Source of the DNA: an uncultured Chloroflexia bacterium
GTDB lineage: Bacteria; Chloroflexota; Limnocylindria; Limnocylindrales; CSP1-4
Assembly (NCBI GenBank): GCA_963712745.1
Contig: CAVQJC010000011.1
Span: forward strand, 192,001 to 256,000
Direction of reading: 5' to 3'
DNA: 64,000 nt
In this document: positions 1 to 64,000 of the stretch, piece after piece
Position numbering within the stretch: the first letter of the stretch is position 1
Layout: each line of letters starts with the position of its first letter
Translations under genes and position numbers: made by a program
Notes under the pieces: model-generated
Told to the model about the DNA's origin: nothing
The model's input: only the letters and a program-made list of their open reading frames with translations
Database searches by the model: none

Positions 1-518
1 GCGACATCGTCTACAGTGAGAACGAGTGGTTCTCCCAGTTCGCACAGGACCGCACGCTGGGCATCCCGCACACGCTCTGGATCCTGGCTTTCGTGGCCGT
101 CATCGCACACCTGCTTCTCTCTCACACCGTGCTCGGTCGATGGGTCTATCCGACCGGCGGCAACTATGCGGCGGCACGAGCATCGGGTGTCCCGGTCCGT
201 CGAGTGATGGTCTCGGTATTCGTCATCTGCGCTACGTTCTCCGCCATCGGCGGCATCCTGCTTGCCTCCATCAACGAGAGCGCACGCTCCAACGCCGGTT
301 TCGGCCAGGAGTTCAACGCCATCTCCGCGGTGGCCATCGGTGGCAACAGCATCTTCGGTGGCGCCGGGACCGTGCCGCGCACGATCATCGGCGTGCTCAT
401 CGTGGGCGTGCTCAACAACCTCATGATCCTGGTCGGCATCCCGGCCGAATCGCAGAACGTCGTCAAGGGCGCCCTCATCGTGGGCGCGGTGCTGCTTGAC
501 CTGAGGTTGCGACGATGA
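1..518 (+). CDS. Monosaccharide ABC transporter permease (RbsC-like), 5'-truncated by window edge
   Basis: Frame open from nt 3; hydrophobic; GRWVYPTGGNYAAARASG and ISAVAIGGNSIFGG motifs of the BPD_transp_2 family. Confidence 0.9.
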   Translation, partial: DIVYSENEWFSQFAQDRTLGIPHTLWILAFVAVIAHLLLSHTVLGRWVYPTGGNYAAARASGVPVRRVMVSVFVICATFSAIGGILLASINESARSNAGFGQEFNAISAVAIGGNSIFGGAGTVPRTIIGVLIVGVLNNLMILVGIPAESQNVVKGALIVGAVLLDLRLRR

Positions 519-1534
519 CCTCCATCAGCCCGCGGACGCTGCGTTTCATCGCCGAGAACCGCATCTACCTCTTCTTCGCGGTCGCCTTCGTGTTGGCCCT
601 CGTCTTCATCCCTGACATCCGCAGTGTGCCCGCGCTGAGGAACGTGCTCGCGCGTGCCTCCATCGAGGGCATCATGGCCGTGGGCGTGACCATCGTCATC
701 CTTTCTGGCCAGCTGGATCTCTCGCTGGGCTCGGTCCTGGCGCTCAGTGGTGTCGTGGCTCTCGGCTTGCAGGGAGACATCGGCCCGGTGCCGGCAGCCT
801 TCGTGGGCATCCTGGCCGGCGGACTCGTAGGGGTCATGAACGGTGTGTTCGTGGTCAGGTTCGGCATCAACTCGTTCATCGTCACGCTGGCGGCCATGAT
901 CGGTGTCCGAGGCATGGCCATGACGCTCTCCAACGCCGCCCCTATCCGCGGTGCCGATTCGTCCTTCGGCCCCAGCGTGGACCGGGCCATCTTCGGGCCG
1001 CTCTGGGAGGGGCTGGGGACCTTCCTCACGCCGCGCATCCTCATCTTCCTGGCGCTGCTCCTTGTCGCGCACCTGTTCCTTCTGTGGGTGCGCCAGGGCC
1101 GCAACATCTACGCCGTCGGCGGGAACCCCGAGGCAGCACGCCTGTCCGGCATCCCGACCTCGACCTACGTCTTCGGCGCCTTCGTCTTCAGTGGCCTGTG
1201 CGGTGGTCTTGCCGGGACCGTGCTCGGCCTCAGCCTGAACACCGGGTCACCGGTGGTGGGTGCTGACAGCATCCTGCGCGTCATCGCTGCCGTGGTCATC
1301 GGCGGCACCGCGCTGACGGGCGGCTCGGGGTCGATGCTCAAGACGCTCATGGGCGTGTTGCTCCTGGCACTGGTCAACACGGCCATGAACCAGGCTCGCG
1401 TAGAGGTATACGTCCAGGGCATCGTCCTCGGCATCATCCTCATCCTCGTAGTACTCATCGACGCTCTCTACAGCGCGTGGCGCACGCGCCTGGTCATCGC
1501 CGGTCAACTCGGATCGACGCGAGCTGCCGACTAG
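515..1534 (+). CDS. Monosaccharide ABC transporter permease (RbsC-like)
   Basis: GQLDLSLGS, GRNIYAVGGNPEAARLSG and IAAVVIGGTALTGG motifs; ATGA overlap with upstream permease. Confidence 0.92.
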   Translation: MTSISPRTLRFIAENRIYLFFAVAFVLALVFIPDIRSVPALRNVLARASIEGIMAVGVTIVILSGQLDLSLGSVLALSGVVALGLQGDIGPVPAAFVGILAGGLVGVMNGVFVVRFGINSFIVTLAAMIGVRGMAMTLSNAAPIRGADSSFGPSVDRAIFGPLWEGLGTFLTPRILIFLALLLVAHLFLLWVRQGRNIYAVGGNPEAARLSGIPTSTYVFGAFVFSGLCGGLAGTVLGLSLNTGSPVVGADSILRVIAAVVIGGTALTGGSGSMLKTLMGVLLLALVNTAMNQARVEVYVQGIVLGIILILVVLIDALYSAWRTRLVIAGQLGSTRAAD

Positions 1535-1658
1535 CGGCGAAATCCGGTCGCAGATAGGAGGAGGACACCGCGAGAACACCAGCCTCGACCCGTGATGAGG
1601 AGGAGTCACGGGCCATGGACTTCCACCGAGTCCCACTGAGAAGGAGTAACCGATCGAC

Positions 1659-2624
1659 ATGAAGAGCACTCTGAAACTCATCGGCGTCGTGGCGACGCTC
1701 GCAATCGCAGCCACAACGCTGGCTGTCCCCGTGGCGGCGCAGGACGAGGAGATGGGCAAGACAGCCTGTCTGCTCGCGCCCGCTTCGACCACCCCATATT
1801 CGGCCCGCATCAACGCGAAGATCGAGGAAGCCGGTGCCGAGCAGGGCATCGCCTTCACGGTCCTTTCCGCGGAGCAGGATCCGGCGGTCCAGGTCGACCA
1901 GATGCGTGACTGCATCGCCCAGGGCGTGGATGGCATGATCCTCATCTCGTCTGACCTCGAGGCCATCTGTCCGGTCCTCCAGGAAGCCAATGACGCTGGT
2001 ATCCCGGTCCTGACCTCCAACGCCGGTGTGAGCTGCACCGACCTGGTGGAAGGCTTCACCGGGCCCAACTACACCCTCCAGGCCAACATCATGGGTGAGT
2101 ACACCTGCAGCGACCTGCTACCCGACGGCGGCAACGTGGCCATCGTCTCCGGCGCTCTCGGCTACTCGGCCACGGTCGAGCGGACCGACGGCTTCGTCGA
2201 CAAGATCGCCGAACTCTGCCCTGACAGTGTCACCATCATCGATACCCAGCCGACCGACTGGTCTCGCCAGAGCGCGCTCCAGATCGCGCGTGACTACGTG
2301 ACCAAGTACGGCGCCGACGGCATCGACATGATCTACGCCCAGGACGACACCCTGGCCGCCGGCGTGGCCGAGGGCCTCGAGCAGTCCGGCGTGGCCCCCG
2401 GCGACATCAAGCTCGTCGGCATCGGCGGCAACGTCGATGGCTTCGACCTGATGACCAACGGCTGGATGCAGGCCACCATCTACCAGTCCCCCTTCTTCGA
2501 TGGCCAGCTGGCCGTCGACACGCTCACCCGTATCTTCGCGGGCGAGGACGTCGAGGACTTCATCCCCATCGACTCTCCCGTCATCACCCCGGACAACATG
2601 TCCGAGTACGAGCCGGCCTACTAG
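1659..2624 (+). CDS. Sugar ABC transporter substrate-binding protein (RbsB-like)
   Basis: Signal peptide (AVPVAA-QD); Peripla_BP_4-type motifs ERTDGF, IYAQDD, ATIYQSP; AAGGAG RBS. Confidence 0.9.
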   Translation: MKSTLKLIGVVATLAIAATTLAVPVAAQDEEMGKTACLLAPASTTPYSARINAKIEEAGAEQGIAFTVLSAEQDPAVQVDQMRDCIAQGVDGMILISSDLEAICPVLQEANDAGIPVLTSNAGVSCTDLVEGFTGPNYTLQANIMGEYTCSDLLPDGGNVAIVSGALGYSATVERTDGFVDKIAELCPDSVTIIDTQPTDWSRQSALQIARDYVTKYGADGIDMIYAQDDTLAAGVAEGLEQSGVAPGDIKLVGIGGNVDGFDLMTNGWMQATIYQSPFFDGQLAVDTLTRIFAGEDVEDFIPIDSPVITPDNMSEYEPAY

Positions 2625-2690
2625 GCGGGCCAACGCCGGGACGGGCACTGCCATCGGCAACGGCCTGTCCCCGGTCGTGACCAACACCCC

Positions 2691-2731
2691 GAGGGCGAGT
2701 CGGCCCCCATCCTCCACGCCGACTCGCCCTC
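2691..2731 (+). terminator. GC-rich stem-loop 3' of the binding-protein gene (mRNA stabiliser or attenuator)
   Basis: Perfect 14-bp inverted repeat GAGGGCGAGTCGGC / GCCGACTCGCCCTC with 13-nt loop; no U tract. Confidence 0.55.
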
Positions 2732-2767
2732 CACCGTCTCCACTCCAGCGCCAGGAGGTAACGATCC

Positions 2768-3547
2768 ATGGAACAGCGCCTGGCCATCATCACCGGCTCC
2801 TCCAAGGGCATCGGCGAGGCCTGTGCCCGGCGGTTCCTGGCCGAGGGCGTCACCGTCGTCGGCATCTCGACCTCACCACCTGATGAGCCACTCGCCTCAC
2901 ACACAGGCTTTCACGCCATCGTGGGAGACGTCGCCGATGCGGCCGTCTGGGAGCAGGTCACCACGACCTACCGGGCGCTTGGCATCCTGCCGACCACGCT
3001 CGTACTCAATGCCGCGCGACCCCTGGTCGGCACCGTCATCTCACTCGAGATCGACCAATGGCGGTCCCTTTTCGAGGGCAATTTCTTCGGCGCAGTGCTC
3101 GGGGCCAAGTCGTGCCTGCCTGACATGATCGCTGGCGGAGGCGGCTCGGTCGTCGTCGTTTCGTCGGTCGACGGCTGGCTGGCGGAGCAGGGTCTGATCG
3201 CCTACGCCTGCACCAAGGCGACCCTCATCGCCTTCGCGCGCAACCTGGCTGTTGACCATGCGCGAGACAGGATCCGGGCGAACGTGGTGGCGCCCGGCAC
3301 GACCGACACCCCAGCCTTCCGGCGTGCCATGGGGACGGCCGATGACCCTGACGCCTGGATCGAAGAACGAGCCCAGCGCAACCCGCTCGGTCGCATCCTC
3401 TCCGCCGATGAGATCGCCAGCACCGCGTGGTTCCTCGCCAGCGAGGAATCCTCGGGCATCACAGGGGCCGTCGTGACGGTCGATGCGGGACTCTCGACGT
3501 CGTTCGACTTCAGACGGCCAGAGAGCCACGGATACCGCGAGTCATGA
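2768..3547 (+). CDS. Short-chain dehydrogenase/reductase (SDR)
   Basis: TGSSKGIG Rossmann motif, catalytic YACTK, IRANVVAPG; AGGAGG RBS. Confidence 0.93.
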   Translation: MEQRLAIITGSSKGIGEACARRFLAEGVTVVGISTSPPDEPLASHTGFHAIVGDVADAAVWEQVTTTYRALGILPTTLVLNAARPLVGTVISLEIDQWRSLFEGNFFGAVLGAKSCLPDMIAGGGGSVVVVSSVDGWLAEQGLIAYACTKATLIAFARNLAVDHARDRIRANVVAPGTTDTPAFRRAMGTADDPDAWIEERAQRNPLGRILSADEIASTAWFLASEESSGITGAVVTVDAGLSTSFDFRRPESHGYRES

Positions 3548-3597
3548 CCACCCCCATGACCTCGCCGTGATGGCATCGATCGGGCGCTGACGGGCAG

Positions 3598-4846
3598 GTG
3601 ACCATGGGATCGACCGACCTACGAGCCGCCTTTGACGGGCTCCTCGCCGACCCGGCCTACTTCCAGGATCCATATCCTGCGCTCTCGACCATCCGTGAGG
3701 CGTCGCCCCTCTACTGGAGTGACGAGTGGGGCGTCTGGATCGTCACCCGCCACGAGGACGTGGTCGCCATCCTCAAGGATCCTCAGCGCTACTCCAACGC
3801 CGGGCAATTCAGCGCCTATCTCGATCAGCTGCCCGCTGAGGCAGCGCCGTACGTCGAGCCCCTACGCCGTCACTATGCCTCGGGCATGCTGCAGTCCGAT
3901 CCGCCGGCCCACTCGCGCCTGCGACCGCTGATCAACAAGGCTTTCACGCCGCGAGTGGTCGAGGGTTCGCGCGCTCGAAATCGAGTCAATCGTCGAGGGG
4001 CTCATCGCGGAGTTTCGGGACCGCGGCAGCGCCGACCTGCAGCGTGAGTTCGCCTACCCGCTGCCGGCCATCGTCATCGCCGAGCTGATGGGCGTTCCAG
4101 TGGGAGACCGCGACCTGCTCATCGACCTCTCCGACGGCGTCGTCGGCATCCAGCGCTCCGGCAGGGCCGCAGTGGACGGCCACCTCGTCCGGTCCGCCGA
4201 ATCGATGGTGGCCATGGAGGACTATTTCCGCGACCTCTGCCGTGAACGCAAGGCGCACCCGGGCGACGATCTCATCACCGCCCTCGTCGAGGCTGAGGAG
4301 GCCGGTGATCGGCTGGATGAGGCCGAGCTCATCTCGATGTGCACGACCCTCATGATCGCCGGGCACGAGACCACGCGGAACCTCATCGCCAACGGCATGC
4401 TCACGCTTCTGCGCCACCCGGACGACCTGCGACGCTTGCAGGAGCGCGACGAGGCACTGCTCACGTCAGCCATCGAGGAGATGCTGCGCTACGAGAGCCC
4501 GATCCAGCGGGGCTGGCGGCGCATCGCCGAGGACATTGAGCTTCATGGGCAGCGCCTCCACGAAGGCCAGCTGCTGTATCTCATGCTCGGCGCGGCCAAC
4601 CGCGACCCGCGCCTCTTCGACGAGCCGGAGGACTTCCTGATGGATCGCAAGCCCAACCGCCATGTGGCCTTCGGGATGGGCGTCCACTTCTGCGTGGGGG
4701 CCCCGCTGTCCCGGCTGGAGGCCAAGATCGCCTTCCTGGCCCTGCTCGGGTTGCCGGACCTTCAGCTCACGGTCGATGACGTGGAGTGGACCGCCAGCAT
4801 CACCCATCGGGGCCTTGAGTCACTGCCGGTGGCCTTCGATGTCTGA
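3598..4846 (+). CDS. Cytochrome P450, split by one +1 frameshift near 3978
   Basis: DPPAHSRLR, I-helix AGHETT, ExxR (EEMLR), heme motif FGMGVHFCVG; removing one A in CGAAATC joins ORFs 3598-4047 and 4088-4846. Confidence 0.92.
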
Positions 4847-5633
4847 TCCCATCCGCTGCTCGCTCAACGTCACGTTCCACTTCTTCGGGCGGCCGCTCAC
4901 TGACGCCCTCGATGGCGCGGTCAAGGCCGGCTTCACGACGATCGAGCTGCTCGATCCCTACAGCGTCGAGCTCGACGATCTCGAGCGAGCCCTGGATCGT
5001 CGCGGGCTCAAGGTCGACCTGTTGAACCTTCCCATGGGCGATTTCGCGGCCGGAGACCGCGGCTTTGCGGGCGACCCGCGAAGGCGCGCCGAGTTCCGGG
5101 ACGGTGTCGAGGCTGCCTTGCAAATCACAGGCCGGCTCGGCGCCACCAAGGTCAACGCGCTCGCCGGCAATCGCGTCGACGGTGTGAGCGAGTCCGACCA
5201 GTACGACTGCCTCGTCGAGCAGCTGGGCTTCGCCGCGGATCGCCTGGCTCAGGAGGGCGTGCGCCTGACGACGGAGATGCTGAACCCGATCGAGACCCCC
5301 GGATTCCTGCTCTCCTCGCTCTCGCGAGCGCAGTCGATCCTGGACCAGCTCGGCGGCAGGGTGGCGTTTCAGCTTGACGTCTACCACCTGCAGCGGACGC
5401 ACGGCGAGCTTATCCGCACCATCGAGGAGACGGCAGATCTCACCGGCCACTACCAGATCGCGGACGCCCCCGGCCGCAACGAGCCGGGCACCGGCGAGAT
5501 CAACTTCGTCAACGTCCTCGCCGCCATCGCTGCGACCGGATACGAGGGGCTGGTGGGATGCGAGTACAAGCCCAGCGCACCGGATATCGATGCATTCCTC
5601 TGGATGCATGACCTGGGTGTCGAGAAGGCGTAG
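4839..5633 (+). CDS. Hydroxypyruvate isomerase / OtnI family TIM-barrel isomerase
   Basis: NLPMGDFAAGDRG, DVYHLQ, QIADAPGRNEPGTGEIN, GCEYKP; start overlaps the P450 stop. Confidence 0.88.
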   Translation: MSDPIRCSLNVTFHFFGRPLTDALDGAVKAGFTTIELLDPYSVELDDLERALDRRGLKVDLLNLPMGDFAAGDRGFAGDPRRRAEFRDGVEAALQITGRLGATKVNALAGNRVDGVSESDQYDCLVEQLGFAADRLAQEGVRLTTEMLNPIETPGFLLSSLSRAQSILDQLGGRVAFQLDVYHLQRTHGELIRTIEETADLTGHYQIADAPGRNEPGTGEINFVNVLAAIAATGYEGLVGCEYKPSAPDIDAFLWMHDLGVEKA

Positions 5634-5743
5634 AGGATGACCAGGTGACGAGCCATCGACGAGCCGACCCGGCGGCTGGAGCGCCGCGTGATACCGATGG
5701 AGCGGCAGCCCCCGCCGCGCGCCCCACCGCTATGCTTGCGAGC

Positions 5744-6841
5744 GTGTCACGATCGCGTCGCGGAGAGAATGCCTACGTCCCGCAATACGTTCGGATCCGC
5801 GACGAGATCACCCGCCGGATCGAGGCCGGGGAGCTCCAGCAGGGCGAGCGCATCCCGTCGCTGCGCGAGATGTGCGACGAGTTCGGCGTCTCGTCGATCA
5901 CCGCGCGGCGCGCGTTGCTCGATCTGCTCAACGAGGGCATCGTCGAACGACGCGGAGGCCTCGGTGCATTCGTCACCGGCATGCGGCGCCGAGCCCGCAT
6001 CGCGGTCGTCATCATCGGCTACACCGAGAGCGCCTGGCGCCAGAACAGCGGCTCCTTCGGGCAGCTCGTCGGTGGGATCGCGTCCTCGATGTGGGAGCAC
6101 GACGCGCTGCTCACGGTGCTGCCCGTGAACGATCCCATGACGGCCGCGACGGCACTGCGCCAGCTGCTGCATGACCAGCCCGTGGACGGGCTGCTGTTCC
6201 GTGTGGCGGGCGATGTCGACTGGCGCGTCGTGGATATCCCCGCCGAGCAGGAGATCGGCGCCGTCCTGATCAAACGGACTCATCCCGCGACCGCCGTGCC
6301 GGCCGTCCTCGCGGACGCACGCACGGCCGGCTCCCTGGCGGTGGAGCACCTGGTGGCCCTGGGCCATCGTCGTATCGGGCTACTCTCGGCCACGGCTTCG
6401 ACCGATACCTACCGCGACCACAAGGCCGGCTTCATCGAAGCACTCGACGGTCATGGCATCCGTGTCGGTCGCGAGCTTGTGACGGCCGTGAACAGTGTCT
6501 TCGACGAGGACCGGAAGGTGGCCGCGGCGCGACTCCTTGAGCTGCAAGAGCGCCCCACCGCCATCGTCTGCGGGGCAGACTTCCTGGCACTGGACGTCTA
6601 CGAGGTGGCCGCGGAACACGGCCTGCGCATCCCCCAGGATCTGTCCGTGGTCAGCTTCGACGACATGGAGTTCGCCCAGCACCTGCAACCGCCGCTCACC
6701 ACCGTGCGGCTCTCCTACTACGACCTGGGCCGCGCGGCCGCGGCCACGCTGTTCCGTGTGCTCGAGGGGGACGAGGTCCCCACCGTGCAGGACATCTCCG
6801 TCGAGCTCATCGTGCGCGAGTCGACTGCCCCGGTCGAGTAG
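5744..6841 (+). CDS. GntR-HTH / LacI-type sensor hybrid regulator (AraR-like architecture)
   Basis: N-terminal GntR wHTH (RIPSLREMCDEFGVSSITARRAL); C-terminal LacI sensor (GHRRIG, DLSVVSFDD, PPLTTV); start placed at the GTG 7 nt after TATGCT. Confidence 0.9.
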   Translation: MSRSRRGENAYVPQYVRIRDEITRRIEAGELQQGERIPSLREMCDEFGVSSITARRALLDLLNEGIVERRGGLGAFVTGMRRRARIAVVIIGYTESAWRQNSGSFGQLVGGIASSMWEHDALLTVLPVNDPMTAATALRQLLHDQPVDGLLFRVAGDVDWRVVDIPAEQEIGAVLIKRTHPATAVPAVLADARTAGSLAVEHLVALGHRRIGLLSATASTDTYRDHKAGFIEALDGHGIRVGRELVTAVNSVFDEDRKVAAARLLELQERPTAIVCGADFLALDVYEVAAEHGLRIPQDLSVVSFDDMEFAQHLQPPLTTVRLSYYDLGRAAAATLFRVLEGDEVPTVQDISVELIVRESTAPVE

Positions 6842-6895
6842 GGCCCGACAAGCAGAACGACACAGGTCGACCTCGCCGCTTCCCCTATACTCCGA

Positions 6896-6909
6896 GTGTG
6901 TATACACGC
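6896..6909. promoter_or_regulatory. Candidate operator just downstream of a TATACT -10 element
   Basis: Palindrome GTGTATACAC (6898-6907); related motifs at 9245-9257 and 12876-12889. Confidence 0.5.
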
Positions 6910-6933
6910 ATACCGGCTGCCTCGTCGGGCGAC

Positions 6934-8088
6934 ATGACCTCGCGCGAGCGCGTCCTCGCCGCGCTTGACCACCGCGAGCCCGACCGAGTGCCCTACGACT
7001 TCGGCGGCACCTTCGTCACCAGCAGCCACCACATCGCCTACCGCCGGCTCCGCGAGTACCTGGGCATCACACCCGAGGTCAACGTCGCGGACATCCGCCT
7101 GGGGCTCGCCTGGATCGATCGCGACGTCCAGGATCTGCTCGGTGCTGACGTGGGCATCGTGGCCACGGGTCCTCCCGACCCGGCCAGCTGGCAGCTCGAG
7201 GTCCGGGATGCAGGGGAGTATCGCGAACTCACCGACGAGTACGGCATGGGCTGGCGCCAGCCCAAGGACGGCGGCCTCTACTTCGACCTCTTCCACAGTC
7301 CGCTGGCCGACGTGGAGACGCCGGCCGAGGTCGCGGCCTATCCCTGGCCCGACCCCACCGACCCCGCCCGGTTCCGCGAGATCCGGGCCGACTGCGAGCG
7401 AGTCGTCTTCGAGGAGGGGCGAGCCTCAGCCTGCAAGGGCATCATCCCCGGGACGCTGGAGGTCTCGCTGTGGATGCGAGGGTTCGAGCGGTTCTTCATG
7501 GATCTCGTCCAGGACCAGGCCTTGGCCGGGGCCATCCTGGACAAGGCGCTGGAGATCAAGCTGCGCTTCTGGGAGACGGTCTTCGGGCACATCGGGGACA
7601 TCCTCGACGTCATCTACGATGCCGATGACTATGGCAGCCAGATGGCCCCGCTCATCGCACCGGACCTGTGGCGCAAGATGATCAAGCCGCGTATCTCGGA
7701 GCTCTACGCCTTCGTGCATGCCAACAGCGGGGCCAAGGTCTTCCTGCACTCGGACGGCGCCATCAAGCCGCTCATCCCCGATCTCATCGAGGCCGGCGTG
7801 GACGGACTCAACCCCGTGCAGTTCACCGCCGAAGGCATGGAGTTGCCGGAGCTCAAGCGTGAGTTCGGGCGCGAGATCGCGTTCTGGGGCGGCGGCGTGG
7901 ATACCCAGAAGGTGCTGCCGCGCGGGACGCCGGCAGAGGTGCGGGAACAGGTGCTCCGGAACGTGGAGATGCTGATGCCGGGCGGTGGCTACATCTTTGC
8001 CACGGTCCACAACATCCAGGCGGACGTCCCGCCGGAGAACATCGTGGCCATGGTGGAAGCACTCCGGGAGGCCGGCGTCTACCGTTAG
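6934..8088 (+). CDS. Uroporphyrinogen-decarboxylase (URO-D)/MtaA-like family protein, function unknown
   Basis: MTSRERVLAALDHREPDRVP N-terminus, DDYGSQ, FLHSDG, FWGGGVDTQ, HNIQADVPPENI. Confidence 0.88.
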   Translation: MTSRERVLAALDHREPDRVPYDFGGTFVTSSHHIAYRRLREYLGITPEVNVADIRLGLAWIDRDVQDLLGADVGIVATGPPDPASWQLEVRDAGEYRELTDEYGMGWRQPKDGGLYFDLFHSPLADVETPAEVAAYPWPDPTDPARFREIRADCERVVFEEGRASACKGIIPGTLEVSLWMRGFERFFMDLVQDQALAGAILDKALEIKLRFWETVFGHIGDILDVIYDADDYGSQMAPLIAPDLWRKMIKPRISELYAFVHANSGAKVFLHSDGAIKPLIPDLIEAGVDGLNPVQFTAEGMELPELKREFGREIAFWGGGVDTQKVLPRGTPAEVREQVLRNVEMLMPGGGYIFATVHNIQADVPPENIVAMVEALREAGVYR

Positions 8089-8137
8089 CTCAGGGGTGCG
8101 CCGCCCCGCCCTCAGGCGCCGCCCCGCCATCGCCGAC

Positions 8138-9181
8138 TCAGGCGCCGTCCGCCACCTCTTCGTCGATGGCTTCACGAACCGCTGTCCAGCCCGCGATGAA
8201 GGCATCTCGGAAGTGCTGTACCGGTCCGAACTCCTCGAACTCCGCAGCGCTCAGCGCCTCGATGTCCATAGCCCGCCGGAAGTCCTCGAACGTGTCGAGC
8301 AGCTGCTCCTCGACGTCCGTCGGCGCGGGATCACCCACGGTCTCGCGTCGCTCCGGATCGGCCTCGAGGACCTCGACATAGGTCGACCAGTTGATGGTCG
8401 CGGCATGCGGCCCACCTACCAGTCCGGTGAGGTCGGCCGTGGTCCTGGCTCCGCCGTACAGGAGCTGAACCGGGTAGCCGCGTTCGTCGACCAGCCGCTT
8501 CGCGGCTCGGGCCCAGGCCACGCCCGCCCACATCACGGCCTCTGGCGCGATGGTCGTTCCGTCGCGTGCGGCGACCTTCTTGAGGTGGTCACCGAAGATG
8601 CCCGTGATGGGAGCCATGATGAAGACCGGGCTGTTGCCGCTCTCAGCCGAAGCCTGCCGGTAGCGCTCGCAGGTCTCGGCGACCTGGGCCAGGCTGAAGA
8701 CCTCCGTCATCAGCACGGGCTGATCCTCCCGGACCAGGACATCGAGCGCCGCCAGGCCGGGGAGGGTAGCCGGGATCTTGGGGATGCAGTTCTCTGCCAG
8801 GGAGCGGGCCTCGCGGGCAGAGTCCAGGATCGGCTCGACCGCGGTGTCCAGTTCGGGCGCTCCCTGCATAGAGACCCAGCCTTCCCGGCCACCACTGCGC
8901 TCGTGGATGGCGGAGAAATGGGGCAGGATGCGTGCGACCAGGCGCTGCTGGACGAGCGCTACGCCCTCGTCTCCGCGGGCGCCCGCGGCGGCCACCTCGA
9001 CGATGTCTGGTCGGATCTCAGCGGGGGCTCGGCCGAGCAGGTTGCCGCCGTAGGCGGGGTTGGTGGTGCAGGCGACCGCGCCTTGCGCCAGGGATAGCTC
9101 GATCTCCGAGGCGGTGGGATTGTTGATCCAGACACGGCTCGGCGTCTGGTGGCGTAGCCATTCGAAATAGGTCTCGCTCAT
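8138..9181 (-). CDS. Transaldolase/FSA-family protein (atypical active site)
   Basis: WINNP, CTTNP, Schiff-base Lys in IPKIPAT, TEVFS; AGGAG RBS before ATG 9181. Confidence 0.85.
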   Translation of the reverse strand: MSETYFEWLRHQTPSRVWINNPTASEIELSLAQGAVACTTNPAYGGNLLGRAPAEIRPDIVEVAAAGARGDEGVALVQQRLVARILPHFSAIHERSGGREGWVSMQGAPELDTAVEPILDSAREARSLAENCIPKIPATLPGLAALDVLVREDQPVLMTEVFSLAQVAETCERYRQASAESGNSPVFIMAPITGIFGDHLKKVAARDGTTIAPEAVMWAGVAWARAAKRLVDERGYPVQLLYGGARTTADLTGLVGGPHAATINWSTYVEVLEADPERRETVGDPAPTDVEEQLLDTFEDFRRAMDIEALSAAEFEEFGPVQHFRDAFIAGWTAVREAIDEEVADGA

Positions 9182-9320
9182 GCGGCTCCTGACGGGCTTC
9201 CCGTTGGCTGTGCGTTGATTCCCGCAAGTGGACCCTGATATGCTTGCATGCACACGTCCTGCAGGCAAGCCTGAACTGCCGAGACCGCGCATCAGCGCCT
9301 GGACATGAGGGAGCGATGGA

Positions 9321-10070
9321 ATGACGACTCCGACACGATCCACAACTCCGGCGGGCGCCGCTGCTGCATCGGGCAAGGCGCTGGCGCGTTCCGCGGCGCT
9401 CGATGCGCTCATGGCCGCGCCGCCCCCCGTCGTGCAGGTGTCGATCGACGTACCCACCGTCGACCAGGCCATCGAGATCGGCCACATGGCCAAGCGCGCT
9501 GGGGTCGACCTGCTCGAGTTCGGGACACCGCTGGTGCTATACCAGGGGCTGTCGGTGATGGACCCGTTCAAGGCGGCCTTCCCCGATGACCCGGTCCTGG
9601 CCGATGTCAAGATCGTCGACGGCGCCAAGAAGTACGTCGTCTCGGCCGCCAAGATGGGAGCTGACTTCGTGACTATCTGCGGGGTGGCTCACGACGCCAG
9701 CATCCGACAGGCGCTGGAAGGCCAGGCGGAGACCGGCATCACGGTCGTGGTCGACCTGTACGCTGCGCCTGATCCGGTGGCACGGGCCCGCGAGGTCGTG
9801 GACATGGGCGCTCAGGTCGTGCTCGTCCACTACGGGGGCGATGCGCGCCTGGACGACCCTGAGGCAGACGACACGATCGACATGCTCACGCGTACCAAGG
9901 CCGCGGTCGACGTTCCGGTGGGCGTCGTGACCTTCGATCCGGCCGGCGGCGAGGCGGCCGTGGCGGCAGGCGCCGACATCGTGCTCATCGGCCACCCCTA
10001 CCTGCTGGGCCCCGAGGCAGAACCGATGCTGACCGAGTACGTCCAGAGGGTGAAGGCCGTCCGGGCCTAG
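9321..10070 (+). CDS. 3-hexulose-6-phosphate synthase-like (OMPDC/HUMPS family)
   Basis: VQVSID, LEFGTPL, LADVKIVDG, HPS-type VVVDL and HYGGD. Confidence 0.8.
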   Translation: MTTPTRSTTPAGAAAASGKALARSAALDALMAAPPPVVQVSIDVPTVDQAIEIGHMAKRAGVDLLEFGTPLVLYQGLSVMDPFKAAFPDDPVLADVKIVDGAKKYVVSAAKMGADFVTICGVAHDASIRQALEGQAETGITVVVDLYAAPDPVARAREVVDMGAQVVLVHYGGDARLDDPEADDTIDMLTRTKAAVDVPVGVVTFDPAGGEAAVAAGADIVLIGHPYLLGPEAEPMLTEYVQRVKAVRA

Positions 10071-10117
10071 GGGCGCGTCGTACCGCCGCCGCGGCCCGCC
10101 ACGGAAGGACTGGTGAC

Positions 10118-11137
10118 ATGAGAGCGATGCTGCTCAGCGCCCCGCTGACGCTGGAGATCGTCGATCAACCCGATCCCATCATCGAGCGCGAAGACGATGT
10201 GCTGGTGCGCGTCAGAGCGGCCAGCGTCTGTGGGTCGGACACGCACGGCTACGATGGCAAGAATGGCCGCCGAGTGGCTCCGCTCGTCATGGGACATGAG
10301 GCCTGTGGCGAGGTGGTGGCCGTGGGCGCGGGGGTCAGGGCCGTCTCGCCCAGAGACCGCGTGTTCGCCATGCCCATGGAGTGGTGCGCCGACTGTGACG
10401 AGTGCCGGCGCGGCGCGTTCGACCTGTGCCCCGAGCGCAAGGTCTACGGAGGCGACCTTCCCGGCGCCTTCGCAGAGCTCTTCCGTATCCGCGAGCGCAC
10501 GGCCGTCCCCATCCCGGACGAGGTCAGCTACCAGCAGGCCGCTCTCATCGAACCCCTGGCCGTCGTGGTCAAGGGCCTTTCGCGTGCGAAGGTCGATGCC
10601 GGCGACAGTGTCGCGGTCGTCGGCGGCGGGCCGATCGGCCTCATCGCCACGGCAGTCCTGGCGCTGCACCGGCCCCGCCGACTCATCGTCCTGGAGCCGC
10701 TTGAGAAGCGGCGCCAGATCGCGCGAGAGATGGGCGCGACACTGGTGCTCGACCCGACCGCGGTCGATGCCGCCGAGCAGGTCGCAGCGGCGACCGACGG
10801 CCGCGGGGTGGATCTGACGGTGGAGGCGGTGGGCACCACGGCCTCGGTCGCAAGCGCGGTGAATGCCACGGCCGGCGGCGGCCAGATCGTATGGCTCGGC
10901 AACGTCGGCCGGGTCGTGGAGATCGACGAGTTCAAGGTCGTCTGGAACAACCTGACCATCCACGCCAGCGTCGGCGTCACGCGGGCAGCAGTCGAGCGCG
11001 CTATCGAACTCATCGCCGAAGGCTCGGTGCCGGTGACCAACATCCTGACGCTGGACGTCCCGCTCGAGGACGCGGTCGAGGCGTTCCACCGCACCGCGCG
11101 TGACGCCGACATCGTGAAGACGATCATCCGGCCCTGA
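10118..11137 (+). CDS. Zn-dependent alcohol/polyol dehydrogenase (MDR)
   Basis: CGSD, GHE, structural Zn CxxCxxC...C, GGGPIG. Confidence 0.93.
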   Translation: MRAMLLSAPLTLEIVDQPDPIIEREDDVLVRVRAASVCGSDTHGYDGKNGRRVAPLVMGHEACGEVVAVGAGVRAVSPRDRVFAMPMEWCADCDECRRGAFDLCPERKVYGGDLPGAFAELFRIRERTAVPIPDEVSYQQAALIEPLAVVVKGLSRAKVDAGDSVAVVGGGPIGLIATAVLALHRPRRLIVLEPLEKRRQIAREMGATLVLDPTAVDAAEQVAAATDGRGVDLTVEAVGTTASVASAVNATAGGGQIVWLGNVGRVVEIDEFKVVWNNLTIHASVGVTRAAVERAIELIAEGSVPVTNILTLDVPLEDAVEAFHRTARDADIVKTIIRP

Positions 11138-11173
11138 CGGCTCCGGGCTGTTCCGATCCGACCGCGCTGTCGG

Positions 11174-11830
11174 TCAGTCGGCCTCGGCCAGCAGCGCCTG
11201 CATCGAGGTGGCCATGGCAGCGAGCATGAGCCAGCACGAGGTGGCGCCGGCGTCGAGCACGCCTCGGGAGCGTTCACCCAGCCGGCTCGCCCGACCGACC
11301 CTGGCGACCATGTCGCGAGTCGAGTCCTTGCCCTGCTCGGCGGCCTCGGTGAGCGCGTCGAGCGCGTCGGTGAACGCTTGGCCGGCATCGACCGCGGCAT
11401 GGAACGCCGCGGTCGCGGGCACGAGCGTGTCGAGCAGCGTCTTGTCACCGACGTTGGCCTCACCGATGTCCTCGACGGACTCGCGCCCCGCGTCGAGCAT
11501 GGAGCCGAAGGTCTGGGCATCGATGGCCTCGATGCCGGCACAGGCCTCACCCATCTCGCTGAAGAAGCCGCCGTAGAGCGGGCCCATGGCGCCACCGATG
11601 CGGGTCATCAGGGTCTCGCCGATGAGCGCCAGGCCGGCCGAGAGGTCGATGTCGCCAGTCAGCTCGTCGCGGACGATGAGGAAGCCCTTGCGCATGTTGA
11701 CGCCGTGGTCGCCATCGCCGATGGCTCCGTCGATCTCACTCAGGAGCTGGCCATGCTCGTCGATGGTCTCGATGAGCGCGTCGACGACGACCCGGCCCTG
11801 GGCGGCGGGGAACGAGGACGCCGCGCTCAT
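11174..11830 (-). CDS. dhaL: Dihydroxyacetone kinase-family L subunit
   Basis: DGAIGDGDHGVNM, GGAMGPLYG, GDKTLLD, GRASRLGERSRGVLDAGA. Confidence 0.92.
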   Translation of the reverse strand: MSAASSFPAAQGRVVVDALIETIDEHGQLLSEIDGAIGDGDHGVNMRKGFLIVRDELTGDIDLSAGLALIGETLMTRIGGAMGPLYGGFFSEMGEACAGIEAIDAQTFGSMLDAGRESVEDIGEANVGDKTLLDTLVPATAAFHAAVDAGQAFTDALDALTEAAEQGKDSTRDMVARVGRASRLGERSRGVLDAGATSCWLMLAAMATSMQALLAEAD

Positions 11831-12831
11831 GACGGCAGCTGGCGCAGGCCCACGCTGTCGGCCTCGAGGTCGAGACAGCTCTTGAGCTCATCGTCGAGCC
11901 GCATCAGCGTCACCGTCGCGCCCATCATCTCCAGGGACGTGAAGTAGTTGCCGACGTAGGGTCGGTGGATGGACAGGCCGGCCTCCTCGGCGAGGCGTGC
12001 GACGTGGTCGTAGAGGATGTACAGCTCCATCACCGGCGTGGCCCCGAGGCCGGAGATGAGGATGGCCACCTCGTCACCGCGTTCGAAGGGCAGGTCGGGC
12101 AGGATGACGTCCAGCATCTGGGCCGCGATGTCCCGCGCCGGCTTCAAGGTCTCGACCGAGACGCCCGGTTCACCGTGGTGGCCGATGCCGACCTCCATCA
12201 TCCCGGGCTCGATGCTGAAGTTCGGCTTGCCCAGGGCGGGGATGGTGCAGGGCGTCAGGCCGACACCGATGCTGCGGGTGTTGTCGATGGCCTTCTGGGC
12301 CGCTGCGATGACCTCGTCGAGCGAGCCTCCGAGGGCGGCCTTGGCACCGCCGACCTTCCACATCAGCACCTCACCCGCGACCCCCCGGCGCTTCTCGCGC
12401 TCTTCGGGGGGTGCCGAGGGCACATCATCGTCGGCCACGACGGTCTCGACGCGGATGCCCTCCTTCTCCGCCTTGCGCCGGGCGAGCTTGACGTTCATGT
12501 TGTCGCCCGCGTAGTTGCCGTACAGGCAGGCCACGCCGACGCCGGCGTCGGCGGCCCGGAACGCGTCCAGGAACGCCGAAGCGGACGGTGAGCTGAAGAT
12601 CTCGCCCACGGCCACGGCATCGACCATGTTGCGCCCGAGGTAGCCGATGAAGGCCGGCTTGTGCCCGGACCCACCGCCGGTGACGATGCCGACCTTGCCC
12701 TCCACCGGCGCGCCCGCGTAGCGCAGGACACGTGGGTCATCGGTCGCGGCCACGAGGTCGGGATGCGCGCGCAGGAAGCCGCGCAGCATGTCCTCCACGA
12801 CCAGTGTCGGATCATCGATGATGCGCTGCAT
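11827..12831 (-). CDS. dhaK: Dihydroxyacetone kinase-family K subunit
   Basis: GGGSGHKP, NYAGD, RRGVAG, GIGHHGEPG, TSLEM. Confidence 0.92.
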   Translation of the reverse strand: MQRIIDDPTLVVEDMLRGFLRAHPDLVAATDDPRVLRYAGAPVEGKVGIVTGGGSGHKPAFIGYLGRNMVDAVAVGEIFSSPSASAFLDAFRAADAGVGVACLYGNYAGDNMNVKLARRKAEKEGIRVETVVADDDVPSAPPEEREKRRGVAGEVLMWKVGGAKAALGGSLDEVIAAAQKAIDNTRSIGVGLTPCTIPALGKPNFSIEPGMMEVGIGHHGEPGVSVETLKPARDIAAQMLDVILPDLPFERGDEVAILISGLGATPVMELYILYDHVARLAEEAGLSIHRPYVGNYFTSLEMMGATVTLMRLDDELKSCLDLEADSVGLRQLPS

Positions 12832-12937
12832 CGGGTACCTCCTCGACTCTCTAGCTGAGCCCTGCCGGTTTGCAGGTATGCATACACGCCTGCCCGCAGC
12901 CTAGCGCGGGGTGGGTGCGCAGGCAAGCCGCCTGCCG

Positions 12938-13806
12938 TCAGAGGCGGAAGTAGCGTTCCGCATTGGCGCTGAACATGGCCACCTGTTCGTCATCGGAGAA
13001 GTCGCTGATCAGCGCGGCCCAGGTGTCGACCACATCGGGGTAGGAGGCGAACAGGCGCCCGAAAGGCCAATTCGAGGCGAAGATCGTGCGCTCGGGGCCA
13101 AAGGCTTCGATGCAGGTCATGGCCCACGGCCGGATCGAGTCGATGGTCCATCGGGGATCGCAGATGTCGAGCCCGGACACCTTGACGATGACGTTGGGTG
13201 CCACCGCCAGGTTGAGCAACTCTCGCCGCCACAGCTCGAAGTAGGCCTCATCGCGCCCCCGGGGGAAGCCGGCGTGGTCCAGGCACACCGTCATGTTCGG
13301 GTGCTTGCCGGCCAGCGCCTTGACGTCCGCGTACGTCTCCGGCTTCGCATGCACACAGCTGATGAGGCCATGCTTGTCGAGGTAGGAGAAGCCGCGTTGC
13401 CAATCGGGGTCACGCAGGTAGTCGTCATCTCGATACTCGCGGACACCACGCACGTTGGCGAACTGCAGGTGTCGCTCGATCACCGACTCGGCGTCGGGCT
13501 CGGCCAGATGCACCTCGGCCACGATGCCGTGTGGGTGGCCGAGCCGGTCGGAGAAGGCCTGGATCCAGCGCGTCTCCTCGACTGGATCGGGGATCCTCCT
13601 GCACACTGGACGTGGATCGACTTGACGACGTTGCTGAAGCGCGTCTCCGCGAGCCAGTCGTCGGCCCAATAGCGGAGGGCCTTGATGGCGCGGATGTCCT
13701 CGATGATCTCGTGCTGAGCGCCCGGCTTCAGCAGGTCATAGCGGAGCTTCGGGTTCTCGAGGTCATAGAAGTGGACATGCGTATCGATGAAGGGCAGGTC
13801 TGCCAC
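12938..13806 (-). CDS. Amidohydrolase_2 family protein (sugar-lactonase-like), one frameshift near 13590
   Basis: IDTHVH, LDHAG, VKVSGL, FGPERTIFASNWP, NAERYFRL; ORFs 13480-13806 and 12938-13669 join by an indel. Confidence 0.85.
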
Positions 13807-13963
13807 CCGGGTCGCCTCCGTCGGAGCGGATCATGTGCCCCCATTGTATGGATTCCGACCGCGTCTCCCCGGCTGCTGGACGTCCCGTGGGCCAACCACA
13901 TCGTGGCCGAGCACGACGGCTCGGTCGTCGACAGGTCGCGTCGCTCGGCTGGCTGTAGTCCAG

Positions 13964-14854
13964 TCAATCCGCAGACGCGAGCGAGCGCAGGAAGCGAACG
14001 CTCTTCTCGGCGTCGGCGACAGGGCCCTCACCCGGGGCCGGATCGGCATCGAGCGAGACGTCCTGCTCGAGCACGTACCAGCCGTCGAAGCCGTCCCGTT
14101 CGAGCACCTCGATGACGCCCGCGAGGTCGACGTCACCATCGCCCGCCGGCGGGAACATGCCGTCCAGCGTGGCCTGCTTGAAGGTCGTCTGGCCGGTGCG
14201 GACCTGCTCGGCCAGATCGCCCACGACGTCCTTGACGTGCACGTGATTGACACGACCCGATGCCTGTCGCGCGATCTCGACCGGGTCCGCGCCGCCGATG
14301 AACAGATGTCCCGTGTCGAGGCAGATATCGACATCGGAGGAGGCCAGCACCCGTTCCACGTGCTCGGGTCGTTCCACGGCCATGCCCCAGTGCGGATGCA
14401 AGCCCGTGCTCAGGCCGTGGTCACCCGCGACGTCCTGGAGCCGACGCAGGTTCTCGAAGAAGGTGGCCCACTCCGCCTCGTCGAGGGTGATGGAGGTGTC
14501 GTAGCCGTCGAGGTGCGAGGACGGGCCAAGTACCAGCACCTTCGCGCCGGCTGCCGCCAGCTGTCGTGAGGCACGGTCGACGTAGTCGAGGCCGGCCTCG
14601 AAACGGTCCTGGATGTGCAAGACGGCCGGCACGAAACCGCCGACGACCTGCAGGTCGAAGCCGGCCACGTACTCGCGCAATTCACCCGGATCGGTCGGCA
14701 GATAGCCGTCCGGGCCGATCTCGGTGGCCGAGAGGCCGACCTGCCGCATCTCCGCCATCACTCGGTCGCGGTCCATCAGGAAACCCCACCCCGGCGAGCC
14801 ATCCACGCCCCAGGTGATGGGTGCACCCGCGATCCTGTCGCTCAGGTCGCTCAT
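13964..14854 (-). CDS. iolE: Myo-inosose-2 dehydratase-like TIM barrel
   Basis: GAPITWG, TEIGPDGYLP, HPHWG, CLDTGH, HVHVKD, VLEQD; next to iolC/iolB. Confidence 0.75.
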   Translation of the reverse strand: MSDLSDRIAGAPITWGVDGSPGWGFLMDRDRVMAEMRQVGLSATEIGPDGYLPTDPGELREYVAGFDLQVVGGFVPAVLHIQDRFEAGLDYVDRASRQLAAAGAKVLVLGPSSHLDGYDTSITLDEAEWATFFENLRRLQDVAGDHGLSTGLHPHWGMAVERPEHVERVLASSDVDICLDTGHLFIGGADPVEIARQASGRVNHVHVKDVVGDLAEQVRTGQTTFKQATLDGMFPPAGDGDVDLAGVIEVLERDGFDGWYVLEQDVSLDADPAPGEGPVADAEKSVRFLRSLASAD

Positions 14855-14879
14855 GCGGCAGCCCCTCCATGTAGTCGCC

Positions 14880-14895
14880 GTTGGAACGTTCCAAC
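14880..14895. promoter_or_regulatory. LacI-type operator in the divergent iol promoter region
   Basis: Perfect 16-bp palindrome GTTGGAACGTTCCAAC with central CG, next to TATACT. Confidence 0.75.
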
Positions 14896-14985
14896 ACCAT
14901 CACCGTATACTCACCCCGGAATCGCTGTCAAGCGGCCGCTCCGATGATTCGCGCGCCGCACGGTGGAGCTCCGAAGGAGGGACGG

Positions 14986-16173
14986 ATGCCCAGATCGATC
15001 GGCATCGGCCTTATCGGCTTCGGCTGGATGGGCCATGCTCACGCGCGCTCCTATCGCAGCATCCCGGTCTACTTCCCTGAGGCCGGTCTGACACCGCGAC
15101 TGGTGGCGGTGGCCGACACGGATCCGGCACGGGTCCAGGAGGCGGTCTCCCATTTCGGCTTCGAGTCCGGCACCGACGATTACCGGGAGCTGCTCGACCG
15201 TGACGACATCGACGTCATCGACATCACCGCACCCAATGGCCTGCACCAGGAGCTGGCGGAGGCCGCCGCCGCGGCGGGCAAGCACGTGTTCTGCGAGAAG
15301 CCGGTGGGCGTGGACCCGGCGGCCACGGCCAGCATCGAGGCAGCAGCGCGCCGGGCTGGCGTCATCACCGGCTGCGGCTACAACTACCGCTGGGCGCCAC
15401 TGGTGCAGTACCTGCGGGGCCTCATCGCCGAGGGTCGTCTCGGAGAGCTGACCCACTACCGCGGCCGCTTCTTCACGATGTACGGGCGCGACCGCCTGGG
15501 ACTGCTCTCATGGCGCTTCCTGCTCGATGAGGGCGGCTTCGGCGTGCTCAACGACGTCATGCCCCACGTCATCGATATGGCTCAGCACCTGTGCGGGCCC
15601 ATCACCCGCGTGGTCTCGGTGAAGGAGATCTTCGTCCGGCAACGTCCTCTGCCCAAGCCCGGCGCGGCCGCCCACTACCAGCGCGGCGAGCCGGGGGACC
15701 CGACCGGCGAGGTCACCAACGAGGACTACGTGGGGGCACTCGTGGAGTTCGCCAGCGGGGTGCGCGGGACACTGGAGGTCGACCGTTCGATCTTCGGGCC
15801 CCAGTCGTCCATGGCCTTCGAGCTCAACGGCTCCAAAGGCGCTGCCGGCTGGGACCACGAGAAGCTCAACCAGCTGCAGCTGTACCTGCCCGAGGAGCAG
15901 CCGACCGATGGCTTCCTCGAGGTCCTCGCCGGCGACACCCTGCCGCACCAGGGCAACCTGGTCCCCGGCGCGGGCAACTCCCTGGGCTACGAGGACATGA
16001 AGATCATCGAAGCCCTCGAGTTCTGCCGCGCGGTGGCCGAGGAACGGCCCTTCGATCCCGGCTTCGAGGCAGCGCTGGCGAACGCCTCGGTGGCCGCGGC
16101 CATGGTCCGATCCTGGGAGTCCGAGCGCTGGGAGGACGTGGTCAGCTTGCGTATCGCGGACGGCGAGGGCTAG
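14986..16173 (+). CDS. Gfo/Idh/MocA oxidoreductase (inositol dehydrogenase-like)
   Basis: GLIGFGWMG, CEKP, GYNYR, DVMPH; AAGGAGG RBS. Confidence 0.9.
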   Translation: MPRSIGIGLIGFGWMGHAHARSYRSIPVYFPEAGLTPRLVAVADTDPARVQEAVSHFGFESGTDDYRELLDRDDIDVIDITAPNGLHQELAEAAAAAGKHVFCEKPVGVDPAATASIEAAARRAGVITGCGYNYRWAPLVQYLRGLIAEGRLGELTHYRGRFFTMYGRDRLGLLSWRFLLDEGGFGVLNDVMPHVIDMAQHLCGPITRVVSVKEIFVRQRPLPKPGAAAHYQRGEPGDPTGEVTNEDYVGALVEFASGVRGTLEVDRSIFGPQSSMAFELNGSKGAAGWDHEKLNQLQLYLPEEQPTDGFLEVLAGDTLPHQGNLVPGAGNSLGYEDMKIIEALEFCRAVAEERPFDPGFEAALANASVAAAMVRSWESERWEDVVSLRIADGEG

Positions 16174-16177
16174 GCCT

Positions 16178-17176
16178 GTGGGCTACGACCTCATCACCGT
16201 CGGGCGCGTGACCATGGACCTGCTCGCGCAGGACATCGGGGTGCCCTTCGAGGAGGTCACCGGCTTCGACACCTCGGTCGGCGGCAGCCCTACCAACATC
16301 GCCATCGGGGCGGCGCGCCTGGGCCTGCGGCCGGTGGCCTTCACCGGTGTCGGCGACGATCTCGTCGGCGACTACGTGCTGCGCTATCTCAACGATGCGG
16401 GCGTAGATACGCGGTACATCGTGCGCAAGCCGGGCAAGCGCACCTCGCTGGCGCTGGTGGCCATCCAGCCTCCGGACCGGTTCCCACTCACCTTCTATCG
16501 CCAGGACCCCGCGGACATCTACCTTACGGCCGATGATGCGGAGGCCTTGCCCTTCGATGAGACTTCCGCGCTGCTGCTCTCCGGCAATGCCTTCAGTCGC
16601 GGCAGCTGTGCCGAGGCGGCACGCCACTGCGGCGAGCGGGGCAGGGACGCGGGCGCCACCACCTACATGGACCTCGACCTGCGCCCGACCGAATGGGCGG
16701 AGCCGCGAGACTACGGCCGGACCCTGCGCCCGGTGCTGGCGCTGGCCGACGTCCTCATCGGTACCGAGGAGGAGTGCCACGCAGCGCTGGCGCCAGCACC
16801 CGATGCCGTCATCGCGGGCGAGCCGCTCACCGACGCCGACCACGCCGCGCTCGACGACCGACTCGACGCTCTGCTGGGGGAGGGCACGGTCGGGACCGTG
16901 GTCATCAAGCGAGGTCCGCGGGGTGCGACGGTGCTTACCGCCTCGGAGCGTACGGACGTGCCGGGCTTCACGGTCGGTGCCGTCAACACCGTCGGTGCCG
17001 GGGATGCCTTCGCGGCCGGGCTCATCCGCAGCCGGCTGGCCGGCCAGGATTGGGAACAGGCGACGCGCTACGCCAGCGCCTGCGGCGCGATCCAGGTCAC
17101 GCGCCACGGCTGCTCGGCGGTGTTCCCCACCGAGGCCGAGGTTTCCGACTTCATCGACCAGCACGGAGGGCTCTGA
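16178..17176 (+). CDS. iolC: 5-dehydro-2-deoxygluconokinase (PfkB family)
   Basis: GGSPTNIA, PPDRFPLTFYR, DLDLRP, GAGDAF. Confidence 0.9.
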   Translation: MGYDLITVGRVTMDLLAQDIGVPFEEVTGFDTSVGGSPTNIAIGAARLGLRPVAFTGVGDDLVGDYVLRYLNDAGVDTRYIVRKPGKRTSLALVAIQPPDRFPLTFYRQDPADIYLTADDAEALPFDETSALLLSGNAFSRGSCAEAARHCGERGRDAGATTYMDLDLRPTEWAEPRDYGRTLRPVLALADVLIGTEEECHAALAPAPDAVIAGEPLTDADHAALDDRLDALLGEGTVGTVVIKRGPRGATVLTASERTDVPGFTVGAVNTVGAGDAFAAGLIRSRLAGQDWEQATRYASACGAIQVTRHGCSAVFPTEAEVSDFIDQHGGL

Positions 17177-18029
17177 TGACACGACACCATCTGCGATCGA
17201 GTTCCGGACCCGGTAGCGTCCTCGAGGTCAGCCCGGCGTCCGTCGGCTGGACCAGCCTCGACTTCTCCGTCCTCGCGCTCGAGGCGGGCACGTCGCACAC
17301 CCTCGAGAGCGGCGGCCGCGAGGTCGCGCTCGTCCCACTCGAGGGCGGCATCCGGGCGGAGGTCGGCGACGGGACGCATCTGCTGCAGCGCTCGTCGGTC
17401 TTCGCCGAGATGCCGCATGTGCTGTATGTGCCGCCCGGCCACGACGGTTCGACTCACGGCCGAATCGCGCGCTGAGGTCGCGATCGGGGGCGCTCCCGCG
17501 GACGGGCGCTACCCGGTGCGGCTGTTCACGCCCGGCGAGATGCGCTCCGAAGTGCGAGGCGGGGGTAGCGCGACGCGGCAGGTCAACCACATCCTGGCCC
17601 ATCCGCTGCCGGCCGAGCGGCTCATCCTCTACGAGGTCTACGTGCCCGCGCGGCGGCTGGTCGGGCTGGCCGCCCCACTGCCACGACGGCTACGAGGGCT
17701 CGCCCTACCTGGAGGAGACCTACTACTTCCGGCTCGATCCGGCGGACGGCTGGGCCATCCACCGCAACTACCGGGTGGACACCGACTTCGACGAGACGTT
17801 CGCGGTGGGAGACCGCGACGTGGTCTGCGTGACCCAGGGCTTCCACTCGAGTGCGGCCGCGCCCGGCTCGCACATGTACTTCCTCAACTACCTCGCGGGC
17901 GAGCTCGTCGACGACGACCGGCGCATCCCGCCCTTCTTCCAGCCCGAGTACCGCTGGATCGACGGCAACTGGGAGCAGGATGCGATGACCCTGCCGGCGG
18001 TCACGCCCGGGGGTGCCCGGCGTGGCTGA
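17176..18029 (+). CDS. iolB: 5-deoxy-glucuronate isomerase, frameshifts near 17450 and 17650
   Basis: RGGGSATRQVN, PPHCHD, YLEETYYF, MYFLNYLAG recovered across frames. Confidence 0.85.
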
Positions 18030-18991
18030 GCGCCTGCCCCTGACCCCCGGCAAGGCGCGCGGGCTGGCCACTGCGTCGACCCGCGAGGGCATCTTCACCG
18101 TCCTCGCCATCGACCACCGCGACTCGCTGCGGGTGGTGCTCGACCCTGCGGACCCCGCCGGCGTCCCGCCGGCGACCCTCACCGCCCTCAAGCTGGACCT
18201 GCTGCGCGGCCTGGCCGACGGGGCCAGCGCGGTCATGCTCGAGCCCGAGTTCAGCGCCGCCCAGGCCATCGTCACCCGCTCGCTGCCCGGGCTCGGTCGG
18301 CTTCCTGGCCGCCATCGAAGCACAGGGCTACCTTGGTGACCCGAGCGCAACGCGCACGACCCTGCTGGAAGACTGGAGCGTGGGCAAGGCCAAGCGACTC
18401 GGTGCCAGCGGTGTCAAGTTGCTCGTCCTCTACCGTCCCGACGGCGGCGCGGTCTCCGAGGCGCAGGAGCGCACGATCACCGAAGTCGTCAGCGGACTGC
18501 GCGCGCCACGACATCCCCCTGTTCCTGGAGCCCCTGCTCTACGAGCGCGAGGGAGGATCGGCCGACCGACGTGCGCTGGTGGTGGAGACGGCGCGCCGCC
18601 TCGGTCGCCTGGGCCCGGACGTGCTCAAGGTCCAGTTCCCGCTCGACACCGGCACCGACGACGACCGCGCGGCCTGGCGCGACGCCTGCGCGGAGCTCGA
18701 CGACTGCGGCCCCGGTGCCGTGGGCGCTGCTGTCCGGCGGCGGCACCTTCGCGCGTTTCCGCGAGCAGCTCGCGGTGGCCTGCGAGGCCGGCGCGTCGGG
18801 CTTCATGGTCGGGCGCGCGCTGTGGGGCGAGTACGTGACCTCACCACCGGAGCGGCGGCAGGAGTTGATGCGCGAGTCCCTCCAGCCCCGCTTCGCCGAG
18901 CTGGCCACCATCGCCACCCGCGACGGACGGGACTGGGTCGACCCGGTTCGATCTGCCGGCCGTCGACGACCAGTGGTACCGGACCTACTGA
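18022..18991 (+). CDS. Tagatose-1,6-bisphosphate-aldolase (LacD)-like class I aldolase, several frameshifts
   Basis: LAIDHRDSL, AKRLGASGVKLLVLYRPD, DVLKVQFP, PWALLSGG, ASGFMVGRALW across frames. Confidence 0.82.
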
Positions 18992-19011
18992 TGAAGGCGT
19001 GGCCGTTCCGG

Positions 19012-20057
19012 TCAGCCTCCGGAGGCGGTCCCCGACGACGGTCCCTCCAGCCCGGCTGCCTCGAACAGGCGAGCGATGAGGCGCATGTTGGCAGCGGCAT
19101 CCTCGGCTGGCACGGGCACCGGGCCGCCGTCGATCACGGCGCGAGCGAAGGCCGTGGCCTCCAGGCCGTACTGGTCGGCAGCGGCCACCTCGATCGTGCG
19201 CAGGCTCGAGTGATGCGGATGAGCGTCGCCACCGCCCGCGATGGTGATGGTCGTGACGTGGCCGGCCGGGCAGTTGAAAGGGTCTGCGACCGAGAGCCAG
19301 CCCTTGGTGCCGTGCAGGCGCACCCGGTGGTCGGGCTCCTGCTCCATCGAAGCGGTGAACACCGAACGGGCATCGCCGTAGTCGAGGATGGCACTGAAGG
19401 TCAGGTCGATCTCGCCGGCCGGGTCGAGGCGCGCAGAGGCCTGCACCGACGACGGCTCGTCGCCGAGCAGCCAGCGGCTGAGATTGACGGCATAGCAGCC
19501 TACGTCGAGCAAAGCGCCACCACCGCGAGCCATCGTCATGCGGTAGTCCGACGCTGCCAGCTGCGAACGGAAGACGAACCAGATCTCCAGGTCGGTGAGT
19601 CGGCCGATGGCGTCCTCGGCGAGCAGTCGCCGCACCTCCGCCCAGGCCGGGTGGAAGCGGTACATGAACGCCTCCATCAGCAGCACCCCGCGGTCGCGAC
19701 AGTAGTCGGCCACGGCCTTGGCCTCGGCCGCGTCCAGCGTCAGGGGCTTCTCGCAGAGGATGTGCTTGCCCGCGTCCGCGGCTGCGCGGATCCAGGGCGC
19801 GTGCAGGTCGTTGGGCAGCGGGATGTAGACCGCGTCGATGTCGGGATCGGCCAGCAGGGCCTCGTAGCTGCCGTACACGCGCTCGATGCCGAACTCGGCG
19901 CGCCGCGGCCTCACCTCTGGATCGGTCGCGCGAGGCCACCGCGGTCAGTTCGCACAGCTCGGCGTCGCGGATGGCCTCGAAGACGTAGTTGCGCGCGATG
20001 CGGGCCGTGCCCAGCACGCCCCAATGGACGGTTCGCGCCTGCTTCCCGGTCGCTCAT
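19012..20057 (-). CDS. Gfo/Idh/MocA oxidoreductase, frameshifted near the 5' end
   Basis: WGVLGTARIA, YIPLPNDLH, CEKP, EAFMYRFHP, GGALLDVGCY. Confidence 0.87.
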
Positions 20058-20117
20058 GATCGCTCCCTCCGTGGCTGGCCCTGACCGCGCCAGCGTACTC
20101 GACCGCGCTGGTGCGTC

Positions 20118-21135
20118 ATGGGCCTGAGGCGGCCGACCATCGTGGACGTGGCCGAGCGGGCGGGCGTGTCCAAGTCGCTGGTCTCGCTGGTCATGCGCGG
20201 TTCGCCGCGCGTCGGTGATGACAGTCGTCGGGCCGTCATGGAGGCAGCGCGCGAGCTCGGCTACCGGCCCAACGCCGTGGCCCGAAGCCTCGTGCGGCAG
20301 TCGTCTCGGGGTCTTCGGCTGCATCCTGTCCGACCTGCACAACCCCTTCTTCGCCGACGTCGCCGACGGCATCGAGGAAGGCCGCGACCAAGGGCGGCTA
20401 CCGAGCCATCCTGAGCGCCGGGTTCCTCGACCCGGCGCGTGAGGCCGGCGCGGTCGAGACGCTGCTGCAGCTGCAGGCCGATGGCCTGATCATGCTCGGC
20501 CCGATGATGGCCATGTCTGCGCCATCGAGGACGACGGCCCGTCACATCCCGGTCGTGGTGGTCGGCCACGACACGCACGCGGGTTCGATGGACTCGGTGC
20601 GCAACGACGACGAGGCCGGCGCGGCGGCGGTCGTGGACCACCTGGTCGGGCTCGGCCATGAGCGCATCGCGCACATCCACGCCGGAGCGGTCGGCGGCTC
20701 TCGCGGGCGCCGCGAGGGCTACGAGGCGGCCATGGTGCGCCATGGCCTCGGCGACCACGTCCGCAGCGTGCGCGGCGCCTTCACCGAGGACGGCGGCATG
20801 CGTGCGATGGGCTCCATCATCGAGAGCGGAGACCTGCCCACGGCGGTCTTCGTGGCCAATGACTTGGCCGCCATGGGTGCGCTCGAGGCGCTGGCAGCCG
20901 GCCGGGACTCCGCGTCCCCGACGACGTCTCGCTCGTGGGCTACGACGACATCATCACCTCGCACAGCGCGCGCGTGGCGCTCACGACGGTGGCGCAGCCG
21001 TCGGTGGAGATGGGCCGGACCGCGGTCAACCTCCTCCTCGAGCGCGCCGAGGGGGGACGTGCCGAGTCCCGCCACATCGTCCTGCCGCCGCGACTGGTCG
21101 TGCGTGGCTCGACCGCTGCTCCGGCCGCACGATGA
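20118..21135 (+). CDS. LacI-family repressor, several frameshifts
   Basis: TIVDVAERAGVSKSLVS HTH, LGYRPN, NPFF, GYDD, LTTVAQP. Confidence 0.88.
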
Positions 21136-23116
21136 GCCACGAGCCAGCCGTCCTCTGGCGGCCCCCGGCCGATGCCGCGTACCAGTACCGGCATGGGTCG
21201 CTGGCTCGGGTGGCTGGAGCGCGAGCGCGGACTTGCGCTTCGACGACTACGACGCGGCCTGGCGTGGTCGACGACGCGAGCTGGGCGCCTTCTGGGAGTC
21301 GGTCTGGGACTACTACGGGGTCCGCTCCGAGACGCCGTACGAGCGAGCGCGCTCGAGGGCGCTGGCATCGCCGACGCTCGCTGGTTCGGTGGAGCACAGC
21401 TCAACTTCGCGGAGCATGCGCTCCGGCTCAGCGGGCGAGCCGATGACGACGTCGTGGTGCTGGCGCGGTCACAGACGCGCGAGCCGATGGCGCTGACGGC
21501 CGCGGAGCTTCGCGACCAGGTCGCACGCGCCCGGACCGGCCTCGTCTGCCCTGGGGGTCGGACGCGGGGACCGGGTCGCTGCCTACGTCTCCAACATCCC
21601 CGAGGCGCTCGTGGCCTTCCTCGCTACCGCCGGCCTCGGAGCCATCTGGTCGTCGTGCTCGCCGGAGCTGGGCGCGCGAACGGTGGTCGATCGTTTCGGC
21701 CAGATCGAGCCCGTGGTGCTCGTCGCGGTCGACGGCTATCGATACGGCGACCAAGGTCATCGACCGAGCCGGCGAGGTCACTGCCGTCGCAGAGGCACTG
21801 CCGAGCCTTCGTGCGGTGGTGGTCATCCCGCATCTCGATGAGCGAGCCGGGTCGCATCCCCGGAGCGCATGCCGTGGCAGGAGCTCCTCACGCACGGCTC
21901 GCGGGTCGCGGTCGAGGCGGTGCCCTTCGAGCACCCGCTCGCCATCCTCTACTCGTCGGGTACGACCGGGCCGCCCAAGCCCATCGTGCATGGCCACGGA
22001 GGGCTGTTGCTCGAGCACCTCAAGCTGCTCGGCCTGCACACCGACCTGGGCCCGAGCGATCGCTTCTTCTGGTTCACCACGACCAGCTGGATGATGTGGA
22101 ACTACCTCACTTCCGGGCTGCTCGTCGGCTCCACCATCGTGCTCTTCGACGGCGACCCGGCCACGCCCGACCTGGGCTGCCTGTGGGAGCTGGCCGCAGG
22201 AGCACGGGCGTCACCTACTTCGGCGCCGGTGCCCCGTTCTTCATGGCCTGCCGCAAGGCCGGTCTGGAACCGCGGGCGTCGTACGACCTCTCCGCGACTG
22301 CGCGGCGTCGGCTCCACCGCGGCGCCGCTGCCGGCCAGTGGCTTCCACTGGATCGACGAGGCGGTGGCACCGGGGGTGCGGTCGGCTCGGTCTCCGGCGG
22401 CACCGACGTCTGCACCGGCTTCGTCGGCCCCAGCCCGCTCGTGCCGGTGTGGGCCGGAGAGATCAGCTGCCGCATGCTCGGTGCTGCCATCGTCGCCTAC
22501 GACGAGGCCGGCCGGGAGGTCGTCGGCGAGCGAGGCGAGCTCGTCATCACCCGGCCGCTGCCATCGATGCCGCTCGGCTTCTGGGGCGACCATGACGGTT
22601 CCCGCTACCGTGCCAGCTACCTCGAGGACCACCCCGGCGTCTGGCGCCACGGCGACTGGATCACCATCACCGAGCGCGGTTCCTGCCTCATCAGCGGCCG
22701 CAGCGACGCCACGCTCAACCGCGGCGGCGTGCGCCTGGGAACCGCGGACTTCTACAGCGTGGTCGAGGAGGTGCCCCAGATCGTCGACAGCCTGGTCGTC
22801 CACCTCGACGATGACGAGGGTGGACCGGGCGAACTGCTGCTCTTCGTGGTGCTCGCCGACGGACGCGGAGCTCGACGAGGAGCTGCGCCGTCGAGATCGC
22901 CAGCGCGCCTGCGCGCCCAGCTGTCACCCCGGCATGTGCCGGACCGCATCATGGCCGTCCGTGCCGATCCCCCGGACGCACTCGGGCAAGAAGCTGGAGG
23001 TGCCGGTCAAGCGCATCCTGCTCGGCGAGGCAGCCGAGCAGGTGGCATCACGCGGCGCACTCGCGGACCCCGCTGCTCTCGATGACTTCGTTCGACTCGC
23101 CGGGGAGCGAGCCTGA
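21132..23116 (+). CDS. Acetoacetate--CoA ligase, many frameshifts
   Basis: [70 protein letters not shown]. Confidence 0.88.
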
Positions 23117-23142
23117 CGCTGCCCACACGCAAGGAGACCACC

Positions 23143-24367
23143 ATGAATCGAGCACCCGGGGGCGATGTCTTCGTCGTTTCTGCAGCACGCACGCCGATCG
23201 GCTCGCTCGGCGGTGCACTGGCCGGTGTGTCCGCAACACGGTTGGGCGCGGTCGCTATCGCGGCCGCCGTCGAGCGGGCAGGCGTCCCCGGCGAGCGGGT
23301 CGACGAGGTCTACATGGGCCAGGTGCTGCAGGCCGGCGCGGGGCAGGCACCTGCGCGCCAGGCGGCTCTCGGGTCCGGCCTGCCCGGAGTCCGTTCCGGC
23401 CACCACCATCAATCGCGTCTGCGGCTCGGGCCTCAAGGCCATCATGCTCGCCGCCGCGGCTATCAGGGCCGGCGATGCCGAGGTCGTGGTCGCCGGCGGC
23501 ATGGAGTCGATGAGCCAGGGTCCGTACCTGCTGCCGAAGGCGCGTTTCGGCTACCGGCTCGGCCACGGCGAGCTCGTGGACGCCACCGTGGCCGACGGCC
23601 TGTGGTGCTCCATCGAGGACTGTCACATGGGCACACACGCGGAGCGTGTCGCCATCGCCGAGTCCATCTCGCGAGCAGACCAGGACGCCTTCGCGCTGGA
23701 GAGTCATCGGCGCGCGGTGGCCGCCATCGACGCCGGCCGGTTCAGCGCCGAGATGGCTGCGGTCACCGTGACCGGCCGGCGTGGTGAGGAGTCGGTCGTC
23801 GATACCGACGAAGGGCCACGCCGGGACACCAGTGCCGACGCACTCGCGAGGTTGCGGCCTGCGTTCGCGTTGCCCGACGATGCCAGCGAGGGCGCGGGTG
23901 CGACCGTGACCGCGGGCAATGCGCCGGGCATCACCGACGGGGCCGCGGCCACGGTCGTGGCCGGCGAGCGGGCGGCGGCAGAGCTCGGCCTCCAGCCTCT
24001 GGCCCGGATCGTGGGCTACGCCCAGGCGGAGCTGGCTCCTCGCTGGCTGTTCCTCGCGCCGGTAGAGGGCGTGCGCTCGCTCGAAGCGCGCACCGGTCTG
24101 GGGGTGGCTGACTATGACCTCATCGAGATGAACGAGGCCTTCGCCTCCCAGGTCCTCGCCGACGTCCGCGCGCTCGGCGCGGACTCGTCGCGGGTGAATG
24201 TCAATGGCGGCGCCATCGCCCTGGGTCACCCCATCGGGGCGTCCGGTGCCCGTATCGTGGCCACCCTGCTGCACGAGCTGCGGCGACGCGACGGCCGCTA
24301 CGGACTGGCCACGCTGTGCCTGGGCGGCGGCGGCAGCGTGGCCATGGCCTTCGAGAACGTGCGCTGA
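23143..24367 (+). CDS. Acetyl-CoA C-acetyltransferase (thiolase), one frameshift near 23385
   Basis: [25 protein letters not shown]. Confidence 0.92.
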
Positions 24368-24434
24368 GGCCGCAGGTACGGGTCAGCTGTCACCTGGTCG
24401 GATAGGCTGGCGCACGTCGCGCGTCGGCCCGCAG

Positions 24435-24489
24435 GGACGAGCCAGCCCGACCGGACGAGCGGAGCCCGACCGGACGAGCGGAGCGCCCC
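24435..24489. repeat. Short tandem repeat, about 3 copies of GGACGAGCGGAGCCCGACC
   Basis: Seen directly between convergent genes. Confidence 0.6.
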
Positions 24490-24559
24490 GCCATCATCGG
24501 CGAGGCGCTCTGGGTGCTGGTTCCGACAGGCCGCCCTCACGCGGCTCAGACGGTCGGGC

Positions 24560-25735
<1,176 letters not shown>

Positions 25736-26222
25736 ACCGAAACACCTCCTCCACCGACCGGTCGCGGGCTCTTGCATCTGCCGACCGCATTGGCCTGCTG
25801 GACGAGCCCCGTACGCCTGCCGGGGATGCGGCCATCCTAGCATTCGTAGGCACGGGTCCAAAGCCGAGTGGGCCGGCGGTGGCGACCTCTGGACTCTGTC
25901 GGGATGGCTATTGGTGGGAATCGGCTCCGGCTTCGGACGACCCACCAGTCCGCCTCACGGTGTCGTCACCGCGGCACCGGCGCCGGTGACCGACCTACCG
26001 CGTGCGCATTCTTCGCAGTGATCGAAGGCGGCCGAGCCCAGGCGTCAGCTCTGGCCGGGTCACGACGACCCAGCCCTTCCTGCGTAACCTCTGCCAAGCT
26101 CAGGATCTGCGCTCCGAGGCCCGGATGACGGTGCTCGGCACCGATACGGCGACGCAAACCGTCTCCGAGGTTCGAAGCGTTCAATGACTGCGAAGAGTCG
26201 GCTTACGCTCGGTGCAGCCGGC

Positions 26223-26365
26223 CTACCGTTCGCGGACGAAGGCGATGAGGTCGCTGATGTAGCCGTGCGCCGGGCCGGTGACCGTGTCGGCAGCGCCGTA
26301 GTAGACGCTGATCCGGTCGCCCTCGGTCAACGCAGCGCAGGGGAAGAACACGCTGGGCGCGTACG
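26223..26365 (-). pseudogene. 3' remnant of a GH130 mannoside phosphorylase
   Basis: SVFFPCAALTEGDRISVYYGAADTV resembles the GH130 C-terminus; the 5' part is absent. Confidence 0.7.
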
Positions 26366-26835
26366 CGCTGAGCCTCTCGCCGGCCTTCACGCCGCGCTTC
26401 GCCGAGAGCCTGTTCATGCACTGGTTCCTGCCCGTCCTGTCCCTCTTCCTGGTGGGCTTCGGAGGCTGGGCCATCGGCATGCGCAACCTCATCATCTACG
26501 AGTTGGACGCAGACTGCAGCCGCCATCTCCAGTCGCTCGGTGCACCGGGCAAGCCGGTGCGCAAGTGCGCCTACCGCAATGCCCTCCTGCCACAGCTCAC
26601 CGGACTGGCACTATCGCTCGGCGTGATCGTCACCGGCGCCCTGGTGACCGAGGTCGTCTTCTCCTACCCCGGCCTGGGCTACCTGACCCTGCAGGCCATC
26701 AACTCGACCGATCTCTTCCTCCTGCAGGGCGTCTTCCGCTTCGTGATCATCGGCGTCCTACTGGCCAACTTCATCATCGACATCGTCTATGTCCTGGTCG
26801 ATCCCCGGGTCCGGCTCGGGATGGAGGACAGCTGA
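26359..26835 (+). pseudogene. 3' remnant of an Opp/Dpp-type (DppB) permease
   Basis: HWFLPVLSL, GMRN, RNALLPQLTG, TEVVFSYPGLG; N-terminal half missing. Confidence 0.75.
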
Positions 26836-27130
26836 TGAGCCAGATCGTGGCGCCCGAGCCCGCTGGTGGGCCCGGCGGCGTCGGGACAGGCACCCAGGCC
26901 AGGGCCCCCAGGAAGGTCGGCCGGGTCCGCGAGTTCCTCCTTTTCGCCCTTCGCGACAGGCGCATCTTCATCAGCCTCACCGTCATCGTCACACTCCTGC
27001 TCGTGGCACTGATCGGTCCTCAGCTGCGTGAGTACGGCCCAACCGACTACGTCGGGCTAGCTGGCCAGGCCCCATCCGCGGAGTACCGGTTCGGGAAGAC
27101 CATGTGGTGGTGGTTCATGCCACGTCACCT
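26835..27130 (+). pseudogene. Internally deleted Opp/Dpp-type (DppC) permease
   Basis: N-terminal TM and APSAEYRFG motif joined directly to the C-terminal WWWFMP motif. Confidence 0.65.
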
Positions 27131-27208
27131 GTGCCACCGTCGACGAGGACGGGGGCTGTGTCCAGAACCGGCCGGTCAAGGCCGCCTGACCCCATGGAGC
27201 GATCGAAC

Positions 27209-28600
27209 ATGACTGACGACGGGCCCATCCGGTTTCCCGAGGGCTTCCTCTGGGGTGCGGCGACCAGCTCCTTCCAGATCGAGGGTGCCGTGCACCAGGA
27301 CGGACGCGGTCCCAGCATCTGGGACACCCAGTGCCACGCCACGAACCTCGTGCGGGACGGCCATACGGGCGACGTGGCGGCCGACCACTACCACCGCTGG
27401 GCGGACGATGTCGACCTCATGGCCCGGCTGGGCCTGCGTGCCTACCGCTTCAGCGTGGCCTGGCCGCGCATCCAACCCACGGGCTCGGGGCCACTGAACC
27501 AGCCCGGCATCGACTTCTACTCCCGCCTGGTCGACCGGCTGCTGGACCACGACATCACACCCATGCTGACGCTGTTCCACTGGGACATGCCGCAGGCACT
27601 GGAGGACGCCGGTGGCTGGCCGGCGCGCGACACCGCGTTCCGCCTCGCCGAGTACGCGGCCATCGTCTTCGAGGCTCTCCACGACCGAGTGCCGCTATGG
27701 GCCACGCTCAATGAACCGTGGTGCTCCTCGCTGCTGGGGTACGCCGAGCCGTCACATGCACCGGGCCACCAGGACCCGGTCGAGGCCACGCGCGCAATCC
27801 ACCACCTGAACCTCGCCCACGGGCTGGCCATCGAGGCCATGCGCGCTATCGACCCGGTGCCCGAGCACGGCGTCGTGCTGAACCTCACTCCCATCCACGT
27901 GGTCGGCGATGATCCCGACGGAGCCGCTGCCGACGGCGCGCGCCGCTACGACGCCCTGCGCAATCGAGTGTGGCTGGAGCCGATGCTGCTCGGTCGCTAT
28001 CCCGAGGATGCCTCCGAGGACCTCGAGGCCTTCGGTGGGCTGCCGATCGACGAGGGGGACCTGGAGCTCATCGCGCAGCCCCTGGATTGGCTAGGCATCA
28101 ACTACTACAACGACAACTACCTGCGCGCGGAGCCGGGTGCCTCGATCACGCATACGCCTGGCCTGCGCGATACGACCGGATACGCCCCCGGTCCGGGCTA
28201 CACCGACATGGGCTGGCCGATCACGCCGGACGGCCTGCGGGCCCTGATGGTGGAGCTGACCGAGACGTACCCGGGCCTGCCGCCCATCTACATCACCGAG
28301 AACGGCTGCGCCTACGACGACCCGGTCGTGGATGGCGCGTGCCACGACCCGCGTCGCATCGCCTATCTCGGCGCCCACCTTCGCGCGGTCCATGCCGCCA
28401 TCGAAGCGGGGGTCGATGTGCGGGGCTACTTCCAGTGGTCGCTGTTGGACAACTTCGAGTGGTCACATGGTTATCACATGCGCTTCGGCATGGTGCACGT
28501 CGACTACGACACGCTCGAGCGCACGCCCAGGGACAGCGCCCGGTGGTACCGGGACGTCATCACCCGCAACGGGCTGGAGGCCGGCCCAGGGCTGGACTAG
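27209..28600 (+). CDS. GH1 beta-glucosidase
   Basis: FLWGAATSSFQIEG, TLNEP (acid/base), ITENG (nucleophile), DNFEW. Confidence 0.95.
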   Translation: MTDDGPIRFPEGFLWGAATSSFQIEGAVHQDGRGPSIWDTQCHATNLVRDGHTGDVAADHYHRWADDVDLMARLGLRAYRFSVAWPRIQPTGSGPLNQPGIDFYSRLVDRLLDHDITPMLTLFHWDMPQALEDAGGWPARDTAFRLAEYAAIVFEALHDRVPLWATLNEPWCSSLLGYAEPSHAPGHQDPVEATRAIHHLNLAHGLAIEAMRAIDPVPEHGVVLNLTPIHVVGDDPDGAAADGARRYDALRNRVWLEPMLLGRYPEDASEDLEAFGGLPIDEGDLELIAQPLDWLGINYYNDNYLRAEPGASITHTPGLRDTTGYAPGPGYTDMGWPITPDGLRALMVELTETYPGLPPIYITENGCAYDDPVVDGACHDPRRIAYLGAHLRAVHAAIEAGVDVRGYFQWSLLDNFEWSHGYHMRFGMVHVDYDTLERTPRDSARWYRDVITRNGLEAGPGLD

Positions 28601-30993
28601 CTGATCTCCACCGTCGTGAAGAACCGCGAGCGCGCCGTCAGCTGACGCACCTCGCCCACGACCTCGAACTCGGCCGTGAGCGGCAGGTCTGCCGCGGACG
28701 TTCCGACCATCACGCGGTGCCGACCCGGCTCCACCCGCAGGCGCCCGTCGACGCCCGTGAACACGAACTGCTCCACGGCCAGCCCGAAGGTGACCGTTCG
28801 GCGCTCTCCTGGTGCGAGGGTGACTCGCGCGAAGCCGCGGAGCTCCTTCACCGGCCGCGTCACACTCGCGTGGAGGTCGCGCACGTACAGCTGAACGACC
28901 TCGTCGGCGGCGCGCTCTCCGACGTTGGCCACCTCGACGCTGAGCGCGACCTCGCCGTCGATGGGCGTCACGTCGCGGTCGAGCCGCAGCGCCGAGAGCT
29001 CGAAGCGCGAGTAGGAGCGCCCGAAGCCGAACGGCCACAACGGTCGGTGCGGTCCGTCGACGTAGTCCTCGTGCCACTGCGAGCGGCCGCCGGAGGGTTT
29101 GTGGGCGTAGTAGAGCGGTACCTGGCCGACATGCTGCGGCACCGTCACCGGCAGCTTTCCGCCGGGGCTCACATCACCGAAGACGACCTCGGCGATCGCT
29201 CGAGGGCCGGCCTCTCCAGGTACCCATGCATGCAGCACCGCCGCCGCAGAGCGTGCCTCCGCTGGGATGGCCAGCGGTCGACCCGCCACCAGCAGCAGTA
29301 CGACCGGCGTGCCGGTGGCGGCGACAGCATGGAAGAGCTCCGCCTGTCGACCGGGCAGGCCCAGCTGCATCCGGTCGCGGGTCTCGCCGCAGGTGCACTC
29401 GGCGGTGAGGCCGGACCGCTCGCCCAGCACGAGGATGGCTACATCGGCCTTGCGGGCGACATCGACCGCTGCCTCGATCTCTGCGTCCTCCCCGTCGAGC
29501 ACGCCGCAGCCGCGCGCGTACTCGACCCGTGTCGACTCGGGCGCCCGCTCGCGGATGCCGTCGAGGACCGTCATCCACGACGCAAGCTCGTCGGCCAGCT
29601 GGAGGTCGAGCGGCGCGGCGTTGCCGGCGACGCCTTCACGACCCCGGTTCTCCAGCAGGGTCTCGATATGCACCAGGTGGCCATAGTCACCCACGAGCAC
29701 CCGTGCATCGTCGGCGTTGGGGCCGATGACCGCGATCGAGCGCAGGTCCGCGGACAGCGGCAGCGCGCCGTCGTTCTCGAGTAGCACGATGGAGCGTCTG
29801 GCGATCTCGAGCGCCACCGCGCCGTCCTCGTCGGCCTCCACGCCTGCCGCGCCCGGATCGGCGTATGGCTGCTCGAACAGGCCGAGACGGAGCTTCGTCC
29901 GCAGCACCCGCTCGACCGCCATGTCGATCAGGTCCACGTCCACCCGGCCGTCCTCGAGGGCGCGCCGGAGCGGCTCTCCGTACGCTGCCGTTGCCGGCAG
30001 CTCCATATCTAGGCCGGCCTCGAGCGTCATCACCGCTGCCTGCGACAGGTCGTCGACGAGCCCATGCAGCGTCAGCAGTTGCTCGATGCCCAGGTAGTCC
30101 GCGACCACGATGCCGTCGAATCCCCAGCGCTCGCGCAGGATCGACGTCAACAGCTCCCGAGAGGCGGCACAGGGCACCCCGTCGACGTCGTCGTAGGCGT
30201 GCATCATCGAACCCAGTCCGGCGCCACGCACGGCTGCCTCGAAGGGAAAGAGGAAGGTGTCGAGCAGCTCCCGCATACCGACGTGGGCAGGAGCCTGGTT
30301 GAGGCCGCCTTCGGGCAGGCCATGGCCGACCATGTGTTTGCCCGTGGCGATCACGGGCCGCTGCCCGTCAGGCGTCTCCTGGATGCCCCGCACGTAGGCG
30401 CAGCCCAGCTCTGCGACCAGGTAGGAGTCCTCGCCGTAGGTTTCCTCGAGCCGACCCCAGCGGGGGTCACGGGTGATGTCGAGGACCGGCGCCAGGGCCT
30501 GGCTGGCCCCGGTCGCCCGCAAGTGCCGCCCGATGCGGCCAGCCATCCGCTCGGCAAGAGCCGGGTCCCAGGTCGAAGCCAGGCCGATGGCCTGCGGGAA
30601 GCAGGTGGCGTCACGGGCCATGACCCCGTGAAGGGATTCCTCGTGGATGATGGCAGGGATCCCCAGCCGCGTCTCCTCGACGAGGAACCGCTGGATGGCA
30701 TTGCCTAGCTCTGCGACCATCTCTGGCGGCAGATTGGTAGCGCCGGCCACGCGCGTCACCTGGCCCAGCCCCTCCGCCATGTGCTGGCGCGCGCCTGCTG
30801 GCTCAAGCTCGCCGCCATCGGACAGCTCGAAGGCCCAGGCCGAGCCCAGCTGCGCGATCTTCTCCGCTGGCGTCATCCGGCCCAGCAGGTCGAGCGCCCG
30901 TTCGTCTATGGATCGTGAGGCGTCACGGTAGGCCGGAGCTTGTGGCCCGTCGGCCCCGGCCTGGGGCTGCGCCACATCGGTGAGTTCAGACAT
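28597..30993 (-). CDS. GH3 beta-xylosidase/beta-glucosidase
   Basis: RLGIP, RDPRWGR, KH, VVADY, GKLPVT, C-terminal Fn3-like domain; alternative start 31017. Confidence 0.93.
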   Translation of the reverse strand: MSELTDVAQPQAGADGPQAPAYRDASRSIDERALDLLGRMTPAEKIAQLGSAWAFELSDGGELEPAGARQHMAEGLGQVTRVAGATNLPPEMVAELGNAIQRFLVEETRLGIPAIIHEESLHGVMARDATCFPQAIGLASTWDPALAERMAGRIGRHLRATGASQALAPVLDITRDPRWGRLEETYGEDSYLVAELGCAYVRGIQETPDGQRPVIATGKHMVGHGLPEGGLNQAPAHVGMRELLDTFLFPFEAAVRGAGLGSMMHAYDDVDGVPCAASRELLTSILRERWGFDGIVVADYLGIEQLLTLHGLVDDLSQAAVMTLEAGLDMELPATAAYGEPLRRALEDGRVDVDLIDMAVERVLRTKLRLGLFEQPYADPGAAGVEADEDGAVALEIARRSIVLLENDGALPLSADLRSIAVIGPNADDARVLVGDYGHLVHIETLLENRGREGVAGNAAPLDLQLADELASWMTVLDGIRERAPESTRVEYARGCGVLDGEDAEIEAAVDVARKADVAILVLGERSGLTAECTCGETRDRMQLGLPGRQAELFHAVAATGTPVVLLLVAGRPLAIPAEARSAAAVLHAWVPGEAGPRAIAEVVFGDVSPGGKLPVTVPQHVGQVPLYYAHKPSGGRSQWHEDYVDGPHRPLWPFGFGRSYSRFELSALRLDRDVTPIDGEVALSVEVANVGERAADEVVQLYVRDLHASVTRPVKELRGFARVTLAPGERRTVTFGLAVEQFVFTGVDGRLRVEPGRHRVMVGTSAADLPLTAEFEVVGEVRQLTARSRFFTTVEIS

Positions 30994-31013
30994 GGGTTCC
31001 CCCTTTGGTCGCG

Positions 31014-31889
31014 TCATCCCTTGACCGCTCCGGCCGTGAGACCGCCCACGATCTGGCGTTCGGCGATGACGTAGAAGACGAGTGCGGGCACCATCGACAA
31101 CGTCGTGAACGCCAGGATGAGCGCGTAGTCCGCGGTGTACCGATCAGAGAAGTTCATGACGCCCAGCGGCAGCGTCCACTGGTCCGCGGTCCGAAGGACC
31201 AGCAAGGGCAGCAGGAACGCGTTCCAGCTGCCGACGATGGCGAGGACCGATACCGTCGCGAGGGCCGGCCTCGACAGCGGTAGTGCCACCCGCCAGAAAA
31301 ACCCGAACGTGCCGCAACCGTCGATGCGAGCGGCGTCTTCAAGCTCGAAGGGGATGGCGCGGAAGAATGGTCGCAGGATGATGATGGTGATGGGCAGTGC
31401 GAAGGCCGCCTGCGGCAAGGCCACGCCCCACCACGTATTGAGCAGCGTGAGCTGACGGACCAGGATGAAGAGGGGCAGGATGGCCACGGCGGCAGGAAAG
31501 AGCAACCCCAGTACGAAGAGCGTATAGACCGCCTCACGTCCCGGGAACCGCATGCGCGCGAAGGCGAACGCCGCCAGCGCGGCCAGCGCAACTGCGGTGA
31601 ACGTGGTGATCGCCGCGATCGCCACGCTGTTGAGGAGCTCGGTCCAGTACTCGCCCGACGTGAGCACCTCGATGTAGTTGTGCGGCCACCAGTCGGTGGG
31701 CAGGGCAAACGGCCGGTTCAGCAGCTCGCCGGTCGTGCGGAGGCCCCCGATGGTGGCATAGGCCAGGGGCACGATGATGGCTGCTGCCACCGAGAACATG
31801 ACCACGACGCGGAATGAGGTGAAGAGGTAGCGTCGTGCGCGCCGCCCCGCGGTGGGCGCCGGTGGGACAGAGGCGGGTCTTGCCATCAC
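31014..31889 (-). CDS. Carbohydrate ABC permease (MalG-type)
   Basis: EAA loop ELEDAARIDG, WNAFLLPL. Confidence 0.93.
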   Translation of the reverse strand: MMARPASVPPAPTAGRRARRYLFTSFRVVVMFSVAAAIIVPLAYATIGGLRTTGELLNRPFALPTDWWPHNYIEVLTSGEYWTELLNSVAIAAITTFTAVALAALAAFAFARMRFPGREAVYTLFVLGLLFPAAVAILPLFILVRQLTLLNTWWGVALPQAAFALPITIIILRPFFRAIPFELEDAARIDGCGTFGFFWRVALPLSRPALATVSVLAIVGSWNAFLLPLLVLRTADQWTLPLGVMNFSDRYTADYALILAFTTLSMVPALVFYVIAERQIVGGLTAGAVKG

Positions 31890-32822
31890 TCACTCCGCCC
31901 CCGTCATGGCGCCCTCGACGTCGCGCGACATGACGTAGCGCTGATACAGCAGTGCGAGGACGAGCGCGATGACGAAGATGATGACCGCGACCGCGCTGCC
32001 GTATCCGAGTTCCTGGCGGCGGAAGCCCCAGTCGTACATGTAGATGGCCATGGTGTTGGAGGCGTTGACGGGTCCACCCTTGGTCGTGGCCCAGACGAGG
32101 TCGAACAGCTGTAGCGCTCCGATGATCGACAGGAAGACCGAGACGCGGATGGTCGGTCCCAGCAGCGGCAGCGTGATGTGACGGATGGTCTGGTTCCTGC
32201 TGGCTCCGTCGACGAGGGCCGCTTCCTCGACCTCCCGCGGGATGTTCTGGAGTCCCGCCAGCATGATGACCATGTGGAAGCCGAAGTACTTCCACGAGAT
32301 GATCACGAAGAGCGTGTACATGACGACATCGGGGTCGGCCAGCCAGAGCTGGACCATGAACCCCAGCCCGACCGACTCAAGGACCTGGTCGACCATCCCG
32401 TGGGGGACCAGCATCAACTGGAAGACGATGCCCGCGATGACCTCGGCGATGACGTACGGCGCGAAGAACAGCACACGCAGGACTGCGCGTCCCGGGAAGT
32501 CCCGGTTGAGCAGCAGGGCCAGGCCGAGGGCGAACGGGATCTGGATGACGAGCGAGAGGATGACGATCAGTGCGTTGTGGGAGATGGCGCCATGGAAGAC
32601 CCGGTCCGACAACGCCCTCTGGTAGTTCTCGAGCCCGACGAAGTCCGTGAGCGGCTTGAGCCCGTTCCAATCGAAGAGGCTGTAGAAGCCCGCCTGCGCG
32701 ATTGGCAGCAGTACCAGCAGCGCGTACAGGCCCAACGCGGGCAGGACGAACAGGCCGACGGTGCCCCATCGTCTCCATCGGATGCTGCGCAGCCGTGGCT
32801 GGTCCGTGGGCGCGGCGGTCAC
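31890..32822 (-). CDS. Carbohydrate ABC permease (MalF-type)
   Basis: FVGLENY, EEAALVDGA, GYGSA. Confidence 0.93.
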   Translation of the reverse strand: MTAAPTDQPRLRSIRWRRWGTVGLFVLPALGLYALLVLLPIAQAGFYSLFDWNGLKPLTDFVGLENYQRALSDRVFHGAISHNALIVILSLVIQIPFALGLALLLNRDFPGRAVLRVLFFAPYVIAEVIAGIVFQLMLVPHGMVDQVLESVGLGFMVQLWLADPDVVMYTLFVIISWKYFGFHMVIMLAGLQNIPREVEEAALVDGASRNQTIRHITLPLLGPTIRVSVFLSIIGALQLFDLVWATTKGGPVNASNTMAIYMYDWGFRRQELGYGSAVAVIIFVIALVLALLYQRYVMSRDVEGAMTGAE

Positions 32823-32842
32823 GCGCGTGCCTCCCTATGCAT

Positions 32843-32871
32843 GACGGGCCGGCCTTCCCGGCCGGCCCGTC
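32843..32871 (-). terminator. Stem-loop 3' of the binding-protein gene
   Basis: Perfect 12-bp stem GACGGGCCGGCC / GGCCGGCCCGTC with 5-nt loop. Confidence 0.55.
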
Positions 32872-32892
32872 GCGACTCTCGCAGATCGCGAA

Positions 32893-34155
32893 CTAGCTCT
32901 GCGCGGCCTCGGTGATCGCAGCCGAGACTTCCTCAGGGGACATCGTGCCAGCAAAGAGTCCCTGGATGGAATCGTTGATGACCGCACTCACGGCCGGCGG
33001 GGTGGCCTGGTCCAGGTACAGCTGTGCGAAGGTCGCCTCGCCTCTCTTCTGCAGCAGGGTCTGCAGGAGCGGATCCTGGACCGAATCCGTGGCCGCTTCC
33101 GTCGTCGGAAGGATGCCGGTGTTGAGCGCCCCGAAGCGCTCCGAGACGGCCTCGCTGTTGAGGTACTTCAGGAAGTCGAGGGCCTCGGGCGGAGCGTCCT
33201 TGCCGATGGAATAACCGTCGCCGCCTCCGAAGACGTCGGTGGGGAGGCCCGCCCCGCCCTCGACCGCCGGGAACGGGAACCAGCCAAGGTTGGCGACGCC
33301 CTCTCCGGATTCGCTGTTGGCCTGCTGTGCTCCCGGAGCCCACTGGCCCATCAGCTCCATCGCGACCTTGCCGTTGCCCATGTCCGCGGCCTGGCCCTTG
33401 TCATAGGTGGCTGCCAGGAAGCCCTCCTGGAAGGGCTCGAGGTCGATGAGTCGCTTGAGCTGGTTGCCGGCCTCGATGAACGCGGGGCCATTCCAGTCGC
33501 CTGTGGCGATGGCTTCCTCGTACGCAGCCTGGCCGCCGATGCGCAGGGCCAGGTAGGCCCAGTAGAACATGGCCGGCCACTTGTCCTGTCCTGCCACGGC
33601 GATCGGGGTGATGCCCGCATCCTCGAGCTTCTGGACGTCTTCGAGAAACTCGTCCCACGTCGCCGGGGGCGCCTCGATGCCGGCCTCGGCGAAGAGGTCC
33701 TCGTTGTAGAAGAACCCGACCAGGCCGAACGTGTACGGCACGCCGTACTGCACGCCGTCGACCTGCCAGACGCTCATGGCGCCCTCGTTCAAGGCATCCC
33801 AGTCGTCGAGCTTGCCCTCGAGCGATTGCACCATGCCGGCATCGACCTGCTCCGCAAGGATGCCACCACCCCAGGAGTGGAAGACGTCTGGCGCGCTGCC
33901 GGCCTGCATCTCGACCGCAAGCGCGGACTTGAGGGCCTGGTTCTCGATCACCGTCACGTTGATCTTGACGTTAGGGTGCATCTCCATGTACTCGTCCGCG
34001 ATCGTCTGGCGGAGAGACTTGCCGGGATCGTTGATATCCAGGTGCCACCAGTCGATCTCGACGGGGTCTTGGGCGACCACGGCGGCGCTGCCCAGTGCGC
34101 TCACAAGGATGGCGGTGGCTCCTGCAAGCGCTCCCATTCGTAGGTATCGCGACAT
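32893..34155 (-). CDS. Oligosaccharide ABC substrate-binding protein (xylo/cello-oligosaccharide type by context)
   Basis: Signal peptide, PDVFHSWGGG, MELMGQWAP; AAGGAGG RBS. Confidence 0.9.
   Translation of the reverse strand: MSRYLRMGALAGATAILVSALGSAAVVAQDPVEIDWWHLDINDPGKSLRQTIADEYMEMHPNVKINVTVIENQALKSALAVEMQAGSAPDVFHSWGGGILAEQVDAGMVQSLEGKLDDWDALNEGAMSVWQVDGVQYGVPYTFGLVGFFYNEDLFAEAGIEAPPATWDEFLEDVQKLEDAGITPIAVAGQDKWPAMFYWAYLALRIGGQAAYEEAIATGDWNGPAFIEAGNQLKRLIDLEPFQEGFLAATYDKGQAADMGNGKVAMELMGQWAPGAQQANSESGEGVANLGWFPFPAVEGGAGLPTDVFGGGDGYSIGKDAPPEALDFLKYLNSEAVSERFGALNTGILPTTEAATDSVQDPLLQTLLQKRGEATFAQLYLDQATPPAVSAVINDSIQGLFAGTMSPEEVSAAITEAAQS
34123..34136. promoter_or_regulatory. Putative auxiliary LacI operator inside the 5' end of the binding-protein gene
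   Basis: TGCAAGCGCTCCCA; reverse complement matches the site at 34247 at 12 of 14 positions. Confidence 0.5.
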
Positions 34156-34246
34156 CCGACTCCTCCTTGGTGCGGCAGGTCGCTGCCATGGCCAACTCCC
34201 TTTGAAGCCCTGGCTCCCTGCCGATGGTCGTGTTCTATCACATCTA

Positions 34247-34260
34247 TGTAAGCGCTTGCA
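34247..34260. promoter_or_regulatory. LacI-family operator overlapping a putative -35
   Basis: TGTAAGCGCTTGCA near-palindrome; TTGCAA-N16-TATATT promoter-like pair at 34256-34283. Confidence 0.75.
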
Positions 34261-34289
34261 AGGCCAGCCGGCTCGAGTATATTGCCCAT

Positions 34290-35381
34290 GTGGACCCCGA
34301 CAGCCGGAACCGCGTCCCTGCCACGACGTCCGTGGCTGCTGGGCGGGCGCGGAGCCGCCCTACTCGGCCGACGATGTTCGATGTGGCCGAGCGCGCCGGC
34401 GTCTCCGGCGCCACCGTGTCGCGGGTCGTCAACCACTATCCCGGCGTCCGTGCATCCACCAGGCAGCGGGTGGAGACGGCCATGCTGGAGCTCGGGTACG
34501 TCGCCCATGTCACCGCTCGGGCCCTGGCCCGTGGCCGGACCCAGGCCATCGGCCTGCTGGCACAGGAGATCGACAACCCCTTCTTCTCGGTCGTCATCAA
34601 GGGCATCGACCACGAGATCTCGGCCAATGGGTACGACCTGCTCCTCGGCACGACCCACAACCGGCGCGAGAAGGAGGCGGAGTACGTGGCACGGCTGTCA
34701 CACGGGATGGTGGACGGCCTCCTGATCGTGCTGCCCCACGCACTGCCGGCCTATGTCTCGCAGCTGCGGGCGGAGCGGTACCCGTTCGTGCTCATCGACC
34801 ACGACAGCGAGGCTACCGGCTGCAACATCATCAACGCCGCCAACCGGCCCGGGACCCGCGCGGGTATCGCCTACCTGATAGGACTCGGTCATCGCCGTAT
34901 CGGCTGCATCACCGGGCGTCCCGACGTGGGGGCGACCCACACGCGCCTGGCGGGCTATCGCGACGCACTCGAGGACGCCGGCATCGGGTACGACGAGTCC
35001 CTGGTCGTCGAGGGTGATTTCCTGGAGCCGCGTGGCTACGAGGCCGCCATGGAGCTGCTCTCGCGGCCCGACCGCCCGACGGCCATCTTCGCCTCCAGCG
35101 ACGCGTCCGCCTTCGGCGTCCTGGGCGCGGCGCGCGACGCAGGCCTGCACGTCCCCGACGACCTCTCCGTTCTCGGCTTCGATGACATCGTGGAGGCGTC
35201 GTATCCGTCCTCCGCTCTATCGACGGTGCGCCAGCCGTTGCGCGAGATGGGACACGTGGCGGTGCGGCGCCTGATGAGCCTCATCGCCGAGCCGTCGCAG
35301 GCACCCGAGCGCATCGTGATGGAGACCGAGCTGGTCGTGCGCCGTACGACAGCCCCTCCGTCGGTCCCGGCGGCAGGGTGA
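34290..35381 (+). CDS. LacI-family repressor
   Basis: TMFDVAERAGVSGATVSRV HTH, GHRRIG, DLSVLGFDD; start uncertain (GTG 34290 chosen). Confidence 0.93.
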   Translation: MDPDSRNRVPATTSVAAGRARSRPTRPTMFDVAERAGVSGATVSRVVNHYPGVRASTRQRVETAMLELGYVAHVTARALARGRTQAIGLLAQEIDNPFFSVVIKGIDHEISANGYDLLLGTTHNRREKEAEYVARLSHGMVDGLLIVLPHALPAYVSQLRAERYPFVLIDHDSEATGCNIINAANRPGTRAGIAYLIGLGHRRIGCITGRPDVGATHTRLAGYRDALEDAGIGYDESLVVEGDFLEPRGYEAAMELLSRPDRPTAIFASSDASAFGVLGAARDAGLHVPDDLSVLGFDDIVEASYPSSALSTVRQPLREMGHVAVRRLMSLIAEPSQAPERIVMETELVVRRTTAPPSVPAAG

Positions 35382-36904
35382 TCGGTCGGCTCATCCCCAC
35401 CATGCTGAGGGCACACGGCACGCTCGACCCAGGCGACGTCATCGCGCCGGTCAGTCCGGGGCTCTTCGGCTCGTTCGTCGAGCACATGGGCCGTTGCGTC
35501 TACGGCGGCATCTTCGAGCCCGCCCACCCTGCGGCCGACGCCGACGGCTTCCGCACCGACGTGCTCGCGCTGGTGCGAGAACTGGGCGTGACCCTGGTGC
35601 GCTACCCCGGCGGCAACTTCGCCTCGGGCTATCGCTGGGAGGACGGTGTAGGGCCGGTGGAAGCGCGGCCGGCCCGGCTTGACCTGGCCTGGCACAGCCG
35701 CGAGAGCAACGCCTTCGGCCTGGGCGAGTTCATGCGCTGGACCCGAGCCGCGGGCGTCGAGCCGATGCTGACCTTGAACCTGGGTACCCGCGGCATCCCT
35801 GAGGCCCTGGAGCTGCTCGAATACGCCAACCACCCCGCCGGCAGCGCACTCGCCGAACGGCGCCGTGAGCATGGTGACGCGGAGCCGTACGGCATCCGCC
35901 GCTGGTGCCTGGGCAACGAGCTCGACGGGACCTGGCAGCTCGGCCACAAGACGGCCGCGGAGTACGGGCGGTCAGCGGCCGAGACCGCGCGGGCGATGCG
36001 TCAGTACGACCCGCACCTCCGGCTCGTGGTGGCCGGAAGCTCAGGCGCCTCGATGCCCACCTTCGGGGACTGGGAGCGAACCGTTCTGGAAGCCTCCTGG
36101 GAACTCGTCGATGAGATCTCCCTCCACGCCTACTACGAGGAGGCCGATGACCTCGGCAGCTTCCTCGCCTCGGGCGTGGCCCTGGACCGCTACATCGAGG
36201 AGGTGGCCTCGATCGCCGATGACGTCGTGGCCCGCGCGGGTGGCTCGAGATCCATCGGCCTTGCCGTCGACGAATGGAACGTGTGGTACCTGCGCCGTCA
36301 CCAGGAGCGTTTCCACCCGCTGGACTGGCCTGCGGCTCCGCCCATCAGCGAGGACGCCTACACCCTGGCCGACGCGGTGGTGGTCGGGAGCCTGCTCATC
36401 TCCTTGCTCCGCCACGCGGATCGGGTGAGGACGGCCTGTCTGGCGCAGCTCGTCAACGTCATCGCGCCCATCAAGACCGAGTCACGAGGACCGGCCTGGC
36501 GCGAGGCCACGTTCCACCCCTTCGCCATCACGGCTGCGCGGGGACGGGGTGGAGCGGCGCCTGTGCGGCTGGAGTCGCCGATCATGGCCACGAAGCGACA
36601 CGGCGAGGTGCCCGTGGTCGACGCGGTGGCCGTGGTCGCCGACGACCAGTCGGCCGTCTCGCTCTTCATGCTGAACCGCCACCAAACGCAGCCGACCGAG
36701 CTCGGCATCGAACTGCTGCCGGCGCAGGGCTGGGCCGTCGATGAATTGGTCGTGCTGAGCGATGCCGATGTCCATGCCACCAACACCCGTGACCATCCCG
36801 ATCGCATCCGGCCCGTACCGCTGGGCGCGACCGTCGCTGACGCCCGCCTGCAGCTCGCTCTTCCGCCGGTCTCGTGGGCGCACGTCCGGCTCATCCGGTG
36901 CTGA
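35378..36904 (+). CDS. abfA: GH51 alpha-L-arabinofuranosidase
   Basis: FGSFVEHMGRCVYGG, RYPGGNF, WCLGNE, DEWNVW, CLAQLVNVI. Confidence 0.93.
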   Translation: MIGRLIPTMLRAHGTLDPGDVIAPVSPGLFGSFVEHMGRCVYGGIFEPAHPAADADGFRTDVLALVRELGVTLVRYPGGNFASGYRWEDGVGPVEARPARLDLAWHSRESNAFGLGEFMRWTRAAGVEPMLTLNLGTRGIPEALELLEYANHPAGSALAERRREHGDAEPYGIRRWCLGNELDGTWQLGHKTAAEYGRSAAETARAMRQYDPHLRLVVAGSSGASMPTFGDWERTVLEASWELVDEISLHAYYEEADDLGSFLASGVALDRYIEEVASIADDVVARAGGSRSIGLAVDEWNVWYLRRHQERFHPLDWPAAPPISEDAYTLADAVVVGSLLISLLRHADRVRTACLAQLVNVIAPIKTESRGPAWREATFHPFAITAARGRGGAAPVRLESPIMATKRHGEVPVVDAVAVVADDQSAVSLFMLNRHQTQPTELGIELLPAQGWAVDELVVLSDADVHATNTRDHPDRIRPVPLGATVADARLQLALPPVSWAHVRLIRC

Positions 36905-36993
36905 GGTGCTCGGCCCTGCGCGACGGGCCTGATCGGGCACATGCCGTTCGCTAGCATCGGTACTGTCGCCACGAAGAGGAGAGGGGACCCAGC

Positions 36994-37896
36994 ATGTCGA
37001 TCACGACGACGCGATTCGCGGGTCAAGAGGCCATCCAGATCGAATCGGGACGAGTACGTCTGGTGGCCACGACCTCGGTCGGCCCGCGCGTGCTCGGCCT
37101 TCTGACCGAGGACGATCGCAACCACTTCGCCGAGCTGCCCGAGATGACGCTCGAATGCCCTGGCTCGGACCCCATACATCTGCGCGGCGGCAGCCGTCTC
37201 TGGGCCGCGCCCGAGGACCCGCGCTTCACGTACCGGCCCGATGACGACCCGGTCGGCGTGGAGGAGATCGTCGACGGCGTCAAGCTGGTGACGCGCTCCG
37301 ACCCGGTGTCAGAGACGAGCCGCGAGATCGAGATCCGCGTCACCGGCCCCGAGCGCTTCTCGTTCCACTACCGCGTGGTCAACCGGGCCGAGCATCCCCA
37401 GCGCCTGGCAGCCTGGGCTATCACCATGATGGCGCCGCACGGTCGGGCCTGGCTGCCGGTGCTCACCGAGCCCTTCGATGCGGGCGGTTTCCAGGGCCAG
37501 CGCAACATCGTGCTCTGGCCCTACTCGCGCAACGACGATCCCCGCTTCATCCTCCACGACCACGCCATCGAGATCCGTTCGGCAGTCATGGCCGGGCAGC
37601 CGCTCGACGTGCCCTTCAAGGTCGGTACCTCGCTGCGACGCGGCTGGACCGCCCACTGGCGCGAGGGCGTCCTGCTGGTCAAGTACGCTGGCCACGACGA
37701 GGCGAGCGAGTACGCGGACATGGGCGCGTCGGGACAGGTCTACTCCCACGGCGACTTCACCGAGCTGGAGACGCTGGGCCCCTTGACCGATCTCGATCCC
37801 GGCGATTCAGCCGAGCATCACGAGGACTGGGCGGTCGACCTCGTCGACGAGGCCGAGGCCGAGCGCCTCGTGGCCTCGGGCCTGCTCGACCGCTAG
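36994..37896 (+). CDS. Uncharacterised protein, probable galactose-mutarotase-like beta-sandwich
   Basis: Good RBS and codon pattern; VGPRVL, GGSRLWAAPE, ELETLGPL; operonic with xylB. Confidence 0.7.
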   Translation: MSITTTRFAGQEAIQIESGRVRLVATTSVGPRVLGLLTEDDRNHFAELPEMTLECPGSDPIHLRGGSRLWAAPEDPRFTYRPDDDPVGVEEIVDGVKLVTRSDPVSETSREIEIRVTGPERFSFHYRVVNRAEHPQRLAAWAITMMAPHGRAWLPVLTEPFDAGGFQGQRNIVLWPYSRNDDPRFILHDHAIEIRSAVMAGQPLDVPFKVGTSLRRGWTAHWREGVLLVKYAGHDEASEYADMGASGQVYSHGDFTELETLGPLTDLDPGDSAEHHEDWAVDLVDEAEAERLVASGLLDR

Positions 37897-37917
37897 ACCG
37901 CTCAGGAAGGGAACACC

Positions 37918-39420
37918 GTGACCGACGCCAACCTCGTCCTTGGCCTGGACGTCTCGACCACTGCCACGAAGGCCATCCTCATCGACCGAGGCGGTGCCGT
38001 CGTCGCCACCGCCTCGTCCGAGTACGACTTCCAGACGCCGCAACCGCTGTGGGCCGAGCAGGATCCTGCCCTGTGGTGGACCGGCGCCCAGGAGACCATC
38101 GCGCGGGTGTTGCGAGACAGCGGGGCCTCGCCCGACGCCATCGACGCCATCGGCGCCTCCGGCCAGATGCACGGCATGGTGCTGCTCGACGAGGCCGGGG
38201 AGGTGGTGCGTCCGGCCATCCTCTGGAACGATGGACGGACCCAGGCGCAATGCGACGCCATGCGCGAGGCGGTCGGTCCCGAGCGGCTCATCGCCATCAC
38301 CGGCAACGATGCGCTGACCAGCTTCACGGCGACCAAGATGCTGTGGGTGCGCGAGCACGAGCCCGAGGCCTGGGCCCGCGCGCGACACCTGCTGCTGCCC
38401 AAGGACTACGTTCGCTTCAAGCTCACCGCTGAGTACGCGCTCGACGTCAACGACGGTTCGGGAACGGTGCTGCTCGACCTGCGCACTCGCACCTGGTCGC
38501 CGGAGGTCCTCGAGGCGCTGGGTTTCGACCCGGCGATGTTGCCGCGGACCGTGGAGGGTCCGGAGGTGGTCGGCCTCGTCACCCGAGATGCGGCCGCAGC
38601 CACGGGTCTGCGCGCCGGAACGCCGGTGGTCGGTGGCTCAGGCGACCAGGCCAGCAACGCTGTCGGTGTGGGCGCGGTGGTGCCCGGTGTGGCGGCCATG
38701 TCGGTCGGCACCTCGGGCGTCATCTTCACCCCTACCGCCGCTCCCGCCATCGAGCCCAGGGGCTGGCTGCAGGCCTTCTGCCATGCCGTGCCCGGCACCT
38801 GGCACCTGATGGGCGTGACCATGTCCGCGGCTGGCTCCCTCAAGTGGCTGCGCGACGAGCTGGCGCCAGGCAAGTCCTGGGAGCAGCTGACCTCGCTGGC
38901 CGAGCCCATCCCGCCCGGTTCCGAGGGACTCGTCTTCCTGCCCTATCTGTCCGGCGAGCGGGCCCCCTATCCCGACCCCCTGGCACGGGGAGCCTTCATC
39001 GGGCTGACCGTGCGCCATGGCCTGGGCCACATGGTGCGTGCGGTGCTCGAGGGCGTAGCTTTCAGCCTGCGCGATGTCTTCGCCCTGATGAGCGAGGTCG
39101 CGCCCGAACCGCTGCGGGAGCTGCGAGCGTCTGGCGGCGGCACGAACTCGCCGCTATGGAGGCAGATCATCGCCGATGTGTTGGGTGCGCCCATCTCGCT
39201 GACGCGCACGGCCGAGGGCGTGGCCACCGGCGCCGCCATCCTGGCCGCGGTCGCGGCCGGCTGGTACGACACGGTCGAGGATGCGTGCGCGGCCATGGTC
39301 GAGGTCACCGATACGACCGCGCCTGGCCCCGACGCCGGTGCCTACGACAAGGCCTACGAGATCTACCGCTCGCTGTACCCGGCACTGAAGGAGCAGTTCA
39401 AGGCGCTCTCGGAGGTCTAG
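37918..39420 (+). CDS. xylB: Xylulokinase (FGGY family)
   Basis: GLDVSTT, SGQMHG, RPAILWNDGR, LLLPKDY, FLPYLSGER. Confidence 0.92.
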   Translation: MTDANLVLGLDVSTTATKAILIDRGGAVVATASSEYDFQTPQPLWAEQDPALWWTGAQETIARVLRDSGASPDAIDAIGASGQMHGMVLLDEAGEVVRPAILWNDGRTQAQCDAMREAVGPERLIAITGNDALTSFTATKMLWVREHEPEAWARARHLLLPKDYVRFKLTAEYALDVNDGSGTVLLDLRTRTWSPEVLEALGFDPAMLPRTVEGPEVVGLVTRDAAAATGLRAGTPVVGGSGDQASNAVGVGAVVPGVAAMSVGTSGVIFTPTAAPAIEPRGWLQAFCHAVPGTWHLMGVTMSAAGSLKWLRDELAPGKSWEQLTSLAEPIPPGSEGLVFLPYLSGERAPYPDPLARGAFIGLTVRHGLGHMVRAVLEGVAFSLRDVFALMSEVAPEPLRELRASGGGTNSPLWRQIIADVLGAPISLTRTAEGVATGAAILAAVAAGWYDTVEDACAAMVEVTDTTAPGPDAGAYDKAYEIYRSLYPALKEQFKALSEV

Positions 39421-39445
39421 TCGGCCAGGCCCTCCCTCGGGTCTG

Positions 39446-39781
39446 GGGGCGTGGCCTTGATCTGCATGAGGCGCACGAGTGCGTCCGTCGGGTGGGCTCG
39501 ACGCCCGCGCTTGGTGTCGTGCATGCATACGACTGACACTCAGGTGCACACGACTGACACTCAGGTGCACACGACTGACACTCGGTTGCACACGACGCAC
39601 GAGATCCGCCGGTGACTCCGCCCACGGGTCGTACTCGTGCAGCCGATGCAAGCCACCCGCGACCGCACAGGTCTGCCCGTCCATCGGTTCCGCCGGACCG
39701 GCCACGTATCGTCCGCCATACCGATGGCGACCTCCGCGCTCGGGGCGTGGCCTTGATCTGCATGAGGCGCATGAGTGCGTC
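39446..39781. repeat. Pair of 40-bp direct repeats (39446-39485, 39742-39781)
   Basis: GGGGCGTGGCCTTGATCTGCATGAGGCGCAyGAGTGCGTC, one mismatch. Confidence 0.9.
39529..39596. repeat. 21-bp tandem repeat, 3 copies plus a partial
   Basis: ACGACTGACACTCAGGTGCAC x2 exact, third copy with 2 changes. Confidence 0.9.
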
Positions 39782-40054
39782 ATGCCGGTGTACACACCGA
39801 CGATCTCGAGCTCGTGCAGCATCTGCGCGAAGCGCTCTTGTGCGTGGCGTCACCGGCCGCCCGGCCGATCCAGGCGAGGTAGTCGTTGCGCCCGCTGGTC
39901 GGCCATGCGCCCGCTGGTCGGCCATGCGCCCGCTGGTCGGCCATGCGCCCGCTGGTCGGCCACGCGCCCGCTGGTCGGCCATGCGCCCGCTCGACTCCAG
40001 CTCCTCGCGGATGTCGTCGGGCATCGGCTGGACCGGCCGGGTGCGGCCGCCCAT
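39770..40054 (-). pseudogene. Disrupted small YdeI/OmpD-associated family gene
   Basis: Fragments in different frames: RPVQPMPDDIREELE / RNDYLAWIGRA / RFAQMLHELEIVGVY. Confidence 0.6.
39887..39991. repeat. 19-bp tandem repeat, 5.5 copies
   Basis: TGCGCCCGCTGGTCGGCCA, one copy with a T>C change. Confidence 0.92.
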
Positions 40055-40056
40055 CG

Positions 40057-42222
40057 CTACAGGCGCTCGTCCTCCGCGCGGTCCCTGCTGGTACGCAGCA
40101 GGCTGGCCAGCGCCACCGACTCCGACTCACCCGGCGCCAGCGAGAGCGGCCACACGAACATCAGCGAGCCGCCCTGGTGGTTGCCCTCGAAGCCGCTCTC
40201 GGACAGTGACATGGTCTCGATCGACCACCACCACGCGGCCGCGGGCGGGGCAGGCCGCGCCTCCAGCTCGATGCCGATGTAGTCGTTGCCCATGCCCACG
40301 TGGTCGGTCGAGTCCACGCTCCGCCGCTGATCGAAGCCACCGGTCTCGCCGTTGACCTTGCACCAGGCGGATGGGTTGCCGCCGCCGCCGAGCATGTTGA
40401 GGCTCCACTCGAAGCCGAGCAGTGCCGCGACCGGCCGGTCCCCGGTGTTGGTGACCTCGACCCGCGAGTCCAGCGTGGGCACCCGCCGGTCGTCGCCGAA
40501 CACGTGGGAGATGCGAACACGGACTGGACCGCAGGAGCCGTCCTCGTACTCGATGCCCCCCTCGCGCTCGAGCACGACCTCGTTGTGTGCGGCGTGCATG
40601 ACCTCGAAGCTGCCCGAGACGAAGTCGCCCAGCTCCCGGTACGACGCCTGCTCGAAGTCATCGGCCGTGGTTCCGACCGGCAGCAGATGCACCAGCCCGG
40701 AGCGGCGCTCGTAGTCGTCGTACCACAGCCGCTGGCTCATGCCCGGCTCGTTGACCTTGACCAGGTCGTGGATCGAGACCGCGCCCTCGCCCGCCTCCTG
40801 CTGCTCGACCTCGCCGGTGTCGGCCTCGCGCAGGATGTCGTGGTAGGCCTCTGGCCGGCGCCGCATGACCGAGGTCATGGCGTGCCGCACCGCGCGGGCG
40901 TCCCACGAGCCGATGCCCCCGCCCTCGTTGGGCTTGATGGCCACGACCTGGCCGGGCGCGGTCACGAGCAGCTCGTCGAAGCCGTCGACATCGAGGTCGG
41001 CCGCCTCGATGGCGACTTCGTTCCGCCCGGCGGCCCGGTCCGCTGCGTCCTCGGCGGCGAGCAGGTGTTCCAGCGTGGCCAGGCGCATGTGCGAGAGGTA
41101 GATGCCGCCGAACAGGCCGTGCCAGTAGCAGTCGTTCGACTGCCCCTGGTAGAGGTGATCGCGGATGGCGTCGAGCTCGGCGGTACCCGCATCGAGCGCC
41201 TCGACCTTGCGCGAGACGCGCAGCATCTGCTTGTGAAGGTCGTTGATCTCGCGGTAGTTGACCTGGAACATGCGCCAGAACCCGCCGCGCATCCAGCGTG
41301 CCTCCGGCTCGTCCTGCTCGACCGCGTGGTGAAGCAACGCGGTGAACTCGCGGCGCGCCTCGATCGGCAGTGACCACTCGCCCATCTCCGCGTACGAGCC
41401 GGTGGGCAGGTACACGCGCCCGATGGGCGGATGCTGTGCCAGGGCGTCGGATGGCCGCAACACCGACAGCCACTCGCTGTTCTCTTCGACCGCGCTGAAG
41501 AAGCGCTCCACCCACTGCTGCTCGCCGTAGCACAGGTTCCAGGTGCCGGGCCAGGTCCCGAACTTCTCGCCGTCGTCGCCCATCATGCCCACCAGCCGTC
41601 CGTCCTCGGTGGCGTGCTCGCGGAGGTAGTCGATGACCTCCTCGACCGGCCGGAAGGGGATGCGGTAGCGCAGGCCCTGTTCGGAGCCGTAGACGATGAC
41701 GCGGTAACCCTGGTCGTCGGTGGAGTAGGGCCCCCAGTGGAGCTCCTGCGGGATGGCCGCGGCTCGGAAATGGGCATCGTCCACGATGGTGAACTCGTAG
41801 CCGGCCTTGACCAGGGCCTTGGGCACGTCGGGCTCCCACACGCGCTCGGCCAGCCAGGCACCCTTTGGACGCAGGCCCACCAGTGACTCGACCTCGTCGG
41901 CCATGCGCTTGAGCTGGCCCACCCGGTCAGCCTCTCGCAGCGATGCCAGCACCGGCTCGTAGTAGCCACCGCCGAGGATCTCGACCTGGCCGCGGTCGAC
42001 CAGCGCGCGCAGGCGGTCGATGACGTCCGGGCGCGAGGCCTTGAACCAGTCCAGCAACGGCCCGGTGTAGTGCAGCCCGAGGCGCACGCCGGGGTGCCGC
42101 TCGAGCGCGTCGAGCATCGGTCCGTAGGCCTTCTGGTAGTTGTCCTCGAAGACGAAGCCGAAGTTGCCGACAGGCTGATGGTTGTGCAGGACGAGGGTGA
42201 GCGAGATGCGTCGATCGGTCAT
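40057..42222 (-). CDS. GH57 alpha-amylase / 4-alpha-glucanotransferase
   Basis: HNHQP, GGGYYEP, WLAERVW (nucleophile Glu), DDGEKFG, QSNDCYWHG. Confidence 0.92.
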   Translation of the reverse strand: MTDRRISLTLVLHNHQPVGNFGFVFEDNYQKAYGPMLDALERHPGVRLGLHYTGPLLDWFKASRPDVIDRLRALVDRGQVEILGGGYYEPVLASLREADRVGQLKRMADEVESLVGLRPKGAWLAERVWEPDVPKALVKAGYEFTIVDDAHFRAAAIPQELHWGPYSTDDQGYRVIVYGSEQGLRYRIPFRPVEEVIDYLREHATEDGRLVGMMGDDGEKFGTWPGTWNLCYGEQQWVERFFSAVEENSEWLSVLRPSDALAQHPPIGRVYLPTGSYAEMGEWSLPIEARREFTALLHHAVEQDEPEARWMRGGFWRMFQVNYREINDLHKQMLRVSRKVEALDAGTAELDAIRDHLYQGQSNDCYWHGLFGGIYLSHMRLATLEHLLAAEDAADRAAGRNEVAIEAADLDVDGFDELLVTAPGQVVAIKPNEGGGIGSWDARAVRHAMTSVMRRRPEAYHDILREADTGEVEQQEAGEGAVSIHDLVKVNEPGMSQRLWYDDYERRSGLVHLLPVGTTADDFEQASYRELGDFVSGSFEVMHAAHNEVVLEREGGIEYEDGSCGPVRVRISHVFGDDRRVPTLDSRVEVTNTGDRPVAALLGFEWSLNMLGGGGNPSAWCKVNGETGGFDQRRSVDSTDHVGMGNDYIGIELEARPAPPAAAWWWSIETMSLSESGFEGNHQGGSLMFVWPLSLAPGESESVALASLLRTSRDRAEDERL

Positions 42223-42275
42223 GGCGCCGCACATGCTAGTGGATAGTCGCCCCCGCGCAGCTATAGACTGGACGC

Positions 42276-42930
42276 ATGCGGGGAGACGTCATCCTGGTCG
42301 GTGAGGAACACCGTCGCGCCGCAGGTCTCATCGTCGACCACCTCATCGACGCCGTCAGGCTCATGGACCGCCGGTTCACCATGACTGTGGCCGGCGAGTC
42401 GGGCAGCGGCAAGTCAGAGACCGGACAGGCGCTCGCCGAGGCCTTCGAGGAGCGCGACGTCCACGCGGTGGTGCTCCAGCAGGACGACTACTACGTGCTC
42501 CCGCCCAAGTCGAACGACGCGGCGCGGCGGGCCAACTTCTGCTGGGTGGGGACGACCGAGGTCCGTCTCGACCTCCTCGACGCGCATCTCGAGGCGGCGC
42601 GATCGGGCGCTGCCCAGATCGTGAAGCCGCTCTCGATCTATGACCAAGACCGTATCGACGAGGAGACGGTCTCGTTCGAGGGCGCGAGTGTCGTGATCGC
42701 GGAGGGCGTCTACACGTCGTTGTGCGAGCACGTCGATCGCCGGGTGTTCATCGACCGGAACCGCCTCGAGACGCTCGAGCACCGGATGAGGCGCGCCCGC
42801 GAGGACTTCGACCCCTTCATCGAGAAGGTCCTCACCGAGGAACACGAGATCATCGCGCAGCATCGTGCCCGGGCGGACGTCATCATCACCCGCGATTACG
42901 ACGTCGAGTTCGTGACCGGGTCGATCCTGA
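42276..42930 (+). CDS. Uridine-kinase/PRK-like P-loop kinase; 3' boundary unresolved
   Basis: Walker A AGESGSGKS, QDDYY, IAEG, RADVII; the frame stays open to 43382 but looks non-coding after about 42935. Confidence 0.8.
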
Positions 42931-42931
42931 C

Positions 42932-45010
42932 CGGCACTCCGGCCTGGAGGCCTACGCCGGGGGGCACACGTCCTTTGCCGTCGGTCTTCGGCCCCAGGAT
43001 GCCCTGGCGATGCCATTGCGGGACGCGCTCGAGGCCCTGTCTCGACGGTTCGGTGCTGCGGTCGCCGTGGCCCTGTCCGACGACGCCGTCGATCTCTCCC
43101 GCCCGCTTGCCGACCTCCCCGATGTGGTTCGCTCGCCCCGCGCCAACGAGCCGGACTCGACGTGGCTCCGGCGCACGAACATGGTCGGGGTCAACGTGCG
43201 CACGGTCCGCGACTACGGGGGCGTCATCAAGTACGCCCTCACCCTTCCAGCGGCGGTCGATTCGGTCCAGCTGCTGCCGGTGTGGGAGCCGGGCGTGGTC
43301 AAGAGCCTCTACGGCATCGCCAGCTGGAACCTCAGCCGCGAGTTCTTCTCGGAGGAGCTGTACCGGTACTCGCCCAACCTAGACACCATCGAGAAGCAGC
43401 TGCGAGCGATCTCCAACCTCCTGCATCTGTCGGGCAGGACCGTGGGCATGGACGTCATCCCCCACACCGACCGCTTCTCCGAGCCGGCCCTGGGTACGCC
43501 CGACCTGTTCGAGTGGATGCGGGTGCTGGATCGCCGCATCGTGGACCATTCCGATGGAGTCGTCCGCGACGCCGAGGAGGCGATCCACGGGTGGCTCACC
43601 GAACGGGGGACCGCCGACGGGCGTTGGGTCCCGGGCGATCGGCAGGCGCTCTTCGCCCTCGACGAGGCCGACCGCCTGGCCATGCTCTTCGGGCACCCCG
43701 ACGACCTGCACGGCCGCATCGACCGCCGGGTCGATCTCATCCAGCAGCTGAAGCGGTCCGGCCTCGAACCGGTGCCGGCGACGATGGGGGTGCCATTCCG
43801 CGGCATCGAGGTGGACCCGGACCCGAGCCATGTCGTGGTCGATGACTACGGTATGGAATGGCCGGACCTGGTGGTCTCGAAGCCGCGGTTCATGTCGCGA
43901 GTGTTCTCGCCGCTCGCCCGCTACAAGCTCTACGAGTCACTCGACGACAACGCGAAGTGGGAGATCGACTTCACGCGGCCGCGGCCGGCGGTGTGGGACT
44001 ACCTTTGCCGCCACTACGGCGCCACCCAGCACATCGGCAACTTCGACTTCATGCGCGGCGACATGTCCCATGTCCAGATGCGTCCCGATGGCGTCCCGGA
44101 CGTGGTGGACGAGTACTACGACATCCATGCCGCCGTGAAGACGCACATCCAGCGGACGGCGCCGGCACCGTGGTTCGCGTACTTCGCCGAGTCCTTCCTT
44201 CCAGCCCGGGACATCTTCGGGTACGGGGAGGAGCTGGACCACCTGGAGGCGTCACTGGCCGATGCCACCCTCGGCGACCTCCAGTCGACCGTGGTCGGGG
44301 ACCCGTCGTATCTGAGCCGGTTCCGCCGCTATCTCGACGACCTCGCGACCCGTCGCACCGCACCGACGTACACGCTGATGACGGCCGACAAGGACGATCC
44401 CAGGTTCGACGAGTTCTATCGTGGCGGGAACGAGGTTCGGATGCTCACCGCGCTGTTGCTGCCGGACATGCCCAGCTACGTGGGCCTCGGCTTCGAGATC
44501 CGCGACGTGCATACCGAGCCGGTGGAGAACGAGCGATACACGAAGCTTTTCGTGTTCCACGAGGAGGGGGACTCGAACGTCTACCCGTCCAAGGCTCGCT
44601 TCGGTGACGAGTACATCTGGGGCGAGAACGAGGGACTGTTCGAGCGTCTCACCCAGGTCCGGCTTTTCGCCGAGTCGGTACTCCCGGACATCGCTGGGAC
44701 CACGACCAGGTGGCTCATCCCGCCGGACGCGTCCACGCTCCGCGGCATCGCCGCCTGGACCCAGGAAGAGCCGCCCATCTCCCCGACCGCGACCAGCTAC
44801 GTGTGCGTGGTCAACTACGACCTGGCCCGCGATTCGGGGTACTTCGGTCTCCCGGCACTCCAGCCCGACATCGTGCTCACGCCTGTCTTCAGCACGCTCG
44901 GGCGCGAGCACCTCGACCTGACGACGGTATCCCACAACGGCTTCTTCCACCGCATCGAGAACGTGGCCGCAGGAGAGGGACGGGTCTACTCCATCCACCA
45001 CCGGGGGTAG
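42932..45010 (+). CDS. Divergent GH13 (alpha-amylase clan)-like protein; start unresolved
   Basis: QLLPVWE, MDVIPHT (region I), FMRGDMSH (region II), FAESF (region III), MTADKDD (region IV-like). Confidence 0.7.
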   Translation, partial: RHSGLEAYAGGHTSFAVGLRPQDALAMPLRDALEALSRRFGAAVAVALSDDAVDLSRPLADLPDVVRSPRANEPDSTWLRRTNMVGVNVRTVRDYGGVIKYALTLPAAVDSVQLLPVWEPGVVKSLYGIASWNLSREFFSEELYRYSPNLDTIEKQLRAISNLLHLSGRTVGMDVIPHTDRFSEPALGTPDLFEWMRVLDRRIVDHSDGVVRDAEEAIHGWLTERGTADGRWVPGDRQALFALDEADRLAMLFGHPDDLHGRIDRRVDLIQQLKRSGLEPVPATMGVPFRGIEVDPDPSHVVVDDYGMEWPDLVVSKPRFMSRVFSPLARYKLYESLDDNAKWEIDFTRPRPAVWDYLCRHYGATQHIGNFDFMRGDMSHVQMRPDGVPDVVDEYYDIHAAVKTHIQRTAPAPWFAYFAESFLPARDIFGYGEELDHLEASLADATLGDLQSTVVGDPSYLSRFRRYLDDLATRRTAPTYTLMTADKDDPRFDEFYRGGNEVRMLTALLLPDMPSYVGLGFEIRDVHTEPVENERYTKLFVFHEEGDSNVYPSKARFGDEYIWGENEGLFERLTQVRLFAESVLPDIAGTTTRWLIPPDASTLRGIAAWTQEEPPISPTATSYVCVVNYDLARDSGYFGLPALQPDIVLTPVFSTLGREHLDLTTVSHNGFFHRIENVAAGEGRVYSIHHRG

Positions 45011-45240
45011 GCTATCGAGCTCGGTCGCGCGGTCCCACCCGGGCCGAGATGCCCCGCCAGCCCTCCGTGCAGGCGAGTGGACGGGCGAGACCGTGCCGCT
45101 ACCGACCTACTACCTGGATGGTCCGAATCAACAGGTCGGCGTATCATCCGCTCCGCCGGCCTGGGGGGATGCCTCCGCCGCCGGCGAACCCGGAAACGCC
45201 ACCGCACCGCTGGTGGCATAGGAGGAGGACGAAACAACCG

Positions 45241-46479
45241 ATGTCCAACCGATATAAGGCCCTGGCGCTCGTCGGGTCGCTGGCGATGGTCGCCGCTACC
45301 GCCGTCCCTGCCGCCGCGCAGACCGATATCACGCTGTGGACGAACGAGGAAGCGGGCCCGCTGGAGTTCGTCAAGGGCCTCACCGCCGCCTACGAGGAGG
45401 CCAACCCGGACGTCAGCATCACCACCATCTTCCACGCGTCCGAGGACATGGTCAACGACGTCCTCACGGCATCGCTCGGCGGCCAGTCGCCCGACCTGCT
45501 GTGGACCGCGGCCGATCACGTGGGACCGTTGGCAGCGGCGGGTCAGATCGCGCCCCTGGATGACCTGGTCGACACCAGCGCCTATGTGCCGGCCGCGGTC
45601 GAAGTCACGACCGTCGACGGGCAGGTCTGGGGTGTGCCCAACAGCTTCGGCAACGCGCTCGTGCTCTATTACAACAAGGACGTCATCCCCGAGGCTCCCG
45701 CCAACACCGACGAGCTCATCGAGCTGGCCAAGGCCAACACTGATGTGGACGCCGGCAAGTACGGACTGGTGTACGACCAGACCCAGTCCTTCTGGCTGAC
45801 CCCCTGGCTGGGCGGGTTCGGTGCCTCGGTCTTCGACGAGGAAGGTAATCCCTCGCTCGGCAGCGATGCCATGGTCGAGGCGCTGACCTTCCTGCAGGAC
45901 CTCAAGTGGACCCACGGCGTCATGCCGCTGGACACGAACATCGAGACCGCGAACGCTCTCTGGCTGAGCGGCGACGCGGCCATGACCATCAACGGCGACT
46001 GGAGCCTGGGCCAGTTCTCCGACGCGCTCGGCGACTCCCTCGGCATCGCCCCGATCCCGGAGGTCGTGGGTGGCGATTGGCCCGCACCGTGGCTGTCCGG
46101 CAAGTACCTGATGGTGCCGAGCGCGACCGCCGAGGACGAGGCCAAGGCTGCCGTCGTCGCCGACATCATCGATTTCCTCAACAACAAGGACAACCAGATC
46201 GCGATGGTGGAGGCGCTCGCTCGCATCCCCGGCAATGCCGAGGCCATCGACGATCCGGTGGTGACCGAGGACCCGGCCATCTCCGGCTTCGCCGCTGCTG
46301 CCAGCAACGGCACGCAGCAGCCGATTAACCTTGAGATGAACTGCGCCTGGGATGCCATGACGAACGGTCTCGTCACGCTCTACTCCAGCGCAGACGCGTC
46401 GCCGGCCGACGTGGCTGCCGGCATGCAGTCGGCGCTGGAGGGCGCGGTGGCCCCAGGCGGCGCCTGCGGACCCGCCTAG
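45241..46479 (+). CDS. Maltose/maltodextrin ABC substrate-binding protein (MalE-like)
   Basis: Signal peptide, PDLLWTAADHVG, LYYNKD, AMTINGDW; AGGAGGAGG RBS. Confidence 0.88.
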   Translation: MSNRYKALALVGSLAMVAATAVPAAAQTDITLWTNEEAGPLEFVKGLTAAYEEANPDVSITTIFHASEDMVNDVLTASLGGQSPDLLWTAADHVGPLAAAGQIAPLDDLVDTSAYVPAAVEVTTVDGQVWGVPNSFGNALVLYYNKDVIPEAPANTDELIELAKANTDVDAGKYGLVYDQTQSFWLTPWLGGFGASVFDEEGNPSLGSDAMVEALTFLQDLKWTHGVMPLDTNIETANALWLSGDAAMTINGDWSLGQFSDALGDSLGIAPIPEVVGGDWPAPWLSGKYLMVPSATAEDEAKAAVVADIIDFLNNKDNQIAMVEALARIPGNAEAIDDPVVTEDPAISGFAAAASNGTQQPINLEMNCAWDAMTNGLVTLYSSADASPADVAAGMQSALEGAVAPGGACGPA

Positions 46480-46494
46480 CCGACCTCACGTACG

Positions 46495-46531
46495 GAACGA
46501 GGCCCCGACCCCCGAGGTCGGGGCCTCGTTC
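46495..46531 (+). terminator. Stem-loop between malE-like and malF-like genes
   Basis: Perfect 16-bp stem GAACGAGGCCCCGACC / GGTCGGGGCCTCGTTC. Confidence 0.65.
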
Positions 46532-46579
46532 ATAATCGCGAAAGATCCCGTCGGGAGCTAGGAGGAGTCCCCGGGAACC

Positions 46580-47851
46580 ATGTTCGACTTCGAGCAGGCC
46601 TGGATCGCGTTCAGCGATGTCGCGTCCTCGCTGGTCATCATCGTCCTGGCCATCGTGGCCATGGAGGCGCTGCTTTACCTGGGCCTGATGGCCAGGAAGG
46701 GCGAGCGCGGGACGGTCGTGGCGGCGATCGCCGCGCCGCTGGCCGCCGTCGGCGCGTACCTGCTCCTGAGCGTCGAGTCACTGTCGCTCGACGGTCTGAC
46801 TTCGCTCTCAGGGGATACCTGGATCTCGCTCGCGGTCATCGCGGGCGTCATCCTCGCGCTCGAGGGTGCCATCTACTTCTTCTGGACGCGACGGCGCACC
46901 GTCAGCGGTCGCCTGGCGTTGCCGGCGATGCTGCTGGCCCCGGCGGTCGCCGGCATCGGGCTGCTGTACGTCTACCCGCTGCTGTACGAGCTCAATCTCT
47001 CGTTCACGAAGATGAACGTGCGCAACTTCATCGACCCCGGGTTGCTGGGGCTGACCTGGGAGGGCACGATCCTGGAGCCCTTCGGGGCAGAGCGCGACAT
47101 CTTCGTCGGCCTGGACAACTACGTCAACGTCTTCACCAAGCCCATCCTGCAGCAGACCGGGTTCTGGCAGCTGTTCCTGCAGACCATCGTGTGGACGGTC
47201 GTCTGCATCTTCTTCCATGTCACGCTGGGCATCGCCCTGGCCTTGATGCTCAATCGCCAGCTGCGCGGCCGTACGCTCTACCGCGCGATCCTCATCCTGC
47301 CGTGGGCCATCCCTGTCTTCATCTCGCTGCAGATCTGGCGCACCGAGTTCAACTTCCAGTTCGGCGCCGTCAACCAGATCCTGGGCATCGTCGGCATCGA
47401 GCCCATCCCCTGGATGATCGATCCGTTCTGGAACTTCACGGCCATGATCATCGCCAACGTGTGGCTGGGCGTGCCCTTCATGATGGTCATCACCCTCGGC
47501 GGGCTGCAGGCCATCTCAAGCGACTACTACGAGGCCGCGGAGATCGACGGCGCCAGCGGCCGCCAGCAGCTCTTCCGGATCACGCTGCCGCTGCTGCGAC
47601 CGGTGCTGGTGCCGGCTGTCCTGCTGGGCGTGTTCCTGACCTTCAACAACATCATGGTCCCGTTCTTCATCAACCAGAACAAGCTGGAGAGCAGCGACAT
47701 CCTGGTGACGGCGCTCTATCGCGCGGCCTTCGAGTTCAACCGCTTCGGGTTCTCCGCTGCCTTCGCGTTCGTCATCTTCGGGCTCCTGCTGGCCTTCACC
47801 ATCTGGTACGTGCGCCAGACCAACGTGCTCAAGGGAACGTACGAATCATGA
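46580..47851 (+). CDS. Maltodextrin ABC permease (MalF-like) with extra N-terminal TM helices
   Basis: FVGLDNY, ILILPWAIP, WLGVPFMM, YEAAEIDGA. Confidence 0.92.
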   Translation: MFDFEQAWIAFSDVASSLVIIVLAIVAMEALLYLGLMARKGERGTVVAAIAAPLAAVGAYLLLSVESLSLDGLTSLSGDTWISLAVIAGVILALEGAIYFFWTRRRTVSGRLALPAMLLAPAVAGIGLLYVYPLLYELNLSFTKMNVRNFIDPGLLGLTWEGTILEPFGAERDIFVGLDNYVNVFTKPILQQTGFWQLFLQTIVWTVVCIFFHVTLGIALALMLNRQLRGRTLYRAILILPWAIPVFISLQIWRTEFNFQFGAVNQILGIVGIEPIPWMIDPFWNFTAMIIANVWLGVPFMMVITLGGLQAISSDYYEAAEIDGASGRQQLFRITLPLLRPVLVPAVLLGVFLTFNNIMVPFFINQNKLESSDILVTALYRAAFEFNRFGFSAAFAFVIFGLLLAFTIWYVRQTNVLKGTYES

Positions 47852-47864
47852 GCGAGGCGACGGC

Positions 47865-48788
47865 ATGAGCATCCAGACACGAGGCATGGCCGAGGCCAGT
47901 GCAGAGCGCGGGGAGCGTGGCCTGCGTGAGCGCCTGACGCAGCCACCGCGACGCGGCGAGGACTCACCCTTGAAGCGGGCCCTCATCCACCTCGCGCTCA
48001 TCAGCGCGGCGATCATCGTGCTGTACCCGGTGCTGCGCGTGTTCAGCACGTCCCTGCGCCCCGACCAGACGGTGACTGACAAGTCGCTGGCCATCATCCC
48101 TGAGGACGCCACGCTCGACGCCTACTACCGAGTCCTGTTCGAGGACAACTTTCTCAACTGGGTCTTCAACAGCCTGATGGTGACCTTCGGCGTGGCCACG
48201 CTGGGTCTGATCATCGCAGCCGTCTCCGCCTATGGCTTCAGTCGCTACAGGTTCCGCGCGCGCAACGGCGGGCTGACCTTCCTGTTCGCCACCCAGCTCA
48301 TTCCCGGCGTCATGCTGCTGGTCCCGATCTTCATCATCTATGTGCAGGCCGGCCTGGTGAACACGTACCCGGGCCTGATGCTGGCCTATGCGGTCACGGC
48401 CATTCCCTTCTCGATCTGGATCCTGAAGGGCTACTACGACACCATCCCCTTCGATCTCGAGGAAGCCGCCAAGATCGACGGCTGTACCGAGTTCCAGGCC
48501 TTCTACCGGGTGCTCTTGCCCCTATCCCTGCCGGCCCTGGCCATCGTCTACCTGCTCAACTTCCTGGCTGCGTGGGGCGAATACTTCTTCGCTCGCATCC
48601 TCGTCGGTGGCAACGAGGCGCTGCTGACCTGGCCGCTGGGCCTCGCTCGCTACCAATCGCAGTTCACGACGCAGTGGGCGGACCTGTCGGCGGCGTCGAT
48701 CATGGTCAGCATCCCCATCGTCATCCTCTTCGTGTACATCTCCAAGTACCTCGTGTCCGGCCTCACCCTCGGTGGCGTCAAGGGCTAG
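47865..48788 (+). CDS. Maltodextrin ABC permease (MalG-like)
   Basis: AYGFSRYRF, LKGYYDTIP, LEEAAKIDG, GLTLGGVKG. Confidence 0.92.
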   Translation: MSIQTRGMAEASAERGERGLRERLTQPPRRGEDSPLKRALIHLALISAAIIVLYPVLRVFSTSLRPDQTVTDKSLAIIPEDATLDAYYRVLFEDNFLNWVFNSLMVTFGVATLGLIIAAVSAYGFSRYRFRARNGGLTFLFATQLIPGVMLLVPIFIIYVQAGLVNTYPGLMLAYAVTAIPFSIWILKGYYDTIPFDLEEAAKIDGCTEFQAFYRVLLPLSLPALAIVYLLNFLAAWGEYFFARILVGGNEALLTWPLGLARYQSQFTTQWADLSAASIMVSIPIVILFVYISKYLVSGLTLGGVKG

Positions 48789-48833
48789 GCTGAACAGGCT
48801 GAACAGGCCGGGTTGGGGAAGCTGGCCGGCGCT

Positions 48834-50607
48834 CTACGTGATGGATGCCTGGTGGGCAGCCCAGACCTCGTCGCGGTGGACCGAAGCGCGGGAGCGGATG
48901 TAGGGCACGTACGACGGCCACCACATGGCCTCGTCCAGCACGGCCTCGAGGTCTTGCCCCGGTGCCATGCGCGCCACGCCCGACTCGACCGCCTCCCTGG
49001 CCACCGCCAGGCCCACCTCGCGCGAGATGTCGCTCAGCGAATCGACCGGCGGGTAGAGCGCTCCGGTCGCCAGCCGCTCGTCCGTCACCTGACCAGCCAG
49101 GGCGTGGGCGGCCTTGAGGAACATCTCCTCGGTGATGCGCGAGGCTTCTGCCACCACGGCCCCCAGCCCGACACCCGGGAAGACGAAGACGTTGTTGGCC
49201 TGGCCCACCGGCCGGGGGCCGCCCTTCCACGAGACCGGCGAGAAGGGGCTGCCGGTAGCGATGAGTGCCCGCCCGTCGCTCCACGAGAGGATGTCGGTGG
49301 GCGTGGCTTCGACCCGGCTCGACGGGTTCGAAAGCGCGAAGATCGACCGGCTCGTCGACAGCCTCGGCCATGGCCTCCACCACGCACTGGTCGAACGAGC
49401 CCGGCTGACCGGTGGTCCCGATGAGCACGTCCGGCCTGATGGCCTTGATGAGCTCGCACAAGCGATCGTGGTCGTCGCCGTGCGACGTCAGTCCCAGGCT
49501 TGCCACGCGCTCGGAAGCGATGGCCACCTCCTGCTTGAACTCATCGAGATCGGTGCGTCCAGCGTGCACCAGCCCGCGCGAATCGAGCAGCGCGATGCGC
49601 GCGTCGATGTCCGCTTCCGACAGGCCCTCGTGGGAGAGCGCGCGCCGTAGCAGGCGGGCGATGCCGATACCGGCCGCACCCGCACCCGCGAGCACGAAGC
49701 GCAGCTCACCGACCGGGCGGCCCAGGCGGCGCGCGGCGGCATAGACCCCGGCTACCGCGACCGCGGCCGTCCCCTGCACGTCATCGTTGAAGCTGGGCAC
49801 GTGGTGACGGAAGCGGTCCAGGATGCGCAGAGCGTTGGGGCCCTTGAAGTCTTCCCACTGGATGATGCAGCCGGGCCAGACCTCCTCCACGCCTCGCACG
49901 AACGCGCTGATGAGCTCCCGGTAGGGCGCGCCACGCAGCCGGCGTGCGCGATAGCCCATGTACAGCGGATCGCGCAGCAGCGTCTTGTTGTCCGTACCCA
50001 CGTCAAGCGAGATGGGCAGCGTCAGCGAAGGATGAAGGCCGCCGCCTGCGGAGTAGAGCGCCAGCTTGCCGATGGGGATGCCCATGCCGCCGGCGCCCTG
50101 GTCGCCGAGGCCCAGGATGCGTTCGTTGTCGGTGACCACGATGAGGCGCACGTCGGCGTAGGGCGAGTTGCGCAGCACCGCTGGGACGCGGTCGATGTCG
50201 TCAGGCGTGATCCAGATGCCGCGCGTGCGCCGCAGGATGTGGCTGAACTGCTGGCAGGCCTGGCCCACGGTCGGCGTGTAGACCACCGGCATGAGCTCCT
50301 CGAGGTGGTCGGCCAGGAGCCGGTAGAAGAGTGTCGCGTTGCGGTCCTGCAGGGCAGCCAGGCCGATGTACTTCTCCAGCGCGTCATCCTTGCGCGCGAC
50401 GTGCTCCCACTCGAGCTGGACCTGCTCCTCGATGGTCTGGACCCGGTCGGGCAGCATGCCCCGCAGCCCGAACGCCTCGCGCTCGTCCTGGCGGAAGGCG
50501 AGATCCTTGGTGAAGAGCCGGGCGCCCAGCAGCTTGTAGCCGCGCAGGTCGATCTCGGCCGGGCGGCCCGCGACGATCGACGCGAATGGTTCCTCGAGTG
50601 GCTTCAT
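48834..50607 (-). CDS. NAD-dependent malic enzyme, frameshift near 49340
   Basis: VYTPTVG, RILGLGDQG, QWEDF, FNDDVQGT, GAGAAG, ATGSPF, GQANNVFVFPG. Confidence 0.92.
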
Positions 50608-50841
50608 CCGGACCTCCAGGGCAGGCGAACCGACGCTGCGTCCACGGTAGGGGAGTCGGCCGCACCCGGCTAGGGAACGGCGGTCCGTCCGAAGGCGGCC
50701 GTTCGGCCCATCCATCGTACGTTTCCCGGGCCGCGGTCTGGCCGCGGCCCGAGCCGGGCCTCGTGGTGCGCGACCCCGTGGTGGCCTGGGCCGGCGGCTG
50801 CTGATGCGCGACCGCAGGGGCTCGGCGCGTATGCTGAGAGG

Positions 50842-53049
<2,208 letters not shown>

Positions 53050-53212
53050 CCGTCCTACTGGACGCGGCTTCGGCGCGACGGGCGCTCGGCGAGACAGCTG
53101 ACGCAGGTGGGGTTGCATCGGCCGCTATCCTGTGGAGTGCCGCAGTCATGCGGTGTCTGCCCACGTGCCCGGTCAGGCCAAGTTCGACGTACTTGGCGAA
53201 GGGAGAACGACC

Positions 53213-53428
53213 GTGGCCCAGAACACACCCGTACAGTTGGGGCCTTCCCGCGTCCCGATGATGGACGCCTCCGTGCTTGACGACCGCACCCGGCCCCTGG
53301 GCAATGAGCCCACACCCATCTGGCTGCGGCACCGGCTACAGCGCAAACACATGGAAGAATCCACGACCCCACCGCGCCGGGCACGGGAGTGGATCCAGAG
53401 ACTGGCCGGCCGCGCTCCGCGCGACTGA
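53213..53428 (+). CDS. Small hypothetical protein (71 aa)
   Basis: GAAGGGAG RBS before GTG; no family recognised. Confidence 0.45.
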   Translation: MAQNTPVQLGPSRVPMMDASVLDDRTRPLGNEPTPIWLRHRLQRKHMEESTTPPRRAREWIQRLAGRAPRD

Positions 53429-53504
53429 GACCCACGCCGGCGACTCGGCCGGAGAGGTTTCTACTCCAGCATTCGCGTCGTCCGGGCCTTTGGTCGGACC
53501 TCGG

Positions 53505-54005
53505 TCAACGCTGAGCGGCCATCGACCGGGCGCGGTCGCGTAGCCGCCCCAGCAGTTCGATGAGGGTGGCTCGCTCCTCGGTCGTGAGCGTGTCGAACAC
53601 GAGATCGTCGAGCAGCTCGTCGAGGAGTGGCGCGAAGCGGCGGACTGCCGCGCGACCCTGATCGGTGAGGATGACGTGCTGGGCCCGCCGGTCTGTCGGA
53701 TCGGGAGTCCGTTGCACCAGGCCGTCGGCTTCGGCCCGGTCGACCAGTCTCGAGACCCGTGTCGCGGTCATCTGACACTGCTCGCCGATCTCGACGCCGC
53801 GGATGCCGCATTCGGCCGACTTCGCCAGCCGTACCAGCAGGTCGGCCGTGGCGGGGTCGAGCCCGGCCGGGGCCACGGCCAGTTCGTCGATGGCCGCCGC
53901 GACGGCACTCTGTGCCTCCAGCAACGCTCCTGTCGTGGCCAGTCGGTCGTCGGTGAGCAGGTCCATGTCGCGGCCCTGTGGCTCGATGTCGGTCGTCTCG
54001 ATCAC
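53505..54005 (-). CDS. MarR-family regulator
   Basis: VSRLVDRAEADGLVQR, DPTDRRA, LTDQG. Confidence 0.9.
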   Translation of the reverse strand: MIETTDIEPQGRDMDLLTDDRLATTGALLEAQSAVAAAIDELAVAPAGLDPATADLLVRLAKSAECGIRGVEIGEQCQMTATRVSRLVDRAEADGLVQRTPDPTDRRAQHVILTDQGRAAVRRFAPLLDELLDDLVFDTLTTEERATLIELLGRLRDRARSMAAQR

Positions 54006-54074
54006 ACTCTCTCCCTTCGGCCCGGATGGGACCCATGGGAATGGTGGGGCTTGACCGGTGCTCGTGTCAAACGT

Positions 54075-54112
54075 TATTGTTGCGTACGTAAAGATTACTG
54101 CCGCAACAAATA
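54075..54112. promoter_or_regulatory. Putative MarR operator/promoter
   Basis: AT-rich patch with TTGTTGCG...CGCAACAA inverted repeat and near-palindrome TTGCGTACGTAA. Confidence 0.55.
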
Positions 54113-54252
54113 TCAGGAGCAGATGCCCGCGACCATGGGTCTGCCCTTCGTAGTTTCCCCGACCCGGGTCGGTCTCCCCCCTGCCGGCCCGGGTCTTCTT
54201 GCGTCTTGGCCGCAGAATGTCTGAACACGGTCCGCACGAGGAGCGATCAGCC

Positions 54253-54642
54253 ATGGTCGAGACGAAAGAGCTGCGCGTCGCATTGACGGTCGAGGACTTC
54301 GAGGCCGCGGTGGAGTTCTACGGCCGGGTGCTTGGCCTGGCTCTGGCGGCTCACTGGACGCAGCCCGCTGGGAACGTCGGCGTCTTCTCCATCCCGAGGG
54401 CGAGCCTGGAGATCCTCGATGCCGAGGCCGCGGCCGGTGTCGACGACTTCGAGGTCGGTCGCCGCGTGTCGGGGCAGGTCCGTCTGGCCCTGGGGGTGGC
54501 CGATGCTGCGGACACGTACGCTGCTGCCGCTGGCGCCGGGGCCCGCCACATGGGCGAGGTGAAGGTCGCGCCCTGGGGTGACCGGGTCGGCCGCGTCGAG
54601 TCGCCCGAGGGCCTGCAACTGACGCTATTCTCGCAGGCCTGA
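54253..54642 (+). CDS. VOC/glyoxalase family protein
   Basis: DFEAAVEFYGRVLGL, APWGDR, SPEGLQLTLF. Confidence 0.88.
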   Translation: MVETKELRVALTVEDFEAAVEFYGRVLGLALAAHWTQPAGNVGVFSIPRASLEILDAEAAAGVDDFEVGRRVSGQVRLALGVADAADTYAAAAGAGARHMGEVKVAPWGDRVGRVESPEGLQLTLFSQA

Positions 54643-54694
54643 GCGCGGTCTCCCACATGGTGGTCGACGTCCCGACGATAGACTCGGAGCCACG

Positions 54695-54943
54695 ATGAGT
54701 GCCAACACGAACTCGACGCAGGTCAAGTACCGCAAGACCTCCCCGCCCGGCGCAGGACAGTACGAGGTCCTCTACAAGGAACGCGTCATCGGCAAGGTGG
54801 GGCGTTTTCGGCTCTCGGCCGGGCAGTTCGGCTCGCGCTGGGTGGCCACGACGCCCCGCCGCAAGCGGTCGGGCCAATACCTGACGCGCGACGCCGCGGC
54901 CGCCTGGCTGGTCGAGCAGGCTCGCGCGTCGTCGAGCAAGTAG
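54695..54943 (+). CDS. Small basic hypothetical protein (82 aa)
   Basis: GGAG RBS, GC3-rich codons, fills the intergenic gap. Confidence 0.6.
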   Translation: MSANTNSTQVKYRKTSPPGAGQYEVLYKERVIGKVGRFRLSAGQFGSRWVATTPRRKRSGQYLTRDAAAAWLVEQARASSSK

Positions 54944-54954
54944 AAGGCTCGCCC

Positions 54955-56272
54955 GTGTCGAAACGACACCGCATCCTCATCATCGGCGGCGGCTACGGCG
55001 GCCTCTATGCCGCGCGTGCCTTGCGCAAGGCCGACGTCGATATCACCCTCGTCGATCGGCGCAACCACCACCTCTTCAGCCCGCTGCTGTACCAGGTCGC
55101 GACCGGCGCGCTGACACCGTCGGACATCGCACAGCCGCTGCGCCTCATCCTGCGCAAGCAGCAGAACACTCGAGTGCTGCTGGCCGAGGCCACGGGCATC
55201 GACCCCGACGCTCGGACCGTCCGCATCGACGACGGCACCGACCTCGAGTACGACTCGCTCATCGTGGCCACGGGCACCAAGCACTCCTACTTCGGCAACG
55301 ACGCCTGGTCCGAGCACGCGCCGGGCATCAAGACGCTGGAGGACGCGCTGCAGATGCGTGCCCGCATCCTCGACGCCTTCGAGAACGCGGAGCTGGAGAC
55401 CGACTCGGCCAGGCAGCACGACTGGATGACGTTCGTCATCGTCGGCGCGGGCCCGACCGGGGTCGAGCTGGCTGGTTCGCTGTGCGAGATCTCACGCGAT
55501 GCCCTGCCCCGTGACTTCCGCGCCATCAACACCGAGGAGGCGCTGGTCTATCTCGTCGAGGGTGCCGACCGGGTGCTGCCCGACCTACCCCCGTTCGTTG
55601 TCGAAGGCCGCGGCCCGGCAGTTGGCCCAGCTGGGCGTGACCATCCGCACCAGGACCATGGTCACCGAGATCGACGCGGAGGGGGTGAGCGTGCGCGGGA
55701 CCGAGGGCGGGGCCACCAGCCGCATCCCGGCGCGAACCGTGCTCTGGGCGGCGGGCGTGGCGGTGGGCAAGTTCGGACGGGCCGTGGCGGAGGCGACCGG
55801 CGCTCCCACCGACCGCGTCGGGCGCATCGAGGTGGATCGCGACCTGACCGTGCCCGGCTACCCGGACATCTGGGTGGTGGGCGACCTCGCGGCCGCGGAG
55901 TGGTCGCCGGGCCAGATGGTTCCCGGTGTGGCCCAGGGTGGCATCCAGGGCGGGCAGTACGCGGCACGCTCGATCATCGCCAAGCGTGACGGCGTGACCA
56001 TCCCCGACTTCGAGTTCAAGGACCTCGGCGAGCTGGCCACCATCGGCCGCCTGCGCGCCGTGGCCGATTTCCGCATGGTCCGTTTCAGCGGCTTCCCGGC
56101 CTGGTTCATGTGGCTGGGCATCCACATCTTCTGGCTCATCGGTCTGCAGAACCGCATCCTCGTGATGGTCCGCTGGGCCTGGTCGTTCCTCTCGCGTGGC
56201 CGCGGCAGCCGGCTCATCACGGGCTTGCCCAAACACAGCTCCGACCGGGAGGGCAAGGGCGGCCTGGGCTGA
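54955..56272 (+). CDS. ndh: Type II NADH dehydrogenase, frameshift near 55590
   Basis: GGGYGG, PLLYQVATG, GAGPTGVE, LWAAGV, GELATIGR. Confidence 0.92.
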
Positions 56273-56285
56273 GCCCCGGGTCGGG

Positions 56286-56564
56286 TCAGTCCCCGAGCGC
56301 GACCTCGTCCCCGAGCGCGACCTCGTCCCCGTCCCCGAGCGCGACCTCGCGTGCGAGCGTGACGGCTTCCTCCGTGCTGAGCGCGGCCCATTCCTCGACC
56401 CAGCCGCGCTCCTTGACAGCGTGCTCCCCGGACGCGGCCGCGATGATGTAGTCGTGCTCGCGGAGCACTCCCTGGTATGCGTCACCGAGCCGGCGCAGGA
56501 GACGGGTCGAGCCCTCGATATCGGTGAAGACGAACGTCAGGGTGGTCGCCGTCGAGCCGCTCAT
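56286..56564 (-). pseudogene. Internally deleted class III cyclase-domain gene
   Basis: TFVFTDIEGSTRLL is the start of a cyclase domain, but the second catalytic GD motif and the remainder are absent. Confidence 0.65.
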
Positions 56565-56593
56565 CCCTTGTGGTGCGAGCGTTCGGGGCCGGG

Positions 56594-57319
56594 TCAGCTG
56601 CGGGCAGCCTCCTGCTGTCGCAGCAGGTACGAGTAGCCGGCCAGCGCCAGGCCAGCGGCTACCAGGAGCACGCCGAGGAGGTTGAAGATGCCGTCCACGG
56701 CGCTGGAACCGGCAGCTCCCGCGAAGACCAGCACGGCGCCGGCGAGCGCCAGCACGGCGTTGGCGATGAGCGACGCCAGGGGCAGCGGCGCTTCCATCTG
56801 GCGCCTGACGAAGCTACCGATGATGCCGGTGATGCCGAAGATGAAGAAGCCCATGCCGACCACCACGGCCAGCGTCGCGGTGACCGCGTCCGTCACCGGC
56901 GTGAAGAAAGTGGCCACGATGACGACCAGGCCCACGGTCACGCCCGAGCCGGCGCGGAACGAGGCCAGCTGCTCGAGGTCGGGTCGCAGCTGGTGGCGCC
57001 ACAGCTGGAAGCTCGTGATGAGCGAGCCGCCGAGGAGGATGAAACCGACGATCTGCAGCGTCGTACTCGAGCCGCCGAGGGGCTTGAAGATGAAGAGGAG
57101 ACCCACGATGGCAGCCACGACGCCCTCGACGAGCACGATCATCCACGACGTGCGCGGGCTCCAGGGGGCACCGCGGTCGATGAGGTCCTCGGTGACGGCC
57201 GTGGCGCGCTCGACACTCGTCGAGACGCCCGTCGAGGTCTCGTCTGGCCAGTCAGGCTCTGCCGGAGGGGCAGCCAGCGGCGCGCTCGTGTCGTCGGTCG
57301 GCGGGGTTGTGGAGGTCAT
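56594..57319 (-). CDS. Membrane protein, HdeD/DUF308-like
   Basis: About 6 hydrophobic segments in a repeated pattern. Confidence 0.6.
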   Translation of the reverse strand: MTSTTPPTDDTSAPLAAPPAEPDWPDETSTGVSTSVERATAVTEDLIDRGAPWSPRTSWMIVLVEGVVAAIVGLLFIFKPLGGSSTTLQIVGFILLGGSLITSFQLWRHQLRPDLEQLASFRAGSGVTVGLVVIVATFFTPVTDAVTATLAVVVGMGFFIFGITGIIGSFVRRQMEAPLPLASLIANAVLALAGAVLVFAGAAGSSAVDGIFNLLGVLLVAAGLALAGYSYLLRQQEAARS

Positions 57320-57394
57320 GGGACGTTCTCCCGTACGGCGGGCCCGGATGCGCGCATCGTAGCGTGTCCGGCTGGGCGCGCGATAGCCCGTCGG

Positions 57395-58213
57395 TCACTC
57401 GTCGGCAACGGGCGACTGGTCGGGCGACCCCTCGTCCTCGTCGGCAACGGGCGACTGGTCGGGTGACCCCTCGTCCTCATCGGCAGCCTGGGCCGTGGCA
57501 CTCTTGGCCAGCTCGATGTCCACTGCGTCCGCGACGGTGGCGAAGTCGGGGGCCTGCAGCGGCACCCCGTTCACGACCACCGTGGGCGTGGCATTGATGC
57601 CCAGGGTACCCGCGTCGCGCTTCGACTCGGCGTCGATCTCGGTGAAGCGCTGTCGCGCGCTCTCGAGCGTGAGGTCTGCTCGGAATCGGTCCATGTCCAG
57701 TCCCGCAGCCTCTCCCATCTCCAGCAGTCGGTCGATATGGAAGCCGCCGCTCTCGTTGCCCTGGAAGTTGGTGAAGAGGTAGTCGTGGAAGGGCCAGAAC
57801 ATGTTCTGGTCGGCGGCGAAGCTGGCCGCGACCGCGGCCCAGTGCGATTCGTCGCCCAGGAAGGCGAGGTTGCGGAACACGAGCAGGACGTCACCGGACT
57901 TGACGTACTGCTCGACCAGCGGGGGCTTGACCTCGAACGTGAAACGCTGGCAGAACGGGCACTGGAAGTCCTCCCAGACCTCGACCGTTACGGGTGCGTC
58001 CGGCGAGCCCATGGCGAAGCCGTCGACCTGCTCGGTGGGGGATTTGATGGGTGGTTCGGCCAGCGGCGGTGGCGTGACCAGCGGGGCCCATGTGAGTTCG
58101 GGTTCTTCGCCCTGGCCCAGGACCGTCGACCACGAGGTGGCTACCAGCAGCGCGGTCAGCAGGAGGGACGTGAAGGCGATGACGCCGGAGCGGGCGCGAC
58201 GTGTCTGGGGCAT
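57395..58213 (-). CDS. Exported DsbA-family thioredoxin-fold protein
   Basis: GSPDAPVTV, EDFQCPFC, cis-Pro ATPT; acidic tandem-repeat tail. Confidence 0.9.
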   Translation of the reverse strand: MPQTRRARSGVIAFTSLLLTALLVATSWSTVLGQGEEPELTWAPLVTPPPLAEPPIKSPTEQVDGFAMGSPDAPVTVEVWEDFQCPFCQRFTFEVKPPLVEQYVKSGDVLLVFRNLAFLGDESHWAAVAASFAADQNMFWPFHDYLFTNFQGNESGGFHIDRLLEMGEAAGLDMDRFRADLTLESARQRFTEIDAESKRDAGTLGINATPTVVVNGVPLQAPDFATVADAVDIELAKSATAQAADEDEGSPDQSPVADEDEGSPDQSPVADE

Positions 58214-58303
58214 CGTGTTCCTCTGGTGGGTCGGAGTCGCGTCAGCATAGTTGAGACCCCGACTCCGGGTCGGGGCCCCGCTGATCGACCCGCGTCGCGG
58301 AAC

Positions 58304-58935
58304 CTAGCTCTCCTCGTCGCCCATGTCCATGTCGTGGTCCTCGTCGCCCATGTCCATGTCGTCGTCTCGTCGCCATCGTCGCCCATGTCCATGTCGTGGT
58401 CCATGTCCATGTCCATGTTGCCCATCATCGGTGCGCCAGCCATCACCTGCGCTGTGACCGTCTGGGGCTCGGCGTTCATGAACTCGAGACTGAGTTCGAC
58501 CTCCGCACCCTCTGCCAGCGGTTCCACCAGATCGATGAGCATGATGTGGTAGCTGCCCGGCTCGAGGATCGCGTCGCCATGAGCCGGGACGGGTACCTCG
58601 GTGACCGGGTTCATCGACATCATGCCCTCGTCGTCCATCGACGATAGATGCAGCTCGACGGTCCCCGCGGCCGGGCTCGAGGCGCCGACCAGGGCATCGT
58701 CATCGTCACTATCGTTATGGATGACCATGTAGGCCGCCCCCGCCAGCTCGGTCATGGGCGACTCTCGCACCCAGGCCTCCATCACGTGCAGGCCCGGCTC
58801 CATCTCTTCCATGGGGGCCATCGAGCCCATCTCGTCGACCGCCTCATCCTCTGCCGCGACCGCGGCGAACGAGAGGCTGATAGCGGCGGTGACGGTGGCT
58901 GCCGACAGCAGCAGCGTGCGCGTAGGACGATTCAT
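58304..58935 (-). CDS. Copper chaperone PCu(A)C with Met/His/Asp-rich tail, 1-nt frameshift near 58365
   Basis: AWVRES, GAAYM, VELH...MMSM...YHIML; the tail restores to DMDMGDEDHDMDMGDEES-stop. Confidence 0.9.
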
Positions 58936-58960
58936 CTCTCCCCCTCCAGGATTTGGTGGC

Positions 58961-59650
58961 TCAACCGGCCTCCAGCATCTCCAGATCCTGCACGATCTCG
59001 GCTGCCGGGGTTCCGAATGGATAGGCTTGGCGCAACTGACCGCTCTCATCGATGAGGTAGAGGTCGGCGCTGTGGGACATGGTGTAGCCGGCCGTAGAGG
59101 TCGTCTCCACGCGTGCGTACTTCACGCCGTAGTTCTCGGCCGCCCGGCGGATAGCGCCGGGGCTGCCGGTCACAGCGTGCAGGTTCTGCGGCAGGTATCT
59201 CGTCCACTCTGTGAGGAACTCGGGCGTGTCGCGCTCCGGGTCGACCGAGACGAACACGGCCTGCGTCGCCGGCGAGGCTTCGAAGACGCCGAAGAGTTCG
59301 CCGATGGTGGCCGGGCAGACATCGGGGCAGTGGGTGTAGCCGAAGAAGACAAGCACGTTGCTGCCTTCGAAGCTGGCGAGGTCGAATGCCGAGCCATCGG
59401 GTTGGACGAGTTCGGCCAGCTCCGGTGCGGGGCGCGGGTCGCCGATGGCGGGGCGGGCGGCCAGGGCGGTGCCGGAACTCGCTGCCGGCGCGGGGCTGGT
59501 CGAGGGCAGGGCCGTCGCCAGGGGGCTTGGTTCCGCCGTTGGCGCGGGCGTGGCCTCATCGCCGCCACAGGCGGCTGCTACCAGAGACATCGCGGCCAGT
59601 ACGGGAATCAGCCGGAGCGACCTGTGGCTCCGCACGAAGTGTGTGTTCAT
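58961..59650 (-). CDS. SCO1/SenC-family lipoprotein
   Basis: Lipobox VAAAC, FGYTHCPDVCP, VDPERDT, MSHS. Confidence 0.93.
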   Translation of the reverse strand: MNTHFVRSHRSLRLIPVLAAMSLVAAACGGDEATPAPTAEPSPLATALPSTSPAPAASSGTALAARPAIGDPRPAPELAELVQPDGSAFDLASFEGSNVLVFFGYTHCPDVCPATIGELFGVFEASPATQAVFVSVDPERDTPEFLTEWTRYLPQNLHAVTGSPGAIRRAAENYGVKYARVETTSTAGYTMSHSADLYLIDESGQLRQAYPFGTPAAEIVQDLEMLEAG

Positions 59651-59714
59651 CGACTGCGTTCGAGCGTACCACCGGGCCTCGCGGGACGTTGCGAGTCACG
59701 GCGGGCACATGTAC

Positions 59715-59735
59715 TATTGAGACGTAGTATCAATA
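59715..59735. promoter_or_regulatory. Zur/Fur-type box
   Basis: 21-bp TATTGAGACGTAGTATCAATA (TATTGA-N9-TCAATA) upstream of a Zn-type ABC transporter. Confidence 0.75.
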
Positions 59736-59742
59736 CACGCCG

Positions 59743-59790
59743 TTCCAGTCGGTCCAGTCGGTCCAGTCCGTCCAGCCGGTCCAGCCGGTC
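59743..59790. repeat. 9-bp tandem repeat (GTCCAGyCG, about 5 copies) in the leader
   Basis: Seen directly, ending just before the AAGGAG RBS. Confidence 0.8.
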
Positions 59791-59804
59791 GAAAGGAGCC
59801 CTCG

Positions 59805-60794
59805 ATGAACCACCGCGCGCCGGTCGCGGTGCTGGGCGCACGCCTACCCGCCGCCCTCTTCGCCACGTTGCTGATGGGCTACTGCATGGCCGCGGCTCCG
59901 ACCATGGCCATGGCCGCAGGCAACGACGACGTCCCCTCGGTGGTCGTCACCACGGAGGTGCTTGGCGCGGTCGTGGCTGAGCTCGTGGGTGATGCGGGCG
60001 AGGTCACCGTGCTCATGCCCGGCGGCGCCAATCCCCATACCTTCGCGCCGTCCGCGCGCGATGCCGAGCGCATCAGCAGGGCGGACGTCGTGGTCTCCAA
60101 CGGCCTCGATCTCGAAGAGGGCCTCCTGTCCGTCCTGGAGGCGGCCCAGAGCGAGGGCGTGACCTGGTTCCAGGCGGCCGACCACATGGCCGTGCGTGAC
60201 CTCGAGGTAGAGCCCGAAGCCGAGGACGCCGGGCAAGACCACCAGGACGCAGGGCAAGACGATGAGGACGCGGGACACGAGCACGAGGCCGCTGACCCGC
60301 ACTTCTGGACCGACCCGCTGCTGATGCGTGACGTGGTCGCTGCGCTCGAGCCGGTGCTGGCCGAGGCCGGTCTCGACGTGGCCGGCAACGCCCAAGCTCT
60401 CATGGCAGGGCTCGAGACCCTCGACGCCGAGGTCGCGGAGATCCTCGCGGTCGTGCCCCAGGAAGCGCGCAGGCTCGTGACCGGTCACCGCTCGATGGGC
60501 TACTTCGCAGAGCGCTACGGCTTCGAGCTGATCGGAACGGTCATCCCCAGCCTTTCGACCGGAGGGGAACCGAGCGCCCGTGAGCTGGCGCAGCTCATCG
60601 CTGACATCAGGGAACAGGGTGTGCCCGCCATCTTCGTCGAGGTCGGGACGCCCCAGTCGGTCGCGCAGGCCGTGGCCGACGATAGCGGCACCAGGCTGGT
60701 CGCGCTCTCGACCTCGGAGCTGCCTGACGACGGCAGCTATGGGAGCTTCATGCGCGACATCGCGACCACCGTGGCGGATGCTCTCGGAGGCTGA
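59805..60794 (+). CDS. Zn/Mn ABC substrate-binding protein (ZnuA/AztC-like)
   Basis: NPHTFAPS, NGLDLE, His/Asp loop, DPHFW, HRSMGYFA. Confidence 0.92.
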   Translation: MNHRAPVAVLGARLPAALFATLLMGYCMAAAPTMAMAAGNDDVPSVVVTTEVLGAVVAELVGDAGEVTVLMPGGANPHTFAPSARDAERISRADVVVSNGLDLEEGLLSVLEAAQSEGVTWFQAADHMAVRDLEVEPEAEDAGQDHQDAGQDDEDAGHEHEAADPHFWTDPLLMRDVVAALEPVLAEAGLDVAGNAQALMAGLETLDAEVAEILAVVPQEARRLVTGHRSMGYFAERYGFELIGTVIPSLSTGGEPSARELAQLIADIREQGVPAIFVEVGTPQSVAQAVADDSGTRLVALSTSELPDDGSYGSFMRDIATTVADALGG

Positions 60795-60893
60795 ACGGGC
60801 CCTGCCCGGCCCTGGAGTGGCCGTCGGGGCCGCTGATATGCTCGGCCGACCGGTGCCGCGGGCGGCACGACCGCCGGTGCCATCCCCAGGGGA

Positions 60894-61763
60894 GTGAGCT
60901 TGGAGTTCTTCGTCGATCCGTTCCTGAGCAACGGCTTCATGGTTCGTGCCTTGCTCGCAGGCGTGCTCGTGTCCATCGCCTGCGCGGTGGTGGGTACGTT
61001 CGTGGTGTTGCGCGGGCTGGCCTTCATCGGCGACGCGCTCGCGCACGGCGTGCTGCCCGGCATCGCCGGCGCCATCCTGCTGGGCCTGCCGGGCATGCTC
61101 GGAGCGGCCGTCGGCGCCATCGTCATGATCGGCGGCGTGTCGCTCGTGACCCGGCGCTCGCGTCTCTCGTCCGACACGGCCATCGGCCTGCTCTTCGTGG
61201 CCATGCTGGCCCTCGGTGTGGTGATGATCTCCGCCAGCGACGCCTTCCAGGGCGATCTCATCGCCATCCTCTTCGGCCAGATCCTCGGCACCAGCAGCGA
61301 GCAGGTGCTGGTGATGGCCGGGGCCACGGTGCTGGTCGTCATCGTCTCGGTCCTGGCCGCGCGACCGTTCCTGCTCTTGAGCTTCGACCCCGAGCAGGCA
61401 GACGTGGCCGGCTTCCCCTCGCGTCGCTACCACGTGCTTATGCTGCTGCTGGTGGCACTGACGGTGGTGGTCGCCTTCCAGACCGTGGGCACGCTGCTGG
61501 TCTTCGGCATGCTCCTGGCCCCGGCCGCGGCGGGGGCGCTGCTGGCCAGCCGCATCAGCTCGATGATGATCATCGCCGGCCTCATCGGTTCGGCCAGCAC
61601 CTACGCCGGTCTGCTCATCTCGTACTGGTGGGACCTCGCGGCCGGGGCCATGATCGTGCTCGTGGCGGTCTTAGTCTTCTTCGTCGTGCTCGCCATCACC
61701 ACCGCGCGCGAGGCCAATGGGCATGTGACCACTACCGATGCCCAGGGAGAGACGGTCTCGTGA
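60894..61763 (+). CDS. Zn/Mn ABC permease (ZnuB/AztB-like)
   Basis: GDALAHGVLPG, DTAIG, LFGQIL, FDPE. Confidence 0.93.
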   Translation: MSLEFFVDPFLSNGFMVRALLAGVLVSIACAVVGTFVVLRGLAFIGDALAHGVLPGIAGAILLGLPGMLGAAVGAIVMIGGVSLVTRRSRLSSDTAIGLLFVAMLALGVVMISASDAFQGDLIAILFGQILGTSSEQVLVMAGATVLVVIVSVLAARPFLLLSFDPEQADVAGFPSRRYHVLMLLLVALTVVVAFQTVGTLLVFGMLLAPAAAGALLASRISSMMIIAGLIGSASTYAGLLISYWWDLAAGAMIVLVAVLVFFVVLAITTAREANGHVTTTDAQGETVS

Positions 61764-62635
61764 GCCCCGTGGCAGCGCGCGAGCCGCAGCCCGGCGCAGC
61801 CGGCAGTGCCGGCGAAGGTGCGCCCGCGGCCATCGCGGCCCGCGGCCTGACAGTCGGCTATGGCGGCGACGTCGTCGTGCGCGATATCGACCTCGATGTC
61901 CGGCCGGGCGGCTCGCTGGCCCTGGTGGGCACGAACGGCTCCGGCAAGTCCACGCTGGTCAAGACGGTGGTGGGACTGCTGCCGGCGCTCGGCGGATCGC
62001 TGGCGGTCCTCGGCCGAGCGCCGGGAAAGTCGCCGCGCCACATCGCCTACCAGTCCCAGTTCCATGCCTCGGGCTACATCCTGCCCATCCGCGTGGTCGA
62101 TGTCGTGCGCATGGGCCGCTACCCGGCACTGGGGCTCACCGGCCGCATGGGTCCGCGTGACGAGGAGCTCGTACGCGAGGGCATGGCCCGCATGGGTATC
62201 GCCCACCTGGCGGGGGCCCCGATGCGAGGCCTCTCCGGCGGCCAGCTCCAGCGCGTCTACCTGGCCCAGGTCCTCGCTCGCGAGGCCGACCTCGTCGTGC
62301 TCGACGAGCCCACCGCGGGTATCGACGCGGGCGGCCGAGAGCTGTATCTGGAGGCCTTCTCGGCCGAGCTGCGGCGCGGGGCGGCCATCGTCACGGCCAC
62401 CCACGACATCGCCGAAGCCGTCGAGTACGACCAGGTGCTGCTGCTTGCGCGACGGGTCGTGGCGCTTGGCCCCGGACGGGAGGTGCTCACCCCCGACCAG
62501 CTGATGGAGACGTTCGGCATCGTCATCTCCGACCCGCACGAGGAGCACGCCGGCCGCTTCACGGTGGCCGAGGTGGCCCATGGCAGTCCCCAGACCATCG
62601 ATACCCGACCCCAGGATGACGGGTCGGAGCCGTGA
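61760..62635 (+). CDS. Zn/Mn ABC ATPase (ZnuC/AztA-like)
   Basis: GTNGSGKS, LSGGQLQR, LDEP, ATHD. Confidence 0.93.
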   Translation: MSPVAAREPQPGAAGSAGEGAPAAIAARGLTVGYGGDVVVRDIDLDVRPGGSLALVGTNGSGKSTLVKTVVGLLPALGGSLAVLGRAPGKSPRHIAYQSQFHASGYILPIRVVDVVRMGRYPALGLTGRMGPRDEELVREGMARMGIAHLAGAPMRGLSGGQLQRVYLAQVLAREADLVVLDEPTAGIDAGGRELYLEAFSAELRRGAAIVTATHDIAEAVEYDQVLLLARRVVALGPGREVLTPDQLMETFGIVISDPHEEHAGRFTVAEVAHGSPQTIDTRPQDDGSEP

Positions 62636-62765
62636 GGCTGACGCCCGCCCCGACCTGCCTGCCCGGGGCCGACCATGGAGCCTCGCAGTGGACTACGCTA
62701 GCCGGGTCCCGGGGCAGGTGCGGCGGTCGCGCTCGAGAGGACGTTCGGACTATCGGAGGAGGCGC

Positions 62766-63092
62766 ATGGGCAGGACGGTGAGTGAGTTGGCCCGCGAGAT
62801 CATCAGCCGCCTCGACCAGGGCGAACCACTCGAGTCGGCCATCTCCCTGGTACTGACCGGCGAGGGCGTTGACGAGGACGTGCTCGTCGAGCTGCAGGTC
62901 GCGGGGTTGCGCGACGCGGTCGTCCACGAAGCCTTCCACGAGCTGCTCGACTGGCACGCCAACTTCGGCGGCCTGGCCGAGTTCCTCGAGATCGACGAGG
63001 CTATCCACCGCACCGCCGAGCGTATCGGCCACGACTTCGACCAGGACCCGCCCGAGCACCTGCCTGACCTGGGCCCCCGGCTGGTCCACTAG
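62766..63092 (+). CDS. Acidic hypothetical protein (108 aa)
   Basis: GGAGGAGG RBS, GC3-rich codons. Confidence 0.65.
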   Translation: MGRTVSELAREIISRLDQGEPLESAISLVLTGEGVDEDVLVELQVAGLRDAVVHEAFHELLDWHANFGGLAEFLEIDEAIHRTAERIGHDFDQDPPEHLPDLGPRLVH

Positions 63093-63191
63093 CTCGCGCA
63101 GCGCCGCGCCCGTCAGCGTCCGCGAGAGCATGTTCGTCGTCCGGCCTGATGGCCGCTACGTCGCCCACCACCTGATGCGCCGGGAGCTGGT

Positions 63192-64000
63192 GTGACCACG
63201 CGCCAGACACCCAGGGGAGGCGGCTGGTTCTCGTTCCCGACGATGCGAGCCGGTGCGCGCGCCATCCTGCCGCTCTCGATCGGTGCCTTCCCCTTCGGTC
63301 TGGCCTACGGCGTGACGGTGGTGGAGTCGCCGCTGAACGACGTGGCAGGTCTGCTGGCCTCGTTCATCGTGCTTGCGGGGGCCGCCCAGCTGGCCATCGC
63401 CGACCTCACCGATCAGGGCGCTCCATGGTTCATCGTGGTGGGCACAGCACTCGTCATCAACGCCCGCTTCACGATGTACTCGGGGGCCCTGGCGCCGTCG
63501 TTCTCCGAGTATCCCAAGCGCTGGCGGATCCCGCTGGCCCACTTCATGACCGACCAGACCACGGTCACCTCGCTGCTGTTCAACCGGCAGGAGCGAGATC
63601 CCCGCCAACGCCTGGCCTACTACTTCGGCGCCGGCCTCAGCTTCGCGGTCTCCTGGTGGGTGGGCACCGTCATCGGTCTGGCGGTGGGTGCCACCATCCC
63701 GTCCGAGTTCCAGGTCGGGTTCGCGGCACCCCTCATGTTCATCGCCCTGGCGGTGCCCTCGATCCGCGACCGAGCGGCCCTGGTCGCGGCGGCCGTCGCC
63801 TTCTCGGTCACGCTCATCGCCCGCGACGCGCCCATGAACTCGGGCCTGCTCATCGGTGCCGCAGCCGGCATCGCCTTCGGTCTGCTGGCCAAGTCACGCG
63901 GTCCCGGCGAGACCAGCGCTCCGGAGAGCAAGGACGACCATGCCGGAGCCCCCGTCGCGCCCGGACCGTCGCCCACTTCGCCGGTCCAGGAAGCGCCGGT
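63192..64000 (+). CDS. azlC: AzlC-family branched-chain amino acid exporter, runs off the window
   Basis: Read manually (absent from the ORF track): ILPLSIGAFPFGLAYG, LAGAAQ, INARFTMYS, MTDQ. Confidence 0.85.
   Translation, partial: MTTRQTPRGGGWFSFPTMRAGARAILPLSIGAFPFGLAYGVTVVESPLNDVAGLLASFIVLAGAAQLAIADLTDQGAPWFIVVGTALVINARFTMYSGALAPSFSEYPKRWRIPLAHFMTDQTTVTSLLFNRQERDPRQRLAYYFGAGLSFAVSWWVGTVIGLAVGATIPSEFQVGFAAPLMFIALAVPSIRDRAALVAAAVAFSVTLIARDAPMNSGLLIGAAAGIAFGLLAKSRGPGETSAPESKDDHAGAPVAPGPSPTSPVQEAP

What the first reader, a model, noticed from the sequence alone, without database searches (positions are those of the whole stretch)
1..13806. Candidate undescribed catabolic pathway for an O-methylated sugar or cyclitol: P450 plus HPS-like enzyme inside a sugar ABC island
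Seen: a P450 sits between an SDR and a Hyi-family isomerase, downstream of a ribose-type ABC importer. Nearby are a URO-D-like protein, an HPS-like enzyme, Zn-ADH, DhaKL, an atypical transaldolase and a lactonase-like enzyme, with a GntR-LacI regulator in the middle. Established: CYP236A P450s demethylate 6-O-methyl-galactose in marine Bacteroidetes and release formaldehyde, and HPS fixes formaldehyde onto ribulose-5-phosphate. Inference: this island imports and oxidatively demethylates a methyl-sugar or methyl-inositol (pinitol/ononitol type, given the adjacent iol genes) and recaptures the C1 unit. I do not recognise this gene combination. No ferredoxin, reductase or hxlB/PHI is visible in the window.
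Basis: partly seen in the sequence, partly recalled or inferred. Interest (0 to 1): 0.78.

Follow-up and report, generated by a model that had tools for sequence, protein, structure and literature searches.

The report
Methyl-sugar demethylation and C1-capture island
A rare, conserved gene island in a freshwater/sediment Chloroflexota genome appears to import a methylated sugar, strip its methyl group with two different demethylase types, and feed both the sugar and the one-carbon unit into central metabolism, a route that has not been described.

Summary
Two of them, the P450 and the lactonase-like amidohydrolase, are split by single-base frameshifts. At least two further genes in the window are split too, so the assembly looks indel-prone.

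The combination is a real module. A Limnocylindrales contig (L005) carries ten of the enzymes in a different order, plus RpiB and a corrinoid protein, and its P450 is fused to a Rieske domain. Three metagenome contigs and one same-genus genome are syntenic.

The main new result concerns the URO-D-like protein. It belongs to a methyltransferase-like family whose best structural match is MtaA. In 23 of 160 loci a family member lies within 5 kb of a corrinoid protein, mostly in sugar-transport contexts. P450 and URO-D-like genes are adjacent in at least two URO-D clades.

In G442 the HPS-like/Zn-ADH pair sits inside a corrinoid-methyltransferase and folate-C1 cluster with no P450.

Verdict: methyl removal plus C1 handling is supported. 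A CYP236A-like P450, a canonical HPS/PHI route and a methyl-inositol substrate are not. The substrate is unknown.

The parts
1..1534 (+). Two CUT2-type ABC permeases. The ATPase lies just upstream of the window at G000:C11:189919-191529.
   Evidence: Pfam BPD_transp_2, E 2e-26 and 2e-39. ABC_tran ATPase at L004:17919-19529.
1659..2624 (+). Periplasmic sugar-binding protein, ribose-binding-protein-like
   Evidence: Peripla_BP_4, 170 bits. RbsB model 105 bits against a cut-off of 337. Best PDB hits are ribose-binding proteins 2ioy, 7e7m and 1urp. 79% identical in L125.
2768..3547 (+). SDR oxidoreductase, resembling aldose or glucose 1-dehydrogenases
   Evidence: adh_short_C2, 153 bits. No NCBIfam cut-off reached. 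61% identical in L005, 76% in L125.
3598..4846 (+). Class I cytochrome P450, read in two frames (3598-4047 and 4088-4846). One extra base near 3977-3981.
   Evidence: Pfam p450 on the C-terminal part. Frames shown. Alignment to intact L125/L126. Heme-thiolate FGxGxHxCxG and I-helix AGHETT present. 77% identical to L125, 48-49% to the upstream paralogue.
4839..5633 (+). Hyi/OtnI-family TIM-barrel isomerase (2-oxo to 3-oxo type)
   Evidence: AP_endonuc_2. Hydroxypyruvate isomerase model 258 bits against 353; 2-oxo-tetronate isomerase model 213 against 325. PDB 3ngf and 1k77 (YgbM). The start overlaps the P450 stop.
5645..6841 (+). Regulator with a GntR-type HTH and a LacI-type sugar-sensor domain
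   Evidence: Pfam GntR plus Peripla_BP_3/1. 87-92% identical in L125, L126 and L137.
6898..8088 (+). URO-D-like protein of the MtaA/MtvB methyltransferase kind. The likely start is 6934.
   Evidence: Pfam URO-D, 79.6 bits, profile positions 99-345 only. MtaA/CmuA model 49.6 bits against 235. AF2 model pLDDT 93. Best fold match 4ay7 (MtaA), E 7e-15. Family members lie near corrinoid proteins in 23 of 160 loci.
8138..9181 (-). Atypical TAL/FSA-superfamily protein
   Evidence: Pfam TAL_FSA, 56.8 bits. TAL equivalog models 43 and 31 bits against cut-offs of 367 and 234. 55% identical in L005, 73% in L126. A canonical TAL lies elsewhere in the genome at C4.
9321..10070 (+). HPS-like OMPdecase-family enzyme of a rare subfamily. 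It is always followed by the Zn-ADH.
   Evidence: HxlA model 117 bits against 200. PDB HPS 9lj9 E 6e-28, against KGPDC at about 1e-9. Only 91 proteins at E<=1e-10 in the 5.8-billion-protein set. It is the only OMPdecase-family match in the genome.
10118..11137 (+). Zn-dependent alcohol/polyol dehydrogenase
   Evidence: ADH_N plus ADH_zinc_N. IolM model 237 bits against 450; Tdh 186 against 380. Adjacent to HPS-like in the window, L005, G695 and G442.
11174..12831 (-). DhaL (11174-11830) and DhaK (11827-12831), a two-subunit dihydroxyacetone/ketose kinase
   Evidence: Dak2 and Dak1. DhaL model 172 bits against 138, so met; DhaK model 338 against 406. DhaK is 77% identical in L005 and 90% in G695.
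12938..13806 (-). Amidohydro_2 lactonase-like enzyme, read in two frames. One base is missing near 13594.
   Evidence: Amidohydro_2, 117 bits. L-fucono-1,5-lactonase model 87 bits against 400. Frames. Extra base in X3 and X20 contigs. Intact 289-aa orthologue at L005:9880-10749.

Best explanation
The island is a catabolic module for a methyl-etherified carbohydrate whose identity is unknown.

Proposed steps (all inferred):
1. A ribose-type ABC system imports the compound.
2. The methyl group is removed by one or both of two conserved neighbours. One is an O2-dependent class I P450, which would give formaldehyde. The other is a URO-D-like, MtaA/MtvB-type methyltransferase that would pass the methyl group to a corrinoid protein.
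3. The one-carbon unit and the sugar skeleton are then processed by the remaining enzymes: the HPS-like enzyme coupled to a Zn-ADH, a Hyi/OtnI-type 2-oxo/3-oxo isomerase, an SDR with a lactonase, an atypical TAL/FSA-type enzyme, the DhaKL ketose kinase, and RpiB where it is present. The products would be pentose-phosphate and triose-phosphate intermediates.

Shown here: gene content, conservation of the module, the recurrent P450/URO-D-like pairing, the link between the URO-D-like family and corrinoid proteins, and the C1 context of the HPS-like/Zn-ADH pair.

Inferred only: the substrate class, the direction of each step, and which enzyme does which reaction.
For: (1) The module is conserved.
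- L005 holds Hyi, P450, URO-D, TAL, DhaK, DhaL, Zn-ADH, HPS-like, Amidohydro_2 and SDR at 42-77% identity, in two tightly packed convergent operons.
- L125, L126 and L137 are syntenic at 68-92% identity, and their P450 is intact.
- G695, of the same genus, is syntenic from TAL to Amidohydro_2.

(2) The P450/URO-D-like pairing recurs.
- A second pair lies 5-7 kb upstream of the window: the P450s are 48-49% identical and the URO-D-likes 36%.
- 8 of 29 P450 loci from other genomes of the class have a URO-D-like gene directly adjacent.
- On the URO-D tree, P450-adjacent members form two fully supported clades, plus one unplaced row.

(3) The URO-D-like protein looks like a methyltransferase.
- Its best fold match is MtaA (4ay7, E 7e-15), ahead of true URO-Ds at about 1e-11.
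- A corrinoid-protein gene lies within 5 kb of a family member in 23 of 160 loci, and within 300 nt in 14.
- Those loci also hold RACo, Pterin_bind, S-methyl_trans and Met_synt_B12 genes, next to sugar isomerases, FGGY kinases and CUT2 ABC genes.
- L005 has a corrinoid protein at 37-690 (minus strand) beside the module.
- Both module genomes hold RACo (2 each), Pterin_bind (4 each) and many B12-binding proteins (13 and 8 matches).
- MtvB/MtoB-type MT1 O-demethylases belong to the MtaA/CmuA-related group (PMC8630106, passages read).

(4) The HPS-like enzyme has a C1 context.
- Its alignment is closer to solved HPS than to KGPDC, and it keeps the DxKxxD motif.
- In G442 the run HPS-like, Zn-ADH, corrinoid protein, URO-D-like is flanked on one side by RACo, Pterin_bind, MTHFR, a formate transporter and FTHFS, and on the other by TAL, SDR and transketolase.

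(5) There is a precedent. In marine Flavobacteriia, P450 demethylation of 6-O-methyl-galactose goes with a required Zn-ADH and RuMP formaldehyde detoxification (PMC10033563 and PMC9400963, abstracts read; PMC6292453, search listing only).

(6) A redox partner exists. A Rieske [2Fe-2S] domain is fused to the L005 P450. The window's genome has a stand-alone homologue, 41% identical, at C20:591557-591847.
Against: - No biochemical evidence exists, and no substrate is identified.
- The P450 is generic by sequence: its best solved relatives are 4rm4, 5l90 and CYP164A2.
- HPS-like, TAL-like, Hyi-like, DhaK, the Zn-ADH and the lactonase all score below their NCBIfam equivalog cut-offs.
- No PHI passes its cut-off: the best score is 50 bits against 160 in G000, and there is no match in G401. 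A standard RuMP route is therefore incomplete.
- The window's island has no corrinoid protein. The nearest B12-binding match on the contig lies about 89 kb beyond the window's end.
- P450-adjacent URO-D-likes carry Asp where B12-adjacent ones mostly carry Cys: 12 of 12 against 15 Cys, 4 Asp and 1 without the motif. They may therefore have changed function.
- SDR, lactonase, Hyi/OtnI-like, DhaKL and RpiB also fit a plain aldonate-to-erythrulose pathway with no methyl chemistry (PMC13753588, passages read).
- The module is rare. The HPS-like gene was found in 3 of 401 genomes of the class and 12 of 401 of the phylum.
- In this assembly the P450 and the lactonase are frameshifted.
Confidence: 0.45

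Rival explanations
1. This is a plain aldonate or tetrose catabolic island with no methyl chemistry. A pentose or branched sugar would be oxidised by the SDR, the lactone opened by Amidohydro_2, and the aldonate oxidised by the Zn-ADH. The Hyi/OtnI-like enzyme would isomerise 2-oxo to 3-oxo, and a decarboxylase (the URO-D-like or the HPS/KGPDC-like protein) would give erythrulose. DhaKL would phosphorylate it, and RpiB and TAL would take it to erythrose-4-phosphate. The P450 would do an accessory hydroxylation.
For: - The Hyi-like protein's best solved relatives include YgbM/OtnI, and the OtnI model scores 213 bits.
- A D-ribonate route runs through a dehydrogenase, an OtnI-like isomerase, an 'unidentified decarboxylase' and a DhaK-family kinase to D-erythrulose-4-phosphate. 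LerK, EryH and EryI follow apionate (PMC13753588, passages; PMC10733421, passages).
- RpiB sits inside the L005 operon.
- The binding protein is ribose-binding-protein-like.
- URO-D and OMPdecase are decarboxylase superfamilies.
Against: - It does not explain the conserved, repeated P450/URO-D-like pairing.
- It does not explain the corrinoid protein in L005.
- It does not explain the folate-C1 and corrinoid context of HPS-like/Zn-ADH in G442.
- The URO-D-like fold is closest to MtaA, not to the decarboxylases.
- The HPS-like alignment favours HPS over KGPDC.
Confidence: 0.2
2. The substrate is an O-methyl-inositol (pinitol or ononitol type). The P450 demethylates it, the adjacent iol genes take the inositol, and a true HPS recaptures the formaldehyde.
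For: - IolE-like, GFO/MocA-family and IolC genes, and a split IolB, follow directly at 13964-18043.
- The Zn-ADH's best NCBIfam hit is the inosose dehydrogenase IolM, at 237 bits against a cut-off of 450.
Against: - L005 has the whole module and no iol gene on its 11.6-kb contig.
- The genome has a second iolE/GFO/iolC set on C1 at 70-78% identity, so iol genes are not specific to this island.
- The binding protein is nearest to ribose-binding proteins.
- DhaKL, TAL, Hyi-like and the lactonase have no role in known inositol routes (recalled, not tested).
- No PHI was found.
Confidence: 0.07
3. There is no single pathway. The region is a mosaic of unrelated sugar-utilisation genes packed into a large carbohydrate super-island, and it is partly decaying in this genome, with P450 and lactonase pseudogenes.
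For: - The 40 kb around the island holds two CUT2 ABC systems, several dehydrogenases and iol genes.
- There are two frameshifts in the island.
- Distant relatives of single genes do not share the neighbours: 1 of 80 URO-D loci from genome contigs has the other genes, and none of the 10 stretches fetched around TAL-like matches does.
Against: - Ten genes stay together in L005 despite rearrangement, with overlapping stop and start codons.
- Orthologues in L125 and L126 are intact.
- The 13594 indel is absent from two near-identical contigs.
- Other unrelated genes in the window are split too, which points to assembly error.
Confidence: 0.1

Closest known systems
CYP236A-type oxidative demethylation of 6-O-methyl-D-galactose in marine Flavobacteriia, with a neighbouring Zn-ADH and RuMP formaldehyde detoxification (PMC6292453 listing; PMC10033563 and PMC9400963 abstracts)
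   Same: A P450 inside a sugar-utilisation locus, a conserved Zn-dependent ADH nearby, and an HPS-family enzyme linked to the process.
   Different: - The P450 here is not shown to be CYP236A; its best solved relatives are CYP109/107/164-like.
- The redox partner is a fused Rieske domain in L005, not a separate ferredoxin plus reductase.
- HPS-like lies inside the operon, is divergent (117 bits against 200) and has no PHI.
- A URO-D-like methyltransferase and, in L005, a corrinoid protein are part of the module.
- The Zn-ADH's best solved relatives (3 at E<=1e-40) do not include FoADH or ZoADH.
Corrinoid-dependent O-demethylases of anaerobes (MtvB/MtvC of Moorella, MtoB/MtoC/MtoA/MtoD of Methermicoccus; PMC8630106 passages)
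   Same: An MtaA/URO-D-fold methyltransferase next to a B12-binding corrinoid protein, with a RACo-type activase and a pterin-binding MT2 in the same genomes or loci.
   Different: - The known substrates are methoxylated aromatics. Here the loci are sugar-transport and sugar-catabolism loci.
- The island's own copy has Asp at the position that aligns with a Cys of MtaA.
- It is paired with a P450.
- It scores 49.6 bits against 235 on the MtaA/CmuA model.
D-ribonate, D-apionate and tetronate routes to erythrulose phosphate (Rib2D, OrnI/OtnI, DerK/LerK, EryH/EryI; PMC13753588 and PMC10733421 passages)
   Same: A Hyi/OtnI-family isomerase, a DhaK-family kinase, an RpiB-family isomerase (L005), a dehydrogenase and a lactonase.
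   Different: Those routes have no P450, URO-D-like, corrinoid or HPS-like component. None of the island proteins reaches the OtnI or Hyi cut-offs.
Rhizopine (3-O-methyl-scyllo-inosamine) catabolism, the moc genes of Sinorhizobium (recalled; no call)
   Same: A methyl-cyclitol is imported by a ribose-type binding protein and demethylated before iol-type catabolism. MocA-family and IolE-like genes lie next to the island.
   Different: As I recall it, the Moc demethylase is a Rieske-ferredoxin-dependent non-heme oxygenase, not a P450. I made no sequence comparison here.

Membership tests
Cytochrome P450 (PF00067), functional class I enzyme | Heme-thiolate loop FxxGxHxCxG, EXXR motif, and I-helix acid-alcohol pair | tested here: met
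   FGMGVHFCVGAPL, EEMLRYESP and IAGHETT are present in the window's C-terminal part. The Cys loop is invariant in 15 of 15 aligned relatives. The ORF is interrupted by a frameshift in this assembly.
CYP236A sugar O-demethylase | Family-level identity to CYP236A, with ferredoxin and ferredoxin reductase genes beside it | tested here: inconclusive
   No CYP236A sequence was available to compare. None appears among the 60 best of 278 PDB matches for the upstream paralogue. There is no ferredoxin in the window. L005 has a fused Rieske domain.
3-hexulose-6-phosphate synthase HxlA (TIGR03128) | Score over the curated cut-off of 200 bits | tested here: not met
   117.1 bits.
3-hexulose-6-phosphate synthase HxlA (TIGR03128) | Suprafamily metal and catalytic motif (Asp on strand 1, Glu on strand 2, DxKxxD) and residues of HPS type rather than KGPDC type | tested here: met
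   The alignments to 9lj9, 3ajx and 1xby show D in VSIDV, E in LEFGT and DVKIVD. They also show VVVDL as in the HPS structures, and no Arg three residues after the conserved His. Which positions tell HPS from KGPDC is recalled, not taken from a call.
RuMP pathway (HPS plus PHI) | A 6-phospho-3-hexuloisomerase (TIGR03127) in the genome | tested here: not met
   The best score is 50 bits against a cut-off of 160 in G000 (84.6% complete). There is no match in G401.
MtaA/CmuA-type corrinoid methyltransferase (TIGR01463) | Score over the cut-off of 235.4 bits | tested here: not met
   49.6 bits.
MtaA/CmuA-type corrinoid methyltransferase (TIGR01463) | MtaA-like TIM-barrel fold | tested here: met
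   AF2 model with pLDDT 93. The top Foldseek hit is 4ay7 (MtaA), E 7e-15, TM 0.65/0.75, ahead of the UroDs.
MtaA/CmuA-type corrinoid methyltransferase (TIGR01463) | His-x-Cys ... Cys zinc site (ligand identity recalled) | tested here: not met
   The aligned positions are His284, Asp286 and His371 in the window protein. Position 286 is Asp in 13 and Cys in 12 of 25 family members.
MtaA/CmuA-type corrinoid methyltransferase (TIGR01463) | A partner corrinoid protein encoded beside it | tested here: inconclusive
   There is none in the window's island. One is present beside the orthologous module in L005 and in 23 of 160 family loci.
Uroporphyrinogen decarboxylase HemE | Full-length match to PF01208, as the housekeeping copy | tested here: not met
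   Only profile positions 99-345 match, at 79.6 bits. Two full-length URO-D matches of 220 and 197 bits lie elsewhere, at C6 and C17.
Transaldolase (TIGR00876 / NF002881) | Score over the cut-offs of 233.75 and 367 bits | tested here: not met
   30.6 and 43.3 bits. The superfamily model PF00923 is met at 56.8 bits against 27.
Dihydroxyacetone kinase DhaK/DhaL | Equivalog cut-offs | tested here: inconclusive
   DhaL scores 172.1 bits against 138.3, so it is met. DhaK scores 338.3 against 406.25, so it is not met. I did not search for DhaM.
2-oxo-tetronate isomerase OtnI / hydroxypyruvate isomerase Hyi | Equivalog cut-offs of 325 and 353.45 bits | tested here: not met
   213.2 and 258.4 bits. 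Family-level kinship is shown by PDB 1k77 (YgbM) at E 6e-37.

The most novel reading that the evidence does not exclude
The island encodes a dual, oxygen-flexible demethylation system for one methyl sugar.

- An O2-dependent P450, fed by a Rieske-type ferredoxin, and an O2-independent URO-D-like/corrinoid methyltransferase act on the same imported substrate.
- The released C1 unit enters a RuMP-like route that lacks PHI. A divergent HPS would fix formaldehyde. The coupled Zn-ADH or the Hyi/OtnI-type isomerase would stand in for PHI. An FSA-like atypical TAL together with DhaKL would yield DHAP. RpiB would regenerate the acceptor.
- More widely, the URO-D-like family marks a widespread and undescribed corrinoid-dependent demethylation of methylated sugars. 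The loci come from genomes labelled Chloroflexota, Planctomycetota, Verrucomicrobiota, Armatimonadota and others.
- A candidate substrate class is methylated pentoses, such as 2-O-methyl-ribose from RNA turnover. The hints are the ribose-like binding protein and the placement of sister P450/URO-D pairs beside PnrA/Bmp-type ABC transporters.
Probability: 0.15. Interest if true: 0.85.

Novelty: new variant of a known kind. Interest (0 to 1): 0.72.

Why it matters
Methylated sugars are common in algal, plant, cyanobacterial and microbial polymers, and in RNA (recalled). The only demethylation route for them that I know of or found is the marine CYP236A system.

If this reading holds, it would add three things:
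1. A second, unrelated P450-based system, in Chloroflexota from freshwater or sediment.
2. A corrinoid-dependent, oxygen-independent route for methyl-sugar demethylation. This would explain the many 'uroporphyrinogen decarboxylase family' genes found in sugar loci of several phyla.
3. A PHI-less way of capturing the C1 unit.

It also gives concrete proteins to test, all of moderate size: the binding protein, the P450 (with or without its Rieske domain), the URO-D-like protein with the L005 corrinoid protein, and the HPS-like/Zn-ADH pair.

Tried and rejected
- Anchoring on the atypical TAL across the phylum gave 47 of 401 genomes at E<=1e-20. Apart from the window genome's own C20 paralogue (54%), the only matches above 45% identity were two tandem copies in G245 (49% and 46%). 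I fetched 10 stretches around matches in G245, G211, G331, G358, G020, G366, G035 and G200. None held the other island genes at useful identity; the G245 stretch had only two URO-D-like genes at 28% identity plus weak permease and binding-protein hits, and another had an IolE-like hit.
- I first read L005:2-721 (+) as an unknown protein 'X' with no Pfam hit. It was a wrong-strand ORF over a corrinoid-protein gene.
- I noted a Rieske fusion for the G556 P450 from a tblastn stretch. This was wrong: the ORF stops before that stretch. A word-based search with the L005 Rieske tail found only that protein itself. The fusion is therefore a singleton, or two adjacent genes merged by a sequence error.
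- The Asp/Cys difference between P450-adjacent and B12-adjacent URO-D-likes rests on only 2 independent contrasts and cannot be tested statistically.
- The Rfam scan of the window, L004, L005, L268, L267 and L125 gave 0 matches, so no cobalamin or other riboswitch was found.
- The ESM Atlas returned only 'uroporphyrinogen decarboxylase family' clusters.
- Read laying: table 4 lists no indel near the P450 frameshift (~3978), and none of the contig pieces listed in table 8 spans it, so that frameshift is unresolved. The RNA-library contigs (X20) match parts of the binding-protein, TAL, Zn-ADH and Amidohydro_2 genes with 0-1 differences. This is no proof of transcription, and parts without cover say nothing.
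- Literature searches for a URO-D/P450/sugar link, corrinoid demethylation of methyl sugars and natural P450-Rieske fusions returned nothing that describes them. These four searches cover only the held open-access library.
- I did not open any supplementary files of the cited papers.

Full report
**Where the window lies.** The window is G000:C11:192001-256000. The assembly has 4.22 Mb in 20 contigs, and is 84.6% complete with 5% contamination. Named relatives of its proteins come from Chloroflexota and 'Candidatus Limnocylindrales' MAGs. G+C content is 65-72%.

**Checking the observation.** In order they are:
- two CUT2 permeases;
- a ribose-binding-protein-like binding protein (best solved relatives 2ioy, 7e7m and 1urp);
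- an SDR;
- a P450;
- a Hyi/OtnI-like TIM barrel (PDB 3ngf and 1k77);
- a regulator with a GntR HTH and a LacI-type sensor;
- a URO-D-like protein;
- an atypical TAL/FSA protein on the minus strand;
- an HPS-like OMPdecase-family protein;
- a Zn-ADH;
- DhaL and DhaK;
- an Amidohydro_2 lactonase-like protein.

Of these, only DhaL reaches an NCBIfam equivalog cut-off. IolC, just outside the finding, also does.

First, the P450 is in two frames. Relative to intact orthologues, the window has one extra base in a CGAAATC run. Second, the Amidohydro_2 gene is in two frames. At 13594, one DNA contig (X3) and one RNA-library contig (X20) of near-identical sequence carry an extra base. iolB and a thiolase further along are also split. 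I therefore read these as indel errors of the assembly rather than decay. The P450 site itself was not covered by any listed contig, so it stays open.

**Is the combination real?** I anchored on the URO-D-like protein.
- From species-representative genomes, 80 loci were returned (33-57% identity). Only one, L005, a Limnocylindrales MAG contig of 11.6 kb, carries the other genes.
- L005 carries ten of the enzymes at 42-77% identity, rearranged into two convergent, tightly packed operons.
- On the plus strand of L005: Hyi-like, P450, URO-D-like, TAL-like, RpiB, DhaK, DhaL.
- On the minus strand of L005: SDR, Amidohydro_2 (intact), HPS-like, Zn-ADH.
- From JGI metagenomes, three of 80 loci (L125, L126, L137) are syntenic with the window at 68-92% identity. 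The P450 is intact in L125 and in L126, where it is cut at the contig's 5' end.
- In the class, the HPS-like gene was found in 3 of 401 genomes, counting the window's own. G695, of the same genus, is syntenic from TAL to Amidohydro_2 at a contig start. G442 holds a variant described below.
- In the phylum sample, the HPS-like gene was found in 12 of 401 genomes, at no more than 41% identity outside the own genome.

The module is therefore conserved but rare.

**P450 and URO-D-like form a recurrent pair.**
- Five to seven kb upstream of the window lies a second pair on the minus strand, with an intact P450 (L004:13005-14456 and 14347-15579). The P450s are 48-49% identical and the URO-D-likes 36%.
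- A class-wide search with the intact L125 P450 found 57 of 301 genomes at E<=1e-40. Of 29 returned loci with 1.5-kb flanks, 8 have a URO-D-like gene directly adjacent. One of the 21 loci without it, L226, is from the unpublished genome G452.
- Among the 160 loci anchored on URO-D-like, only 3 hold any P450 (L005, L125, L126). The pairing is therefore specific to this lineage.
- On a FastTree of 116 URO-D-like proteins, the P450-adjacent ones fall into two fully supported clades. One is {window, L126, L005}. The other is the eight from other genera. The upstream copy is unplaced.
- In those eight genomes the pair lies beside an ABC transporter. The binding protein is of the PnrA/Bmp type in all 4 loci where I scanned that ORF (L239, L241, L245, L246). 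Permease or ATPase genes were seen in L243 and L244. The transporter side of L240 and L242 was not scanned.
- L239 also has a nucleoside hydrolase.
- None of the other island genes is present at those loci.

**What the URO-D-like protein is.**
- Its AF2 model (pLDDT 93) matches the methylcobalamin:CoM methyltransferase MtaA best (4ay7, E 7e-15). True uroporphyrinogen decarboxylases follow at about 1e-11, then MetE.
- I clustered the neighbours in the 160 loci. After the ABC ATPase (35 loci) and CUT2 permease (19 loci), a B12-binding corrinoid protein is the most frequent neighbour. LacI regulators, sulfatases, xylose-isomerase-like barrels, binding proteins, GFO oxidoreductases, SDRs, creatininase-like proteins and FGGY kinases follow.
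- A tblastn recount gives a corrinoid gene in 23 of 160 loci, always within 5 kb and in 14 cases within 300 nt. Among the 111 loci with at least 1 kb on both sides, 18 have one.
- These loci also hold RACo activase, pterin-binding and homocysteine-type methyltransferases and a MetH activation domain. Fucose and arabinose isomerases, a class II aldolase and a GH38 enzyme lie beside them.
- MT1 O-demethylases of the MtvB/MtoB kind belong to the MtaA/CmuA-related group (PMC8630106, passages).
- What I first took for an unknown ORF in L005 is, on the other strand, a corrinoid protein (L005:37-690). The orthologous module therefore has one.
- The window's island has none. The genome does have 13 B12-binding matches, 22 URO-D-family matches, 2 RACo and 4 pterin-binding matches, including a full cluster at C11:370-385 kb.
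- At the positions that align with MtaA's LHICG and APGCGI, the family has H-S-[D/C]-G and an invariant His. All 12 P450-adjacent members have Asp. Of 20 B12-adjacent members, 15 have Cys, 4 have Asp and 1 lacks the motif.
- That difference rests on only two independent contrasts. The zinc-ligand role of those MtaA residues is recalled, not tested here.

**What the HPS-like protein is.**
- It is the only OMPdecase-family match in the genome.
- It belongs to a small subfamily: 91 proteins at E<=1e-10 in the 5.8-billion-protein set.
- It aligns better to solved HPS (E 6e-28) than to KGPDC (about 1e-9) and keeps the metal and DxKxxD motif.
- It misses the HxlA cut-off (117 bits against 200).
- Neither module genome has a PHI above its cut-off.
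- It is followed by the Zn-ADH in all four instances: the window, L005, G695 and G442.
- In G442 the plus-strand run is HPS-like, Zn-ADH, corrinoid protein, an unknown gene, then URO-D-like. On one side lie RACo, DUF1638, a pterin-binding methyltransferase, MTHFR, a formate/nitrite transporter and formate-THF ligase. On the other side lie TAL, an SDR and a split transketolase.
- G442 had no P450 match at E<=1e-40.

This places the HPS-like/Zn-ADH pair firmly in a C1 context. It also shows that the pair does not depend on a P450.

**Redox partners.**
- The L005 P450 ORF (541 aa) carries a C-terminal Rieske [2Fe-2S] domain with CxH...CxxH.
- It is a singleton in a word-based search. It could be two adjacent genes merged by a sequence error. 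Either way, a Rieske ferredoxin sits directly after that P450.
- The window's genome has a 41%-identical stand-alone Rieske protein on C20. It also has a Fer4_15 ferredoxin beside its third P450 on C5.

**How it most likely works (inferred).**
1. A methyl-etherified sugar is imported.
2. The methyl group leaves either as formaldehyde, through the P450, or as methyl-corrinoid, through the URO-D-like protein with a corrinoid protein encoded nearby or elsewhere in the genome.
3. The C1 unit meets the HPS-like enzyme.
4. The Zn-ADH or the Hyi/OtnI-type 2-oxo/3-oxo isomerase could stand in for the missing PHI.
5. The atypical TAL/FSA and DhaKL could turn a ketose phosphate into triose phosphates.
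6. RpiB could regenerate ribulose-5-phosphate.
7. The SDR, the lactonase and perhaps the Hyi-like enzyme handle the sugar skeleton. One possibility is an aldonate-to-erythrulose route like the one described for D-ribonate and apionate (PMC13753588 and PMC10733421, passages).

The marine 6-O-methyl-galactose system is the nearest precedent: a P450, a required Zn-ADH and RuMP detoxification (PMC10033563 and PMC9400963, abstracts).

**What remains against this reading.**
- Every enzyme is a divergent family member below its curated cut-off, and no substrate is known.
- The P450 is generic by sequence.
- The island in the window lacks a corrinoid protein.
- The Asp-type URO-D-likes may have changed function.
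- A plain aldonate/tetrose pathway explains half of the genes.

I put the methyl-sugar demethylation plus C1 reading at about 0.45. The plain aldonate reading is at 0.2, the methyl-inositol version at 0.07 and a mosaic or decaying region at 0.1.

**Novelty.** Four literature searches found no description of a URO-D-like/P450 pairing, of corrinoid-dependent demethylation of methyl sugars, or of a natural P450-Rieske fusion. These searches cover only the held open-access library. Both mechanism types are known, from P450 O-demethylation and corrinoid O-demethylases. I therefore file this as a new variant of a known kind, of high interest if confirmed.

Noticed in passing
Outside the window: G000:C11:172001-192000 (L004), mainly L004:6069-15579 on the minus strand: A second, intact URO-D-like/P450 pair heads a minus-strand run. 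It continues with a 1186-aa FG-GAP/ASPIC/VCPO-domain protein, a class II FBP aldolase, a HAD hydrolase and a molybdopterin oxidoreductase. A second CUT2 ABC system, an aldo-keto reductase and an RpiB (C11:171693-172106) lie further upstream.
   Followed up: partly
L005:1897-3522: A P450 with a C-terminal Rieske [2Fe-2S] domain (541-aa ORF). A word-based search of its tail in 5.8 billion proteins found only itself. It is either a rare natural fusion or two adjacent genes merged by a sequence error.
   Followed up: partly
L268 (G442:C70:37400-57399): A compact C1 island. It holds a RACo activase, DUF1638, a pterin-binding methyltransferase, MTHFR, a formate/nitrite transporter and formate-THF ligase. 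Next to them lie HPS-like, Zn-ADH, a corrinoid protein and a URO-D-like gene, then TAL, an SDR and a split transketolase.
   Followed up: partly
L239-L246 (eight genomes of the same family): P450/URO-D-like pairs lie beside PnrA/Bmp-type ABC transporters, and L239 also has a nucleoside hydrolase. This hints at methylated nucleosides or their sugars as substrates. In these P450s the I-helix reads AGHEAS instead of AGHETT.
   Followed up: partly
Whole genome G000, for example C11:370258-384689: The genome has a large repertoire of corrinoid-methyltransferase parts: 22 URO-D-family matches, 13 B12-binding matches, 2 RACo and 4 pterin-binding matches. One full cluster lies at C11:370-385 kb.
   Followed up: partly
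window 16693-18043 and 23143-24367: iolB and a thiolase are each split into two overlapping frames, as are the P450 and Amidohydro_2 genes. The assembly looks indel-prone.
   Followed up: partly
URO-D-like family, window residues 284-286 and 371: At the positions that align with MtaA's H-x-C and second Cys, the family has H-S-[D/C]-G and an invariant His. All 12 P450-adjacent members have Asp. Of the 20 B12-adjacent members, 15 have Cys.
   Followed up: yes
window 24560-39420: An ordinary glycoside-utilisation region: a MalK-type ATPase, GH1, GH3, a CUT1 ABC system, a LacI regulator, an alpha-L-arabinofuranosidase and an FGGY kinase.
   Followed up: no
G000:C20:392892-393935: A paralogue of the atypical TAL, 54% identical, sits among SDR-like and Zn-ADH-like genes on another contig.
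   Followed up: no
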